Source of the DNA: a virus
Virus record (IMG/VR): IMGVR_UViG_3300013006_000024
Span: 41,163 to 105,162 of that record
DNA length: 64,000 nucleotides
Direction: 5' to 3' (one strand)
Position 1 is the stretch's first letter. Each line of letters begins with the position of its first letter. A program made the position numbers and the translations under genes. Under the pieces are notes generated by a model. That model did no database searches. It saw nothing but the letters and a program-made list of their open reading frames with translations, and was not told the DNA's origin. Positions 1-64,000 of the stretch are shown here, piece by piece.

Positions 1-2
1 AG

Positions 3-257
3 CATTTATTAGATAATTTTATCCCAGGTATCTTTAACGCTGTTAATACAAAGCCTATAACTGCAAAAGAAGTAGTAGACATATTTAAAAAATATAATAA
101 AGTTAATCCTAATTGGAATTTTGTTGAAATGGACGATCTAGATATAGTAGCTAACCGATCTAATTGTATTCTCAGTACTCAAAAATTACAGCAGCATGGG
201 CTAGAATTTTCCGATACCTTTGAAACAGTTGAAAAATATATACAGGAATTATGTTAA
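3..257 (+). CDS. C-terminal fragment of an NDP-4-keto-6-deoxysugar reductase (RmlD or NRS/ER 3,5-epimerase/4-reductase-like), truncated by the window edge
   Basis: Manually translated, not in the ORF track: HLLDNFIPGIFNAVNTKPITAKEVVDIF...VANRSNCILSTQKLQQHG...ELC*. The GIFN-xN and RSNxxLxxxKL motifs are typical of RmlD/NRS-ER C-termini. Confidence 0.65.
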   Translation, partial: HLLDNFIPGIFNAVNTKPITAKEVVDIFKKYNKVNPNWNFVEMDDLDIVANRSNCILSTQKLQQHGLEFSDTFETVEKYIQELC

Positions 258-538
258 CTGAAATATTTAAACACCCAAAAAAGAGATACGTTTATGCAAT
301 TACAGGCGGTGCATTTTTAGGCGAACTCTTTGTATACATGGAAAAGAAGAATGATGATTTTGTATTTTTGTCTTTACCTGATATGAAAATAAGAGAGGTA
401 CCATGCGATAAATTTGATTTTGGGTTAACACAAAAAATAGTAGATATAGTTGAAAAGCTGCCAGCAAATGTTTACGACGTCTGCAGAATACAATATAATA
501 AAAATAACACTTTAAATACGGAAGTAGCTATTAAATAA
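251..538 (+). CDS. hypothetical phage protein
   Basis: 95-aa ORF overlapping the end of the upstream gene; no recognised motif. Confidence 0.7.
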   Translation: MLTEIFKHPKKRYVYAITGGAFLGELFVYMEKKNDDFVFLSLPDMKIREVPCDKFDFGLTQKIVDIVEKLPANVYDVCRIQYNKNNTLNTEVAIK

Positions 539-542
539 CTAT

Positions 543-731
543 ATGGACCTAATTAACCCCATACCTATTGTTTCACCTATTAGTGGTGAGCCTGTTAGAC
601 CTCGTCTACGTACTTACATTCGTGAAGGTAATGAAATTGTTGAAGCAGAATATATTGATCCGGCTAGTGGTACCTTTATTAGAAAAGGTATAGTTTCTGT
701 TAAACCTATACCTAAACAAAATAAGGCTTAA
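543..731 (+). CDS. small hypothetical late protein
   Basis: 62-aa ORF preceded by TAAATA (532-537) at 5-nt spacing. Confidence 0.7.
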   Translation: MDLINPIPIVSPISGEPVRPRLRTYIREGNEIVEAEYIDPASGTFIRKGIVSVKPIPKQNKA

Positions 732-732
732 C

Positions 733-760
733 TTGTTTTTGATAGTATATAACTTATACT
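733..760 (+). promoter_or_regulatory. sigma70-type promoter of primase
   Basis: TTGTTT-N16-TATACT, then 6 nt to GTG 767. Confidence 0.55.
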
Positions 761-766
761 ATACGT

Positions 767-1801
767 GTGTTAATACCTAGAGAGTATATACTTCAGAAGT
801 TTTATCAATTTGCTGGTTATCCGCAATATAAAAAGCATAGTAATACGTATATTGCAGGGTGTCCGATTTGTAGAGAAGGCCGATCTTGGGGTAAGAAAAG
901 ACGATGTATTTATATTGTTGAAGACAATGCTGTTTGTTGTCATAATTGCGGTTGGTATAGCGATGCTATAAAATGGATTCAAGAAGTCTCCGGTCAGTCG
1001 TTTAATGAAATTTTGAATGAATCGAGAGAGTTTGATATTTTACCTTTAGATGTATTAAGCGATAAAACCGAGCCAATAATACGTAAGCCTGTCGAAGATT
1101 TGCCTAAAGATTCAATTAATTTATTTGATAGTAAGCAGGTCGAATTCTATAGCGATAATCAGGTAGTACAAGACGCCTTAAGCTTAGTTAAACGAAGAAG
1201 AATAGATAGAGCTATTAATAGACCGGAGACGTTATGGCTATCACTAAATGACCATACCCATAAGAACCGAGTTGTCATTCCGTTTTATAATGAAAATAAT
1301 AATATTATTTTCTATCAATCTCGTGCTTTATATGACCGTGATTTAAGACTTTATCCAAAATATCTAAGTAAAATAAATGGTGAAAAGTCACTATACAATA
1401 TTAATAAAATTACATCCGATATTGATTATATTTTTATATTCGAAGGACCAATCGATTCTTTTTTTATTAAAAATGGAACAGCTGTTGCAGGCATTCAGGA
1501 GAATAGTAATGCTATGTTTTCTAAGCTACAAGAGATGCAGTTAAACACGTTCAAGTTTCATAAGAAAATTTGGGTATTAGATAATCAATGGGTTGATAAC
1601 GCTAGTCGTAATAAAACAAATAAGCTTATAGAAAACGGTGAATGCGTTTTTATCTGGCCTGAGAATTTGAGTAAGAAATATAAAGATATGAACGATCTTT
1701 GTATTGATCAGGAGAAGGATAGCTTAGATGTAGATTTTATAGTAAGCAATTCGTTTACGGATATGAAAGCTAAACTACTAATGAGCGTTATCGGTCGTTA
1801 G
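767..1801 (+). CDS. gp61: DNA primase (T4 gp61-like)
   Basis: N-terminal Zn finger CPIC...CHNC; TOPRIM motifs FEGPIDS and VLDNQ; KDMND; size about 340 aa. Confidence 0.92.
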   Translation: MLIPREYILQKFYQFAGYPQYKKHSNTYIAGCPICREGRSWGKKRRCIYIVEDNAVCCHNCGWYSDAIKWIQEVSGQSFNEILNESREFDILPLDVLSDKTEPIIRKPVEDLPKDSINLFDSKQVEFYSDNQVVQDALSLVKRRRIDRAINRPETLWLSLNDHTHKNRVVIPFYNENNNIIFYQSRALYDRDLRLYPKYLSKINGEKSLYNINKITSDIDYIFIFEGPIDSFFIKNGTAVAGIQENSNAMFSKLQEMQLNTFKFHKKIWVLDNQWVDNASRNKTNKLIENGECVFIWPENLSKKYKDMNDLCIDQEKDSLDVDFIVSNSFTDMKAKLLMSVIGR

Positions 1802-2204
1802 ACGAAATAAGATACCCCTTAAGCGATTCGCTCAAAGAACTCAATTCAGCTGCAAGTCTTGCAATCTTCTTTTTCTCACTTCTAGCAATATCCTCAAAAA
1901 TTGAATCGCAAGGAGCGGAGTGTAGTTGTACTTGCATTGAAGATGCATCTGTACCATTTAGGAAACCAATAAACGTATCGATTTGGGCAATCCAATCTTT
2001 TAGTTTCTGTGCCTGATCAATTTTAGTTCTATCTAAAAGCTTCTCTCTACCAGGTTGCTGCACATCAAAATCTTCAGGCTTTGCAGTAGTTAACGACTGT
2101 GCCATTGCTTCTTTATCTGTTTGCGGGGTAGAATCTTGATTAACAGGTGCTGGAGCTTGATCAGCTTCTAGAATGGTGTCAAATATACGTTCGAAAGATA
2201 TCAT
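1788..2204 (-). CDS. hypothetical late protein, possibly head-internal
   Basis: 138 aa; TAAATA-N6-ATG on the minus strand; N-terminus MISFERIFDTILE. Confidence 0.7.
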   Translation of the reverse strand: MISFERIFDTILEADQAPAPVNQDSTPQTDKEAMAQSLTTAKPEDFDVQQPGREKLLDRTKIDQAQKLKDWIAQIDTFIGFLNGTDASSMQVQLHSAPCDSIFEDIARSEKKKIARLAAELSSLSESLKGYLISSNDR

Positions 2205-2238
2205 ATTAATTATTTATTACAAGAGAATAAATAATTTA

Positions 2239-2622
2239 GTGAAAAAGACGGTTTTGTTTGAAGACTTTACTAACTACTATAATAAATGGGTTTCCGGTAT
2301 AGCTTCCAGAGAGCTTGGCTCTCAACGTGTTACTTTAAAGGATCTATTTGATAAGAGTGTGACAGACCAGCTACCTGGTTCAGCAAAAGCTGAAAAGGTA
2401 CTGCCTTTCCCTTTGCCTAGTGTTGTTGAGCAAGTAGGTGAGCTATATTTAAACGCGACAAACACAAGAGCACTATTTAACGATTCATTAAAGAACCCTA
2501 TTATTAATAAAAACGAGAGTGCATTTGAGACAGTAAAACAAGTAGTAGCTAAGCTTGACAATATAATAGAAGAAATTAATCATATATTTAAAATCACTGA
2601 TACACCGGTTGCAAAAAAATAA
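2239..2622 (+). CDS. hypothetical late protein (start revised to GTG 2239)
   Basis: In frame with track ORF 2173..2622. TAAATA 2228-2233 lies 5 nt before GTG 2239, and this start removes the overlap with the divergent gene. Confidence 0.65.
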   Translation: MKKTVLFEDFTNYYNKWVSGIASRELGSQRVTLKDLFDKSVTDQLPGSAKAEKVLPFPLPSVVEQVGELYLNATNTRALFNDSLKNPIINKNESAFETVKQVVAKLDNIIEEINHIFKITDTPVAKK

Positions 2623-2636
2623 ACTAATACTATAAT
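2609..2636 (+). promoter_or_regulatory. sigma70-type promoter
   Basis: TTGCAA-N16-TATAAT, then 6 nt to ATG 2643. Confidence 0.6.
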
Positions 2637-2642
2637 AGTTAA

Positions 2643-3071
2643 ATGCTTACAAAAGTTAGCTTTCAGCTTTTTTCTCTTACAATAGTATCTCTCCTTTTTG
2701 GATATTGGACTACCACTATAGGTGTTAATATAATTGTCGGAACGTTAACTGGTGCAGTTATTCAATTCTTAGGGTTTAACGCCTTTTCAACTGTTTTTAA
2801 TTCTATTGTATTATTGAAAAATAAAAAACTTGAAAACGAAAGACTTCAAGAGTTTTCTTATCAAGGTCTTGAATTAGAATGTCCTTGCTATAAAAAAGAA
2901 AGAGAACTAGTTCCAGTTAGATTTAATACACCTAACTATTATAGATGTAAAGCTTGTAACAAACAGCTTAGTGTTATAGTTACTGCGGAATCCGCTGTGG
3001 TTACCGAACCTATTTTAAATACAGATTTATCCAGTCTTGACACCAGTATTATAGAAAAAGCTATACAATGA
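2643..3071 (+). CDS. membrane protein with C-terminal zinc ribbon
   Basis: Two N-terminal hydrophobic segments, then CPC...CKAC. Confidence 0.65.
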   Translation: MLTKVSFQLFSLTIVSLLFGYWTTTIGVNIIVGTLTGAVIQFLGFNAFSTVFNSIVLLKNKKLENERLQEFSYQGLELECPCYKKERELVPVRFNTPNYYRCKACNKQLSVIVTAESAVVTEPILNTDLSSLDTSIIEKAIQ

Positions 3072-3526
3072 ATATACCCGACAGTATAGCTAAGTTAACT
3101 ACTGAAGTATCAAATGATCATTTTAATACTAAACCAGTTGATCCTATTTTAAATTTAAACGATGTTGTTTTGCTTGTTAAAAAATCTCTAAATTTAAAGC
3201 AACTTAATAATTTTGAGCAAGGTTTAAATTTTTATAAAACCAATGTTACATCCGATAAATCAGTATCACAAAATATGATGGGTCTAGTTTCGGACATTAT
3301 AATAACTGCTCTCAAAGATAGTGACATCAATGAAGAATATAAAATAAATCTAGGACTCAGTATTAAAAATTCATTTACGGGTATTAATGAGATTTTAGAA
3401 TCCGTATTTAAGAATTTAAACATGCTGAATAAAAATAATAATTTACTTGACGTCAAAGATTTTACCTTGATAATACTAGGATATGCAATCGGACTCCTTA
3501 AAAAAATCGATAACAATAGAAGCTAA
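3068..3526 (+). CDS. hypothetical protein
   Basis: 152 aa; ATGA overlap with the upstream gene. Confidence 0.7.
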   Translation: MNIPDSIAKLTTEVSNDHFNTKPVDPILNLNDVVLLVKKSLNLKQLNNFEQGLNFYKTNVTSDKSVSQNMMGLVSDIIITALKDSDINEEYKINLGLSIKNSFTGINEILESVFKNLNMLNKNNNLLDVKDFTLIILGYAIGLLKKIDNNRS

Positions 3527-3791
3527 AAACGGAAATCATAAACTCAAGGTGAGTGAATATGCCCGTTGGTTTTGTCTTATTGAAGCTTTGGACATTATAA
3601 GTCGAAAAGCTCAACAATTCAAAGTTGACCTGCAAAACAAAGATGCTGACTGGGTAAAACCTCTAGCATTTCAAAAATATATAGATGAAAGATATGAATC
3701 TATGGTCGACGAGGTTCTTATGAATGAATCGACCGATACAACACCGGTAGTACCAAAATGCATTACATCATTGGAACCAGCTTTAAAGTAA
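3483..3791 (+). CDS. hypothetical protein
   Basis: 102-aa ORF in a continuous same-strand run. Confidence 0.65.
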   Translation: MQSDSLKKSITIEAKNGNHKLKVSEYARWFCLIEALDIISRKAQQFKVDLQNKDADWVKPLAFQKYIDERYESMVDEVLMNESTDTTPVVPKCITSLEPALK

Positions 3792-4036
3792 GTCAAGCTG
3801 GACGCACTCTTTTAAGAGATAAGCGTTTTGCTGTAGGAGGGGTTTACTCTCTCATCCACATTACACCGCGTAATGGGAAATACGTTTACTACTTTATGGA
3901 TTTAAGTAGAAATAAACTAGATATAGAATTTAATTCTTGCAGAGAGGCAGACTCTTTGTTAGCCAAATTAAAAAACGAGAGAATTCCAAACTACGAAGAG
4001 CAAAAAGAAGATATTATTGATACCATTGCGGATTAG
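3758..4036 (+). CDS. hypothetical protein
   Basis: 92-aa ORF ending convergently at the neck gene. Confidence 0.65.
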   Translation: MHYIIGTSFKVSQAGRTLLRDKRFAVGGVYSLIHITPRNGKYVYYFMDLSRNKLDIEFNSCREADSLLAKLKNERIPNYEEQKEDIIDTIAD

Positions 4037-4758
4037 TAATAACCGCCGTATACATCAGAGTAATCTGTCTTACTGTAGTCAAAAACCTTCTTTGACTCAA
4101 TATCCATACTATCCGTGTACGGTTTATTAGCCCCGGAAGCATAAGGGGTTTTAGTATCGTCAAATAATTGATCATTCTGAGCTTCCGGTATAACACCTGG
4201 TTCGAAAGAATATTCAAAGCGCTTAGCTTTAATTAACCACACATAATGTCCCATAAGAGTGTTGATTTGGGCAATATCTTGGTCTAATCTTTGTGTTATT
4301 TCGTATATATTACCGTTTCTACCCCCGGGTCTATCACTACCATACTCTACTAGTTGGAATAGGTCACCGGATTTAGGTTCTGCACCATAGCCAAACGTTT
4401 CATAGAACGCGCTTATGTGGATAAAAGCTGTTACCTCATCATCTGATACTAAACCAAATTTACTTAGCATTAATGCATTTTCATTAAGATTAATAGCCAT
4501 TATAATATTTTGAGGCGGCGAAAAAGCTTGGGTTGGCTGTTCACCGTATAGCATATCTGCACTTAAAGTGGTCGTGTTATTAACAATATAGCCTACTTGC
4601 TGGCCATACAGATTAATTTGTTCTCTCCAATAGTTAGAGTATGTATTTCTTTCGCAATTATTATTTTGCTTATTAGTATATCTAAAGCAGGGATTATCCT
4701 CAAAGAAAAACGGATATACCTTAGGTTGTGGACTACCGGTATAATACGCTACGCTCAT
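4033..4758 (-). CDS. gp14: neck/head-completion protein (T4 gp14-like)
   Basis: REQINLYGQQVGYI, LSKFGL, PKSGDL, YVWLIKAKRFEYSFE match the gp14 motif order. Confidence 0.75.
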   Translation of the reverse strand: MSVAYYTGSPQPKVYPFFFEDNPCFRYTNKQNNNCERNTYSNYWREQINLYGQQVGYIVNNTTTLSADMLYGEQPTQAFSPPQNIIMAINLNENALMLSKFGLVSDDEVTAFIHISAFYETFGYGAEPKSGDLFQLVEYGSDRPGGRNGNIYEITQRLDQDIAQINTLMGHYVWLIKAKRFEYSFEPGVIPEAQNDQLFDDTKTPYASGANKPYTDSMDIESKKVFDYSKTDYSDVYGGYY

Positions 4759-5075
4759 TTTTCTAATACCGGTTTTTGTAATATAGGATCTAATTTAATA
4801 GTCACGCCTGTATTACCTAGTTTCTTAGGCTTAACGGGATCATACTTAAAATGGAATTCACCTTCAATTTGTGCGACTTCTCGAGTATTTAAAGTATATT
4901 TACCTGATGGTTTCCTTAATAAGCTTTGTACTTTTTGATTATTATGCTTTGTTCTATGCATGTGAGGTACTGTGCGACCTGGATTCTTAGGATGTGAAGA
5001 TGGGTCGCGTACAACAGGATGCATATGTCGTTTATCTGTACCTATTTTACCGGAATAAAAATCTCTAAACGTCAT
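4755..5075 (-). CDS. basic hypothetical late protein
   Basis: 106 aa; TAAATA-N5-ATG; ATGA coupling to the gp14-like gene. Confidence 0.7.
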   Translation of the reverse strand: MTFRDFYSGKIGTDKRHMHPVVRDPSSHPKNPGRTVPHMHRTKHNNQKVQSLLRKPSGKYTLNTREVAQIEGEFHFKYDPVKPKKLGNTGVTIKLDPILQKPVLEK

Positions 5076-5089
5076 ATAGTTATTTAAGC

Positions 5090-5127
5090 AAAAAAAAGGG
5101 CCTAATTTGACTTAGGCCCTTTTTTTT
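5090..5127. terminator. bidirectional rho-independent terminator
   Basis: A8-GGGCCTAA-tttgac-TTAGGCCC-T8 perfect hairpin just downstream of the 5144..6037 gene. Confidence 0.9.
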
Positions 5128-5143
5128 ACTATTTTTTGATTGC

Positions 5144-6037
5144 TTATTTTAGACCAGCTAGATAAGCACCGACCTTAGAGGTCTTAGAATTCACTACGTT
5201 AGCCTTACCCTTGGGGGATGTGGGGGCGCCACCTTTTATGCCACCACCAACAAGAGCATGGCCCTTTTCACCATCATTACCAACTTTGTCAGTTACCTTG
5301 GAATCACCAGGGCCACTCGACTTTAAACTATTTGTTACATCGCCAACCTTGTTATCTTTCTTTTGAAGAGATTGGCCAGCAGAAGTAGGAAGCTCTTTCA
5401 TTTCAGTGCCTTCTTTAGCAACACCTTCATTATCTTCATCTTCTTCTGTCTTCTCTTTTTCTTCGTTAGCTTCATCGGCGCCACCAGCGTCGAGTTCACC
5501 AATTTCATCGGAACCTTCATCAGAAGACTCATCAGAATTTTCTTCACCTAATGCGGCATGCATAACATCACAAAGCTTTTGAGCGACATCACGAGGCAAT
5601 GTGAAGGTTACATCACCTTCCTCACCAGCACCTTCCTCACCAGCAGGAAGACCGAGAGCCTCTGCATCGCTAGCCTCGACATCCTCAGGCCGGCCGGACA
5701 TTACGTCCTCGTATAATTTATCAAAAATAGATTTGCTCATAAAATTATTTATTGTTTGTACCTCTGTTTTTTCAAGATTTTGTGAGAATTTTTTTGGAGT
5801 ATAAAAATTATCGTTTTTGGCAGTCTCGGGATCAATTAAATCTTTCTTAAAACCATCAGCATTTTCCGGGCCAGAATTCTTGGGAGTGAAGGCTTTAGGA
5901 TCTGCTTTAGCTTCTACTGGCTTCTTATCTGTAGCTAGTTTAAATGTGCCTTTAGGGGGAAATACGGCCTTCTTTTCTTCAATTATATTGTTTTCATAGA
6001 AGGCACCCAATTCTACTAGCGATCTTGCTTGATTCAT
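5144..6037 (-). CDS. acidic low-complexity late protein (prohead core/internal-protein-like)
   Basis: 297 aa; D/E-rich centre and G/K-rich C-terminus; has its own TAAATA promoter and strong terminator. Confidence 0.6.
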   Translation of the reverse strand: MNQARSLVELGAFYENNIIEEKKAVFPPKGTFKLATDKKPVEAKADPKAFTPKNSGPENADGFKKDLIDPETAKNDNFYTPKKFSQNLEKTEVQTINNFMSKSIFDKLYEDVMSGRPEDVEASDAEALGLPAGEEGAGEEGDVTFTLPRDVAQKLCDVMHAALGEENSDESSDEGSDEIGELDAGGADEANEEKEKTEEDEDNEGVAKEGTEMKELPTSAGQSLQKKDNKVGDVTNSLKSSGPGDSKVTDKVGNDGEKGHALVGGGIKGGAPTSPKGKANVVNSKTSKVGAYLAGLK

Positions 6038-6048
6038 ATTAAGTATTT

Positions 6049-7767
6049 ATGTTATATATGCCTAAAAAACAAGAAAGTAAATTTTATTTAGGTAATCAAA
6101 ACTTACCCACATCAGATGCGGTGTTTGATTATGAAGCACATCCTGAGTGGGTAGAAGATATAGCAAAATCAAGAAAGAACATTTTATACTTTGCAGAAAA
6201 TTTCTTTTATATAACAAATCTCGATGAAGGTAAGATGAAGATAAGACTTCATTCTTATCAAAAAAGAATTTTAAGAAGTTTGAGAGATAACAGATTTGTT
6301 TGCTTACTAGCATCTAGACAGGTGGGAAAAACGACCTTAATGACAATATATGCATTATGGATTGCATGCTTTTTTGAAGATCAACGTATTCTTATTGTAG
6401 CGAATAAAGAGCAGACTGCGATTAACATTTTTAAGAGAGTTCGTTTAGCTTATGAAAAGCTACCGAACTACCTTAAACCAGGAACTGTAGAATATGGTAA
6501 AACATCTATGTCGTTAGGAAATGGATCTAGTATTGGTATTTCAACTACTAGTAGTGATGCAGGGCGAGGTGATAGCTGTAATGTTCTCATTTTGGACGAG
6601 TTGGCATTTATTGATAACCATCTTGTTGAGCAATTTTGGAGTTCGGTATACCCAATTATATCATCTTCTAAGAAATCTAAAATATTTGTTGCTTCAACGC
6701 CAAACGGTACTGGAAATCTTTTTCATGAGCTCTATAGCGGTGCATTCGAAAAGAAAAATGACTGGCATGCAGAAAAGGTTGACTGGTGGGAGTTCCCGGG
6801 GCGTGATGAGGTGTGGAAAGAAAAGACAATTAAAACTTTAGGAAGTAGAGAAGTTTTTGATCAAGAATTTGGAAATGTATTCTTGCAAGCTGGTGAAAGT
6901 GCCTTGGATGAAAAACTTTTTGAAGAAATGAAAACCGAGTGCACTGAACCTAAATTTGTATTTGAAGAAGGAAAATATCTTTTATGGGATGAACCCAATA
7001 AAGATCATATTTACGTTGCGGGTGTTGACATAAGTGAAGGAGTTGGTGAAGCAGCAAGCGTAATTCAAATATTTGACTTAACCGACTTAAGAGAGATAAA
7101 ACAGGTGGCTACTTACCATGATAGACTAATTAGCCCTTATAATTTTACTTCCAAAGTTTACGAAATCTTGCAGCACTGGGGATCACCATTAGCAATGATA
7201 GAAAGAAATAATTGCGGGGCGCAAGTAGTTGATCAATTAAAAAACACTCATGCGTATGAAAATATTGTTTCGTATGGAACTAAAGTCGGCCCTGTATCTT
7301 TTAATAAGATTGGTGTGCAAGCACATACTAATACCAAATACAAGGGTGTAGTTAATATGCGCTATTGGATGAATGAAGTACGTGCATTAAAAATTAGGGA
7401 CTTTAAAACTTTAAACGAACTTAAAGGTTTTGTAAGATACCCAAACGGTACATGGGCTGCAAAGCAAGGATCAGATAGTTGGGATGACCGAGTAATGTCG
7501 TTATTATGGGGGTTAATGATCCTTGAAACAGATCTTTGTGAAAAGTATTTTGAAGTTGTAGAATATGATAAAAATAAAAAACCCCTTAAAATTAAATCGT
7601 TAGATTACGGTATAAAATACTTCATTAATCCTACATCTATGTATAGTAACGAAAAAATGGGTATAGATGGTGTACCGCCTTTGCCAATTGTTATATCGCA
7701 GGACGGTAATCAGGATCATAATGAAATAGCTGACCTTGAGTCACAAGGTTACCGCCGTTTAATATAA
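6049..7767 (+). CDS. terL: terminase large subunit (T4 gp17-like)
   Basis: YQ motif, Walker A SRQVGKTT, Walker B ILDELAF, coupling motif STPNG, nuclease residues GVD and DDRVM. Confidence 0.97.
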   Translation: MLYMPKKQESKFYLGNQNLPTSDAVFDYEAHPEWVEDIAKSRKNILYFAENFFYITNLDEGKMKIRLHSYQKRILRSLRDNRFVCLLASRQVGKTTLMTIYALWIACFFEDQRILIVANKEQTAINIFKRVRLAYEKLPNYLKPGTVEYGKTSMSLGNGSSIGISTTSSDAGRGDSCNVLILDELAFIDNHLVEQFWSSVYPIISSSKKSKIFVASTPNGTGNLFHELYSGAFEKKNDWHAEKVDWWEFPGRDEVWKEKTIKTLGSREVFDQEFGNVFLQAGESALDEKLFEEMKTECTEPKFVFEEGKYLLWDEPNKDHIYVAGVDISEGVGEAASVIQIFDLTDLREIKQVATYHDRLISPYNFTSKVYEILQHWGSPLAMIERNNCGAQVVDQLKNTHAYENIVSYGTKVGPVSFNKIGVQAHTNTKYKGVVNMRYWMNEVRALKIRDFKTLNELKGFVRYPNGTWAAKQGSDSWDDRVMSLLWGLMILETDLCEKYFEVVEYDKNKKPLKIKSLDYGIKYFINPTSMYSNEKMGIDGVPPLPIVISQDGNQDHNEIADLESQGYRRLI

Positions 7768-7770
7768 ATA
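7763..7770 (+). promoter_or_regulatory. T4-type late promoter TATAAATA (representative of at least 18 TAAATA sites)
   Basis: Exact T4 late consensus 5 nt before ATG 7776; also exact at 23873-23880 and 44350-44357. Confidence 0.8.
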
Positions 7771-7775
7771 ATTAA

Positions 7776-8429
7776 ATGGCAAACCTAGTAACATATACTC
7801 AAAGCCCTTTTAATAAAGCGCGTAAAGATAAATTTTTATTTGTTTTAAATTTACCCGCTTGCTTAAAAGATATTTCTCGTAAATTTGAACGCGATAATAA
7901 TACCGTAATTCCCGATGCTCTACAATTTTCTGTTTTCGGTGCCACAATTCCCGAAGTATCCGTACCTGCAGTTAATATTAGATACTCCGGTCAAACATTA
8001 GCTAATTCAGGATATTCTAGAGATCCCTACCCACCCGTAACAGTTAATTTTACCATTGATAACAGGTTTAACAATTATTGGATTATATACAAATGGTTAG
8101 ATCTTTTAAATAATGCAAGACTTAGTATATTTGATGCTGATAATCTCATAGATAACGATATTAAGAATTCATTAAATAAGCAAGTAGCTATAGTAAATAA
8201 AACTAACTCTTCAGGTGCCGATTTTCTTAAGTTTAGAGCTAATTTCTCTTTATTTGCATTAGACGAATATGACAAAAGAATTATTGAATTTATTTATAAA
8301 GATGCGTTTCCAACAGCAGTCGGATCGATCAATTTTAACAATAGAGATGCAACAGAAATTGAAACTTCTTTCACTTTTGAATATTCACAGCTGGAAGTAT
8401 CTCTAGTTGAACAGATAGATAATTTATAA
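7776..8429 (+). CDS. tail completion/sheath stabiliser (T4 gp3-like, tube fold)
   Basis: ATIPEVS...VTVNFTIDNRFNNYWIIYKW...AFPTAVGSINF...SFTFEY pattern. Confidence 0.7.
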   Translation: MANLVTYTQSPFNKARKDKFLFVLNLPACLKDISRKFERDNNTVIPDALQFSVFGATIPEVSVPAVNIRYSGQTLANSGYSRDPYPPVTVNFTIDNRFNNYWIIYKWLDLLNNARLSIFDADNLIDNDIKNSLNKQVAIVNKTNSSGADFLKFRANFSLFALDEYDKRIIEFIYKDAFPTAVGSINFNNRDATEIETSFTFEYSQLEVSLVEQIDNL

Positions 8430-8469
8430 AAACTGAAAAGTTTTATCCGAAAAAACATAAATATTTTAT

Positions 8470-10770
8470 ATGGCACGCACAATTCAAAGTCCCGGTGTAC
8501 AAATTCAAGAGGTAGATCTTTCGTTATCAAATGTCGGAACCCCTTCTACCACAGTATTTATTCCAGGTTTCTCTAACAAAGGACCGTCGTCTGAACCGGT
8601 CTCCGTATCCTCATTATCTGAATTTGAGCAAATATTTGGCACACCTACTAATGGTGCAGAGAGATATTTTTATCATTCCGTAAAGGCTGTACTACAATCT
8701 CCTGCAAATGTTTTAGTATACAGATTACCGTACGGAGCGGGTGCTGGTGTTGATACAAGCGATGAGTATAGCGCACTAGTATACCCTGTCCTAACATATT
8801 GCCCTTCTACACAATATACATCAAGCGACTTAACCAAAACAGATTCAAGATATTTCTTCGGCACTCCAACGCATTTAAAACTTACACAAGCTGAATATAT
8901 AGGTATTCTACAAGGAGATGCATTTGCTTGGGCTACTAATACTGAAAATAGAGTAAACTTTCCTAACGTTGCATCGCTTAGCGGTGCAGGGCTAATCATT
9001 CTTAATAAGAATCAATCAACAATTAATTCTAAATTTGAAGGAACATATGTTGGTATTATCGATAACACCAATTTAAATCCCGCTACACCTTTTAACGGTG
9101 TAAACTCAGTTTATACGATTAATAGTGAAACAATATCTGTTTACGGTAATGATAATTTTGTACAAGTACCCTCTACAAGACTTAACTTTACCTTAAGTGC
9201 TGAATCTACAGGTTTACAAGGCTCTGTTTCTGAAGTATTAGAGAATATACCTTCTTTTGATATTTCATCGCATCAATTTGATGATACTGTTTCAATCGGC
9301 GTATTTAAACTCCGTCAATCAGTATTTTCACCCGATACAATTGCCTTAGATTACGTTTTACAGGAAAGTTATACAGGGTCGTTTGATTCAAACAGACAAA
9401 TTAATAGTGAGAATGGTGGACCCGCAATTAGTTTTTCGATTGAGCAATCAAATGCAGGCTCGCTTAATACAACGATTATAGTTAATCCCTTTATCGCTAA
9501 TAAAAACGATACAACATGGCTAGATCTTTCTGGTATACCGTCAAAGAAAGTTCGCTTCCTTACCGATGCATTAGCTACTCCTTTAGATGGCGAAACCGCA
9601 AATGAGTATACCGCCCGTGTAGGTGCGCCTGAGATAAGCGTTGAAGTGATGCTATCACTTCTTGGTAGTACTGCAGCCCTTTATGCGTTAGGTGATTACG
9701 ATAATCAAGATTTAGCTACAAAGATTATCGGCAACTTGCCTCTTAAGCTTACTACCGCCACAGAGAGATTGAATAACGTCGATTTATATCCAATTACTGT
9801 AACTGTTGAAGCTGGATTAGGTACAATTTATGCCAATTCATTTAATCCTTCTACATTTACATATTTTGATGAAACTGCACCGTTTGAAGAACTAGTAGAA
9901 TCGTTAAAGGTACAAAATCCTTCTTCTCTACCAGTAGGTATAACGCGCTATAACGCTGCTGTACAGCCGTTATTGAACTTAGCTGAAGGCAGAAAAGATC
10001 ATATTTTAATATTAGACGCTCTATCGAATATATTTGTACAAGGTGCAAACGTTAAGACGTTAGATCTTCGCGGAAAGAGCTTCTCGGATGATATCTATTG
10101 GCCATTAAAAAATCAATTTACTGCATATAATACAAGTTATGCATGTACATTTGCCAATTGTGCACAAGTTAGTGATGCTGCAACCGATCAGCAGGTCTGG
10201 GTTCCATTCTCCGGGTTTGCTGCAGCTGCTATGGCAAAGACAGATAATAATTATCAGCCTTGGTATGCACCTGCAGGATTCTCCCGCGGTGTTATTATTG
10301 GTGTAAATGATGTCGGTATTTACCCCAAGCAGAAGCAGCGCGATCAGCTTTATAAGATCAATATTAATCCAATTGCGTTCTTCCCGTCTGAAGGCTTTGT
10401 AATCTTCGGACAAAAGACCCTGCAGAAGAAGCCAAGCGCATTCGATAGAATTAATGTTCGTAGGCTATTTCTTAATCTCGAGACAGCAACACGCGATACA
10501 TTAAAATATTTCGTATTCGAGCCAAATACACTCTTTACACGTACACAGGTTATTAATACAATCAGCCCATTGTTTGAGAATGCTAAAAACACTCAAGGTA
10601 TATATGATTATCTAATAATATGCGATGAGCGTAATAATACACCTGCTATAATAGATGATAATACTTTAGTAATTGACATTTATATTAAACCTGTAAGAAC
10701 AGCAGAGTATATACTTTGTAATTTCTACGCTACTAGAACCGGAACAAACTTCCAGGAGATAGTATCATAA
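8470..10770 (+). CDS. gp18: contractile tail sheath (T4 gp18-like)
   Basis: SPGVQIQEVDLS, PWYAPAGFSRG, FGQKTL, FDRINVRRL, FEPN, DERNNTP. Confidence 0.97.
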   Translation: MARTIQSPGVQIQEVDLSLSNVGTPSTTVFIPGFSNKGPSSEPVSVSSLSEFEQIFGTPTNGAERYFYHSVKAVLQSPANVLVYRLPYGAGAGVDTSDEYSALVYPVLTYCPSTQYTSSDLTKTDSRYFFGTPTHLKLTQAEYIGILQGDAFAWATNTENRVNFPNVASLSGAGLIILNKNQSTINSKFEGTYVGIIDNTNLNPATPFNGVNSVYTINSETISVYGNDNFVQVPSTRLNFTLSAESTGLQGSVSEVLENIPSFDISSHQFDDTVSIGVFKLRQSVFSPDTIALDYVLQESYTGSFDSNRQINSENGGPAISFSIEQSNAGSLNTTIIVNPFIANKNDTTWLDLSGIPSKKVRFLTDALATPLDGETANEYTARVGAPEISVEVMLSLLGSTAALYALGDYDNQDLATKIIGNLPLKLTTATERLNNVDLYPITVTVEAGLGTIYANSFNPSTFTYFDETAPFEELVESLKVQNPSSLPVGITRYNAAVQPLLNLAEGRKDHILILDALSNIFVQGANVKTLDLRGKSFSDDIYWPLKNQFTAYNTSYACTFANCAQVSDAATDQQVWVPFSGFAAAAMAKTDNNYQPWYAPAGFSRGVIIGVNDVGIYPKQKQRDQLYKININPIAFFPSEGFVIFGQKTLQKKPSAFDRINVRRLFLNLETATRDTLKYFVFEPNTLFTRTQVINTISPLFENAKNTQGIYDYLIICDERNNTPAIIDDNTLVIDIYIKPVRTAEYILCNFYATRTGTNFQEIVS

Positions 10771-10795
10771 ATGATCGAGGTTAATAAATAATTTT

Positions 10796-11344
10796 ATGGC
10801 TGACGTAAATCAATTAATTACAGACTTTTACAGAGTAGCGACGACACGTGAGTTTGCACGTGATTTTAACTTCCGTGTATTATCCATTAATACTGGCGGT
10901 GCAAGTACGGTATCTTTTGATGAGAATGATTTAGTATATGTTAAAACAGCTACATTACCTGCTCGTTCTATTACCAACGTGCCGGTGCCTTACATGGGGT
11001 TAAATTTTAATTTACCCGGCAATGCTACATATCCTAATAGTGATAGCTATGAATTAACATTTTATGCGGATGCACAGTCTCAAATCCGCCAGAAGTTTGA
11101 ACAGTGGTCAACGGATATTTTTAATGATGCTAATTCGACAGGTAATTATTTCGCCCCTAAGCAGACAGCTATTATTGATTTAGTACAACTAGATAATGCA
11201 TTAAACAGCGTTGGTCAATATCAATTAGTTGGCGTTTCAGTAAGAAACGTTGGACCCCTTCAGTATAATATTGCTACCGGTACTGGTGAGACGATTGAAT
11301 TTACTGCTACTGTTTCTTATCACTACTGGAGAAAACTTAGCTAA
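10796..11344 (+). CDS. gp19: tail tube protein (T4 gp19-like)
   Basis: Follows the sheath gene; ATLPA, VPYMG, LPG, IRQKFEQW, IEFTATVSYHYW. Confidence 0.9.
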   Translation: MADVNQLITDFYRVATTREFARDFNFRVLSINTGGASTVSFDENDLVYVKTATLPARSITNVPVPYMGLNFNLPGNATYPNSDSYELTFYADAQSQIRQKFEQWSTDIFNDANSTGNYFAPKQTAIIDLVQLDNALNSVGQYQLVGVSVRNVGPLQYNIATGTGETIEFTATVSYHYWRKLS

Positions 11345-11370
11345 TTCGTTAGTTAGATCTAAATAATTAG

Positions 11371-12279
11371 GTGAACAATCCGTTTACCAGTGCTTTAAAT
11401 TCGTTAGGTCAAAATTTTACAGATTTGGGTAGAGGTACTAACGCCTCTTTTGCTCCTCAAGCAATTAATCTTTTCGGGTTCAATATCCCGGGCGTACCTA
11501 TAATAAGTCCAAGAGATTATTTCTTGGTACAAATGGAATCATGGTTTACTTCGATTCCCAATTCGACACAGTGGATTATAGTTATAGATAATTATCCCCC
11601 TGCATTAAGAAGCAGTATTATTCAAGGATTAGAAAGAACTGACGGTAGTAAAAAAGGGTTTGATATTGATACAGCTAGATCTATTTTAAATAGCTTTCCT
11701 TTACAAAAAATTGTAGGTTGTTTGTTCGCGCATTCAATTGTTATACCCACCGAACAATATTCAGTAAGCACAGTATCAATTAATAATAATAGAGGTTTTT
11801 TACCTGGTGTTTTAGGTGGTCCGAGAATTACCGAAGCTCCGGAATTAGTAATTGAGTTTAGAGAAACAAATACATCGTTTGTCGACTTCGTACTCAGACC
11901 TTGGGTGATAGTGGGGTCGCATTACGGGATGACCGCCCGCCCGGGTGATACTCAAGGTAATAAAGATCCTAAAAATATGAAAGTAAATATGACTTTATTA
12001 GAGTATACAAGAACATATCAAGGTATATCTATGATACCTAGAAAAGTGTTTAATTTTTACAATTGTATGCCATATCAAGTTTCAGAGCAATCCTTAGATT
12101 ATTCAGATGAAAAGCTAACTACATATAGTACAAGATGGACGTATTCAAATTATACGGTTGAAAACAATCTTTACTTGCCTATTGCTGATCTTGTTAATAG
12201 AATATCTAATGGATCTATACCTCGAATTACTAGCTTCCAGAACGGACTCGGGAATATAAATCCTTTAGGATTTTTATAA
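11371..12279 (+). CDS. baseplate tube-initiator/tube-fold protein (gp54-like)
   Basis: Tube-fold motifs (IEFRET, FVLRPW, FYNCMP, TRWTY) and position after the tube gene. Confidence 0.6.
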   Translation: MNNPFTSALNSLGQNFTDLGRGTNASFAPQAINLFGFNIPGVPIISPRDYFLVQMESWFTSIPNSTQWIIVIDNYPPALRSSIIQGLERTDGSKKGFDIDTARSILNSFPLQKIVGCLFAHSIVIPTEQYSVSTVSINNNRGFLPGVLGGPRITEAPELVIEFRETNTSFVDFVLRPWVIVGSHYGMTARPGDTQGNKDPKNMKVNMTLLEYTRTYQGISMIPRKVFNFYNCMPYQVSEQSLDYSDEKLTTYSTRWTYSNYTVENNLYLPIADLVNRISNGSIPRITSFQNGLGNINPLGFL

Positions 12280-13136
12280 TGGCATTTTATTTAAATTTCG
12301 AAACACCTACTTTAAAAACACCTCTTAAGATAAAAGAATTATCTTTTAAGCAATTTAGAGAGCTTAACAAATATATTTTATCTAATAATAATGAATTTAT
12401 TGAAAGCTGTTTAAATACAATTATTTTTGATAATCTAGAAAACAAAACACAATTCCATCGACTATCAAATTTTGATAAATTTTGCTGCATGCTTTTGCTA
12501 AGAAGTGTATGTGTATCTCCTGATTTAGAAGTTTTTCAGAAGAAGCAAAACGTAAAAATATCTGTATCAGATTTTTTAAATAGTTGCTTAAACTTCAATA
12601 AAGAATTTACAAAGACAATTACACAACCAGATATAGAGATCACACTTGAACTACCTCATAATTTTATTATACAAAACTTCTTAGAATTACCTCATCTTGT
12701 TATTAAGAAAGTTAAGATTCAAGACTCTTCATACAACTTTAATGAATTAGAAGAAACAATAAAAAATGATATTATTGAGACATTACCTGGTAGTATTATT
12801 TTTGAAATTAAAACGTTTTTTGAAGAAACAGTTGAAAAATTTAAAGCTTTAGAATTTAAAATACCTAGCTTTGAAGAGGTAATAGTACTAAACCCATTTG
12901 ATGGTACTTTACTTGAGCTACTAAAGCTTATCTTTAGAGCTAATTTGTCTAATATATATGAAATGCAGTATATCCTTGTCAGTAAACTATATTACACGCC
13001 TGAATATTTAGATGAAAATACCTTTACAGAGAATCTCCTTATAATACGGCTATTTGAAGACGAAATTAAGCGTCAAGAAGATCAGCATAAAAAGTCAAAA
13101 TCCCCTTCTATACCGATTAACCCTGGAAAACCATAA
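12279..13136 (+). CDS. baseplate hub assembly protein (gp26/gp51-like)
   Basis: LSNFDKFCCMLLLRSVCV resembles the gp26 FD-xx-LLLR motif; C-terminal Y-x-Q-Y-x-L segment is gp51-like. Confidence 0.5.
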   Translation: MAFYLNFETPTLKTPLKIKELSFKQFRELNKYILSNNNEFIESCLNTIIFDNLENKTQFHRLSNFDKFCCMLLLRSVCVSPDLEVFQKKQNVKISVSDFLNSCLNFNKEFTKTITQPDIEITLELPHNFIIQNFLELPHLVIKKVKIQDSSYNFNELEETIKNDIIETLPGSIIFEIKTFFEETVEKFKALEFKIPSFEEVIVLNPFDGTLLELLKLIFRANLSNIYEMQYILVSKLYYTPEYLDENTFTENLLIIRLFEDEIKRQEDQHKKSKSPSIPINPGKP

Positions 13137-13155
13137 CTTTAGGATAAATTATTAA

Positions 13156-13929
13156 ATGAGCAGCAATTCAGTAGTTGACAAAATTAAGCAAATAGCTATT
13201 ATTAATAAAGTTAATACGTATGCACGTTCAGTCAATGCAGACGTTTCATTCTTACCCTTAACTATTAAGCAGCAAAAAAATATTATAAAGACTGCATTAG
13301 ATGTAGTTCTTTCTCCTATTACTTTTTCTCTTACTACTACAGAAATTATTAAGGAAAATATTCAAACAAAGACTAACCTTTCAATAATAGATAAGCCTCT
13401 AATTCTCTTAGCGTTAAGGGCTAATTCTTTAGGAACCTCTTATGTTATAGACGGTGCACAAAAAGAAGTTGTAGATTTATCTGAATGCTTAAAGAGACGC
13501 GAAGCAATAAATATAGCTGATCTTGCAGAAACCTTAACGTTTGATAATTTGGAAATTACAACCAAGGTTCCTTCTTTAGAAGAAGATTACCGTGTTAATT
13601 TAGATTGTAAGAGAGTATTAGAAAGTCGTAAGAGTAATGATAATGATAAAATAAAAGATCTTATAGGCGAAGTTTATGTTTATGAAATTATTAAGTTTAT
13701 CGATAATATTAAGGTCACTGTTGATAGTAAAACCGATGAGATAAAATTTAATATCTTATCTATTAATCAAAAAGTTGAGACTGTAGAAAGCCTTCCTATG
13801 GCAGTTACAACGAAATTAATACAGAGTATTGCCAATATTAGAAAAGTAGAAACTGATTCTTTAAAATTAATGGTTGGCGATAAAGAAGTTACTATTAATT
13901 TAGACACCTCATTTTTTACAAAAGAATAA
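13156..13929 (+). CDS. baseplate hub subunit (gp26-like)
   Basis: FLPLTIKQQKNII, IDKPLILLALRANSLG, VESLP, C-terminal SFF. Confidence 0.65.
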   Translation: MSSNSVVDKIKQIAIINKVNTYARSVNADVSFLPLTIKQQKNIIKTALDVVLSPITFSLTTTEIIKENIQTKTNLSIIDKPLILLALRANSLGTSYVIDGAQKEVVDLSECLKRREAINIADLAETLTFDNLEITTKVPSLEEDYRVNLDCKRVLESRKSNDNDKIKDLIGEVYVYEIIKFIDNIKVTVDSKTDEIKFNILSINQKVETVESLPMAVTTKLIQSIANIRKVETDSLKLMVGDKEVTINLDTSFFTKE

Positions 13930-13967
13930 TGCAATTTTGACTATTCATTCATAAGTATTAATAGCTT

Positions 13968-16004
13968 ATGGATCCTCAGCAATTTCAGCTATTTTTAGAT
14001 CAACTAACTAAAATAAGTTCAAGGCTTGATTCTATCTATAGCACGATGCCTGAACCTGATGATAAAAAAGGTAAAGATAAAGACAAGATAGATAGATTAC
14101 AGCCCCGCGAAAAGGAAAGAATAAAAGAAATAGCTAAAATTTATTCTAAAGAGTTTGATAAAAACTTTACGAGACTTACTAAAAAACAAGAAGAGTTAAA
14201 TGATAAAAATGAAAAACTTTTTCAAAAAAATGGTATTAAAGTTAAGCTAGAATCTGTTTCCAGAGATGTTTTAAGAAGTCTTAAAAAAATATTTTCTGAA
14301 AGCACTGCAAGGTCTTTATCAATGCAAACAGCACCCGGTGGAGGCAAAGGCGGCGGTATAGCAGGTGCAGCTGGAAACTTTTTAGGTAATTTAATTGGAG
14401 GTGCTGGGCCTTGGGGAGCTATAATTGCTGCTATAGCTGCCGTCGGAGGTGTAGCTATTATATATCTGCTTTTACAAAATCTTGATAAGCTTTCTACATT
14501 TTTAAAAGACGCATTACCTGCTATAGGAGATTTCTTTGTTAAAGTTTTACCCCCTGCTATTGAAAGTGCAGGTAAAGCTATGTCTACTGTTATAATACCT
14601 TTAATACAAACAGTTGTTGAGAATGTTGTAAAATTAGCTGAAATCATTTTATCTCATATCCCTCCTGTTTTAAAAGCAATCGGAGATATATTACTTCCTA
14701 TTATTAGTGATGTAAAAGAATTTTTTGAATTTATAATAGCTAATATACCTTCTATAGTAGAGTCGTTTTTTGGTGGTATAGCTAATCTTACAGAAGTAAT
14801 TTTAAAAAATTTACCCCCTATAATGCCCTACATAACTGAGTTAGCCAGTTACATTAAAGAAATATATTTGTCTTTAATTGATAAAATTCCTGTAATTTTA
14901 AATACGTTTAAAGATGTATTTTTACCTACTTTATCAGCTGTTAAAGATGTAATTTTAGCACTAATACCACCATTAAAAGACATTCTTTCTGAAACTATTA
15001 ATGGTATTACTACTATAGCACCTTATGTAAAAACAATCTTAGTATCAGCATTCGAAAATTTAAGAAAAATTATTAATACCTTAGTTGTTAGTCTTGAGCC
15101 GTTTGTAACATTAATAGGTCAAACTCTACTAGAAGCATTTAAAGCTATTACAGTTTTTGTAGATCAATTTTTTGATTCGTTTAAAACTCTAGTAAATTTT
15201 ATTAAAGATGTAGCATTACAATCGATTAGTACTGTTGAAAAAATATTTACTAAATTTAGTGATACGTTTAAATGGATTATCACACAAGATCCAGCTCATA
15301 TTACAGCAGTAGCTGCAGCAGTAGTTGCGCTAGGTGCCGCAGTTGCAACCTTTGGATTAGCTGATGCTAGCGGTACACTTATATCTGCAGCAGGGTCTTT
15401 CTTCAAGAAAGGCAAAACACCTTTAGATGCTATTATAGATCTTGCTGATAAAAGCGATAAACTAATAATAGCGTCAAATAACATAGGAATTTTATCTAGT
15501 ACATTAGCTGAATTTACAAAACAAACTTACGGTGATGAATTTGTAGATCAAATGGCTAAAGTAGGTAAAGGTATAGAGCAAATAACTAATGTAAAGAATT
15601 TAGATAAATTACAAAATCTTAAATATGTCAATGATCTAAAAAACGTAGAATTACCTGCTAAATCAGTTGAAATAGCAGCACAGCAAAAAACAGATGTAAG
15701 CTTTAAGGAAGGTAGCGATATATTCGAGGACCTCTATTCATCAACAACTACTTTAAACGATAGTATTACCGAACTAACAGCATCGTTAGATAATATTAAG
15801 AATAGAATAGAGGACTCAATTAAGGTACAGCAACAACAAGCTAAACTCACAGATAATAGCTTAGGAACTCTAAAAGAGATTCGAGATAAAGAACAATCGA
15901 GTAACAACGTTGTTGTTAATAATAGCTCAAGTCAAATGGTTCTAACTCAAAAACAATCATCAAATTTTGATTTTAGAAGAGGACTTGTAGCTGTCAATTA
16001 TTAA
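13968..16004 (+). CDS. tape measure protein
   Basis: 678 aa; helical, with a Gly/Ala hydrophobic stretch and about 11-residue amphipathic repeats; C-terminal NVVVNNSS; lies between hub and tube-cap genes. Confidence 0.75.
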   Translation: MDPQQFQLFLDQLTKISSRLDSIYSTMPEPDDKKGKDKDKIDRLQPREKERIKEIAKIYSKEFDKNFTRLTKKQEELNDKNEKLFQKNGIKVKLESVSRDVLRSLKKIFSESTARSLSMQTAPGGGKGGGIAGAAGNFLGNLIGGAGPWGAIIAAIAAVGGVAIIYLLLQNLDKLSTFLKDALPAIGDFFVKVLPPAIESAGKAMSTVIIPLIQTVVENVVKLAEIILSHIPPVLKAIGDILLPIISDVKEFFEFIIANIPSIVESFFGGIANLTEVILKNLPPIMPYITELASYIKEIYLSLIDKIPVILNTFKDVFLPTLSAVKDVILALIPPLKDILSETINGITTIAPYVKTILVSAFENLRKIINTLVVSLEPFVTLIGQTLLEAFKAITVFVDQFFDSFKTLVNFIKDVALQSISTVEKIFTKFSDTFKWIITQDPAHITAVAAAVVALGAAVATFGLADASGTLISAAGSFFKKGKTPLDAIIDLADKSDKLIIASNNIGILSSTLAEFTKQTYGDEFVDQMAKVGKGIEQITNVKNLDKLQNLKYVNDLKNVELPAKSVEIAAQQKTDVSFKEGSDIFEDLYSSTTTLNDSITELTASLDNIKNRIEDSIKVQQQQAKLTDNSLGTLKEIRDKEQSSNNVVVNNSSSQMVLTQKQSSNFDFRRGLVAVNY

Positions 16005-16015
16005 TAAGTACTATT

Positions 16016-17323
16016 ATGAATCATGTATTTTCTATTTCAAGAAGTCGTACGGTAGATGCATCTAATTTAAGCGATGCTGAGGTTAGCCCGCCTTTATTAG
16101 TTGCCCCAAATATTGCACAGACTGGCACCGGTTTAGCTACATCTAACACTTCACAGGTAGGTACCACCGTTGATGTCGTTTCAGACTTTTACTGGACGTA
16201 CTCAAAATTAAAAGAATCTAGACAAGAAGTACCTAAAATCATCCTAACCGAAAGACGCTTAAAATCTAATGCACTTATCTCACAGTTAAAATATTCTTTT
16301 GGTGTTACCAAAGATGCAGTTACCGCTGCTATTAATAAGTTACCCGATAATGTTAAAAACGACTTAAATGATTTTTTTAAAAATATAGAAACAAATACCG
16401 GAGTGGTGCAAAACACAACTAATTTTGTAAACAAATTTGACTTCTTACAAGATAATAATGATATCTATGATAACAACCCATATTTAAGACCTTACAGAAA
16501 CCTGTATATTACTGAACCCACAGGATGGCAGTTTGTATTACCATACTTTGAAAATTTTTCCGGTGCTCAAGCTAATGCATTTTCTGATGATGCTCCTAAC
16601 CCGTTTTTAGGTATACTTAAAAAAGCATCTGAGGGTCTCTCTGATTTAGCTTCAACTGCTTCTATCTTAACGGGCCCTGCTTCTATAAGCTTTGTCGAAA
16701 AATCTAAGTTTTATAGCTATAACACAGAAGGTGAAGATATTACATTTACATTTCCTTTAATTAATACAGGTTCGGTTACATTTGATGATGTAATTAGAAA
16801 CTGGGAATTGCTTTTCTTATTACTCTACAATAATAAGCCTGCTAGAAGAAATACCGCTTTAATTGACCCGCCAAACATTTATCAAGTAGAAATACCAGGC
16901 GTTAAATTTTTGCCTTTTTGTTATATGTCTAGTATTGCTATAGAATTTCAAGGCTCGAGAAGAGAACTAACTTTTGATCTTTCTTATTTAGATAATTTAA
17001 ATGTTGAATCAGCTACTCCTATTTTCGGAGGCGGTGTAGGAAACGCGGTAGGAGGTGCTATTAGAAATTTCTTTAATAATAAAGCGTCACAAACAATAGG
17101 ATTCTTTAATCAACCAATTAGAAAGAAAATAACTACTATTATACCCGATGCATATCTTATAAAAATTACTGTAAAAAGCTTATTAGCTGATTCTAAGAAT
17201 TTTATGTATTCTATAATAAACAATCAACCCGTGGTTACTACTAGTGTTTCCGATGCTGCAGCTTTAGAAACAGTAACTCAAGCAGCCGAGCAAATACTAG
17301 TTAATAGGAGTCTAGGAAGATAA
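16016..17323 (+). CDS. baseplate tail-tube cap (gp48-like)
   Basis: ITFTFPL...DPPNIYQVEIPG...CYMSSIAIEF pattern. Confidence 0.6.
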   Translation: MNHVFSISRSRTVDASNLSDAEVSPPLLVAPNIAQTGTGLATSNTSQVGTTVDVVSDFYWTYSKLKESRQEVPKIILTERRLKSNALISQLKYSFGVTKDAVTAAINKLPDNVKNDLNDFFKNIETNTGVVQNTTNFVNKFDFLQDNNDIYDNNPYLRPYRNLYITEPTGWQFVLPYFENFSGAQANAFSDDAPNPFLGILKKASEGLSDLASTASILTGPASISFVEKSKFYSYNTEGEDITFTFPLINTGSVTFDDVIRNWELLFLLLYNNKPARRNTALIDPPNIYQVEIPGVKFLPFCYMSSIAIEFQGSRRELTFDLSYLDNLNVESATPIFGGGVGNAVGGAIRNFFNNKASQTIGFFNQPIRKKITTIIPDAYLIKITVKSLLADSKNFMYSIINNQPVVTTSVSDAAALETVTQAAEQILVNRSLGR

Positions 17324-17324
17324 T

Positions 17325-17693
17325 ATGGAAGGCCTTGGAACATATCAAAATAAATTATCAGATCTTCCTGTTTTAAAAAACTTAAGATACGAGAATATAT
17401 TTAAAGTATATACAACAGATAAAAGTCAATATTATTATAATTTACTACAATCAATTTTCTTACCGGAAAAGTTAAATCCGGATTTAATATATTATCAGTC
17501 TTTAAATACAAAAACACCTTGGACAGTAGTAAGTTTTAATGCTTACAAAACTATTGAATTGTGGTGGCTGATATGTCTAACTAACCAAATATATAACCCT
17601 GTTAAATTTCCTGATAGAGGGGCAGTTTTAAAGATTATTAAGCCGCAATACGTACCTAATATCTTGAGCGAAATAAAACAAGCATTAAAATAA
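17325..17693 (+). CDS. baseplate wedge protein, LysM-like (gp53-like)
   Basis: VSFNAYKTIELWWLICLTNQIYNP...GAVLKII. Confidence 0.8.
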   Translation: MEGLGTYQNKLSDLPVLKNLRYENIFKVYTTDKSQYYYNLLQSIFLPEKLNPDLIYYQSLNTKTPWTVVSFNAYKTIELWWLICLTNQIYNPVKFPDRGAVLKIIKPQYVPNILSEIKQALK

Positions 17694-17696
17694 TAT

Positions 17697-19256
17697 ATGG
17701 CTGATTCTATAGCTTACGATGAAAATTTTAATAATATTATCAACGGTAATAATTACCGCTTTAATATTGGCTTAGTTACTGCAGACGGTAGATATCAAGA
17801 GCTAAAAATAGCATCAATAAATTCTCTTGTTATTGAAGACCTATTTACCGACTTCTATCACAAAGGATACATTATTATAAACAACAGATTTGATGGCGTA
17901 GAAAGATTAGCTGATGTAAAGAATAAAGAAAGACTTACAGTAACATCTAATTTTATAGCCGATAAAGGGTTTATCTTTAGAGGCGATTCTAGAGACTTTT
18001 TAATCGTAGATATTATGCCTAAACTTGATGATACGCAATTTAGTTTTAATGACGATAGCAAAGCTAATACTTCTTTTAGAATGCTTTTTACCTTTTCAAT
18101 ATATAATACAGAAGAAATTGCCGGAGAATTACCTGGTGAAAAATTCAAAAAACTTTATTTTTGGGATATATATCATGACGTTTTAAAGAATAAAAATTCA
18201 TATTTTTCAACTTCAAATTATTTAAAAGATAAACCCGGTATTAATAATTTATCTAATACTGATAGAGGTATACCTACAGGTACTGCAATAAAACACTTTT
18301 TACAAGAATTTTTTAATAAAGATGACGGTTTATCTATTTCTATTAATGAAAATGAATTTGATCCCGGAAGCACTTCCGTGTTCTTTTCTGCACCTGCGCG
18401 CTTTAAAGGGATTGATTGCCTTACTTATCTTTTGAATAGACATGTTTCCGATGCAAATAATAATTTTGACCAAGGGTTTTTAAGGAAAAGTAGAAGCGAT
18501 TCATCTTTCTCACTTCAAAGCTTAGGAACCTACTTTAAAAAAGCATTGACAGAGAATAGCCCTTCTATTGGTCAGTATTTTTTAGAGACGTTTAAACTTG
18601 GCGAATACTCGGATAAAAATAATGAGTTCATTATAGAAAGCGTATCATTTACTCCTCCAAATTCCTTGTACTTAGGAAAATACGGAACTATTAGCAATTT
18701 TGTATATGACCCTATGCCTGGTGAATATACCCAACAAGATTTGGTTACCACATTGGTTCATAGCTATAATAATGATGAGAAATCTTTTAATATAGATCAA
18801 GACCGTAATACAATAATGTCTGCACTTTCTGTTTACGGAAAAAACTATGTAGAACCATTTAATAAATTATGTCCAGATGAAAATGCACATATTAATTTTT
18901 ACCCCGGTGAGTATAGATTGCAGCAAAAAAATGTTAAGAACGTTCTTTCTGTAGTTGAAGCTAATTCAGATCAAAGACTAGCTGCAGGAAGAAATAGAGC
19001 TATTTTTAATAATGTGTTTCTTAATAATACAGTGTTATTTAAAGTGCCTGGGTCGACCCATCGTCAGGCAGGTAGGTTTATAGGTATTAATAGAGAAGGC
19101 GCAACCGCTTATAGCGATTTTGATAGTAAAATTTTAGGTGTATATTTTGTTTTAGAAGTTAAACACTTATTTGAAGGCAATGATTATTTTACTGAACTAA
19201 GATGCGTTAAGACATATAGTTATGATAATCTGTTCTTAAATACAAAGAGTAGATAA
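17697..19256 (+). CDS. baseplate hub protein (gp27-like)
   Basis: IEDLF...GYIII; C-terminal VPGSTHRQAGRFI...GVYFVLEVKHLF. Confidence 0.7.
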   Translation: MADSIAYDENFNNIINGNNYRFNIGLVTADGRYQELKIASINSLVIEDLFTDFYHKGYIIINNRFDGVERLADVKNKERLTVTSNFIADKGFIFRGDSRDFLIVDIMPKLDDTQFSFNDDSKANTSFRMLFTFSIYNTEEIAGELPGEKFKKLYFWDIYHDVLKNKNSYFSTSNYLKDKPGINNLSNTDRGIPTGTAIKHFLQEFFNKDDGLSISINENEFDPGSTSVFFSAPARFKGIDCLTYLLNRHVSDANNNFDQGFLRKSRSDSSFSLQSLGTYFKKALTENSPSIGQYFLETFKLGEYSDKNNEFIIESVSFTPPNSLYLGKYGTISNFVYDPMPGEYTQQDLVTTLVHSYNNDEKSFNIDQDRNTIMSALSVYGKNYVEPFNKLCPDENAHINFYPGEYRLQQKNVKNVLSVVEANSDQRLAAGRNRAIFNNVFLNNTVLFKVPGSTHRQAGRFIGINREGATAYSDFDSKILGVYFVLEVKHLFEGNDYFTELRCVKTYSYDNLFLNTKSR

Positions 19257-19257
19257 T

Positions 19258-21309
19258 ATGGTTAAAACAGCGACAAAAACACTTTATCCGGAATTAGTAG
19301 ATTCTAATATCGCTAATTCTGTAGAGTTTGTAAAAAAATACTCTAATTTTTTACCTAGAATTGGAAGTATAACTTATACTAATCCTAATCAGCCTGTCGA
19401 TTCTGTAGTACCACAAGCTTTACCAGGTGTAAACGAGGACGGTACTTATCAAATGGATGTTAGAGTTACTGGCTACTCGCCAGATGAACCGACTTCAGAC
19501 CCTGATACACGAGCCGGACTCGCTTCACAGACAAACACCTACGGAAAACTACGTCAAGGCTATAGTGTTGCTGTTGACCCCAAAGTTATACCTTATGGTA
19601 GCCGTATATCTATACCTGGGTTGGGTGATAATTTTGTAGCTATGGATACAGGTGGTGCTGTAAAGAGTCGTCAGGCCAGTAAAAAAACAGGTGGTCAGCC
19701 TGTAATAGATGTTTACTTTGATTCATACAGTCAGCAGCTGCAGTTTGAAAGAACAAATAAACCCGTTTTAGCGGCAAAAATTTATCCACCAGATGGTACA
19801 GCTATTCAAAGCGTAGCGCAAACAGATAAAACAGAGCAACAACAAACTGAGACTGTTGGCGATTTAACACCTCAATTAGAGACTTCTATTAACTACTGGA
19901 ATGCTAAAAAAAGCGGAGATCCTATAACAGCGTTAGTTAGCTTTTTTGAATTATTAGATAGCACTACTTTAAAAGAATTTAATAATGATTTTGTATTTTT
20001 TTGGTATAAGAAACTCAACTCTACAATTGATGTAGTAAAATCGCAGTTAAATTTAGCAGATGATTCGTTACTAAACGCTCCTAGCGATAGCATAGGGCTG
20101 TTAGTTAATGTTAAAAATAAGTTTGATGATAGTGTATCACCTATTACTGATGTTATACTATCGTATGGCCCGCCTAATATAGTGCCTGTATCTTTAAAAA
20201 ACAAGATAAGCTCTGTTACAAGTAGTGTTGTAAGTGAGATGTCTACAAAAAATAGTATTTTAATGAAAGGAAATCTTCTCAATATAGTAAAAACTAGCGA
20301 CCCTACAAGCATTATTACGGATACAACGCAGTCACATGGACTTAATCTAATGACTGATTATAATTTTTACCAAACGTTTTATAAAAATATAGAGTCTCTA
20401 ATTAATGAATTGTTCGCAGAGTTTAGTAACACTAAAGATTACATCACGTTCTTTAGCAATATTAATGATAAAATAGGATATAATTGCAGAAACTACACAA
20501 ATAATAATTTACAGCAAATAACAGACGTAACTTTTGATATGTACATAGAGGAAGCCAATCAAACCTTAGATTTACTAAAAAATAAAATAAAAGATTCAAT
20601 GAGTAATATGACTATTAAAAATACTCTATCCATAAACCAGACTCTCTTAAGTAAACCTACATTAACTACAAAGGATATTAATGACAAATTTACTTACAAG
20701 CAGAGATCATTCAATGTTATACCTATCTCAAGAGCATCATCTGCACTTACTAACACACGAGGAGCTATTCAGAACCTTCAAATACCTAACGCTAACTTAT
20801 CTAGACTTAATATAGTTGCGCAAAAGACAGGGATTACAGAAATACCCTCCGCTTCACAATATTTAGGCGATGTAAATAATCTAACTAGCTCTATCACTAA
20901 CCTAGACGCTATTAAGCAAGTAGCTAATTTAAATATGCCATTGTCTCTACCTTCAGTTGACGCAGGTTCATTCCCTGAACTAGCAGCAATTGCTACTAAT
21001 ACTAGCTTTAATAATTCTGATCCCCAAGCTATACTAGCAAGAGCCGAGGCAATTAAAAATACTTTATGCGATTTCAGGTTACCAGTTGTGGGTGAGATAG
21101 ATTTTAATGCATTAGCTAATGCAGATATTGATTTTGACCCGGAATCGCTTGCTAAAAGACTAGAAGCAATACTACCCAAGATAACATTACCCAAGACAGA
21201 TGATTTTAAGAAGATGTTTATTAAGTTAAAACCTACCTTTAATCAAATATGGAAAGATTTTTATGCTAAATACTTTGAATGCAAAAATAATAATAATAAT
21301 TTAGCTTGA
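19258..21309 (+). CDS. baseplate-associated protein with 3D (MltA-like) peptidoglycan-lytic domain
   Basis: VTGY...VAVDPKVIPYGS...AMDTGGAVK...IDVYF with all three conserved Asp, at about aa 66-160. Confidence 0.8.
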   Translation: MVKTATKTLYPELVDSNIANSVEFVKKYSNFLPRIGSITYTNPNQPVDSVVPQALPGVNEDGTYQMDVRVTGYSPDEPTSDPDTRAGLASQTNTYGKLRQGYSVAVDPKVIPYGSRISIPGLGDNFVAMDTGGAVKSRQASKKTGGQPVIDVYFDSYSQQLQFERTNKPVLAAKIYPPDGTAIQSVAQTDKTEQQQTETVGDLTPQLETSINYWNAKKSGDPITALVSFFELLDSTTLKEFNNDFVFFWYKKLNSTIDVVKSQLNLADDSLLNAPSDSIGLLVNVKNKFDDSVSPITDVILSYGPPNIVPVSLKNKISSVTSSVVSEMSTKNSILMKGNLLNIVKTSDPTSIITDTTQSHGLNLMTDYNFYQTFYKNIESLINELFAEFSNTKDYITFFSNINDKIGYNCRNYTNNNLQQITDVTFDMYIEEANQTLDLLKNKIKDSMSNMTIKNTLSINQTLLSKPTLTTKDINDKFTYKQRSFNVIPISRASSALTNTRGAIQNLQIPNANLSRLNIVAQKTGITEIPSASQYLGDVNNLTSSITNLDAIKQVANLNMPLSLPSVDAGSFPELAAIATNTSFNNSDPQAILARAEAIKNTLCDFRLPVVGEIDFNALANADIDFDPESLAKRLEAILPKITLPKTDDFKKMFIKLKPTFNQIWKDFYAKYFECKNNNNNLA

Positions 21310-21765
21310 TGGTTCTATATCTATTATTTTTGCATTAGTGTTTGCTGTGTCTATAAGCATTTTAAAGACTTGCTCTCGTGTAGCTAATAATTTATTATTA
21401 TTATCAGCCTCTTTTAATTCCTTTTTAGTAGCTATATCCATTTCCTTAGCTTTAATAACAGTTTCATTTCTTTTATCCGTTACAATAATCTTATTAAGTG
21501 TCTCAATAGCAGCGGAAGTTGCAGCAATTAAATCAGCAAGTGACCCTACATCCTTACTTTCGGGTGCAGATGATATATAATCTTTAACGTTAGACACCAC
21601 ATCCAGGCTTTCCTCTACTAACTTACCTGCCTTTTCGACGACAAACCGTTCCATATCCTCTTTCTTAAGTGGGTTTGATTCCTTTTTAGCTATTTCTGCC
21701 TTTTTATTAGCATCATTTAACTGCTCTAATAGATCGCCTACCATTTCGTTAAGTTCTTCACTCAT
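21301..21765 (-). CDS. terS: terminase small subunit (T4 gp16-like)
   Basis: Helical; SAPESKDVGSLADLI and NNNKLLATREQVFKML parallel the gp16-family motifs; late promoter upstream. Confidence 0.6.
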   Translation of the reverse strand: MSEELNEMVGDLLEQLNDANKKAEIAKKESNPLKKEDMERFVVEKAGKLVEESLDVVSNVKDYISSAPESKDVGSLADLIAATSAAIETLNKIIVTDKRNETVIKAKEMDIATKKELKEADNNNKLLATREQVFKMLIDTANTNAKIIDIEPSS

Positions 21766-21816
21766 AATATTATTTATCTACTATTGATTTTTATAAACAT
21801 GTATTATAATAGATGT

Positions 21817-22284
21817 ATGTATAATGTAACTAAAGATGCAGATCCAAATATACAGTTTCTACCTGTACTAAAATTTGAAAAAACACATGAGCTAGCTAAA
21901 TTACCGACTAAAAATCATGAATCCGACACAGGATATGATGTTTATTCAGTCGAAGACACGGTAATACCAGCAAAAAGCAATGCAGTTGTTGGGGTCGGTC
22001 TAAAATTCGCTTCAATACCCGAAGGATACTGGGTAAAAGTCGAATCCAGAAGCGGTTTAGGGTTTAAACATAGCATTTTAGCACATCCCGGTATTATTGA
22101 TTGTGGGTATAGAGGCGATGCAGGTGTAAAGTTATATAATCTTTCTGATAAAGATTACGAAGTCAAAGCTGGTGATAGAATTGCTCAGTTTGTCGTATAT
22201 CTTAACTTTTCTATGCCAGTTGAATGGGGTAAATGTGAGAATAGTGAGAGGGGTGAGAAGGGATTTGGCTCTTCAGGTAAATAA
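21817..22284 (+). CDS. dut: trimeric dUTPase (start revised to ATG 21817)
   Basis: GYDVYS, SRSGL, GIIDCGYRG, GDRIAQ, RGEKGFGSSG; TATAAT 21805-21810 lies 6 nt upstream. Confidence 0.95.
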   Translation: MYNVTKDADPNIQFLPVLKFEKTHELAKLPTKNHESDTGYDVYSVEDTVIPAKSNAVVGVGLKFASIPEGYWVKVESRSGLGFKHSILAHPGIIDCGYRGDAGVKLYNLSDKDYEVKAGDRIAQFVVYLNFSMPVEWGKCENSERGEKGFGSSGK

Positions 22285-23216
22285 TGAGTATTGATTTCAG
22301 TAACCTATGGGTCGAAAAGTATAGGCCTAGCGCTTTATCTGATTTCACTATATCAGATAAAAATAAAACCGTTATAGAGTCGTATAAATCGCAGAAAGAA
22401 ATACCTAACCTACTTTTTATTGGTACCCCTGGTATAGGTAAGACGACATTAGCTAAGATTCTTGTTAATGAGGTACTAGAGTGTCAGTACCTCTATATTA
22501 ATGCAAGCGATGAAAACGGAATTGACACAATTAGAACAAAAGTTACAAGTTTTGCGCAGACAAAAAGCATAGATGGTAAAATAAAGGTTATTATTTTAGA
22601 TGAAACAGACGGTCTTTCTATTGATGCTCAGCGTGCTCTTAGAAATACTATGGAAGAGTTTGCTAAGATTACTCGTTTTATCCTAACTGCTAACTATAAG
22701 CATAGAGTTATAACAGCATTGCAAAGTAGATGTCAAGGATTTGACCTTACACTTAGCTTAGATGGCGTTGTAAAGAGATGTGTACATATTCTTAAGGCGG
22801 AAAAAGTTAATATACCTACAGAAGAAAAGCAGAAATTAATGGAATTTATTAAATCCTTTTATCCTGATTTGCGTAAGTGTATAAACGAATTACAAAAATC
22901 TTCAGCAAGCGGCACACTTAAGCTTACAGATTCGTTTAATGATGACGTACTAACGCTGATATACGAACAAATTAAGAATAAGAATGTTATGGCTCTTCGT
23001 AAAGCTTTAATTGAAAGCGAGCAGCAGTTTAACAGTGATTATGTCACACTAATGCGCAATTTGTTTAATTATATAGACAATCAGGACATACAACTTAATA
23101 TTAAAAAGAAGTACCTATTAACCTTAGCTGAGCATTTGTATAGAAGCAGTTTTGTAGTCGATCAAGAAATTAATTGCTATACTTGTTTTATTGCGATGTC
23201 GGAAGTTAGCGTTTAG
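22284..23216 (+). CDS. gp44: sliding-clamp loader large subunit (T4 gp44/RFC-like)
   Basis: LWVEKYRP, GTPGIGKTT, INASDE, ILDE, SRC, PDLR. Confidence 0.95.
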   Translation: MSIDFSNLWVEKYRPSALSDFTISDKNKTVIESYKSQKEIPNLLFIGTPGIGKTTLAKILVNEVLECQYLYINASDENGIDTIRTKVTSFAQTKSIDGKIKVIILDETDGLSIDAQRALRNTMEEFAKITRFILTANYKHRVITALQSRCQGFDLTLSLDGVVKRCVHILKAEKVNIPTEEKQKLMEFIKSFYPDLRKCINELQKSSASGTLKLTDSFNDDVLTLIYEQIKNKNVMALRKALIESEQQFNSDYVTLMRNLFNYIDNQDIQLNIKKKYLLTLAEHLYRSSFVVDQEINCYTCFIAMSEVSV

Positions 23217-23814
23217 GAAGATATTTATAAGTATACGATGCGGGATCTGCTTGACCCTGGACAGGCTGAGAAGGTATTTTTATGTTAGTATTTAAAAGCT
23301 CTCTATCACCTTTAGAGAGTTTTTTATTACCTAAATCTGAAAGCATCGTATCTTTAGGGGAAAAGAATGGCACTTCTTCATTTTCACCCTTTAACTTCTT
23401 AGGCTTAATATTAACTCTTCTAGATGGATCGCCTTTCTTAAAAACTTCAGGAACTTCAGGTAAATTAGGATAAGAGCTTATAGGTTTAAGCATTCTAGCT
23501 GGAACTGTTACGAAATCCATGTACCTACCAGGTGCTATCTCTGATGTAATATCTACATTAAACTCAGTACCATTATAATCCGTATTACCTGCACCTTGAA
23601 CAGCAGGTAGAACGCTCTTAATAGACGACACTCTTAGGTTTAAACCGCTTTTTGCCATAGACTGTATCTTTTCCTTAGTATTTTCACCTAATCCCTTATA
23701 CCACGGATCATTAAATGCACCTTCTCCGAACACAACTACGTCTCCAGCTAATAATCCACCTATTGTATATCTCTGCATTGCGGATTCATATAATTCGACA
23801 AAATTACGCTTCAT
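23206..23814 (-). CDS. hypothetical late protein
   Basis: 202 aa; TAAATA-N7-ATG; N-terminus MKRNFVELYE. Confidence 0.7.
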   Translation of the reverse strand: MKRNFVELYESAMQRYTIGGLLAGDVVVFGEGAFNDPWYKGLGENTKEKIQSMAKSGLNLRVSSIKSVLPAVQGAGNTDYNGTEFNVDITSEIAPGRYMDFVTVPARMLKPISSYPNLPEVPEVFKKGDPSRRVNIKPKKLKGENEEVPFFSPKDTMLSDLGNKKLSKGDRELLNTNIKIPSQPVQGQADPASYTYKYLPKR

Positions 23815-23885
23815 TTTAAATTATTTATTCTTTATACTATGAATAAAACTGATTTTAAAAGAATAAAAATGATATAAATAATAAC

Positions 23886-24367
23886 GTGGCTACTATTAAA
23901 ATAGAATCTGTTGCTCAACTGGAAAAAGCGCAAAGTAACTTTACATATACGGATTTAAAGCTAGATCTTGAATTTGACTACACTAAAAACAATGAACTTC
24001 TTAAGCGAAAAGAAATTAAAGATATTAAAATAGACTATGACTACGCAGCAATAAGAAATTCAATATTCAATCTGCTAAATACAGTACCCGGCCAAAGAAT
24101 ATTAAATCCATACTTTGGCGTTAACCTTCAAAAATACCTTTTTAATAGAGTTACCGAAATACAAGCTATGAATATCGGAAATGATATAGTTCAAGCTATT
24201 TCAAAATTCGAACCTAGAGTAGTTGTGCAGAATGTTAATGTAGAGGTAGATGAAGTTAATCAGCAATATAATATTTTATTAACCTTAGGGCTGGTCGGTA
24301 TTGATTCAACTTCTAGCTTTAGACTAGTAGGAACATTAAGTAATTCAGGATTATTCTTTAACTAATA
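23886..24367 (+). CDS. gp25: baseplate wedge subunit (gp25-like); ORF ends at 24365
   Basis: AIRNSIFNLLNTVPGQRILNPYFG...FEPRV. Confidence 0.9.
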
Positions 24368-26223
24368 TGGCAACATCATTTAACAACTTTGATATAACAC
24401 CGACAGGCTATGTTGCGTTCGACGCATTAAGTCTCAAGAGCTTAATTAATGCACGATTAAATAGCAAAAACTTTTTTACTGATCAAAATTTTGAAGGAAG
24501 CAATATATCTTCAATTATTGATATTGTAGCTTATGCTTACCATGTATTAATGTTTTATTTGAACCGTACTAGTTCTGAAAGTACTTTTACAACCGCTGAA
24601 TTGTATGAAAATATTAATAAAATTGTAAAGCTTATAAATTACAATCCTATTGGCTATCAAACTGCAATTCTTTCTTTTTTAGCTACAGCATCAGATAGTC
24701 TACCAATAAACATTTATACCATACCTAGGTATTCGTATTTTACTCTCAACGGTGTCAATTACGCATTTAATAGAGATGTCACTTTTTCAAAAAATCTTTC
24801 ATCTTCTGAAACTCTAACCGACTTACAAGAAAATAATTTATTATTTCAAGGTATATATAACGAATACCCTGCTTATACAGCTACAGGTGAACCTTTTGAA
24901 ATACTCACCCTTACAGTTACTGACCCCAACGGTGCAAATATAATTATAGATCATTTTAATATTGATGTATATGTAAAAGATAATTCTTTAACAACACCGG
25001 TATGGACAAAATGGGAACCGACTCAATCGTTATTCTTAGAAAAATCAAATACACAAAAATATGAAATAAGATTAAACGAAAACCAAAGATATGAAATTAA
25101 ATTTGGCAATAATGTAACTGGTAAAAAACTAAATGCTGGCGATACAGTAGCTGTATATTATTTGAGATCTAATGGAACGTCAGGTGAGGTGGGACCCGGT
25201 CTTTTAGATAATAATAGATTGTTCTTTTATAATACACCTCAATTTAATACAATTAAAAGCAATGTTATTCCAGATAACTTAAATTTAATTACCAGTACTC
25301 AAGCAAGTTACCTTGCGTTTTCAAATATAGATGCTTCAACACAGTTTGTAGATATTGAATCTGTTAAGGATATTAAGACTAATGCTATTAATTCCTTTAG
25401 AAGCCAGTATAGGCTTATCACATCAGAAGATTTTACAAGCTATATATCTAAAAACTATAGCAATATAATATCTTCTACAAGAGCTGTTAATAATTGGGAT
25501 TATATATCAGGCCATTTAAAGTATTATTTCGATCTAGGAGTAGATAAACCTAATTTACAAAGTAGAGTACTGTTTAATCAGGTAAAGTTTTCTGATTCTT
25601 GTAATTTTAATAACGTATACATATATGCGGTACCAAGACTTGAGAAGCTCACTTCTTTAACAACACGTGCAAGCTATATTAACTCTGCGCAAAAACAGCT
25701 TTTGTTAAATGATCTACAGCAAGTCAAGCTCACTACTGCAGAAATTATTATCAATGACCCTGTATACATGGCTGTCGACTTAGGTGTAGCACAGCCTGGT
25801 GAGCAGCTCACACCGCAAATAAGCGACACAACATATTTAGAAATAATAAGAGAGATTACTGCAAAGAGAAACCCCGAATCGTTAAAAGATTCTATAAAAA
25901 ATATTATTTCCTCTTATTTCTCTACATCAAAAGATAATTTAGGTAAATTAATAAATCTAGGTGAACTTACTAATCAGATATTTGAATTAGAAGGTATAAC
26001 TGAAATAAATACTATTAGAAAAATTGGTAATACAACTATTAGAGTACCAGGCATTAGTCTTTTAATTTATAATCCCGTTTACCCGTATAATGATATTAAT
26101 ATAACCACACAGGATTTACAGCTTCCCTATTTTAAATTTCCATTTTTAAATAATCCATTAGATTTTGCTGATAAAGTAACCGTCGTCACACCTTCAATAC
26201 AAGTATTACAGACGGAGTTTTAA
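24367..26223 (+). CDS. gp6: baseplate wedge subunit (gp6-like)
   Basis: FTDQNFEGSNISSIIDIVAY, YEIKFGNNVTGKKL, SQYRLITSEDF. Confidence 0.9.
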   Translation: MATSFNNFDITPTGYVAFDALSLKSLINARLNSKNFFTDQNFEGSNISSIIDIVAYAYHVLMFYLNRTSSESTFTTAELYENINKIVKLINYNPIGYQTAILSFLATASDSLPINIYTIPRYSYFTLNGVNYAFNRDVTFSKNLSSSETLTDLQENNLLFQGIYNEYPAYTATGEPFEILTLTVTDPNGANIIIDHFNIDVYVKDNSLTTPVWTKWEPTQSLFLEKSNTQKYEIRLNENQRYEIKFGNNVTGKKLNAGDTVAVYYLRSNGTSGEVGPGLLDNNRLFFYNTPQFNTIKSNVIPDNLNLITSTQASYLAFSNIDASTQFVDIESVKDIKTNAINSFRSQYRLITSEDFTSYISKNYSNIISSTRAVNNWDYISGHLKYYFDLGVDKPNLQSRVLFNQVKFSDSCNFNNVYIYAVPRLEKLTSLTTRASYINSAQKQLLLNDLQQVKLTTAEIIINDPVYMAVDLGVAQPGEQLTPQISDTTYLEIIREITAKRNPESLKDSIKNIISSYFSTSKDNLGKLINLGELTNQIFELEGITEINTIRKIGNTTIRVPGISLLIYNPVYPYNDINITTQDLQLPYFKFPFLNNPLDFADKVTVVTPSIQVLQTEF

Positions 26224-29200
26224 TGGCTAATCAGGTCAATTACAAATACGTCTACTTTAGCGTACGCGATTATACTGGTAATGAAGCACTATCTTCTTAT
26301 ACACTTTCTAATACACCTTTAACCTTTAAGCCTGACTTTGAATTATCATTTTCACCTAATGAACTAACAAATATATCCAACAAAAGAATAACCTGGGACT
26401 TCGGTGACGGGACCACATCAACAGATCTAACAGCTACCCACCAATATAGATGGCCAGGTAATTATACACCCATACTAACTATCTATGATAGACTGGGAAA
26501 TGCATTTGATAGTTCTTATCAACCTACTATTAGTATATATAATTTTGTTTACGATCAATTAGTATTTGAGGATTATAGAAAATTTATTTACGATGTACCA
26601 GCTAGTAAAATTAACGATCCGTTGACCGTTAACCGCCAATCTAGTTGGCAATCTTACAACGCTTTAAGCGCGACGGGGTATACAGTAAACCTATATGCAT
26701 CGGGCGCTGCAGGAGATTATTTAAATATTGATAATTTTTTCGACGATAAATGGTCACATTTGCGCGCTTTAAGCAGATTTATTGAAAAAGTTAAAGTAGG
26801 CTCAGACTTCGAATATGCGCCTGTTAATAAATTAGTTACTTCTAATCAAGAGATTTACTGCAGGATAAATGATGATAAGCAGTTAGAGTTATGTGAGCAA
26901 GGCAGTAAAGATAGTGTCTTTGCAGGAACAACAGGGTCTTGCGTATTTTATTATGTTGATGATAGAGCTAAGAACTTTACTTCAAGGGAGTTCCCTATAT
27001 TTTTATTTGCTACTCTAGACAGTTCTAAGTTCCAAGACAAATATTCTTTTGAGAATAATGCATTTGATTATATAAACTACCCTCCACATGGATTTCAAAT
27101 GCTTAAACCAGCTGTATTACCTATAATTAAAGTTCGTCATAACCCTGCAAAGCAACTTTCTATCTCAACTACAGGTATCGAAGGTGAAGGTACTCTATCT
27201 TCTACTAAATTTGATATACCTGAAGTTAGCTGGCAGAATACAGAGATACCGTTTGTTATAAAAATGCGAGATAATGAAAATTTTACTACTAAAACTTACC
27301 CTCCACTATCTTCTTCTACAGTTAACACAGCTTTAACTAGCTTAACAAGCTATAACTTAACATTCGGGTTAGTACAGCATACAGGTACAGGTACAATACC
27401 GTACACAGCTGTTAAGTTTTATGAAGATTTTACAGCTGATGCTCCGCAATCTATAGGAGCGTTCTATAAAGGATATTTCGTTCCACAAGAAACCGCATTA
27501 AATGTGTCGCTTACTGCACATATGATTGTGCAAGATCCTATTAATTTTCCAAAAGATAGTTTGATTGGTTGGATAGCTGTACCGCAGTTCAATGTACTGT
27601 TAAGATTCTTTAATCTTCAAATTTATGATTATTGTAAAGGGTACCTAGATTTTACCGCATCAGCTAGCGGTAAATTCTTTTATAATTATGAAAATAGAAA
27701 TGTTTACTCCATACAAGTAGCGCCCTCGGGATCATTATTTGGTAGTGATTACCAGACATGGTTTGCTGATGGTACTACAGACAATTTATTTAAATTTGAT
27801 AGTAATGGAAATATATTATCTTCTTTCGCTTTATCGAGCTACCCTGCATTTACTGGTATGTATAATATGACTAATTATGTTGATTTAAGATCGGATGTAT
27901 TGAGCAGTGCTGCGCCTGGTAGTATTGCTATGGATGGTAATAGCGATCTATGGGTTGCATTGTTTGACGCGGTATCTGCTATAAAGATAGATAAAGATTC
28001 AGGCCGTATTAAAGCAATCGCATATCCAGATACAGCAAATATTGTTTATGCATTGAGTTCAGATTACAATCTACCACAATTACAAGGGTTTGCAGGAGAA
28101 AATTTATTACTACCCGCAAGCGTCGATACAGATATTAATAATAATGTTTGGATAACATATACCCACCCAGTTTCAAACTTTTTAGTAAAATATGATACAA
28201 ATGGTAATTTATTAAGAACTATTACATTTCCCTACTTACATTCGCCTGTTGAGCTTTGTGTCGATAGAAATAGAAATGTATGGCTAACTACATACAATCT
28301 GACTACCTCAGCTAGGGAATTAACTGCTAGAAACGATTTTCTCTACAAATTCGATAGCGAAGGTAATACATTACCGGGATATCCTTTGTCTGGATTTAAG
28401 CTTATCGGAAATATTGCTGTAGATGGTCAGCAAAATGCTTGGGTAGCACAAGATAGACAAACTATTACTAAAATTGACGCTTTAACAAGACTGCGTACAG
28501 ACTATATAGCAGGGTCAGGTAATTACACAAACTATATTCAAAGCTTTGGAGGTATTGCTTGCGATACATCTTCATTTATATGGGCTATTAATAATTTTGA
28601 TCAAAAATTATATTTTATTGATGCTACTGAACCACCTAAACCTATAAATGAAATACCATATATTGATTTAGTAATGCCCGGTTCAAGCTTAGAAAACCCT
28701 GTTTCAACTTTCGAGGAAAAGTCTTTTCAAGCTTATGGTGATTGGCTGGGTAGCAAATGGCTGAACAAGTATATAGATGATACAAGCACGATTAGAGTGC
28801 TTACAGGCGAGTCTAATTTATTTAATTTATACCCTCTTTCTGGTGAATATAATATTTCTAAGATTAATGAAGATTTTGACGCCAGTAGCTATTACAAATC
28901 CTTAATATTAAATGAAACACTTGAAGATAGATATGTATTTTTTAACGATTTCTTAGGTACTATTGTAGGCAATTTATCCTCTCAGCCCTACGAACTAGGT
29001 AAAACAGTTTACGAGAAGATTGCTAACTATGTATCTAATAATTCCGATATAGATGCTGTAAACTTAGATCAGCTTTTATCGTTTTGCAACGAATTATCAG
29101 TACAGTTTGAACAATATAATTATCCGTTCCCCCCTCAATTAGCACGTTTAGTAAATATGCTCTCCATTAAGCATAAAAAACTATGGGGCGAGAGAAATAA

Positions 29201-29687
29201 GTTTAATCTACAGTTTGAAAACTACGGACTTAGCAATAATAAGAATTTAGGTACACAACTATCTACCTTAACTAGTGTAATATCTTCAGGCTATTCGTTA
29301 GTTGCATACGAAAAGTTCTCAAATGCATATCTTGTAGTTAACAACGTAGAGATACTATCTGCTGGATTGCCGCTAGAATATGGTACAGAAATTCCTTTAT
29401 CTGCATATAATTATGATTGGGGTTGGGGATTAGTTTCGCCAAAATCGCTTTCTGGAGATCGAATATCTGATTTTTATTCATTCTATAACTATATACCCAC
29501 TTATGAAGATTCGTATAGAGAGAATATTATTGATTGGGACAACCCTTTAACAACACTTACTTTTACTAACAGTTCATTTTCCGAATGGAGTAAAGATAGT
29601 GGTATAATGCAAAACATATTAAGCTATGAACTAACTAAAGGCCTCCGCCTGTTTTTAAGTGCTAGCGACTTAGTATACAACAATTAA
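26223..29687 (+). CDS. large baseplate protein with PKD domain and NHL/beta-propeller repeats (gp7-position)
   Basis: WDFGDGTTS...HQYRWPGNY; repeated D-x-N-x-N-V-W and KFD-x-NGN blades; C-terminal DIDAVNLDQL; TAATG coupling to gp6. Confidence 0.7.
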   Translation: MANQVNYKYVYFSVRDYTGNEALSSYTLSNTPLTFKPDFELSFSPNELTNISNKRITWDFGDGTTSTDLTATHQYRWPGNYTPILTIYDRLGNAFDSSYQPTISIYNFVYDQLVFEDYRKFIYDVPASKINDPLTVNRQSSWQSYNALSATGYTVNLYASGAAGDYLNIDNFFDDKWSHLRALSRFIEKVKVGSDFEYAPVNKLVTSNQEIYCRINDDKQLELCEQGSKDSVFAGTTGSCVFYYVDDRAKNFTSREFPIFLFATLDSSKFQDKYSFENNAFDYINYPPHGFQMLKPAVLPIIKVRHNPAKQLSISTTGIEGEGTLSSTKFDIPEVSWQNTEIPFVIKMRDNENFTTKTYPPLSSSTVNTALTSLTSYNLTFGLVQHTGTGTIPYTAVKFYEDFTADAPQSIGAFYKGYFVPQETALNVSLTAHMIVQDPINFPKDSLIGWIAVPQFNVLLRFFNLQIYDYCKGYLDFTASASGKFFYNYENRNVYSIQVAPSGSLFGSDYQTWFADGTTDNLFKFDSNGNILSSFALSSYPAFTGMYNMTNYVDLRSDVLSSAAPGSIAMDGNSDLWVALFDAVSAIKIDKDSGRIKAIAYPDTANIVYALSSDYNLPQLQGFAGENLLLPASVDTDINNNVWITYTHPVSNFLVKYDTNGNLLRTITFPYLHSPVELCVDRNRNVWLTTYNLTTSARELTARNDFLYKFDSEGNTLPGYPLSGFKLIGNIAVDGQQNAWVAQDRQTITKIDALTRLRTDYIAGSGNYTNYIQSFGGIACDTSSFIWAINNFDQKLYFIDATEPPKPINEIPYIDLVMPGSSLENPVSTFEEKSFQAYGDWLGSKWLNKYIDDTSTIRVLTGESNLFNLYPLSGEYNISKINEDFDASSYYKSLILNETLEDRYVFFNDFLGTIVGNLSSQPYELGKTVYEKIANYVSNNSDIDAVNLDQLLSFCNELSVQFEQYNYPFPPQLARLVNMLSIKHKKLWGERNKFNLQFENYGLSNNKNLGTQLSTLTSVISSGYSLVAYEKFSNAYLVVNNVEILSAGLPLEYGTEIPLSAYNYDWGWGLVSPKSLSGDRISDFYSFYNYIPTYEDSYRENIIDWDNPLTTLTFTNSSFSEWSKDSGIMQNILSYELTKGLRLFLSASDLVYNN

Positions 29688-29695
29688 ATAATTAG

Positions 29696-32600
29696 ATGTT
29701 AGACGCAAGTAGATATACTGACGAAAGAATATCTAATTCGATTACTTCTTCTGAGAAGTCGGATAATCCAATAGACCAGACGTCTCCGTTAACTTTTCAA
29801 GAATGGTTAAAATATAACAATACTCTATTTACTAACGCTAATGATTTCTTAATACGCTATCAATCTTACTTAAACAATTGGTACGCAGCTAAAAACATTA
29901 GTACTGTTAATCAAGAAGAAATGGTTAAACAGATGTATGTATTACTAATCAATGAGATAGTACTTTCCTATACTTCATCAGATGAAAGAAGATGGTTGAA
30001 AAATGTTGACTATAATAATCCTAGAGATCTAGCGGTAGCTATTCCATTTTTTGCGGCAAAAATAAAAGAAATATGCTTATATTATAGTACTTTAAGAGAT
30101 GATGTTAGGACAGCAGAGTTAAGATATGGTCTTAAGGGGTCAAATTATGGTATTGAGAAGATAATTTATAACGAAATTTCTAAATCATTAGAAACAGAAG
30201 ATCTTACTGATTTTATAAGAACTTTATCGCTTTCTCTTTCTGATATAAGAAATAATTTAGTAATTGAAATTGAAGATTTGTATGATTTATACCCTAGCTA
30301 TTTGGATGTAAGTTACAATAAACCTGCATCTACATACAAAGCAACAGGTAGTAGAGAAGAATACTTTAATTACAACCAATATAATGCTGACCCCACAGTA
30401 CAAATTGATTTTAATTCTGCTATAGTAGCTGCAATTACTTCATATCCGTTTTTTCTAATTGAACTAGGTACTAATAATTTTAGTATAACACCTCAAGTAG
30501 GTTCATCCGATTTAAATTTACTTAAAGATAGTGATTTTATTAATACTATTAATAATGAACAAGAAACTAATTTAAATTTAAATATTGAACAACTTCAATT
30601 TAAAAAATTTATAGGTACTGATTTTTACTATGTCTCAACAGGATCAACTGCTTCGTTTTACACCTCTGGTGTAATGGCCATGTCTGATAACCCGTTTGCA
30701 AATTATCTAAATAAGCGCTACCCAACTGTAGCTGCTATACCTGATCAGTCATTTACTAAAACAGCAAAGCAAATAGGATTGTTTTTTAAACCAGATAAAA
30801 TAGGCATTTCGAATTTTAATTGTTTTGGAGTCGATAGCTTTATTGATGTAGCAGCTCTCAGTGCTAATACAGTATATATTTTTCCTGATCCATCGAAATT
30901 CGGTAACATCTCTGGTTTAACTCAAGAGGAATTTAAATACCCGTTAATAATCTTAGAGAATAACTATTTAAACAAAGTAGATTTTTCTAACCAGTACATG
31001 TTTGGTGAAAGCGAGTCTAGTCCTTATTTACAAACGTTAAGAGCATATGAAAGTAGAGAGCAGTCCTTACAGTTTGCAAGTCAAGGATTATCTAGATATA
31101 TAGATGCACAAGACTTTTTTAAAGGCGATATTAGGTCTATTTGGTCTAATGAAGATGTATTTCCTATAGTACCTAAAAACTATTTTCCTATACAAGAACG
31201 ACTAGAAAAGCTCTACTCGCTTAATAAAACACTCGTTACCTTTAAGACCGATGTTTTTGGTAACAGTTACAGTCTATATAAAAGTATACACCCAGTAAAG
31301 AAACTAACTAATACGTTTAACCCAGATGATGGTAATACCTTAAAATATTGTAAGACCCTGGATGGTTATTCATTTTACGATAACGTTTCTGGATATAATT
31401 TTGATTGGACAGAAGTTGACCCTGAAAGGAATTACTCTGGTGTAATTCTTAAAACAACTACTAATATACCACCCGGCACCGGTTTCTTCACACGTGCAGA
31501 TAGTCTAACCGGCGTTTCACCTCTTTCAGCTCAATATTATAACAACGGTATACCTAATTTCGCTCTTTCTGGAGATATTACATCTATTTTATCTTATAGA
31601 TTTCAGCCTGAAACATTCTGCAGCAGTGTTATAGATACTACTTTTATATGTAATACATTCGACAGTGTAGAGTTTCTGGGCAAAGGGGGTGTAATATTGC
31701 CCGATGTTTCTTCTGATTTACCTTCTTTTAATGCAGATACTGATGATCTATACTATACAGATCTTATCGAAAGCGGTGCCTCGCCTACCGGGCCGGGATT
31801 TAGGCCTAATTTCGAGCATTTACCGCTATTTACCTTTACACCTTATTTTACTGCAATAGAAAATGTAAACGGCGGCCCATATTTAGTTGACGGCGAAGAG
31901 CCATGCGGTGGAATTATTGCTTCACGAAATGTAACTTATACAGAAAAAACTAATTTTTTAAATTATAAATTACCAAACAGAGAAACAAGAGTGCTTGAAG
32001 GCATTTCAGGGGCAGCATATAAAAAATCTATATATGAAGTAAAGTTCAAAGAATATGGTGAATGCTATTTTAGAGACTTAAATTCATTACAAATTGTTCC
32101 ACTCTCTACAGCATTAAGCGGATTGTATATAAAGTATAATGATGATATTAAAAATGAACTTAATAATAAATTAATTAATATTGATGTCTATTATGATACA
32201 CTTCAGTTTGAATCAGAAAATTACTTAATATTTGATAGAATTAAATTTGATTACGATTCAAACCTAATTGAAAATGTAACAAAATCTAACGCATATTTTT
32301 ATAAAGGTAGTAATATAAATTTCAATCATATTTCTACTGTATGGTTTGACGAAAAATTAAACAATATATTCTTCTGTAAAACAGTATTATATCCAGAATT
32401 AAGCGCTACTAATCAAAAAATAATTTATCCGGAAATTTATGCAATAAATTCAAATACTTTAGCAATAAAACGAGTATATCCACCAGTACCTATTGAAAGC
32501 TTAAAAGCAGACGACTTAGTACAGTTCTCTCTTTCAGGTAAAAATATAGATCTAAATATAGTAGAAATAGAAAAGCCTATATTTACTTTTGACTATCAGA

Positions 32601-32836
32601 CTGAAAATTTTGTAATAACTTATTTAGGTAAAGACATGGCTAACGTATTTTATCTATTTAAAATATACTTTAAATATGTAAACGGAGCTATAACTAATAT
32701 TAATAATTTTATGTACAAGATTAGCCCGGATGTATATTCAAATAACTTTGCATCTGTTTTATCCGACCAATACACAGCATATAACATATTAGGCAATTCA
32801 TCTGTTATAAATGGGGTGTTTAACTTTAACGTATAA
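29696..32836 (+). CDS. large virion structural protein
   Basis: 1046 aa; late promoter; lies in the baseplate cluster; no recognised family. Confidence 0.65.
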
Positions 32837-34566
32837 TGCAAGAATATTATTTTAACTCTAATAATAAGACTTCTCTAGTTGTTATTGACAGAACAATTGA
32901 TACTAGTAGAGATTATATAATAACTTTTGATTATTGCTGTTACGGTATAGGTTTAAGCGGTTTTGAAGGGTTTAGCTTATGTTTTGTTGATAATCAGGTT
33001 GCTAATTTTTACGGTGGCGGTATTGGACCGGGGTTAGGTGTAACTGCTCTTACCGGAATATCAGCACTACCGCCTCTCTTTATACCGTACTTCAAAAAAT
33101 ACCCAGGTATTGATAAAACACATTTTGTTATAGGGTTTGATGTTAGTGGTAACTTTGGTGCGGATATTTATGCTAGAGGCGGCAATAGCACACCCCTACC
33201 TAATACAATTTCTTTAAGGAGCGGCACGCGTGATCAATTTAAATTGCTCTATACAACTGCAAACTTAGCTAGTTCAGCTTTTTCAGAGCCTATTAATTTA
33301 TATGAGCAATCTACAACTGGTGATAATTTTAAAACATTTAGAGTTCGTATTACTAATCTCGGAAAAACAGTTGTAATCGATCATAAAAATAAAACTGCGG
33401 AAAAATTTACTAATGTTCTTAGGTATGATTTACCAGTTAGTGTACCTTCTACTGTCTTTCCTGCAATAGGATTTGGAGCAGGTAATAATATATTATTTCC
33501 TACGAATTTACGAATTAAAAATATTAATGTTAATGGATTTTTTCTAACCCCTACCCCGACACCTACTATCACACCTACAAATACTGTTACACCTACTATG
33601 ACAGTAACACCGACGGTAACACCAACAATTACCCCGACAAATACACGAACGCCAACAGTAACCCCGACTAATACACGTACACCAACTATCACACCAACTA
33701 TTACACCTACAAATACAGTTACACCGACAATAACACCTACAGAAACTGTAACACCAACAATAACACCTACAGAAACTGTAACACCAACAATAACACCTAC
33801 AGAAACTGTAACACCAACAATAACACCTACAAATACAATTACACCGACAATAACACCTACAAATACTGTAACATCTACTCCCACAGTAACGCCAACACTT
33901 ACACCTACTATTACCCCTACAGCTTCAATAACACCAACAATTTCGCCAACTAATACACGTACACCGACTCTAACACCAACCAACACTATTACTCCTACAA
34001 TAACACCTACAAATACAGTTACAAGTACTGTTACACCTACTACAACTGTTAGCCCCTATATACGTAACTTTAATTCTAATCAATCTAATATCGTTATTCC
34101 ACGTGGACCGGCTAGAGCTAGCGTCTATCCTATAACATTCTCTGCTAATACAACAATTGCTCCTTCGCGAGTTACAGTATCACTTAACAACTTCAGTCAT
34201 AGTTCACCTTATGATATAGGCGTGCTACTTGTTTCGCCTAATAATATTAATAGTTTGGTTGTAGGTAGAATACCGGATAATGACGACCCGCAGCCTGCAG
34301 TAAATGCATATGTTACTCTTGACAGCTTAGCACCTGTGCCTTGGAATGCATATTCTTCAGGCACATATGCTCCTAATTACGATCCAGATAAGACGTTCCC
34401 GTTCGCTTCACCTGCACCTTCTGCGCCGTATAATTATGTACTAGATGTATACAATAATATTTCTGCAGTCGACGCCACTGGCACTTGGAATCTATATATT
34501 TACGATTTCGTACCAGGCGATTCCGGTACACTTACAAGCGCGACATTGAGTTTTATATATAGTTGA
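32836..34566 (+). CDS. modular protein: L-type lectin-like domain, Thr-Pro stalk, proprotein-convertase P-domain
   Basis: EGFSLCF...IGFD...IGFGAG (legume-lectin-like); PT tract; VTVSL..FSH...DIGVLLVSP...GTWNLYIYD...DSGTL (P-domain). Confidence 0.75.
33547..34056 (+). repeat. Thr-Pro coding repeat (170 aa) with a 30-bp tandem unit at 33721-33831
   Basis: acaccaacaataacacctacagaaactgta, about 3.7 copies. Confidence 0.95.
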
Positions 34567-34569
34567 TGA

Positions 34570-34598
34570 TTGATTTCTATGTATATATAATATAAAAT
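34570..34598 (+). promoter_or_regulatory. sigma70-type promoter of the glycosylation operon
   Basis: TTGATT-N17-TAAAAT, then 6 nt to GTG 34605. Confidence 0.5.
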
Positions 34599-34604
34599 AT
34601 ATAC

Positions 34605-35846
34605 GTGAAAATATTCATATCAATTGCATCATATAGAGATCCCGAACTACTGCCTACAATAAGAGATTGTATTGCTAATGCTAAAAAGCCTGAAAATTTA
34701 AGATTTTCTATAGCTTGGCAAAGAGATGAAAAAGAAACATTAGCTGAATTTACTAATGACAAGCGTTTTAAGATTATTGACATACCTTATCAAGAAAGTA
34801 AAGGTACTTGCTGGGCAAGAAGCAGAATTCAGGAAAATTATGATGGTGAGAAATACCATCTTCAGTTAGATAGCCATCATAGATTTATTAAGCACTGGGA
34901 TGCTGAATGCATTCAAATGATTAAAGATTTGCAAGCGAAAGGACATAAGAAACCTTTACTTACAGGCTATATATCAAGCTTTAATCCATCAAATGACCCT
35001 GCTGAGCGTATTAATACTCCGTGGAAAATGAACTTTGATAGGTTTATTCCCGAAGGTGCTGTATTCTTTTTACCTGCATCAATTGATGATTATAAAGACA
35101 GAACTTCACCGGTACCAAGTAGATTTGTTTCCGCGCATTTTATCTTTACTCTAGGTAAATGGATCGAAGAAGTACCTTATGATCCATTTTATTATTTTCA
35201 CGGTGAAGAAATTAACCTTGCTGTACGTTCTTATACATGGGGATATGATTTGTTTCACCCGCATAAAGTTATTGCATGGCACGAATATACTAGAAGAGGA
35301 AGAACTAAGCATTGGGACGATATTAAAGAGTGGGGTGATTTAAATAGTAAATCGCATTCTCGAAATCGCAAGCTTTTTGAAATGGATGGTGAGAAAAAAG
35401 ATATAGACTTCGGTAAATACGATTTCGGTAAAAAGAGATCTGTTGCTGAATACGAAAAATACGCTGGTATATGCTTTAAAAAGAGAGCTGTACAGCGTTA
35501 TACACTCGATAATAACTATCCACCTAATCCAGAGAATGCTAAAATGTCTGCAGATGAGCTCGATAAGTCATTTCTAAAGATATTTAAACATTGTATTGAT
35601 ATTAGATACGAGCAGGTACCTGAAAAAGATTATGATTTCTGGTGTGTAGCGTTTAAAGATAAGCAAGGTAAAGACGTATATCGGAAAGATGCTGATAAGA
35701 GTGAAATTACTGTAATGTTTAATGATCCCGACAAGTATTGTAAGGTATGGAGAACGTTTAACGTTGAAGAACCGCCTCATAGTTGGCTTGTATGGCCGCA
35801 TAGTGTCAGTAAGGGCTGGGCCGATCCAATTACTGGTAATTTGTGA
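34605..35846 (+). CDS. GT60-family polypeptide/hydroxyproline alpha-N-acetylglucosaminyltransferase-like enzyme
   Basis: IFISIASYRDPE, GTCWAR, LQLDSHHRF (DSH motif), VPYDP, FHGEE, LAVRSYTWGYD, WHEY: signature of the Skp1 Gnt1/Gnt2 (Pfam GlcNAc) family. Confidence 0.85.
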   Translation: MKIFISIASYRDPELLPTIRDCIANAKKPENLRFSIAWQRDEKETLAEFTNDKRFKIIDIPYQESKGTCWARSRIQENYDGEKYHLQLDSHHRFIKHWDAECIQMIKDLQAKGHKKPLLTGYISSFNPSNDPAERINTPWKMNFDRFIPEGAVFFLPASIDDYKDRTSPVPSRFVSAHFIFTLGKWIEEVPYDPFYYFHGEEINLAVRSYTWGYDLFHPHKVIAWHEYTRRGRTKHWDDIKEWGDLNSKSHSRNRKLFEMDGEKKDIDFGKYDFGKKRSVAEYEKYAGICFKKRAVQRYTLDNNYPPNPENAKMSADELDKSFLKIFKHCIDIRYEQVPEKDYDFWCVAFKDKQGKDVYRKDADKSEITVMFNDPDKYCKVWRTFNVEEPPHSWLVWPHSVSKGWADPITGNL

Positions 35847-36817
35847 TGAAAAGAATAGCGTTTCACGATAATAATCTATGTTTGCGTGGAACATCTGTAG
35901 CGTTATATCAGTATGCTAATTATAATGAAAAAATTCTTGGAAACAAAAGCTATATATTGAGCTGCCCTTCGGCAAATCTTGACGCCCTACCTAAATTTAA
36001 ATCGCGCTTTGATGTTAATCTAGCGCATTTTCATGATCATAGTTATTTTTTGAATGAAAATAAAGTAGATTATATTTATGTTATTAAATCAGGCGGCAAT
36101 GATGGCGTTAGTATGAGTCAACCACCTACATTAGTTCATTCTGTATTCGGTTCTAAAGACCACCATGGACATAGATATGCGTATGTATCTGATTGGTTGT
36201 GTAGAGCTATGGGGTATGATATAGAAAAACATTCTGTACCACATATTGCCGAGCCTTTACCTCAACCTACATATTCACTTCGCGAAAAATTAGGTATATC
36301 TTCAAATAAAAGAGTATTCGGCTGCTATGCTGGTACGACTGAATTTAATATTTCCTGGGTACAAGAATTAATATGCAATCTAGCCCCAAAAGCTCCAGAT
36401 CTCGTTTTTATGTTTATGAATATTGAAGATTTTAGATTTAGATGGCCTAATGCACCGGTTACTACTCATAATAATATTATTTTTCTACCAGGTACACACG
36501 ACATGCTTGAAAAATCAGCGTTTGTACATGCATGCGACGCTATGATTCATGCAAGAAGCGGTGGAGAGACTTTTGGTTGTGCTGTTTCTGAGTTTACTAT
36601 GGCAAATAAACCCGTACTAACATATGGTGAATCAGGCGAACGCAGTCATATAGAATTACTAGGAGATAGAGGTATTTTTTATAAGAATCCTGACGAATTA
36701 CATGACATGTTTATCAATCTACCTGAATACATTAAATATGATGATTATTATAAAGCTTATGATTGCTGTAGACCAGAAGTAATAATGGATAAATTTAATA
36801 AGGTATTTTTACAATGA
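35843..36817 (+). CDS. GT-B glycosyltransferase (GT4-like)
   Basis: RGTS, YAYVSDWL, LREKLGI, CDAMIHARSGGETFGCAVSEF..ANKPV (E-X7-E). Confidence 0.85.
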   Translation: MMKRIAFHDNNLCLRGTSVALYQYANYNEKILGNKSYILSCPSANLDALPKFKSRFDVNLAHFHDHSYFLNENKVDYIYVIKSGGNDGVSMSQPPTLVHSVFGSKDHHGHRYAYVSDWLCRAMGYDIEKHSVPHIAEPLPQPTYSLREKLGISSNKRVFGCYAGTTEFNISWVQELICNLAPKAPDLVFMFMNIEDFRFRWPNAPVTTHNNIIFLPGTHDMLEKSAFVHACDAMIHARSGGETFGCAVSEFTMANKPVLTYGESGERSHIELLGDRGIFYKNPDELHDMFINLPEYIKYDDYYKAYDCCRPEVIMDKFNKVFLQ

Positions 36818-37638
36818 AATATAATATATTAGTTAGTGCAATTTGCTTTATAAATAGAAAAAAACCAGGTGCAGAAATATACGCTACTTTCGCACGCAGA
36901 TTAATAAACGATGTTATGGTTAAATCACCATATGACGTGAGAATAATTACAAATGAACTTGAACACTTTAAAGAAGATATTCAAAAGTGGGGTGAACGTG
37001 TAATAATTAAGCACGATGATCTATCAAATAATCAAATTTATGTAGGTGCATTTAACCAAATGCTCAAATATAAGACAATGCAAGATGTATCTAAAAAGTA
37101 TGATTGGTTATTATATTTAGATTGTGATGCTGGGTTTACAGATACCTTAAACTCTGCACAAATAGATTCGTTTTTAACTTATGTTGAAGAGCAAGGGTAT
37201 GATATGCTCGGTACACGCACTAATTGTATTGTTAAAAACGAGCTATTAGACCATGAAAGTAAAATAAAAAAATGGGAGCAAGACCCTAGTCAGTATAATC
37301 CAGGTAATTTATTTTCATCTAAGTTTATTTTTTACAAAATGTCGTCAGATAAAGGTCCTTTTGAATGGTTTGATGCGGTGCTACCAAGCGAGCATGTATT
37401 ACTAATTAAAAATAATGAAAAACTTGCTATTATGGCTACCGAATTTGAAAAATTTAATCAAAAGTTTGAAACACAAGTAGATTTGCCATACATTATAACC
37501 TATGATATGGAGGCATTTGAAATAGGGGTTTCTGCTAAACTAGCGGGTTATAATGTAGGAGATTTCGGTAACGACGGTCTTTATCATATTATTAAGGTAG
37601 TTTGTAATCACAATAACTGGGAAAAAGTTAAATATTAA
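36814..37638 (+). CDS. GT-A glycosyltransferase
   Basis: FNQMLKY...YDWLLYLDCD (DxD); operon context; ATGA overlap. Confidence 0.65.
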   Translation: MKYNILVSAICFINRKKPGAEIYATFARRLINDVMVKSPYDVRIITNELEHFKEDIQKWGERVIIKHDDLSNNQIYVGAFNQMLKYKTMQDVSKKYDWLLYLDCDAGFTDTLNSAQIDSFLTYVEEQGYDMLGTRTNCIVKNELLDHESKIKKWEQDPSQYNPGNLFSSKFIFYKMSSDKGPFEWFDAVLPSEHVLLIKNNEKLAIMATEFEKFNQKFETQVDLPYIITYDMEAFEIGVSAKLAGYNVGDFGNDGLYHIIKVVCNHNNWEKVKY

Positions 37639-37641
37639 TTT

Positions 37642-38553
37642 ATGGTATCTGTTAGACTCCGTGCCTCTTGGACGAGTGATGAGGAAATTTTAAAACGCGT
37701 TCTACTTCAGTTTAAAACTTCAGAAGATGACCTTTCAGGTATTAAATTTGTATTAGATGATAGCTATGATATTATAGTGTTTTTTGGTTATATAGTGGGA
37801 GAAATTAAACAAGGAGCTAAAGCTTATGTTTTCCCGCAAGAACCTAGCTGGTCAGGCGGTCATCCCAGATATTTTGATTATAATCCTAATTTAACTGTTT
37901 ACGGGTATGATAAAGCGCTATATTCGCGTCCAGAAGTAATCAAAGAAAGTATGAGTTATATGTTTTATGGTGGTAGAGGACCTACATCAGAAGGATATGA
38001 TCATTGGACGTACGACTTTATTACTAAGTACAATTACGAGAAAACAAAAAATATAAGTTGTATTATATCTACCCTAGGTTCTGATGGCGGTGATAAACCA
38101 TCAGGTTGTTTATACAAAAAAAGAGTAAAATTAGTTGACTGTCTTGTCAATAATGCTAATTTTATTGATATTTATGCGAGAAACGATGAAAGTAGACCGA
38201 ATCTTAAAGGAGACGCTAGATATAAATTCGATGCTTTAAAAGACTACAGATTTTCTATTTGCTGTGAAAACTCTAGAGAGAAAAACTATATTAGTGAAAA
38301 GTTTTTTGATTGTATATTAACAAACACAGTACCTATTTACTACGGGTGTAAGAATGTAGATGATTTATTACCAACAAATTCTTTTATATCTATAGATATA
38401 GATGACCTAGACGGTACATTAACTAAATTAAAATATATTAATGAAAACTGCGATGCTCTTTATAATGAAATGCTGCCTAGTGTAATAAAAGCTAAAGAAA
38501 TTTATTTTAATGAGTTTAATGTTTTAAAAATTATTAAAAAATTAGTATATTGA
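37642..38553 (+). CDS. GT10 alpha-1,3/4-fucosyltransferase-like enzyme
   Basis: YRFSICCENS..NYISEKFFDCILTNTVPIYYG is the GT10 alpha-1,3 motif; QEP. Confidence 0.85.
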   Translation: MVSVRLRASWTSDEEILKRVLLQFKTSEDDLSGIKFVLDDSYDIIVFFGYIVGEIKQGAKAYVFPQEPSWSGGHPRYFDYNPNLTVYGYDKALYSRPEVIKESMSYMFYGGRGPTSEGYDHWTYDFITKYNYEKTKNISCIISTLGSDGGDKPSGCLYKKRVKLVDCLVNNANFIDIYARNDESRPNLKGDARYKFDALKDYRFSICCENSREKNYISEKFFDCILTNTVPIYYGCKNVDDLLPTNSFISIDIDDLDGTLTKLKYINENCDALYNEMLPSVIKAKEIYFNEFNVLKIIKKLVY

Positions 38554-38583
38554 AGCACATTTAAATACAAATATATATTTTAC

Positions 38584-39534
38584 ATGACTAAGGTAATTAT
38601 ACATCAGCCTAAAAACTTTGAAAGTAGATATTACCGCTATTATAATTACCTTTTTGACGGGCTTAGTAAGAAAATTAGTGAAAATTTCGATTGTTTAGAG
38701 GCTAGATATTTTAAGCACGCAAATGAAATTCGATATCCGGTAAAATTAATGTATGATACACCTACTAAGGAACGAGAAACAACACTTTTGCTTGAATGCG
38801 AAATGCTTATTGAAAATTATGATACACATGAAGTAGTAGTATTATCAGTCTCCGACGATTTGACACATGCAATACTTCACAATTACCCAAAAGTGCAGAA
38901 AATATTAATATCACAATATCAAAAGAATAAAATTAGCTCTAATTTATATAGCGGACAAGATTTTAGTAAGTTTTCCCCGTGGGTTTATTTCCCGCAAAAC
39001 ATATATGATTACGATGCATTCTACAATAAAAGAAAAGATATTTCTAATTTTATTGACAAATTTTACTTTAGAGGCACTTCATTAGAAATACGCACAATAT
39101 TAAACGGGTTTAATTCACAGTATTTTGAAGGTGGCTTACCAATTGGAGGTTTTGAAGCATATGCAAATGATATTATTAACTATAAAGCTGCATTTTCCAT
39201 TGCGGGTCGAGGTGAATTTTGTTATAGAGATATAGAAAATATGGCCATGGGTATTCCTATTATTAGATTTGAATATTCACATGAAATGTCACCGCCGCTT
39301 ATACCAAATTTTCATTACATCTCCACACTACGTCCTTTTATTAGTTCTGAACATCAGCTGTCGCCAGAGCATTCACATTTAATAGAGAAAAGATTCCTAG
39401 AAGTAAAAGATGACAAAGACTTTTTAAATTTTATTTCAAAAAATGCTAGGGATTATTATGAAAACTACATTAAATTAGATAAATGTGTTGAACATACATA
39501 TAATTTAACAGGAATAGAACAATGGAAGAAATAG
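38584..39534 (+). CDS. GT-B glycosyltransferase (GT47/GT90-like)
   Basis: KFYFRG, SIAGRGEFCYRDIENMAMG, LIPNFHYI, ISKNARDYY. Confidence 0.65.
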   Translation: MTKVIIHQPKNFESRYYRYYNYLFDGLSKKISENFDCLEARYFKHANEIRYPVKLMYDTPTKERETTLLLECEMLIENYDTHEVVVLSVSDDLTHAILHNYPKVQKILISQYQKNKISSNLYSGQDFSKFSPWVYFPQNIYDYDAFYNKRKDISNFIDKFYFRGTSLEIRTILNGFNSQYFEGGLPIGGFEAYANDIINYKAAFSIAGRGEFCYRDIENMAMGIPIIRFEYSHEMSPPLIPNFHYISTLRPFISSEHQLSPEHSHLIEKRFLEVKDDKDFLNFISKNARDYYENYIKLDKCVEHTYNLTGIEQWKK

Positions 39535-40154
39535 ATAAAAATATAACTAAAAAGGTTAATCTCGAAGCTAATGATGGGCTATCTAGTTATCTCGGATTCG
39601 CTTGTCAGCAACATCATGGTGTATATGAAGTATTTTATAATTTTTTAAATGAAGTAAAACCATCTAACATACTTGAAATTGGAACTGCTCTAGGTGGGTT
39701 TACACAATACTTACACTACGTTAACAAACAAATTAATAATAATTGCAAAATATTAAGTTATGATATTCATGGTCATGACTGGTATAATGATATGATAAAA
39801 GATGGTATTGACGTAAGAGTTGAAAATATTTTTGCCGATGACTTTTCTTCTGTCAAACCGGATGTTATAGATTTTATTAAATCGCCAGGCACAACTATTG
39901 TTTTTTGCGATGGCGGTAGTAAAAAAGATGAATTCAATTTGCTTTCATTTTATCTAAAACCGAGAGATTATATCTTAGCTCATGACTACGGCTTTGATAG
40001 GAGCATTTTTGATCAGCATTGTAACGGTAAGATTTGGAATTGGTGTGAAATTACTGAAAGTGACATTTCACCATCTGTTGTAAAAAATAATTTACAAGAT
40101 TATAGTAATAATATTTTTAATAATGTAGCGTGGACATGTAAGGTTAAAATATGA
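39522..40154 (+). CDS. class I SAM-dependent methyltransferase (Methyltransf_24/CmcI-like)
   Basis: ILEIGTALGG, LSYDI, FCDGG, ILAHD. Confidence 0.8.
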   Translation: MEEIDKNITKKVNLEANDGLSSYLGFACQQHHGVYEVFYNFLNEVKPSNILEIGTALGGFTQYLHYVNKQINNNCKILSYDIHGHDWYNDMIKDGIDVRVENIFADDFSSVKPDVIDFIKSPGTTIVFCDGGSKKDEFNLLSFYLKPRDYILAHDYGFDRSIFDQHCNGKIWNWCEITESDISPSVVKNNLQDYSNNIFNNVAWTCKVKI

Positions 40155-42469
40155 GCCTATTTGATAAAATTAAACACTTCGACAATAATAAAAAAGATCC
40201 AAGTATAATTAATGATAGTCAAATTAGTTTTCTTGTCCTATATCTACTTGAAGCTATTAACAATAAAATAGAAGGCGATGTAGTCGAATTAGGATGCTAC
40301 GTAGGTGAGTCAAGCAAATACCTTCAAAAAACAATTGTTGAAACATGTACAGATAAAAAACTATATGTTTACGATTCTTTCGAGGGGCTACCTCCGCTAT
40401 CTAAATATGAAGAAAATACCGGGTGGACAGAAGGCGGGTTAACAACAACAGAAGACGTATTAAAAGAAAATTTTATTAACAACTCCTTACCTATACCTAC
40501 TATTACTAAAGGTTGGTTTAAAGATATCAGAGATGATCAGCTGCCTGAAAAAATATGCTTTGCTTTTTTAGATGGCGATTTTTATGACTCAATTTACGAT
40601 AGTTTAAATAAAGTATACGACAGAGTTTCAGAAGATGGATATATTTTTATTCACGACTACGATAGAGCAGATCTCCCGGGGGTAAAAGCCGCAGTGTTTG
40701 ATTTCTTTAATGAACGTGGATATAAATTTGATATTGTTAAATTATGCGATCAACTAGCCGTTATTCAAAAAAATGCATCTTTAGCTGAAGTTAATATACC
40801 TACATCGCCTTACACTATAGTAACAGGGTTGTGGGATATCGGTAGGGATAAGTTAAGCGAAGGGTGGTCGAGATCTTTTAATCATTACTTAAACAAATTA
40901 GAAGAACTTCTTAAAACAGACTTTAATTTAATTATTTTTGGTGAAAAAGAATTAGAAGAATTTGTCTTTAAGCATCGACAGCATTATAATACACAGTTTA
41001 TAGTTAGAAGTTTAGATTGGATTAAGAATATGCCTTTCTACAATAAAATTCAAGAAATTCGAACTAACCCGGATTGGTATAACCAAGCAGGTTGGTTAAA
41101 AGATTCAACGCAAGCAAAGCTTGAATTATATAACCCGTTGGTTATGTCTAAAGTATTTTTATTAAATGATGCTAGTATAATGGATAAGTTTAATTCTGAA
41201 TATCTATTTTGGCTTGATGCGGGTATTACTAATACCGTTCATCCCGGTTATTTTACTCATGATAAAGTATTAGATAAATTACCTGAATTGCTTGATGATA
41301 AATTTTTATTTGTTAGCTTTCCATACTCTGGTGGCGATGAGATTCATGGGTTTACCCGCACTAAAATGAATGAAATCGCTAACACAAAGAATGTTGAATA
41401 TGTCAATAGAGCAGGGTTCTTTGGCGGTCCGAAATCATCAATAACAAATATTAATAGTATATACTACTCATTATTAAGCGATACCCTACGGCAAGGTTAC
41501 ATGGGAACAGAAGAAAGTATATTTACATTAATGACATATTTGCATCCTCATATGTTTAAGCGGTTTACTATCGAAGACAACGGGCTTTTGGTGACGTTTT
41601 TTGAAAATTTAAAAAATATTAAAGTTGATGAATATAAAGAAAGTATTAAAGTCGAAGATAACTCCACCGGTACAGGTTTGTATGTTATTGGATTTAATTC
41701 GCCTAAACAATTTCAATTATTATGTGAAAGTTATTTAAAGCATCCAGGGTTCATAAGAGAGACTAAAAACTATTTATTGAATAATAGTACCGATTTATCT
41801 CTTAATAATGAGTATATTTCACTTTGTAAGAAATATAATTTTGAGCATATTAAAAAGAATAACATTGGTATATGCGGCGGTCGTCAATTTATTGCTGAGC
41901 ATTTTGAAGCTACTAATTTAAAACACTATTTCTTCTTAGAAGATGATATGACACTAGTAGAAAAACCTGGAACAGTTTGTCGTAACGGTTTGTCTCGCTA
42001 TACACCTAACTTTTTCTATAAAATACATAAAATTATGGAAAAAGAAAATTACGATTTTATAAAATTTTCATATACGGAATTTTTTGGTGACAACGGTACA
42101 CAGTGGGCATGGTATAACGTACCGCAAGTAGTTAGACAGAGATATTGGCCGCATTATTGTAAGCTACCTGAAATCGGAACTGATCCTAATGCACCAAGAA
42201 CACAGTATACCAGTGTTAAAACAATTGATGGGTTAAGTTATTTAGAAGGTGATACATATTATTGTAATTGGCCGCAACTTGTTAATAGAGAAGGTAATAG
42301 AAAAATGTTTTTAAATGTTAAATGGGCTCATCCATTTGAACAAACATGGATGTCACATATGTTTCAATTAACCAAAGATAATAAGTTACGAGGCTCTGTT
42401 CTCTTACTATCTCCCGTTGAGCATAATCGTTTTGATCACTATAATAGCAATTTACGTAAAGAAAGTTAA
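40151..42469 (+). CDS. three-domain fusion: TylF/MycF sugar O-methyltransferase, HtrL/YibB-like domain, GT-A domain
   Basis: GDVVELGC, YDSFEGLP, KGWF, FLDGDFYDS, HDY (TylF); TIVTGLWDIGR, MSKVFLL, FWLDAG, GTEE (HtrL); NIGICGGRQ, FLEDD (GT-A). Confidence 0.8.
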   Translation: MSLFDKIKHFDNNKKDPSIINDSQISFLVLYLLEAINNKIEGDVVELGCYVGESSKYLQKTIVETCTDKKLYVYDSFEGLPPLSKYEENTGWTEGGLTTTEDVLKENFINNSLPIPTITKGWFKDIRDDQLPEKICFAFLDGDFYDSIYDSLNKVYDRVSEDGYIFIHDYDRADLPGVKAAVFDFFNERGYKFDIVKLCDQLAVIQKNASLAEVNIPTSPYTIVTGLWDIGRDKLSEGWSRSFNHYLNKLEELLKTDFNLIIFGEKELEEFVFKHRQHYNTQFIVRSLDWIKNMPFYNKIQEIRTNPDWYNQAGWLKDSTQAKLELYNPLVMSKVFLLNDASIMDKFNSEYLFWLDAGITNTVHPGYFTHDKVLDKLPELLDDKFLFVSFPYSGGDEIHGFTRTKMNEIANTKNVEYVNRAGFFGGPKSSITNINSIYYSLLSDTLRQGYMGTEESIFTLMTYLHPHMFKRFTIEDNGLLVTFFENLKNIKVDEYKESIKVEDNSTGTGLYVIGFNSPKQFQLLCESYLKHPGFIRETKNYLLNNSTDLSLNNEYISLCKKYNFEHIKKNNIGICGGRQFIAEHFEATNLKHYFFLEDDMTLVEKPGTVCRNGLSRYTPNFFYKIHKIMEKENYDFIKFSYTEFFGDNGTQWAWYNVPQVVRQRYWPHYCKLPEIGTDPNAPRTQYTSVKTIDGLSYLEGDTYYCNWPQLVNREGNRKMFLNVKWAHPFEQTWMSHMFQLTKDNKLRGSVLLLSPVEHNRFDHYNSNLRKES

Positions 42470-42488
42470 TTTTTAAGTAAATAATAAT

Positions 42489-44354
42489 GTGAACTCTGTT
42501 TTATATGGCCTTTCAAGCACTCAAGTACTTCTAAGGCCCTATGTTTTAAATGGTTATCTATTTGAAGACCCAGCTTACGATAATATAGTTTTTACAAATA
42601 TCGCTACTGGCAGTACCTTTTCTGCTACTTCTGGAACCTTTGTTTACCCCGCTTCTTCTTATGGTGGAGCGTTTTTCCCGTGGGGGTACGCTATACAAAA
42701 TACATCATTAAGTGCAGACCTAGGCATATTTAAAGGTAATACTACACTTACTATTACACCGTCCGGGCTTAGTGAACAATATTACCCTATTGTTAAGATA
42801 GTATATGATTTTAATGATAACGACGTTATTACTATTAATAAAAAAATAATACAAAATGATTTCGTTAATATAGTAAGTCTTGATCCGAGCTCACCTAAAG
42901 ATATAAACGTTTCACACACCTATAAGTTAAACAGCTCTGGTATTAACACATATTTTCCTACAGTAACAGTTTTTAACGGTAATCTAGCTTTAAATGTATT
43001 TGAATTAAAATTAACATTATATCCTGCTACTATTTTTGATTTAGATGATTTGCATCTAATTAATTCAAGGCAATTAGATGTTATAGATAATAAATTTAAT
43101 AGCTTAGAAGTATTACAAGTAGAAACACTATCTTCGACTTATTTATCCCATTTTTGTCTAGTAAGCAGTTATCCGGATTTTAATTTAAATAGGGTTGTCT
43201 TTACACCGACACCTACTATTACACCTACAATCACACCTACACCAACGCCGACAGCATCTATTACACCTACTATAACACCAACACAATCTATTACACCCTC
43301 TGTAACGCCGGTTATAACAGTTACACCCACTATTACGCCAACCGTTACACCGACAGCTACAATTACACCTACTTTCACGCCAACTGAAACTGTTACACCT
43401 ACTATAACACCTACAAATACTATTACGCCTACTATAACACCTTCTAATTTTACACCTACACCAACACCTACTATTACACCAACAGAAACGCTAACAGAAA
43501 CACCCACCTTAACGCCTACAGAGACGCTCACACCGACGCCTACAGTTACCCCAACATTTACACCTACTGAAACAGTTACGCCTACGGTAACACCAACGGA
43601 GACAGCTATAGCTTCAACACCTACAATGACAGTAACAAAGACACCTAGACCTACCGTTACACCAACAAACACTGTTACCGTAACTAATTCTGTTACACCA
43701 ACAAATACACCAACAAATACACCAACAAATACACCTACATTAACTCCAACGGTAACACATACAGTAACAATCACACCTACTGAAACTGTTACACCAACTG
43801 TAACCCCGTTTATATACAATGACGAATATCTTATAAATAGTGGTTTTGAAGAACCTAATTTAGGAAGCGATCCAGGACCTCTATATGTTCTAAATCCTGT
43901 AGGTGTGGGAGTGAAATGGGATTTTAGTGGTCGCGCAGGTATTGCAGCTAACGGTAGTGTTTTAGGTGTCACCGGGGCTCAAAATCTAAATCAAAAAGAC
44001 GACACAACAAGTACTTTAGGTCAAGCAGCGTTCTTATCCGGTAATAATGCCTACTTATTATACCCTATATTGGCAGGTTATGTAGATCCTAAAAATCTTA
44101 AAATCGGTTTCCGGTCACAAACAAATAATCCCAGCAGCATGGTATTAAGTGTATCTGCAGTTGTCGACTCTGTTAATTTATATAGTTTAGGTATATTCAC
44201 ACCTACTACTACAAGTACTTGGATAGAACATTTATCACCCTCATATGTAACAATACCGTCAGGTGATAATGTAACGCTATATTTCGAATCTATAACGACT
44301 AATAGTAATGATATATCGTTTATCGATAGTGTGTACATAAGGACTTTATTATAA
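42489..44354 (+). CDS. modular virion protein: Ig/PKD-like N-domain, Thr-Pro stalk, carbohydrate-binding-like C-domain
   Basis: KIVYDFND...VSHTY; PT tract; NSGFEEP...WDFSG..GIAANGS...GQAAFL...FIDSV. Confidence 0.7.
43203..43808 (+). repeat. Thr-Pro coding repeat (202 aa)
   Basis: [14 protein letters not shown] units. Confidence 0.95.
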
Positions 44355-44362
44355 ATAAATTT

Positions 44363-47300
44363 ATGGAAATCGCTGAAATAACCTCATCTAACTTTATATG
44401 TCTTACAGCAAGATATCCTTACGATGAAGAGTTTAAGTTTAAAGAAACTGTTATGTTCACCGAGCAGGATCTTAATATACCTCTTAATGACTCTTTAAAA
44501 GATATTAATGATCAAAAAATAAATAATTTTTCAAACTTAATTCTTACTAAGAATGATCTTTTAACAAGTAGTTTCTATGTCGATCCTTTGGAGTATTTAA
44601 ATGATTACGGGTTTTCTACATTTTTTGCTGCTAATGCGCCGGGCACAATAACACCATCTACTAAATTTTGGGTTGTAGAAGAACCCGGAGTCGGAGTTAA
44701 TCGTGCAGAACTAAATGTAAATGGTGAATATTCAAACATTAATAATCAATATTTCTTCGACGTTTCATTTTTATCAGAAAATTTTTGTAAGATATCACAT
44801 GAAAATAGTAATGTAAAAAGATATTTAACAGTTGATTATACAGGTAATCTTTCTTTTAGTAAAGACGCTGAGTTAGATAGTCTAGGAGAATATAGTCCTC
44901 AAATTTTTATGTATATCTACGATAGAGATTTTAAATTTATTGTATTATTTAAGAATATTAATGATATAGCTAATTATGTTACGTTCAACGCAAACAATAA
45001 TAATCTGACTTTAGCTGAACCTCTCACCGGTACTTCTATACCCTATTCTATAAGTTCAATTTTTAGAATTAATCCTAGAAGTAAATCGCCAAACAATACA
45101 AAATTTATAGACCCATGGATGAGCTACAAAAAAGATCTATTTACCAACTCACAAAATATATATCCTTTAAGAAGTTTTGAAAATATAGAATCTAATTTAT
45201 TGTTAAATAATGAATACTTTAATTTATCTAGTGCGTCTATCGATTTTAATATCTTATCTTTAAAAAATAGTAGTAATTCTGATAATTATCAAGGACGTGG
45301 TAATCCTTTTTTTGATGAAAAAAATGTTCAATTTAGAGATTATCAATCATTATTTACAGGATCTAATCAACAATATGGCGATGATAACATCTCACTAGGT
45401 TATGAAACATATACAACTAATATTTTACTAAAAAAAGATAGTGTAACGTATTTTCATATTCCTCAGAACTTTTATCCTTTTGAAAGATTAAATGTAAATG
45501 ATTCTTATTTAGCTGAATCAGGGGCTATAGCTGGAGATCACCCTTTAAAGTCAGATAAGATATTTAAAAAGAAAGGCGATTACAGCCGCACAACCCATTT
45601 TGGCGATACAATAGAAGAAACTACTGGTGAGTTTCTATGTGCATGGTTATCCGGTAGTACAGATACAAACGTAAGACCTATATGGGTAGATAGATATTAT
45701 AACCCTAAAAATATATCATTCTTAAGAGCATTAACCTCATCTGATTTTAAAGCGGTTAGGTATATATCTGTTTTCGATTGTTTAGTAAGCGAAGCAAATC
45801 AACTACTAGGTGACGTTGATGTGTTTGATAAGCCTTCAGATTTAATTTTTGAAAAAGGAGCTTATTACGCGTATCATCATTATGGGCCAAAAGATGTTGA
45901 AAACTTTATTAATATTTTTAGTAAGAATTTAGCTCAAAAAGATTTAATTAGTTATAAATTTTACAATGGGTCAGATGTACAAGAGGTCTTTACTGGTGAA
46001 TATAGCTTTAATGGTGTAAAATATGCATCTACAGGTTCTCTCTCTTCTATTAACGATACAAATCAGTTTACTTTAATTTTTGATGGTTATAGTACTGATT
46101 GGAATATACCATTAGGTAATCAAATTATTGGAAACTATAGTTCCGATGGGTTTGGAATTTTTAATCAACAATCAGTTACACCTTTCGTGTTTTATAATAC
46201 TCTTAGCTCGTTAAATATAACTAATACTGATTTAAATGTTTTAAGTAGGCTCGAGACAGATTCAAAAATAAGAGGTGTAATTAGAACACAGAGTCTTGAT
46301 GATTTTTATATACTTTTTGAAGACAACACTGTGCGCAGATACAATTTGTCATTTTCAGAGATTAGAAGAACATTAACTAATTTAAAAATAGGACAATCTA
46401 GAGACTTTACTAATACGGAAGATTACGCATATTTCTTCTTCAATAATAACCCGGGCGGTACACCTAATATGAAATTAGCTAGAGCAGATCTTAACTCCAA
46501 TGTAATTACTGATTTTACTGCTAATGCCGATTTTACTAATGTACCTATCGATACACTTATAACTTTTTGTAATACAGTTAATTTATATAATGGAGAGTTT
46601 TATTACACTGACGGTACAAAGTCAGAAATTATAGATAATAATATTTTTTATTTAGTGGGCAATAAAATTAAACTATGGAGCAATATTAATACTGTTTCAA
46701 CGCTCATTACAGCGTTTTCTGCTTCTACGAGCATAGAAGATTTTACTATAGACTACGATAATAATATTTGGATATTATTTGATAGAAATAAATATGCAAA
46801 ATATAATAGATATAGAGAATTTCTGCTGTCAGGGTATTTTTCTGAAACTAATTTTGCTAATTATAAGATCGATTCTTTAGCAGAATTTAAACAAGGTCAG
46901 TATATTAAAGAAATGATTGTAATGCGACAATCAACTTCAAGCAGCAATACTATTAATTTTACGAAAATAGGTATTGATGGGGCAACTGCATTAAGTACAC
47001 AATCTACCTATTTAACCGCCGGCTTTAACAATCTCACAAATGGCGAATTTTTAAGAGTTAATAACCAAGCTAATTATTCACCCGGTAATTTTAGCGCTAA
47101 AGTAAGACTTTATAATATGTATAATATTAATAGCAGTACTACTGTAGAAGTAAAATTTAATCTTTCTGCGGTTGACCCTGGGTATCATAACTTTGCTATA
47201 AGATTTGACGCATATGAAGGATTCATGCATTTCTTTGTCGACGGGCAGCTGCAAGATGTAGCAGAGTTTGATCCTAGAAAATACATATTTAGTAATATAA

Positions 47301-47710
47301 TTAACAGACCATTTTTAGTAGGAACATCAACTTATTTAAATTCTATACCGTTATTTAATTTTCTTCAAAATACAAATTATCTAGCAACTAACTTAAAAAT
47401 TAAGAATTTTTATCTATACGATAAGCCTCTATATGACTACGATATTATTATGCATACAAGAAAAAATATGTTTATTCGCGATATCAATCTTAACGTTGCA
47501 TGCGGAAGACGTAATTACGTAGAAGAGGTTGAAAGATATTTCAAGCTAAGATCGCCCGGTTCCAAATCTACATTATTTAATTTAATTATAAGAAACAGCG
47601 GTATTCGAGATGAAGATTTAAAGTACGCGTTAGAGCAGCGTATATTAAGTATATTAAGAAATACTGCGCCGGTATATACGCAAATTAAAAATATTAAATG
47701 GGCAAATTAA
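44363..47710 (+). CDS. large virion structural protein with split LamG/concanavalin-like domain
   Basis: FNGVKY...QFTL..GNQIIGN and GYHNFAIRFD...FFVDGQ...FLVG...IKNFYLYDKPL. Confidence 0.65.
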   Translation: MEIAEITSSNFICLTARYPYDEEFKFKETVMFTEQDLNIPLNDSLKDINDQKINNFSNLILTKNDLLTSSFYVDPLEYLNDYGFSTFFAANAPGTITPSTKFWVVEEPGVGVNRAELNVNGEYSNINNQYFFDVSFLSENFCKISHENSNVKRYLTVDYTGNLSFSKDAELDSLGEYSPQIFMYIYDRDFKFIVLFKNINDIANYVTFNANNNNLTLAEPLTGTSIPYSISSIFRINPRSKSPNNTKFIDPWMSYKKDLFTNSQNIYPLRSFENIESNLLLNNEYFNLSSASIDFNILSLKNSSNSDNYQGRGNPFFDEKNVQFRDYQSLFTGSNQQYGDDNISLGYETYTTNILLKKDSVTYFHIPQNFYPFERLNVNDSYLAESGAIAGDHPLKSDKIFKKKGDYSRTTHFGDTIEETTGEFLCAWLSGSTDTNVRPIWVDRYYNPKNISFLRALTSSDFKAVRYISVFDCLVSEANQLLGDVDVFDKPSDLIFEKGAYYAYHHYGPKDVENFINIFSKNLAQKDLISYKFYNGSDVQEVFTGEYSFNGVKYASTGSLSSINDTNQFTLIFDGYSTDWNIPLGNQIIGNYSSDGFGIFNQQSVTPFVFYNTLSSLNITNTDLNVLSRLETDSKIRGVIRTQSLDDFYILFEDNTVRRYNLSFSEIRRTLTNLKIGQSRDFTNTEDYAYFFFNNNPGGTPNMKLARADLNSNVITDFTANADFTNVPIDTLITFCNTVNLYNGEFYYTDGTKSEIIDNNIFYLVGNKIKLWSNINTVSTLITAFSASTSIEDFTIDYDNNIWILFDRNKYAKYNRYREFLLSGYFSETNFANYKIDSLAEFKQGQYIKEMIVMRQSTSSSNTINFTKIGIDGATALSTQSTYLTAGFNNLTNGEFLRVNNQANYSPGNFSAKVRLYNMYNINSSTTVEVKFNLSAVDPGYHNFAIRFDAYEGFMHFFVDGQLQDVAEFDPRKYIFSNIINRPFLVGTSTYLNSIPLFNFLQNTNYLATNLKIKNFYLYDKPLYDYDIIMHTRKNMFIRDINLNVACGRRNYVEEVERYFKLRSPGSKSTLFNLIIRNSGIRDEDLKYALEQRILSILRNTAPVYTQIKNIKWAN

Positions 47711-49302
47711 TGAATACTCTATCAAACAATTTACAGCTTGTAAGATATCTTACTTATAATTTAGAGCTTCCTTATAGTTTTAATAACATAGCGTTTCAAG
47801 CTAATGACACCGTTTCAAGTGATTTAATTAATTTAAAATTAAGTCATTTATATGATAATTTTATATATCTCTATCAAGCATCATTAATATCTTCTAACGT
47901 AATACCAGTTTCAAGCACGGGGGTAGCAGGAATAACTGCAAATTCTACCGATTTTAAATGGCATAAAAATGCCTATACCAGTACATTTATACCGTTATCC
48001 TCTAATAATAGATTTATAGGATTAGATAAGACAGATTTGTTGTTCTTAATAAAAAATGAAGATATAGATCAATATTCCATTTTAATGAGCTGTATATCGT
48101 CAATAGCAGTTTTTAATTTTGATGAAAGCGCATCGTACTTTACGCGTAACTTTGCTCTTAATGAAGTCGATCCCGGGCTAGGTACTTACTATCAGTGTAT
48201 AACAGCATTTGAATCTATAGATCAGAATTTATTTGTATTAGACAGTTCTCTTAACAAAATTGTAAAGTACGATGCATCTGGTTTATATACAAATGACATA
48301 ATTACAAGAAATTCACTTAGATATTTAAATTCAATAGGTAATTTTGGACCTTCAACCTCTAAATTAGAATTCAATTCACCTACAGGTCTAACTTCATATG
48401 ATAAAAATCTTTATGTATTAGATTCAGGAAATAAATGTGTTAAAATGTACGATTCAAATTTAAATTGGCTTGGAACTTATAGGCTATCTATTGATTTAGC
48501 AGACCTTAGACCGGTAGATATAGCAGCAGATAATCTTGGTAATATTTTTGTACTTACTGATAAAAATTTTATAAAATATGATAATACTTTTCAATCCAAA
48601 CAGATATTTGATACAGCATCAACATATCCAGGCGAAATATTTAAAAAGATAGTATTTTCGAAATACAATAAAGATATTTTTTATTTAATTTCTAACTTAA
48701 ATGTATATAAAAAGTTTGCTAGCACTCCATCTGATTTAATAGGTAAATATTTACTGTATTTATTTAACTATAATTTACCTAATGATATAATTACAGGATT
48801 TAGTTCTGTAGCTACAGATACTGGTGATAGAAATGTTATTTTTACTTTAAACGGTAATACAGGTAAGCTAGGCAACTTTTTTGACAACTTAAATTTATAT
48901 GATATCTTGAGAATTAGACATTTTGATATATATAATCTTGACCAAATTAAACTTAATAGTGAAGAGTACTTTCAAAATTGGGTTTTTAATAAAGCAATAT
49001 CAAAACTCTTAATTAATCATATGCGTTTTAGAGATCAAATTATTGGTAAATTTATAGGATCGCAAGACGGTCAAGGTAATATTGTTTTTGAAGGGACAAG
49101 ATATCTTTTGCCTGACGAATTAGATTCTATTATCTTTCAGCAAGATCTAGCTTTTTATATAGGCGCAAACGAGCTTACAACTACAAGTGTATTTAATAGA
49201 ATTATAAAAAAGATTTACGATGTTCAAGTCGCATTAAGAAGTATCTTAGAAGCTGAGGTTACCAATAATCCCGGTACATCAAATACAGTATATATAAGCT
49301 AA
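47710..49302 (+). CDS. NHL-repeat beta-propeller virion protein (start probably ATG 47710)
   Basis: FNSPTGL...[29 protein letters not shown]; TAATG overlap with the upstream gene. Confidence 0.75.
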
Positions 49303-50123
49303 TGAAATACATTTTTAATATAAGGCAAGGGCAAGGCGTGAGTAAAATAGTACCTATATTACCCACACCTACTGGCTCGGTGACACCTACCCCTACTGTT
49401 ACACCTACAATAACACCTTCAGGATTTCCTACACCTACACCCACTATTACATCAACTGTAACTAGAACACCCACTATTACACCTACTATCACACGCACAC
49501 CTACTATTACACCTACTATCACACGCACACCTACTATTACACCTACAGTAACAAAAACACCTACTCCTACACCTACCGTCAGCCCATTAATATTATTCCG
49601 TCAGCCGTTTAGGTATTTATTATTCGGATTTGAGTATGACGGAAATGATTTTGATCCTAATGTCTCTGTATATAATATTCCTGGTTATGCTAATAATTAT
49701 GTTACTGTTGGAGGCTGTCCGATTGGCTCGCCAAGTACGGTGGTAGGTTCACTTTCATATGGCGGCGACTTTAAATCGTCTTCCGGTATAGAGCAAGTGC
49801 TTGTTGATCTACAGACGTTGAGCGCTATTAATCCGCTTGCAACCTCTATTAATATTGGTATATCTGGAAACTGGTTTATGAACCCAGCTAACCCAATTCA
49901 ACCGTTCTGGACATTTAAACTATCTATGAGCGCAGTTACTGGCGGTACATTTACGTTAGATGATATTAATAATACGTTTATCTTAAACGGTGGTATTATA
50001 AATGAGATTAAAGAATTTGTACGTGATCCGTTTACTATAGCTAAGGGCAACACATGCCCGTCTTACGCGACTATTTCTGAGCTAGTTTACTATACTTACA
50101 ATGGCGACGTTCAGGTAACTTAG
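49302..50123 (+). CDS. Thr-Pro stalk protein with C-terminal beta-domain
   Basis: About 20-aa leader, 75-aa PT tract (49362-49586), then a globular domain; TAATG coupling. Confidence 0.75.
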
Positions 50124-50139
50124 TAATTTATATAAATTG

Positions 50140-50220
50140 TGGGTAAAGTGGATTCGAACCACTGAAGGCGGAAGCCAGAAGATTTACAGTTTCCCCGTTT
50201 GGCCACTTCGGTATCTACCC
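50140..50220 (-). tRNA. tRNA-Tyr(GUA), anticodon stem one base short
   Basis: GGGTAGA/TTTACCC acceptor with A73, loop CTGTAAA, variable arm, GGTTCGAATCC; 5' anticodon strand GAAA faces TCTTC. Confidence 0.85.
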
Positions 50221-50235
50221 ATACATTATATATTT

Positions 50236-50309
50236 CGCACTCACCAGGAATCGAACCTGGAACCGACGGTTTAGAAAACCGTTGCTCTATCCGGTTGAGC
50301 TATGAGTGC
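50236..50309 (-). tRNA. tRNA-Arg(UCU)
   Basis: GCACTCA/TGAGTGC acceptor; ACGGT-TTTCTAA-ACCGT anticodon arm; T arm CCAGG-TTCGATT-CCTGG. Confidence 0.92.
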
Positions 50310-50315
50310 AATAAA

Positions 50316-50409
50316 TGGTACCTCCGGCGGGATTCGAACCCGCATTTTGCCCAAATCTAGAGCGACTACTTTATAAGAGTAGGGTCTTAACCAGTTAGAC
50401 GACGGAGGC
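50316..50409 (-). tRNA. tRNA with UAU anticodon (Ile by anticodon) and long variable arm, CCA encoded
   Basis: GCCTCCG/CGGAGGT-A-CCA; CTACT-CTTATAA-AGTAG; 22-nt variable region; GCGGG-TTCGAAT-CCCGC. Confidence 0.88.
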
Positions 50410-50441
50410 ATAAACCTCCTATCGTATTCGAATAACCCAAT

Positions 50442-50567
50442 TCATGGACATCCTGCCACGTAAGGGCGATTAGGGTTGCTATAACAATCTGCCTTAGAGC
50501 TGCGTACTCTGCTAGCCACAATGGAAATAAGAATAATGACTGTCCAGATAATAAGAGTAGGTCTCAT
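50442..50567 (-). CDS. 41-aa signal-anchor peptide with two Cys (not in ORF track)
   Basis: MRPTLIIWTVIILISIVASRVRSSKADCYSNPNRPYVAGCP*; ATG overlaps the TGA of the upstream gene (ATGA). Confidence 0.6.
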   Translation of the reverse strand: MRPTLIIWTVIILISIVASRVRSSKADCYSNPNRPYVAGCP

Positions 50568-50863
50568 TTATTTGCCTCATTGATATCATCATCTAGCAGC
50601 CCCATGATATCCATGCCATGTTTATCATTAAAATAAGAGCGAACTTGAGCTACTACAGTATCATAGTCTTTTTTATTCCTCTTATACCGGAGCTCAAGTT
50701 CAAGAAATTTCTTGGTAAGCTTATCATATGCTTCAGGATTAAATTCTCGGTCATCTAAAGATTTCATTGCTCTAGCTATTTTTTCAGATTCTCTAACAAT
50801 CCATTCATAGCTAGAGTTATGAAACTCAATCTGCTCTAAAAGATAATCAACGTCCATATTCAT
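50564..50863 (-). CDS. hypothetical coiled-coil protein
   Basis: 99 aa, charged and helical. Confidence 0.7.
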   Translation of the reverse strand: MNMDVDYLLEQIEFHNSSYEWIVRESEKIARAMKSLDDREFNPEAYDKLTKKFLELELRYKRNKKDYDTVVAQVRSYFNDKHGMDIMGLLDDDINEANK

Positions 50864-50896
50864 AGTATACGGGAATTTTTAAATAGTGCAAGTACT

Positions 50897-50969
50897 TCGC
50901 CTAGGTCAGACTCGAACTGACACTTGAACGATTTTAAGTCGTTTTTCTCTGCCATTGGAATACTAGGCG
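50897..50969 (-). tRNA. tRNA-Leu(UAA) with short variable loop
   Basis: CGCCTAG/CTAGGCG with A73; AACGA-CTTAAAA-TCGTT; 5-nt variable loop CAAGT; GTCAG-TTCGAGT-CTGAC. Confidence 0.88.
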
Positions 50970-50977
50970 AATAGATA

Positions 50978-51127
50978 TTATGGGTATTTGTAGATTTTCT
51001 TACCCCTTTTAACTGTATAGTTCCGTATTTCTTTGTTTTCTTTTGATGGCCAATTAATAACATCAAAATTCTCTTTAAATTGTTTACTAAAACAGTTTCT
51101 CGGTTTATCGCCTTTACCTGCACTCAT
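50978..51127 (-). CDS. 49-aa small phage protein with GKG-x-KPR N-terminus (not in ORF track)
   Basis: MSAGKGDKPRNCFSKQFKENFDVINW...; TGGATT-N17-TAAACT-N6-ATG upstream; stops 8 nt before tRNA-Leu. Confidence 0.75.
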   Translation of the reverse strand: MSAGKGDKPRNCFSKQFKENFDVINWPSKENKEIRNYTVKRGKKIYKYP

Positions 51128-51186
51128 CTTATAAGTTTAACCTTATTTATTTAAAAAATCCATAAATAATTTATAAGGCTTTTAAA

Positions 51187-53805
51187 ATGAATAGGATTAC
51201 GTATTTATCTGGCGGAACTACAGTTATTTCATTTCAAGGCTATAATTTTGAAAATACAAGATTTGTTTATCTAAGTACTACTAGTGATAACGCTCAAGCA
51301 TACAATAATGTAGTTGTTGACTTTTTTCCAGGTTCATCTCTATACCCTGCTTTTACAGGGTTTAAGTATTTTGACTACACATTAACAAATAATATCTTAA
51401 CGTTAAATGTTTCTAATTTATCTGGTGGGGGGTATTATGATGTTATTATTTTTAGTAATGCAGGGTATGCTAAACTATCAGATAGTAATTTGTTAATTAA
51501 CGCACAGATAGGACCATATGTTATACCTACACCGACACCTACTGCAACTATAACACCTACAATTACGCCAACTATTACAATAACACCTACAATTACGCCA
51601 ACTATTACAATAACACCTACAATTACGCCAACTATTACAATAACACCTACAACTACACCTACTGAAACGGTTACACCTACAGTAACACCAACCGTTACTA
51701 GAACGCCTACGCTTACACCGACTATTACACCTACAAATACTATTACACCTACTGTAACAATAACACCGACAATAACACCGACAATAACACCGACAATAAC
51801 ACCCACAATAACACCTACACAGACTATTACACCGACGGCAACTATAACACCTACAATTACACAAACAGAGACTGTCACACCTACTATAACACCAACTATA
51901 ACACCTACTATAACGATTACAAGATCATCTACACCGACTATTACACCTACAAACACTATTACACCTACAAACACTATTACACCTACTGTAACAAGGACAC
52001 CCACAATTACACCCACAATTACACCCACAATAACACCTACTATAACGATTACAAGATCGCTTACACCTACAACAACACCTACACCTACTGGTACACCAAC
52101 TACAACAATTACACCTACAGAGACAGTAACGCCTACCATTACACCTACTATCACCCCAACTATTACACCGACAAGTACAACAACCCAGACTACAACACCG
52201 ACTACTACTGTTACGCCTACAACCACTTTAACTGTTACGCCTACTAGAACGCCAAAACCTACAATTACACCAACAAGAACACCAACAAGAACCCCTACTA
52301 ATACAGCTACACCAACAGTTACGCCAACAACAACGCCAACTATTACACCTACTATTACTAAGACACCTACAAATACTCCTACTCAATCTATTACACCTAC
52401 TCAATCTATAACGCCTACTAAAACAGTTACACCAACCATGACGCCTACTAAAACAGTTACACCAACCATGACGCCTACTAAAACAGTTACACCAACCATG
52501 ACGCCTACTAAAACAGTTACACCAACCATAACGCCTACAATAACACCAACGGTATTTGTCTTTAATGTATTTGATGAAGCTAAAAATTACGTTACACCAA
52601 CAGTAACACCTACTGTAACACAGACAGCAACAATTACACCTACAACAACCCATACAGCTACACCGACAATTACACCCACAGAGACTGTCACACCTACTAT
52701 AACACCAACTATTACGCCGACAGAAACAGTAACACCAACTATTACGCCAACAGAAACAATTACACCTACTATTACACCTACAGAAACAATTACACCTACT
52801 ATAACACCGACTCAATCTATTACGCCTACGCAGACCACAACACCTACAATCACACCTACTGTTACTGTAACAGTTTATCTATCACCTACTCCTACTATAA
52901 CTATTACGCCAACCGAGACGGTGACACCTACAGTAACGCCAACTGAAACTGTAACTCCGACTGTAACACCTACAGCAACGCCAACAGAAACTGTAACTCC
53001 GACTGTAACACCAACTATTACACCAACAGAAACTGTTACACCGACTGTAACACCAACAATTACAATTACGCCTACTGAAACTGTTACACCGACTGTAACG
53101 CCTGAAGCGACATCCACAGTTACACCTACAGCTACACCGACAACAACAATTACTCCAACTATAACACCGACTATAACTGTTACACCGACTGTCACACCGA
53201 CAATAACACCAACAAAATTTATATTCAATGTATTTGATGAAGCTAAAAATTACGTTACACCAACAGTAACACCTACTGTAACACAGACGGTCACACCAAC
53301 TAATTCATTAACACCAACAGTTACACCTACAGTTACGCCGACAGAAACAGTTACACCAACAATAACCATATCACCTTCTAATACAGTTACACCTACTAGA
53401 ACACCTACACCGACAAGAACACCGACAATTACACCCACTAATACCAGTGTACCCACATTTACTTCGCAATATACATACACATGCCCAGTACCGCCTAATT
53501 TAGCTTACCAACCATCCGCTAGTGCTCCCACTTACGTAGGAGTACAGTTCCAAGGATTATGCTCACCAGCACCTGTAACAAAACTAGGTATAACTGCTGA
53601 TAGATTTTCTTCCGGGTTTGGCGCACTTTACTGTTATTTTAATGGTGTAGCCTCGTGTGTAATAAAGAAGGACACATATCTATCTAATAGTAATATATTT
53701 TATGTAATATTTAACGGTGATGCTACACAGACTAAGTATTATGGTAGATTAACACCTAGAACATATTATTACTTTGTAACTGGTGGTAAATATTGGCCAG
53801 TTTAA
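51187..53805 (+). CDS. mucin-like protein: Ig/IPT-like N-domain, about 644-aa Thr-Pro stalk, Cys-containing C-domain
   Basis: ISFQGYNF...[13 protein letters not shown]; PT tract at aa 114-757; C-terminal about 115 aa with 4 Cys. Confidence 0.85.
51526..53457 (+). repeat. Thr-Pro coding repeat (644 aa) with 30-bp arrays and a 62-bp duplication
   Basis: 30-bp units at 51550-51652 (x3.4) and 52411-52530 (x4); 52564-52625 is identical to 53227-53288. Confidence 0.95.
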
Positions 53806-53842
53806 CTATAATTTAAGCATGCTTTTTACATAAATATATTAT

Positions 53843-56800
53843 ATGGCCGGTAATGCGCGATTTCATAATAAATGGCATAGAAGGAATCATCATTCTTCTC
53901 CTTCAATAGGTTACCCTGATTCGGGTACTGATCCTATTGCTTCGCCTGAAGAGCCTTTTATTGGTGATTTTGTAACTTATAATTCAATTTCTGCACACGA
54001 AAATCTTTTTGTTGATGGTAATGCTACTGTTCTAGGAAATCTTTCTGTTTTTGGAGATTTTACTTATCTTGATACAGTAGTTTCAGTTACTAGCGCATTA
54101 AGCGTTATTAATCACGGTACTGGACCTGCATTAACAGTTGTACAATACGGTAAACAGCCTATTGCTCAATTTATCGACGGTGATGCATTAAGTGGTGGTA
54201 AAGAAGCTCTATTTATTACTGACAATGGGTATGTTGTAGTTAATGGTAAAACAGCTGCTGAAAAATATGATCCTTATCAAGGAAATCTTTCTGCGGTTCC
54301 AATGGATTTTAATGTCTACGGTAACGGCTATGCTAAGAAAGCTTTTATATATGACAGGCCAGATGGTAATACAGTATATGTTAGCACCACTGGTTCAGAT
54401 TACAACAGTGGGTTGAACCCCTCACAAAAAGTCAGAACAATTAAAAAAGCATGTCAAATTGTTTTTAATGTGTATGGTACCAACAAAGCAACCATTCAGG
54501 TGGAAGCTGGTGACTACACAGAAATTAATCCCATTTATGTGCCTGCAGGCACATCCATCATTGGTGAAGCTTATTTGCGCCGCACAAACGTTCGCCCATA
54601 TCACAAACAAATGGATTTGTTTTGGCTCAATGCTGCATGTTACATGTGGGGCTTCACATTCAGAGATACATGGGATCCTTGTGCAGCAACTGCATTTCCT
54701 AATTTGGACCCAAGAACTGCTGCATACAAAGTAGCTTTCAACACACCAGGGTGTGAAATTAGTACAACCAAACCAGGAGGCCCTTTTGGATTACCAATAG
54801 TCTCAAAACCATTTGTTACCACCAGCCCATACACACAAGGCATGAGCTCCATTACAACTTATCTCAAGGTTCCAATTCAACCGGATCTGTATCCTAGTTA
54901 TTACCTGCCATTCACACAAGTGTTCGAACCATTTGATGCAGGTGATAATGTCAACAAACTATTTTCAATTATAACAACAACTCTGTCCACAGCAGTTGTG
55001 CCAACCCCACCATCCATTGCTGCACCTGATGCTTTCACATCAACTGCTGTTAACATCTTAACATACAGCTTGAGCTCCATAACAGCAGATGTGATAAGAT
55101 TTGTTGATAGCAATTCACCACCACCTAATTACAATAAAACAAAATGTGCCAGAGATACTGAGTACATTTTAAATGCAGTTATAGATGGGTTGACCACTGG
55201 CACATCCACTTCTGCTGTTAATGTAGCAAACGGTTATGTTGTTGGCGGATATGTGCCTCTGCCTGAAGATCAAATTGACCCCACAATCAATGCTTACAAT
55301 TATGCACGCAATCTTTGTCTGCAAGCCATTCAACCTGGCAAACAAGAACAGTCCAATGTTGAACTTTCCTTTGACATAGTTGCTGGTATAATTGAAGGAG
55401 GCATTGTTCCTGCACCAGTAACCACAACCCCATCAGTAGGCAGAGACACAGCCATCACTTTGCTTCAGACCAACAGTGCATTCATTCAAGAAGCAACTGT
55501 GAGATGGGTATCATACAATTATCCATTGCTTGCATACAACAGAAGTTCGTGCTACAGAGATGTTGGATATATCATTGAAGCCACAGTTTATGATTTGTTA
55601 AACAACACCACATTAAGTGCAATAAGCGCTGGTGAAAGCTATAAAAATGGCGCCTTGAGTGTTCTGCCGGAAGATCAAATACTACAGACAGCTGATGCCA
55701 TTAGGTTTGCAAAGTCTGTTGCCGTCCATGTCATTAACAACAAATATTTGCGCACATATGAACAGCAGTTTGATGCAACTTACACTAACGGGTATCAAGC
55801 TACTGGATATATAACAAATGAATTCAATACAATTATCAACATCATTCGCAATGGCACTGCCACCCTACCACCAGTAGTTACAATACCTACTAATACAGAC
55901 GCTGCATACTTGTTAAGTTTGAATAAACCCTTCATTCAAAAAACAACCATCAATTACATTGATAAAAATTTTCCAGGCTTTGCTTATAATAAAGAAATAT
56001 GTGAAAGAGACACAGGAATAATTATTGATTGTGTCATCAGTGACTTGCAAACAGGTACTAACGTCAAAGCCATAAGCGCAGGCAGTCGATACTACAGAGG
56101 GTCCAAGATTGTCATTGTTGGTCAAGAAATACAAACCATTGCTGCGTTAAGATATATCAACTTTTTAGCCAATAAACTGGTTACCAACACACCAGCAGTT
56201 ACTTCACAAACATTCAATCCATTCCTATCTTCTGGGTATTTAATAAAATCAGATGTCACTAAATCGTTTGACACTATAACAGATATTATTATTACTGGTG
56301 AAAAATTACAAAATCAAGTCTTCGATCCATTTGCTCCTACAGGCAATTTAGCTTCTGCATTTGTAGAGTATTCCTGGAACATAGTAGCACAAATTATAGG
56401 CAGCAATGGTACATACACACCAACAGCAACAAGCTCTCCTACACCTGTACCAGGGGCTGCAGATGCTATAACTCTTTTACAAAGTAATAAACCATATATT
56501 CAAAGGTTAGTTGTGGATTACGTAGATAAGATATTTCCAAAACTTACTTATAATAATGATTTATGCTACAGAGATGTGGGCAATGTCATAGACAGCATAG
56601 TTCAAGATCTTGCCCTCAATACTAACTTTTACAGCATTTCTGCTGGTACTTCATATTTCAAACATAACAAGAGTCTCATATCTGGCCAGGAATCGCCCAC
56701 TATAGCTGCATTATTGTTTGCAAATCTTGTATCACAAGCAGTAATTTCTAATGAACCGTTTAAATATTATGCACAGCAGTATAGTCCTACATATGCTTTA

Positions 56801-58450
56801 GGAGGTGATGCTTCTCCATATGTAAAAACTGGCTATACTGTGGTGTCGGGTATCATATTAAACGGCATAGGCTCCATATCACCTGGCACATTTACGCCTC
56901 CAGTTCCAGGATCTACAGATGCAAATTATCTGTTGGAATTAAACAGATCGTTCATACAAAACGAGGTCATTAATTATGTTAATACCACATATCCTTCACT
57001 CAGATATAACATTGCGTCATGTCTCAGGGACACTGGTTACATTGTTGATGCTGTTTCATATGATATCACCCAAGGTAACTATTTGAGCAGCATCAATGCA
57101 GGTAATTACTATTACACAGGCACTGGTGTATCGAGGGTCGCAGGCCAGCAAAAGCAAACAGCAGATGCTCTTGGCTATGCCGATATTATTTCACAAAATA
57201 TCATAACCAATACACCAGTTGCAAGTCGTTATGATGCAGTAACATTGTTGCAGGCAAATAAGCTCTTCATACAGAAAGAAGTCATTGAATACATGGGCAA
57301 AGCCTACCCCACATTCATATACAATAAAGATAAGTGTGAAAGAGATGTTGGAATCATCATTGATTCAGTGTGTTATGATGTGACTAATGGCACCACTGCC
57401 AGTGCAATAGATTCAGGAAATGCTTATTTCGACAATTTAACTGACCAATCAGTAATTTCTGGCCAAGAAATACAAACAGTGATGGCTATTAATTACGCCA
57501 AGTACCTTGCTTTGCAGATCATAGCCAATGAGCCTGTGAAAGTTATTGGAGCAGGTTGCGGCATCAGAGTGGACGGCTCACTTGCAACTGGCTTCTTGAG
57601 AAGTTTTGTTACCGATTCATTCACTCAATACAATCAAGGTGGCAAAGGCATTCATATCATCAATTGTGGTTATGCACAATTGGTGAGCACATTTACTATT
57701 TGCACAACAGAAGGTATAATATGTGAAAGTGGTGGTCAATGCAGCATCAGCACCTCAAACTGTTCCTTCGGGCTGTCTGGATTGGTTGCAACAGGAAAAT
57801 CTACATTCCCTGTGTTGACAGGTTATCAGATAACATCTTCACCACTTTCTGAAAATTATGTTTATGTGCAAGATGTGACACCTAGACCACTGTCTGCATT
57901 TGTTGCTGCTCTGCAAGCTGGGTTTGAGCTTGAAGGTATTCCTGTGCTTGAACCATACAACGGATTGTTGATGAATATTCAAGATGATCCTGCAAGTGAT
58001 TATGATGATTTCTTCAATCCTGATGCATTGCCCAAATATCACAGCATCAAATCAGTGAGTGCATTAGAAGCACCAGCCCCACCGTACACATACAGAATTG
58101 AATTGGAACAGAATCTTCAAGCACCTCTGACTGCTTCTTCCAATGAACCTAAATATGTTGAGTTTTATTTAAGAAGTCTGATTGCATCTTCATCACATGC
58201 ATTTGAATACATTGGCACTGGTGTTGAAATAGAATTGGCAGTACCTGCACTGGGTGGTACACCCATTAATAACAATGAAGCAGTATTCTCTGACAATGGA
58301 ATTGTTTACTATTCAAGTACTAATGAACGAGGCGACTTTAAAGTAGGAGGAGGGTTTAAAGTGGTGCAAAGCAAAGGAACAATTGAAGGTCTTGACTTTA
58401 ATAAGTCAATTCTTGCATTAGTTACACCTTTAATACTCAGTCTAGATTAA
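53843..58450 (+). CDS. 1535-aa virion protein: fibre-like N-module and beta-helix domain interrupted by six helical C-x-R-D repeats
   Basis: VYVSTTGSD...RTIKKA...EAGDYTE (pectate-lyase-like start); six YN-x3-C-x-RD repeats; C-terminal SFTQYNQGGKG...GYAQLVSTF...SNCSFG. Confidence 0.85.
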   Translation: MAGNARFHNKWHRRNHHSSPSIGYPDSGTDPIASPEEPFIGDFVTYNSISAHENLFVDGNATVLGNLSVFGDFTYLDTVVSVTSALSVINHGTGPALTVVQYGKQPIAQFIDGDALSGGKEALFITDNGYVVVNGKTAAEKYDPYQGNLSAVPMDFNVYGNGYAKKAFIYDRPDGNTVYVSTTGSDYNSGLNPSQKVRTIKKACQIVFNVYGTNKATIQVEAGDYTEINPIYVPAGTSIIGEAYLRRTNVRPYHKQMDLFWLNAACYMWGFTFRDTWDPCAATAFPNLDPRTAAYKVAFNTPGCEISTTKPGGPFGLPIVSKPFVTTSPYTQGMSSITTYLKVPIQPDLYPSYYLPFTQVFEPFDAGDNVNKLFSIITTTLSTAVVPTPPSIAAPDAFTSTAVNILTYSLSSITADVIRFVDSNSPPPNYNKTKCARDTEYILNAVIDGLTTGTSTSAVNVANGYVVGGYVPLPEDQIDPTINAYNYARNLCLQAIQPGKQEQSNVELSFDIVAGIIEGGIVPAPVTTTPSVGRDTAITLLQTNSAFIQEATVRWVSYNYPLLAYNRSSCYRDVGYIIEATVYDLLNNTTLSAISAGESYKNGALSVLPEDQILQTADAIRFAKSVAVHVINNKYLRTYEQQFDATYTNGYQATGYITNEFNTIINIIRNGTATLPPVVTIPTNTDAAYLLSLNKPFIQKTTINYIDKNFPGFAYNKEICERDTGIIIDCVISDLQTGTNVKAISAGSRYYRGSKIVIVGQEIQTIAALRYINFLANKLVTNTPAVTSQTFNPFLSSGYLIKSDVTKSFDTITDIIITGEKLQNQVFDPFAPTGNLASAFVEYSWNIVAQIIGSNGTYTPTATSSPTPVPGAADAITLLQSNKPYIQRLVVDYVDKIFPKLTYNNDLCYRDVGNVIDSIVQDLALNTNFYSISAGTSYFKHNKSLISGQESPTIAALLFANLVSQAVISNEPFKYYAQQYSPTYALGGDASPYVKTGYTVVSGIILNGIGSISPGTFTPPVPGSTDANYLLELNRSFIQNEVINYVNTTYPSLRYNIASCLRDTGYIVDAVSYDITQGNYLSSINAGNYYYTGTGVSRVAGQQKQTADALGYADIISQNIITNTPVASRYDAVTLLQANKLFIQKEVIEYMGKAYPTFIYNKDKCERDVGIIIDSVCYDVTNGTTASAIDSGNAYFDNLTDQSVISGQEIQTVMAINYAKYLALQIIANEPVKVIGAGCGIRVDGSLATGFLRSFVTDSFTQYNQGGKGIHIINCGYAQLVSTFTICTTEGIICESGGQCSISTSNCSFGLSGLVATGKSTFPVLTGYQITSSPLSENYVYVQDVTPRPLSAFVAALQAGFELEGIPVLEPYNGLLMNIQDDPASDYDDFFNPDALPKYHSIKSVSALEAPAPPYTYRIELEQNLQAPLTASSNEPKYVEFYLRSLIASSSHAFEYIGTGVEIELAVPALGGTPINNNEAVFSDNGIVYYSSTNERGDFKVGGGFKVVQSKGTIEGLDFNKSILALVTPLILSLD

Positions 58451-58458
58451 ATAATATT

Positions 58459-58821
58459 ATGGCTAATATACCTCTTAATTTTTTCAGAAGAAAGGCAATC
58501 ACCCTCACACCCACCCTATCTTCTGTGTACACAGCACCATTTGACAGAGCGGCTATTATTTTAGCAGCTTATGCTACTAATCTTACGAATAACGATGTAA
58601 CCGTAACAGTAGGTATATCTGGTGTAGGAGCACAATTTGTACCGGTACAACCTTATGTTGATTACGCTAAAGGTATACTCATATCAGGTAACGATACAAC
58701 AAGCCTAGTACCATCTAAACTTGTTTTACAGCAATACGATACATTAATTGCTTCTTGCAATACACCAAATGCTGTGGTATTAAACATATCTCTCCTAGAA
58801 ACACTTAATACGGTAACATAA
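58459..58821 (+). CDS. small virion structural protein
   Basis: VYTAP...ATN...KLVLQQYD...ISLLET pattern, familiar from T4-like aquatic phages; late promoter. Confidence 0.7.
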   Translation: MANIPLNFFRRKAITLTPTLSSVYTAPFDRAAIILAAYATNLTNNDVTVTVGISGVGAQFVPVQPYVDYAKGILISGNDTTSLVPSKLVLQQYDTLIASCNTPNAVVLNISLLETLNTVT

Positions 58822-58823
58822 TT

Positions 58824-59750
58824 ATGGGAAAGTATATTACCACCCCCGAAACAATTAGCGGGAAAGTAAGAGTACGTTTACCGATCCAAGCTCAAGCACT
58901 TTCCGGTAGATATACATTTTTAAACCTCGCAAATGCTGAACCAAATCTCGGTACACCGGTTAATCCTGGTTCAGCTTGTCCTGACCCTGACGGTATTAGA
59001 TATGTATTACTTTCAAATAATAGCTACAGTACAACTGTTACACCGCCTACGTCATGGCGTGCATGGTCGGTAGATTACCCACGTATTGCAGCTTATGCTG
59101 AAAAGAGTAGTTTAGCTATTGGAAACGGACAACCAGTAAATAATAATAGTTTAGTTTTTAGTAATTATAATTACAATACAAACAACAAGTATAATAGTCA
59201 AACGTTTGATGAAAATACATTTAACGTATTTTCTATGAGTGGTATTTATTTGTTTAATGCAACAACTGTAGGTGATCCTGCTAGTGCAACAGCATTAATA
59301 GTTACCGAAAATGGTTTTGTTGGTATTAATACTGATAACCCTGATACCAATTTAACAGTAAACGGTAGTATATCTGCTCGTAATAACGCTACGGTTGCTG
59401 GTAATCTTAATGTAAATGGTAATACAAATTTAGGTAATGCAAAAACCGATGTTAATACTTTTAGAGGTGAGGTAAAAATAGCTGATAGTTCGATAAATTC
59501 ATTAATTTTTGGCGATGGTAATTCTAGCTATGATACAAATTTATATAGACTAGATGTAGGTATTCTAAAAACAGACAATGCTTTTTATTGTAATAGTTTG
59601 AGCAGTACTAATGCTTTAACAGGGGCAGATATTAAATTAACAGGGGCAAGTATTATTACACCTTCTTCAACTACTGATTCAGGGCAATTTTTAATATTAA
59701 ATATTAATGGTGCGAATAAAGCCATTAGACTTTGGGACTATATAACATGA
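58824..59750 (+). CDS. tail-fibre-like protein
   Basis: SGKV...RYTFLNLANAEPNLG N-terminus; GFVGINTDNP..NLTVNG fibre repeat. Confidence 0.7.
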   Translation: MGKYITTPETISGKVRVRLPIQAQALSGRYTFLNLANAEPNLGTPVNPGSACPDPDGIRYVLLSNNSYSTTVTPPTSWRAWSVDYPRIAAYAEKSSLAIGNGQPVNNNSLVFSNYNYNTNNKYNSQTFDENTFNVFSMSGIYLFNATTVGDPASATALIVTENGFVGINTDNPDTNLTVNGSISARNNATVAGNLNVNGNTNLGNAKTDVNTFRGEVKIADSSINSLIFGDGNSSYDTNLYRLDVGILKTDNAFYCNSLSSTNALTGADIKLTGASIITPSSTTDSGQFLILNINGANKAIRLWDYIT

Positions 59751-60562
59751 GAATAGCCAATACACAAACAAATTACTTTTACGGTGATACAGTATTCCAA
59801 GGTGGGCTATCTGCCTTGAGCGGAACTACATTTACAAATACTATATTTGCTACTACAACTGCACTGAGTATTATTAATAACGGTACCGGTCCTGCATTAT
59901 ATGTTTCTCAGGCTGCAGGAAGCTCTGATGTAGCTAGTTTTTACGATGGAGATGGTGTTGAAGTGCTTCATGTAGGTAATGCTGCAGGAGGCGGTAACCC
60001 AAAAGGTAAAGTAGGTATTAACGAGAGCGATCCTGATGCAGAATTAACAGTAAATGGTGCTATTAGTAGTAACGATGGTATCACGGTAGCTGGTGGTACT
60101 AGTATTCAATGGAACAGTTCACGTACAACCGTTAATTCAAATAGTGCAGGTTGGTCTGCTGCAGCAAATTATTTTACTACATATCCCTTATTGACCACAA
60201 TTAATTACTCTCCGATAAATTTGTTAGGAGCAATTAATACTAATATTAATCTATTCAATGTACCGACCGGCAGAATTTTTATTGCCAAAACCCTTACTAT
60301 TTTAGTTATAGATGCAGGAGGAACCGCCACAGGAGTAGCACCAATATCTAGGGTTGCAAATGCTTCTAGAAATAATTTAGCTTTGACCAATAATAATACT
60401 CTCCCAACAGCAAATTGCGTAATTGGAGGTACAAATATTGCTCAAAATACTGGCAACACGACAGCTAGTGGAGGTGAAATTGTCGCATTCAGACTAACAA
60501 CCGCAGCTAATAATCTTACCACACTTTCCGCTTCTGCAATAGTAGAAGGCTATCTTATCTAA
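59747..60562 (+). CDS. tail-fibre-like protein (start revised to ATG 59747)
   Basis: ATGA overlap; TALSIINNGTGPAL module shared with the 53843 protein; GKVGINESDPDAELTVNG. Confidence 0.7.
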   Translation: MRIANTQTNYFYGDTVFQGGLSALSGTTFTNTIFATTTALSIINNGTGPALYVSQAAGSSDVASFYDGDGVEVLHVGNAAGGGNPKGKVGINESDPDAELTVNGAISSNDGITVAGGTSIQWNSSRTTVNSNSAGWSAAANYFTTYPLLTTINYSPINLLGAINTNINLFNVPTGRIFIAKTLTILVIDAGGTATGVAPISRVANASRNNLALTNNNTLPTANCVIGGTNIAQNTGNTTASGGEIVAFRLTTAANNLTTLSASAIVEGYLI

Positions 60563-60567
60563 GAACC

Positions 60568-60975
60568 TGGAGGCGGAGAGAATTGAACTCTCGTCTTGAA
60601 TAATTTCACTCACAAGCACTACAAGTTTATTTTAGTTGAATTTTCATAAGGATTAAACTAAGCAAAAAGCCCTTACTGATAACAATTTTGTACGTATAAT
60701 CTATTAATTGTTAAAACCCAGACTATACGAAAGCCAGTAACACGCTCTACTTTACAAGCTTCAATCTACAGTAGAACGATCGAGTAGTTAAACTAGCTCG
60801 AGTGTGGCTTCTGAATCAACAAAGCCAGTCGATGCAAGAATTGCATCGGCCTCTTCGAGACTCATAGCCATGTCGAAGTTGTCTTCGGCATTTAATATGA
60901 TTGCTATTGGTAACCGGCATGCCCCGGTACTTGCTCTCATGAACTCCACTGTTCAATCGATACCATTACGCCCCC
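60568..60975 (-). ncRNA. ssrA: tmRNA
   Basis: 5' GGGGGCG pairs with 3' CGCCTCC-A, giving G3:U70; T arm GAGAG-TTCAATT-CTCTC; TTAAAT-GCC resume context; tag ORF 60889..60788. Confidence 0.93.
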
Positions 60976-61016
60976 AGTTGTTAATGAACTATTAATAATT
61001 ATGCAGGACAATCCAA

Positions 61017-61985
61017 TTAACTCAACTGTTTTCTATACCACTCTATAGTTTGCTTCAACCCCTCCAAAAAGTCAATCTTTGGTTCCCATTTTAATTCGTT
61101 TTTAATTTTATCGCTATTTGTTGTGTATATAAAATCATGTCCTTTACGGTCTTCTACAAATTCAATAAGCTCTTCTTTCCTTTCTACTAGTTCAATAACC
61201 TGTTTAACAAGTTTAATATTAGTCAAAACTATATCTGTACCGATATTGTATATTTCTCCTGCTATACCTTTATTAAGAACAGCTAAAATACCACGACAAT
61301 GATCTTCTGCATGTATCCACTCCCGCATATTCTTACCTTTACCGTAAACAGGAATAGAAAGGTTAGCTAATGCATTAAGAATAGTCTTTGGTAAAAGCTT
61401 TTCTTTGTGTTGATAGGGACCATAATTATTACAACAACGGGTAACACAGACGTTTAACTTAAAGGTATTAAAATACGATAACGCTAGCAGGTCCGCAGAG
61501 GCTTTTGAAGCAGAATATACAGAACTTGGCTTTAAGATGTCTTTTTCTTTAAACGGTGCGTCTTTTTCATCGAATAATTGACCGTAAACCTCATCGGTGC
61601 TTACTTGAACAAATTTTTCTATATTATGCTTCCTTGAACATTCGAGTAAATTAAATGTCCCAACAATATTTGATGTAATAAAAGGAGTTGGACCGGTAAT
61701 ACTATTGTCTACATGTGATTCTGCTGCAATATTAACCACATATTTGGGTTTAATTTTTGTAAACAAAATATCTAACTGCTTTTTATTTGAAATATCTTTT
61801 TTAAAAAACTTTACACGTCTTCGATACTGCTTTTTCACTTTTAAAAACGCCTTAATGTTATCTTTATTAGCAGCATATGATTCACAATCTATATTATAGA
61901 TAACAAAATCAGTTTCTTCTAACAATCTTATTAGAAAATGTGTACCAATAAAGCCATAGCCGCCTGTAACTAAAATTTTAGACAT
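61017..61985 (-). CDS. rmlB: dTDP-glucose 4,6-dehydratase
   Basis: GGYGFIG, AAESHVDNSI, STDEVYG, YSASKA, NNYGPYQHKEKL, REWIH, DRKGHD. Confidence 0.95.
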   Translation of the reverse strand: MSKILVTGGYGFIGTHFLIRLLEETDFVIYNIDCESYAANKDNIKAFLKVKKQYRRRVKFFKKDISNKKQLDILFTKIKPKYVVNIAAESHVDNSITGPTPFITSNIVGTFNLLECSRKHNIEKFVQVSTDEVYGQLFDEKDAPFKEKDILKPSSVYSASKASADLLALSYFNTFKLNVCVTRCCNNYGPYQHKEKLLPKTILNALANLSIPVYGKGKNMREWIHAEDHCRGILAVLNKGIAGEIYNIGTDIVLTNIKLVKQVIELVERKEELIEFVEDRKGHDFIYTTNSDKIKNELKWEPKIDFLEGLKQTIEWYRKQLS

Positions 61986-62037
61986 TTTTTATAATTATAC
62001 CTGTTGCACCGGTGTATTCAAGAAATAAATAAAAAAT

Positions 62038-62232
62038 ATGTCAACACCAGTAGCAAAAGCAACAGCAGTCCCCGGATTTAAAACATCCCGCCCAAAGTAT
62101 CGTTTTCTTGCAGATAAAAGAGTTATTCCAGTTCAAAGTGGCCGTAAAATGATTGGATATGTAGATGGAGAAGCTGTGGTTGACGCCAACGGAAAAGAAA
62201 TTCCGTTTAAGATGATTGGTGAGTTGCGTTAA
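62038..62232 (+). CDS. small hypothetical late protein
   Basis: 64 aa; TAAATA-N6-ATG. Confidence 0.7.
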   Translation: MSTPVAKATAVPGFKTSRPKYRFLADKRVIPVQSGRKMIGYVDGEAVVDANGKEIPFKMIGELR

Positions 62233-62435
62233 GGCATTGCCACACCAGACACTGCAATAGTTCTAAAAGCGTATTGATCGTAAATATAATAACTTGTTAA
62301 CGGATCATTCATAGTTATATCTACCTGTTTTGTTGTCAGAGCGGGGTATTTGGTACTGTTTATCTGAGTTAAGTTTACAAAAGATTGCGAAAATCTAGTA
62401 ACTGGTGTATCTACATTAACATACTGAATAGCCAT
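62229..62435 (-). CDS. small hypothetical late protein
   Basis: 68 aa; TAAATA-N5-ATG on the minus strand. Confidence 0.7.
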   Translation of the reverse strand: MAIQYVNVDTPVTRFSQSFVNLTQINSTKYPALTTKQVDITMNDPLTSYYIYDQYAFRTIAVSGVAMP

Positions 62436-62498
62436 ATAATTATTTATTCTAATAAAGTCGTTTTCTTCATTAAATTCTGCTAATCATGAGATATAGTG

Positions 62499-62570
62499 AG
62501 CCTGAGACTGGGATTGAACCAGTGACCGACGGTTTACAAAACCGTTGCTCTACCACTGAGCTACTCAGGC
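62499..62570 (-). tRNA. tRNA-Thr(UGU)
   Basis: GCCTGAG/CTCAGGC acceptor; ACGGT-TTTGTAA-ACCGT; T arm ACTGG-TTCAATC-CCAGT. Confidence 0.92.
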
Positions 62571-62577
62571 AAAGAGA

Positions 62578-63177
62578 TTATTTATCTAATACTGAACCGT
62601 CTTCACTACCTCTACAGGTTATAAACAATGATTTAACTCCTATCTCTTGTTCAAAAATTTTATTTTTTTCAAAAGAGTGTTCTAAATCTTGAAATATTTC
62701 AAGGCTATTAATTTTTTCTTTAAAAATATTAAAGTAAGAATTAGGAAATTTATAGAAAAATGTTTCTATAAGGTTCATATCACAAGACATCCATGACTGT
62801 CGTCTTTTAAAAATGAATTTGTTATTATTAAAAAAATCGTGAGTAAACGTGGGATTGTATCTACCGGTAATTTTTGAAAAGGAACTATAATTAAAGTCAT
62901 TAAATGAATTAAAAAATGTTTTTATCATGCACAATTCACCTGCATTTTTGGTACCTATATAATCACCTTCACGAAAAAGTTCTACATTATGTTCACTAAG
63001 TTTATTTTTTTGATCTTTATCTAATATTGTACCGTCTATTAAAAAAAGCTTTGAATTAGGAATACATTTATGTAAGTCTGGAATAGTATAGGTTATTAGC
63101 TGATTCCATCTATCTGCTTTACTAAGAGGCCCTCTGCCTTCACAATTTGTATATGCAGTAATTAAAACACAATTCAT
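62578..63177 (-). CDS. hypothetical protein, possibly glycosyltransferase-related
   Basis: LITA...R..Q, KNAGE and KITGRY motifs, a pattern I associate with polysaccharide-locus proteins. Confidence 0.55.
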   Translation of the reverse strand: MNCVLITAYTNCEGRGPLSKADRWNQLITYTIPDLHKCIPNSKLFLIDGTILDKDQKNKLSEHNVELFREGDYIGTKNAGELCMIKTFFNSFNDFNYSSFSKITGRYNPTFTHDFFNNNKFIFKRRQSWMSCDMNLIETFFYKFPNSYFNIFKEKINSLEIFQDLEHSFEKNKIFEQEIGVKSLFITCRGSEDGSVLDK

Positions 63178-63202
63178 TATTCATATATTTATGAAGAAAA
63201 AA

Positions 63203-63796
63203 TTATTTAAGCCAAACGTAAGAAGGGTCCATTGCCTGGGTGTCCAGATAATCCCATACCTTCCAATTTTTTGTACCCAGATGTGCTTCAAATATGTTAT
63301 GAATAAAGGCATCTAGATCATCAATATGCCATACATCGTCTAATAGTTTCTTACCAGAAGTACGAGATCTATGAGCAACATGATCTGAATATGCATATGC
63401 AAAGCCGGTAAATGGCGGAATCATGCAGCCAAGACCAACTAAGTTTCCTAAAATTCTGGAGCACACCTCTTTGCCCCCCACAGAGTGCATAGTCACTATG
63501 GCTCCCGCGGGCTTACCAAGCAAGTGTTTCTTCCCTTCAATTTGTGTCATCTTTTCAAATAATTGTTGCATGGGCGATCCCCAAGAATCCCAGTAAGTTC
63601 CCGTACAAAATATCAATGCGTCCGAAGCTTTAATAGCCCGACGTACTTTAATCCAATCAAAGGTGGGAGACAGGTGAATAATACGTACTTTCGTATCTAG
63701 ATCTCGTTTTAAAATTAGTTTCTTAACCTTTTGTATAAGGTTATTAGTGTTCCCGGTACGACCCCCGAGAGACCCGTTTATAATTGTAAATTTCAT
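63203..63796 (-). CDS. NAD(P)H-dependent FMN reductase/flavodoxin-fold protein (start revised to ATG 63796)
   Basis: INGS..RTGNT, SDALIFCTGTYW, LLGKPAGAIVT..SVGG; TAATTA-N5-ATG. Confidence 0.85.
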   Translation of the reverse strand: MKFTIINGSLGGRTGNTNNLIQKVKKLILKRDLDTKVRIIHLSPTFDWIKVRRAIKASDALIFCTGTYWDSWGSPMQQLFEKMTQIEGKKHLLGKPAGAIVTMHSVGGKEVCSRILGNLVGLGCMIPPFTGFAYAYSDHVAHRSRTSGKKLLDDVWHIDDLDAFIHNIFEAHLGTKNWKVWDYLDTQAMDPSYVWLK

Positions 63797-64000
63797 ATGT
63801 CTAATTACCCCTATAGGGGCATATGGTATCAATATAAAGGAATATCAACTTAGTTCAAGCTAATCCCATTCGACTAAATGTAATTTTTTTCTTATTATTA
63901 ACAACTGCCTCAACGATTTACATTCTTTTATCTTATTAATAACTTTTTTATCTTTCTTCTTATATTGTCTTAATGTATGGTTGATAAAATCATTAAGATC

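What the first reader, a model, noticed from the sequence alone, without database searches (positions are those of the whole stretch)
32836..53805. Candidate phage mucin system: GT60 initiator, glycan-building operon and four Thr-Pro stalk proteins
Seen: a GT60-type gene starts 38 bp after a PT-repeat gene. It heads an operon of GT4-like, GT-A, GT10-like, GT47/90-like, methyltransferase and TylF-HtrL-GT genes, which ends 19 bp before another PT-repeat gene. Four proteins carry tracts of 170, 202, 75 and 644 aa of [12 protein letters not shown], about half Thr. Known: GT60 enzymes start O-glycosylation by adding alpha-GlcNAc to Hyp or Thr. Dictyostelium Gnt2 (modB) is required for glycosylating PTVT repeats of PsA, and Trypanosoma cruzi OGNT modifies Thr-rich mucins. 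Virion glycosylation is reported in some mycobacteriophages, but on capsid and tail-tube proteins. Inference: this phage builds bottle-brush glycoprotein filaments with deoxysugar and O-methyl caps, for stalk rigidity, protease or grazer protection, or adhesion. I know of no description of such a system in phages.
Basis: partly seen in the sequence, partly recalled or inferred. Interest (0 to 1): 0.9.

Follow-up and report, generated by a model that had tools for sequence, protein, structure and literature searches.

The report
Phage sugar-coating kit for Thr-Pro stalks
An uncultured T4-like phage carries, inside its tail genes, an enzyme built like those that start mucin sugar coats, flanked by four proteins with long threonine-proline stalks, so it probably sugar-coats its own appendages, though no sugar has been measured on this phage.

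Summary
The window has exactly four Thr-Pro tract genes, and a GT60/PF11397 gene (E 7e-70) starts 38 bp after the first. It heads a seven-gene sugar-transferase and methyltransferase block that ends 19 bp before the second.

- TPTx tracts occur in 29 of 39 GT60-bearing phage records (8 of 8 near-complete ones), against 2 of 27 GT60-free controls.
- GT60 occurs in 18 of 43 arbitrarily sampled tract-bearing contigs, against 0 of 20 random ones.

The GT60 model matches mucin-type ppGalNAc-transferases best (Z about 20) and keeps their DxH motif. The conserved core is GT60 plus an HtrL_YibB-GT2 fusion (90 of 111 loci); the other enzymes vary. Direct adjacency of a tract gene to GT60 holds in this phage's clade and, separately, in nine Gemmatimonadota loci.

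The cultured phage XacN1 has the same core pair and the same tracts, and its virions stain as glycoproteins (PMC5852040).

Not shown: the sugar, the acceptor, that the stalk proteins are in the virion, the deoxysugar and methyl caps, and the function.

This scan has noted the same pairing before on other DNA (80 notes, at least 66 genomes). I found no paper describing it.

The parts
1..254 (+). 3' end of an RmlD-like SDR gene (G000:C1:40580-41416, cut by the window start); a possible deoxysugar step
   Evidence: PF04321 RmlD_sub_bind, 78.3 bits, over the cut-off
29696..32836 (+). 1046-aa structural-module protein. Its stop overlaps the PT1 start. It is conserved upstream of PT1 in relatives.
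   Evidence: ORF list. tblastn finds it in 19 related loci. It lies downstream of the baseplate wedge gene 24367-26223 (phrog_219).
32836..34566 (+). PT1: N-terminal domain, a Thr-Pro tract of about 170-190 aa, and a C-terminal P-domain-like head. Candidate substrate.
   Evidence: PF01483, 25 bits, at residues 540-573. The N-domain is conserved in 16 related loci.
34605..35846 (+). GT60 polypeptide HexNAc-transferase-like initiating enzyme. It is soluble: a GT-A catalytic domain plus a C-terminal FN3-like beta-sandwich.
   Evidence: PF11397 E 7e-70. Invariant D89-S90-H91. AF2 pLDDT 87. ppGalNAc-T top matches, Z 17.7-20.9. C-terminal domain best Z 7.7, FN3.
35843..36817 (+). Possible GT-B (GT4-like) glycosyltransferase. 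Weak call; not found next to GT60 in other loci.
   Evidence: PF00534 E 1.6e-4, under the cut-off. 0 of 111 loci. No PDB sequence match.
36814..37638 (+). 274-aa protein of unknown family.
   Evidence: No family in Pfam, NCBIfam or PHROGs, and no PDB sequence match. Weak relatives in 8 of 111 loci.
37642..38553 (+). GT10-like (fucosyl/6-deoxyhexosyl-type) transferase; accessory
   Evidence: PF00852 E 1.2e-13. Present in 10 of 111 loci.
38584..39534 (+). Likely GT-B-type transferase (GT90 / Glyco_trans_1_2 / GT47-like); accessory
   Evidence: Protein-atlas neighbours carry PF13524, PF05686 or PF03016; a lead only. Present in 21 of 111 loci.
39522..40154 (+). CmcI / rhamnosyl O-methyltransferase-like methyltransferase; accessory
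   Evidence: PF04989 E 1.9e-7. NF045824 E 7e-9, far under its cut-off. Present in 18 of 111 loci.
40151..42469 (+). Three-domain enzyme: TylF-type sugar O-methyltransferase + HtrL_YibB + GT2-like GT-A. The last two domains are the conserved partner of GT60.
   Evidence: PF05711 E 1.4e-24 and PF09612 E 3.6e-17. C-terminal domain hits GT2 in 8 of 23 relatives and has an invariant E-D-D. HtrL is present in 90 and the GT-A domain in 88 of 111 GT60 loci, always on the same strand.
42489..44354 (+). PT2: N-terminal domain, a Thr-Pro tract of about 200-220 aa, and a variable C-terminal head. Candidate substrate.
   Evidence: The N-domain is conserved in 17 loci; the C-domain is found in none.
44363..47710 (+). 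1115-aa protein of the same co-directional block. No known family; conserved in relatives.
   Evidence: Present in 18 loci.
47698..49302 (+). 534-aa NHL-repeat (beta-propeller-type) protein of the same block
   Evidence: PF01436 E 9e-5. Present in 7 loci.
49302..50123 (+). PT3: short N-terminus, a Thr-Pro tract of about 75-95 aa, and a C-terminal domain. Candidate substrate.
51187..53805 (+). PT4: N-terminal domain, a Thr-Pro tract of about 645-675 aa (311 Thr), and a C-terminal domain. Candidate substrate. It lies directly before the 1535-aa tail fibre gene.
   Evidence: The tail fibre 53843-58450 hits phrog_5342 at E 2.8e-85.
61017..61985 (-). dTDP-glucose 4,6-dehydratase (RmlB); possible supply of a 6-deoxyhexose donor
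   Evidence: TIGR01181, 392.5 bits against a cut-off of 365.1

Best explanation
This is a phage-encoded, cytoplasmic, mucin-type protein O-glycosylation system.

Proposed steps:
1. During late infection the soluble GT60 enzyme (34605-35846) transfers a first HexNAc to the side chains of the alternate-position threonines in the T-P-T-x tracts. The sugar is most likely alpha-GlcNAc from the host's UDP-GlcNAc. The targets are the phage's own tail-module proteins PT1 to PT4, which together hold about 520 candidate sites.
2. The conserved partner, the HtrL_YibB-GT2 part of 40151-42469, adds the next one or two sugars.
3. The lineage-variable enzymes finish the chain with 6-deoxyhexose and O-methyl groups. 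These are the GT10-like, GT90-like and GT4-like transferases and the CmcI-type and TylF-type methyltransferases, fed by RmlB and an RmlD-like reductase.

The product would be stiff, hydrophilic, protease-resistant 'bottle-brush' stalks that hold variable C-terminal binding heads away from a conserved N-terminal anchor.

Shown here: family, fold and motif of the initiator; the gene layout; genome-wide co-occurrence of GT60 with TPTx tracts; the conserved enzyme pair.

Inferred: the acceptor, the sugars, the order of steps, that PT1 to PT4 are virion parts, and the benefit to the phage.
For: 1. Family and fold. PF11397 at 236.7 bits. The DxH motif D89-S90-H91 is invariant in 35 homologues; DxH in place of DxD is the mark of GT27 and GT60 (PMC7185993). 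The AF2 model (pLDDT 87) has 29 mucin-type ppGalNAc-T entries as its best matches (Z 17.7-20.9, 258-278 residues aligned, rmsd 3.5-3.9), ahead of generic GT-A folds. There is no signal or membrane segment: the first strand starts at residue 3.

2. Co-occurrence.
- TPTxTPTxTPT is present in 26 of 36 GT60+ viral records of 60 kb or more, and in 8 of 8 that are at least 90% complete. The reversed-pattern control gave no hit.
- Of 43 arbitrarily sampled tract-bearing contigs of 40 kb or more, 18 carry GT60.
- Of 20 random contigs of 40 kb or more, none has GT60 and one has tracts.
- Among tail-sheath relatives, 3 of 3 GT60+ have tracts and 1 of 7 GT60- do. A complete 229-kb relative has neither.
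- Fisher p values are 4e-8, 4e-4 and 3e-4, uncorrected for kinship.
- GT60+ tract+ phages fall in at least four sheath groups.

3. An independent bacterial context. In nine Gemmatimonadota loci (64-70% GC, one on a 1.17-Mb contig) the ORF ending just upstream of GT60 has an 80-100 aa T/S/P-rich tail after a hydrophobic segment. In the one I tested (L417) it starts with a PqqD domain, and an HtrL-GT2 gene follows GT60.

4. Conserved partner. HtrL is present in 90 of 111 loci and the GT-A domain in 88 of 111, often abutting GT60.

5. A published experiment. XacN1 has GT60 (ORF334) and HtrL-GT2 (ORF330). At least 11 of its proteins carry the same TPTx grammar. Its purified virions show at least two PAS-positive glycoprotein bands (PMC5852040).

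6. Position. The block lies between baseplate and tail-fibre genes. N-terminal domains are conserved while C-terminal heads vary.
Against: - No glycan has been measured on this phage or on any Thr-Pro tract of a phage.
- The PAS-positive XacN1 bands were not identified, so they need not be the tract proteins.
- The association tests are not corrected for phylogeny or habitat, and the samples are small.
- Tract-bearing phages without GT60 are common: 7 of 11 near-complete ones. Tracts therefore do not need this enzyme.
- Immediate adjacency is clade-specific. Within 10 kb the rate is near my rough chance estimate.
- PT1 to PT4 have no homologues among cultured phages and no virion annotation.
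- The GT60 donor and acceptor cannot be read from sequence. Characterised GT60 enzymes act on Thr or on hydroxyproline (PMC8724618, PMC6939170).
- The contig is only about 49% of the genome.
Confidence: 0.6

Rival explanations
1. The enzyme block decorates something other than the Thr-Pro tracts: host envelope glycans (LPS, capsule, S-layer) during infection, or other virion proteins such as capsid or tail tube, as in mycobacteriophages. On this view the tracts are plain unglycosylated flexible linkers, and they co-occur with GT60 because both are traits of certain large environmental phages.
For: - Thr-Pro tracts exist without GT60 in 25 of 43 sampled contigs and in 7 of 11 near-complete ones.
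- Adjacency beyond the close clade is near my rough chance estimate.
- HtrL/YibB was named from a gene in the E. coli LPS-core locus (my own knowledge).
- The XacN1 glycoprotein bands are unidentified.
- The association tests are not kinship-corrected.
Against: - All 8 near-complete GT60+ phages have tracts, against 1 of 10 near-complete controls.
- A complete relative that lacks GT60 also lacks tracts.
- The pairing recurs in at least four sheath lineages.
- It also recurs in Gemmatimonadota chromosomes, with a T/S/P-tailed ORF directly upstream of GT60.
- The fold is closest to polypeptide-modifying transferases, not to LPS or capsule enzymes.
Confidence: 0.2
2. The system is hydroxyproline-linked, like Skp1 or plant HRGPs. 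A prolyl 4-hydroxylase first converts tract prolines to Hyp, and GT60 then adds GlcNAc to Hyp rather than to Thr.
For: - The best-studied cytoplasmic GT60, Gnt1, is specific for Hyp (PMC6939170).
- Tracts are 19-20% Pro at fixed spacing.
- A 2OG-Fe(II) oxygenase of the P4H-type family occurs in 3-4 of 13 GT60+ genomes.
- Earlier scan notes describe oxygenase-GT60 cassettes in other phages.
Against: - No PF13640 gene in the held half of this genome.
- None in the two complete relatives of this clade (G007, G015) or in XacN1. It is absent from 9 of 13 GT60+ genomes.
- Thr, not Pro, is the strictly periodic and most abundant residue.
Confidence: 0.07
3. The glycosyltransferases hypermodify phage DNA with glycans (on 5-hmC or 5-hmU), as in T-even and TET-encoding phages.
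For: - The phage is T4-like in its replication genes.
- The C-terminal GT-A domain of the fusion gives weak hits to the TET-associated glycosyltransferase family in 11 of 23 relatives (best E 6.6e-5).
Against: - No TET/JBP gene over the cut-off in this contig or in 12 near-complete GT60+ genomes and XacN1.
- The same enzyme pair sits in bacterial chromosomes next to a T/S/P-tailed protein gene.
- The GT60 fold matches polypeptide transferases.
- The block lies in the tail module, not with the nucleotide-metabolism genes.
- A dCMP-hydroxymethylase route was not tested.
Confidence: 0.03

Closest known systems
Protist CAZy GT60 polypeptide alpha-GlcNAc-transferases that start mucin-type O-glycans (Dictyostelium, Trypanosoma cruzi; PMC8724618)
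   Same: Same Pfam family (PF11397), DxH motif and GT-A fold nearest GT27. No ricin-type lectin domain. Acceptors are dense Thr/Pro-rich tracts.
   Different: The protist enzymes are Golgi type II membrane proteins acting on secreted mucins. This one is soluble and must act in the bacterial cytoplasm on phage proteins. It carries a conserved C-terminal FN3-like domain. Its activity is untested.
Skp1 glycosylation pathway of Dictyostelium and Toxoplasma: PhyA, Gnt1 (GT60), then PgtA (two-domain GT74-GT2) (PMC6939170)
   Same: Cytoplasmic. A soluble GT60 initiator is followed by a two-domain glycosyltransferase that includes a GT2-type domain. The phage and bacterial core pair (GT60 + HtrL_YibB-GT2) has the same layout.
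   Different: The Skp1 pathway modifies a single Hyp on one protein and needs a prolyl hydroxylase. Here there are hundreds of Thr sites and no hydroxylase in most genomes. Whether HtrL_YibB is related to GT74 was not tested.
Animal mucin-type O-glycosylation by GT27 ppGalNAc-transferases
   Same: Best structural match (Z about 20), same D-S-H metal motif, and Thr/Pro-rich tandem-repeat substrates.
   Different: A different CAZy family. GT27 enzymes have a ricin beta-trefoil lectin domain and use UDP-GalNAc in the Golgi.
Xanthomonas jumbo phage XacN1 glycosyltransferases ORF334 and ORF328 and its PAS-positive virion glycoproteins (PMC5852040)
   Same: ORF334 is 46% identical to this GT60. ORF330 is the HtrL-GT2 partner. 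The same TPTx tracts occur in at least 11 proteins. The authors proposed that the phage's glycosyltransferases glycosylate virion proteins.
   Different: The paper did not identify the family, the partner, the glycoproteins or the tracts. XacN1 adds a carbamoyltransferase and lacks this window's methyltransferases and its GT10-like and GT90-like genes in the 21-kb stretch around its GT60.
Mycobacteriophage virion glycosylation (Freeman et al. 2023, as cited in PMC12619734)
   Same: Phage-encoded glycosyltransferases decorate the phage's own structural proteins inside the host.
   Different: As summarised in PMC12619734, those glycans sit at the C-termini of the capsid and tail-tube subunits. 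No repeat stalks are mentioned there, and I did not read the original paper.

Membership tests
CAZy GT60 / Pfam PF11397 | Match to the family profile above the curated threshold | tested here: met
   236.7 bits against a cut-off of 21, E 7e-70, two stretches covering profile positions 2-44 and 93-350
CAZy GT60 / Pfam PF11397 | DxH in place of the GT-A DxD metal-binding motif (PMC7185993) | tested here: met
   D89-S90-H91 is invariant in 35 homologues of 63-94% identity. In the model it follows strand 84-88.
CAZy GT60 / Pfam PF11397 | GT-A fold closest to GT27 ppGalNAc-transferases | tested here: met
   The top 29 entries are all ppGalNAc-Ts, Z 17.7-20.9. The next is SpsA at Z 16.9.
CAZy GT60 / Pfam PF11397 | No C-terminal ricin-type lectin domain (PMC8724618) | tested here: met
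   The C-terminal 90 aa fold as a seven-strand FN3/Ig-like sandwich (pLDDT 92). Best Z is 7.7, to FN3 domains. No beta-trefoil entry was listed among the best rows.
CAZy GT60 / Pfam PF11397 | Retaining transfer of GlcNAc from UDP-GlcNAc to a polypeptide Thr or Hyp | not testable with these tools
   Needs an enzyme assay
Mucin-type O-glycosylation system | Substrates with dense Ser/Thr/Pro tandem-repeat domains encoded together with the initiating enzyme | tested here: met
   Four tract proteins lie in the same gene block. Genome-level co-occurrence is 29 of 39 against 2 of 27.
Mucin-type O-glycosylation system | O-glycans actually attached to the tract threonines | not testable with these tools
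   Only indirect: PAS-positive virion bands of unknown identity in XacN1 (PMC5852040)
Skp1-type Hyp glycosylation pathway | A prolyl 4-hydroxylase acting before GT60 | tested here: not met
   No PF13640 in the held 105 kb. Over the cut-off in only 3 of 13 GT60+ genomes, and none in this clade or XacN1. Only half of this genome is held.
Skp1-type Hyp glycosylation pathway | A two-domain GT74-GT2 second enzyme (PgtA) | tested here: inconclusive
   A two-domain HtrL_YibB-GT2 partner is conserved. Any relation of HtrL_YibB to GT74 could not be tested, because no GT74 sequence or model was on hand.
Phage virion glycosylation (mycobacteriophage type) | Phage-encoded glycosyltransferases placed among the structural genes | tested here: met
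   The block lies between the baseplate wedge (24367-26223) and the tail fibre (53843-58450).
Phage virion glycosylation (mycobacteriophage type) | Glycans on the C-termini of the capsid and tail-tube subunits | not tested
   The capsid and tube genes of this phage were not examined. No sequence feature predicts this.

The most novel reading that the evidence does not exclude
The GT60 + HtrL_YibB-GT2 pair is a widespread prokaryotic and viral pathway for dense O-glycosylation of Thr-Pro tracts in the cytoplasm. On this reading many large environmental phages, and some bacteria, build true mucin-like bottle-brush appendages. The pair would also be the prokaryotic counterpart, and possibly the evolutionary source, of the eukaryotic Gnt1-PgtA cytoplasmic pathway and of GT60/GT27 mucin-type initiation.
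Probability: 0.25. Interest if true: 0.85.

Novelty: new variant of a known kind. Interest (0 to 1): 0.7.

Why it matters
If true, mucin-type glycoproteins are not confined to eukaryotes. A large, abundant group of uncultured freshwater and soil phages would cover their receptor-binding appendages with sugars made by their own enzymes in the host cytoplasm. The GT60 family has more than 7,000 relatives in metagenomes.

Consequences:
- It would change how tail-fibre length, stiffness, protease and grazer resistance, and particle stickiness are read from phage genomes.
- It would explain a very common low-complexity feature of phage proteins.
- It would assign a role to prokaryotic GT60 and HtrL/YibB proteins. 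The papers I read describe GT60 functions only in protists, and Pfam lists HtrL_YibB as of unknown function.
- It would bear on the origin of eukaryotic mucin-type and Skp1 glycosylation.

It is directly testable, because the cultured phage XacN1 carries the whole core and already shows glycoprotein bands.

Tried and rejected
- Sequence search of GT60 against PDB chains, alone and as a profile, gave nothing. Only the fold search was informative.
- Megablast of 24 kb against cultured phages gave no match.
- The N-terminal domains of PT1 and PT2 have no relatives in cultured phages. Virion membership could therefore not be supported by homology.
- The GT60 C-terminal domain as a lectin analogous to the ricin domain of ppGalNAc-Ts: the fold is a generic FN3/Ig sandwich with a best Z of 7.7, which says nothing about sugar binding.
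- HtrL_YibB as GT74: the atlas returned only HtrL_YibB clusters. The relevant papers (PMC2873859, PMC2704902, PMC4813455) are not held. This stays untested.
- The 274-aa and GT4-like proteins gave no PDB sequence match.
- Promoter and terminator scans of the block are at chance level. 'Operon' rests on gene spacing only.
- DNA-glycosylation reading: no TET/JBP gene.
- Hydroxyproline reading: no general P4H.
- Adjacency as general evidence was rejected. It holds among phages only in the close clade.
- Literature searches for GT60 or PF11397 with phage, for mucin-like phage proteins and for virion O-glycosylation found no description of this pairing.
- RmlA and RmlC are not in the held half of the genome.

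Full report
**What the window is.** The 64 kb are part of a 105-kb IMG/VR virus record, judged 49% complete. It is a T4-like myovirus at about 33% G+C. It has a large terminase, tail sheath, tape measure and baseplate wedge, and a 1535-aa tail fibre. Upstream of the window lies a T4-type replication module with a family B polymerase, UvsX-like RecA, DnaB-type helicase and SbcCD-like proteins. No cultured phage is close at the DNA level.

**Checking the observation.** The gene layout is exactly as described. PT1 is 32836-34566. After 38 bp comes GT60 (34605-35846). Six further co-directional genes, overlapping or separated by 3-30 bp, run to 42469. After 19 bp comes PT2 (42489-44354). Then follow an 1115-aa protein, a 534-aa NHL-repeat protein, PT3 (49302-50123), a small tRNA cluster on the other strand, and PT4 (51187-53805), which lies directly before the tail fibre gene.

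A composition scan finds these four and no other Thr/Pro-tract ORFs in the window. The tracts are 34-46% Thr and 19-20% Pro, with Thr at every second position: 476 T-x-T pairs against 24 T-T, and 519 Thr in all. The DNA carries 12- to 60-bp tandem units. The Gly/Val-rich ORFs on the opposite strand are reverse-complement readings of these tracts, so I take them to be artefacts.

**Checking the enzyme labels.** GT60 is solid: PF11397 E 7e-70 and phrog_24687 E 4e-166. GT10-like, a CmcI/rhamnosyl-O-methyltransferase-like protein, and TylF + HtrL_YibB are also supported. The third domain of the 772-aa protein is GT2-like, with 8 of 23 relatives hitting PF00535 and an invariant E-D-D. 'GT4-like' is under threshold. 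'GT47/90-like' rests on an atlas lead. 'GT-A' for the 274-aa protein has no support.

**The initiating enzyme.** In 35 homologues, D89-S90-H91 is invariant. DxH in place of DxD marks GT27 and GT60 (PMC7185993). The AlphaFold model (pLDDT 87) finds mucin-type ppGalNAc-transferases as its best 29 entries: Foldseek E down to 4.6e-10, and Z 17.7-20.9 over 258-278 residues. Generic GT-A enzymes follow from Z 16.9. The protein starts directly with the first Rossmann strand, so it is soluble and would act in the cytoplasm, where phage particles are built. Its last 90 residues, conserved from phages to bacteria, fold as an FN3/Ig-like sandwich with no specific match. This is not the ricin lectin domain of animal enzymes, and its role is open.

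- At least 228 IMG/VR contigs encode a close relative, and metagenomes hold more than 7,000.
- Among whole records of 60 kb or more that carry GT60, the motif TPTxTPTxTPT occurs in 26 of 36, and in all 8 that are at least 90% complete. The reversed motif gave no hit.
- Conversely, I sampled contigs only by a four-unit TPTx motif. Of those 40 kb or longer, 18 of 43 carry GT60 over the Pfam cut-off.
- As a control I sampled contigs by an arbitrary 14-mer. Of the 20 that are 40 kb or longer, none has GT60 and one has tracts.
- Among ten tail-sheath relatives of this phage, the three with GT60 all have tracts. Of the seven without GT60, one has tracts. A complete 229-kb relative has neither.
- Fisher tests give 4e-8, 4e-4 and 3e-4. 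They ignore kinship, so they overstate the case.
- However, the GT60+ tract+ phages fall in at least four tail-sheath groups: this clade, a clade with roughly 820-1,200-aa sheaths, XacN1, and several complete genomes without a detectable sheath relative.

Tracts without GT60 are common (25 of 43). The relation therefore reads 'GT60 implies tracts', not the reverse, which is what an enzyme-substrate relation predicts.

A tract gene ends within about 125 nt of GT60 only in the closest relatives (about 75% identity or more). Overall 32 of 80 loci have one within 10 kb. About four tract genes per 200-kb genome would give a rate of that order by chance; this is my own rough estimate, not a computed control.

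An independent case of adjacency does exist in bacteria. In nine Gemmatimonadota loci (64-70% G+C, one on a 1.17-Mb contig) the ORF ending just upstream of GT60 has an 80-100 aa T/S/P-rich tail after a hydrophobic segment. In L417, the one I tested, it begins with a PqqD domain (E 1.5e-7) and an HtrL-GT2 gene follows GT60.

**The conserved core.** I ran tblastn with every protein of the block against 111 GT60 loci from phages and genomes of 29-70% G+C. The HtrL_YibB domain is present in 90 and the GT2-like domain in 88. They are always on the GT60 strand and often abut it on either side. TylF (16), the CmcI-type methyltransferase (18), GT90-like (21), GT10-like (10) and GT4-like (0) are accessory. 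So the system is a two-enzyme core with a variable finishing set.

The layout recalls the cytoplasmic Skp1 pathway of protists, in which Gnt1 (GT60) is followed by the two-domain PgtA (GT74-GT2) (PMC6939170). I could not test whether HtrL_YibB is related to GT74.

**Sugar supply.** The phage encodes an RmlB equivalog (TIGR01181, 392.5 bits over a cut-off of 365.1). It also has an RmlD-like reductase at the window's left edge. RmlA and RmlC are not in the held half. With the two methyltransferases and the GT10-like enzyme, a methylated 6-deoxyhexose cap is plausible but unproven.

**Experimental anchor.** Only four cultured phages carry a homologue: XacN1, Xoo-sp13, CM1 and RAS14, at 42-46% identity.

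In XacN1 the GT60 gene is ORF334. An HtrL-GT2 gene, unrecognised in the annotation, is ORF330. They lie near the baseplate wedge genes and the giant ORF325.

At least 11 XacN1 proteins carry the same T-P-T-x grammar at 50% G+C. These include five tandem paralogues (ORF232, 233, 234, 235 and 237) with ORF236 among them, ORF369, 370 and 372 beside the sheath gene, and ORF384.

The XacN1 paper reports at least two periodate-Schiff-positive bands in purified virions. It suggests that the phage's glycosyltransferases make them (PMC5852040). The bands were not identified.

**Rivals.**
- Another target, with the tracts as plain linkers, remains possible (0.2).
- A hydroxyproline linkage is unlikely. 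A P4H-type oxygenase is absent here and from 9 of 13 GT60+ genomes, including this clade and XacN1.
- DNA glycosylation is unlikely. There is no TET/JBP gene in this contig or in 12 near-complete GT60+ genomes and XacN1, and the same pair occurs in bacterial chromosomes.

**Novelty.**
- Phage virion glycosylation is known for mycobacteriophages, on capsid and tail tube (cited in PMC12619734).
- GT60 mucin-type initiation is known in protists (PMC8724618).
- GT60 is listed as present in prokaryotes and protists only (PMC7185993); the papers I read give no function for the prokaryotic members.
- The XacN1 authors guessed at phage-made virion glycoproteins.
- I found no paper linking GT60, the HtrL-GT2 partner and Thr-Pro tracts in phages.
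- Within this scan the same pairing has been noted many times on other DNA (80 notes in at least 66 genomes). Those notes agree with this reading.

**Verdict.** The best explanation is a phage-encoded cytoplasmic mucin-type O-glycosylation of Thr-Pro stalks, with confidence 0.6. I class it as a new variant of a known kind.

Noticed in passing
window 50139-50409, 50896-50970, 62498-62570 (all - strand): Five tRNA genes: Tyr-GTA, Arg-TCT, Ile-TAT, Leu-TAA, Thr-TGT. All but Tyr read A-ending codons favoured by this AT-rich phage. tRNA-Thr(UGU) reads ACA, which is 60% of the Thr codons in the tracts. The four tracts hold 313 ACA codons, against 380 in 12,267 codons of 19 other genes.
   Followed up: partly
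ARAGORN, which also looks for tmRNA genes, called none anywhere in the window.
   Followed up: partly
L413-L417, L419, L422, L424, L436 (Gemmatimonadota genome contigs): A conserved bacterial cassette: an ORF with a hydrophobic segment and an 80-100 aa T/S/P-rich tail, then GT60, then HtrL_YibB-GT2. In L417 the first ORF starts with a PqqD domain and a Bac_transf sugar transferase lies nearby. It looks like a bacterial glycosylated-tail protein system of unknown role.
   Followed up: partly
XacN1 AP018399.1: ORF330 (216551-218191); ORF232-237 (124048-133104): ORF330, annotated as hypothetical, is an HtrL_YibB-GT2 fusion, 46% and 38% identical to the window's domains. ORF232, 233, 234, 235 and 237 are tandem paralogues of 400-530 aa, each with a Thr-Pro tract near residues 205-300. 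ORF236 (746 aa) lies among them and has tracts as well.
   Followed up: partly
IMGVR_UViG_3300020578_000006 (G104, reached through L266): A complete 229-kb relative (tail sheath 54% identical) has neither GT60 nor TPTx tracts. It is a natural comparison genome for joint gain or loss.
   Followed up: no
window 53843-58450 (+): A 1535-aa tail fibre protein. It matches several PHROG tail-fibre families in up to six separate stretches, so it has internal repeats. An earlier scan note reads these as phycobiliprotein-like domains; I did not examine that.
   Followed up: no
G000:C1:33875-34645 (about 6.5 kb before the window): A stand-alone glutamine amidotransferase domain (PF13522 E 2.3e-7). The next ORF (226 aa) has no NCBIfam match. 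Any link to amino-sugar supply is not established.
   Followed up: partly
window 33381-33986, 43169-43972, 51435-52226, 52228-52815 (- strand): Long Gly/Val-rich ORFs lie opposite the Thr-Pro tracts. They are reverse-complement readings of the ACN/CCN repeats, and I take them to be non-coding.
   Followed up: yes
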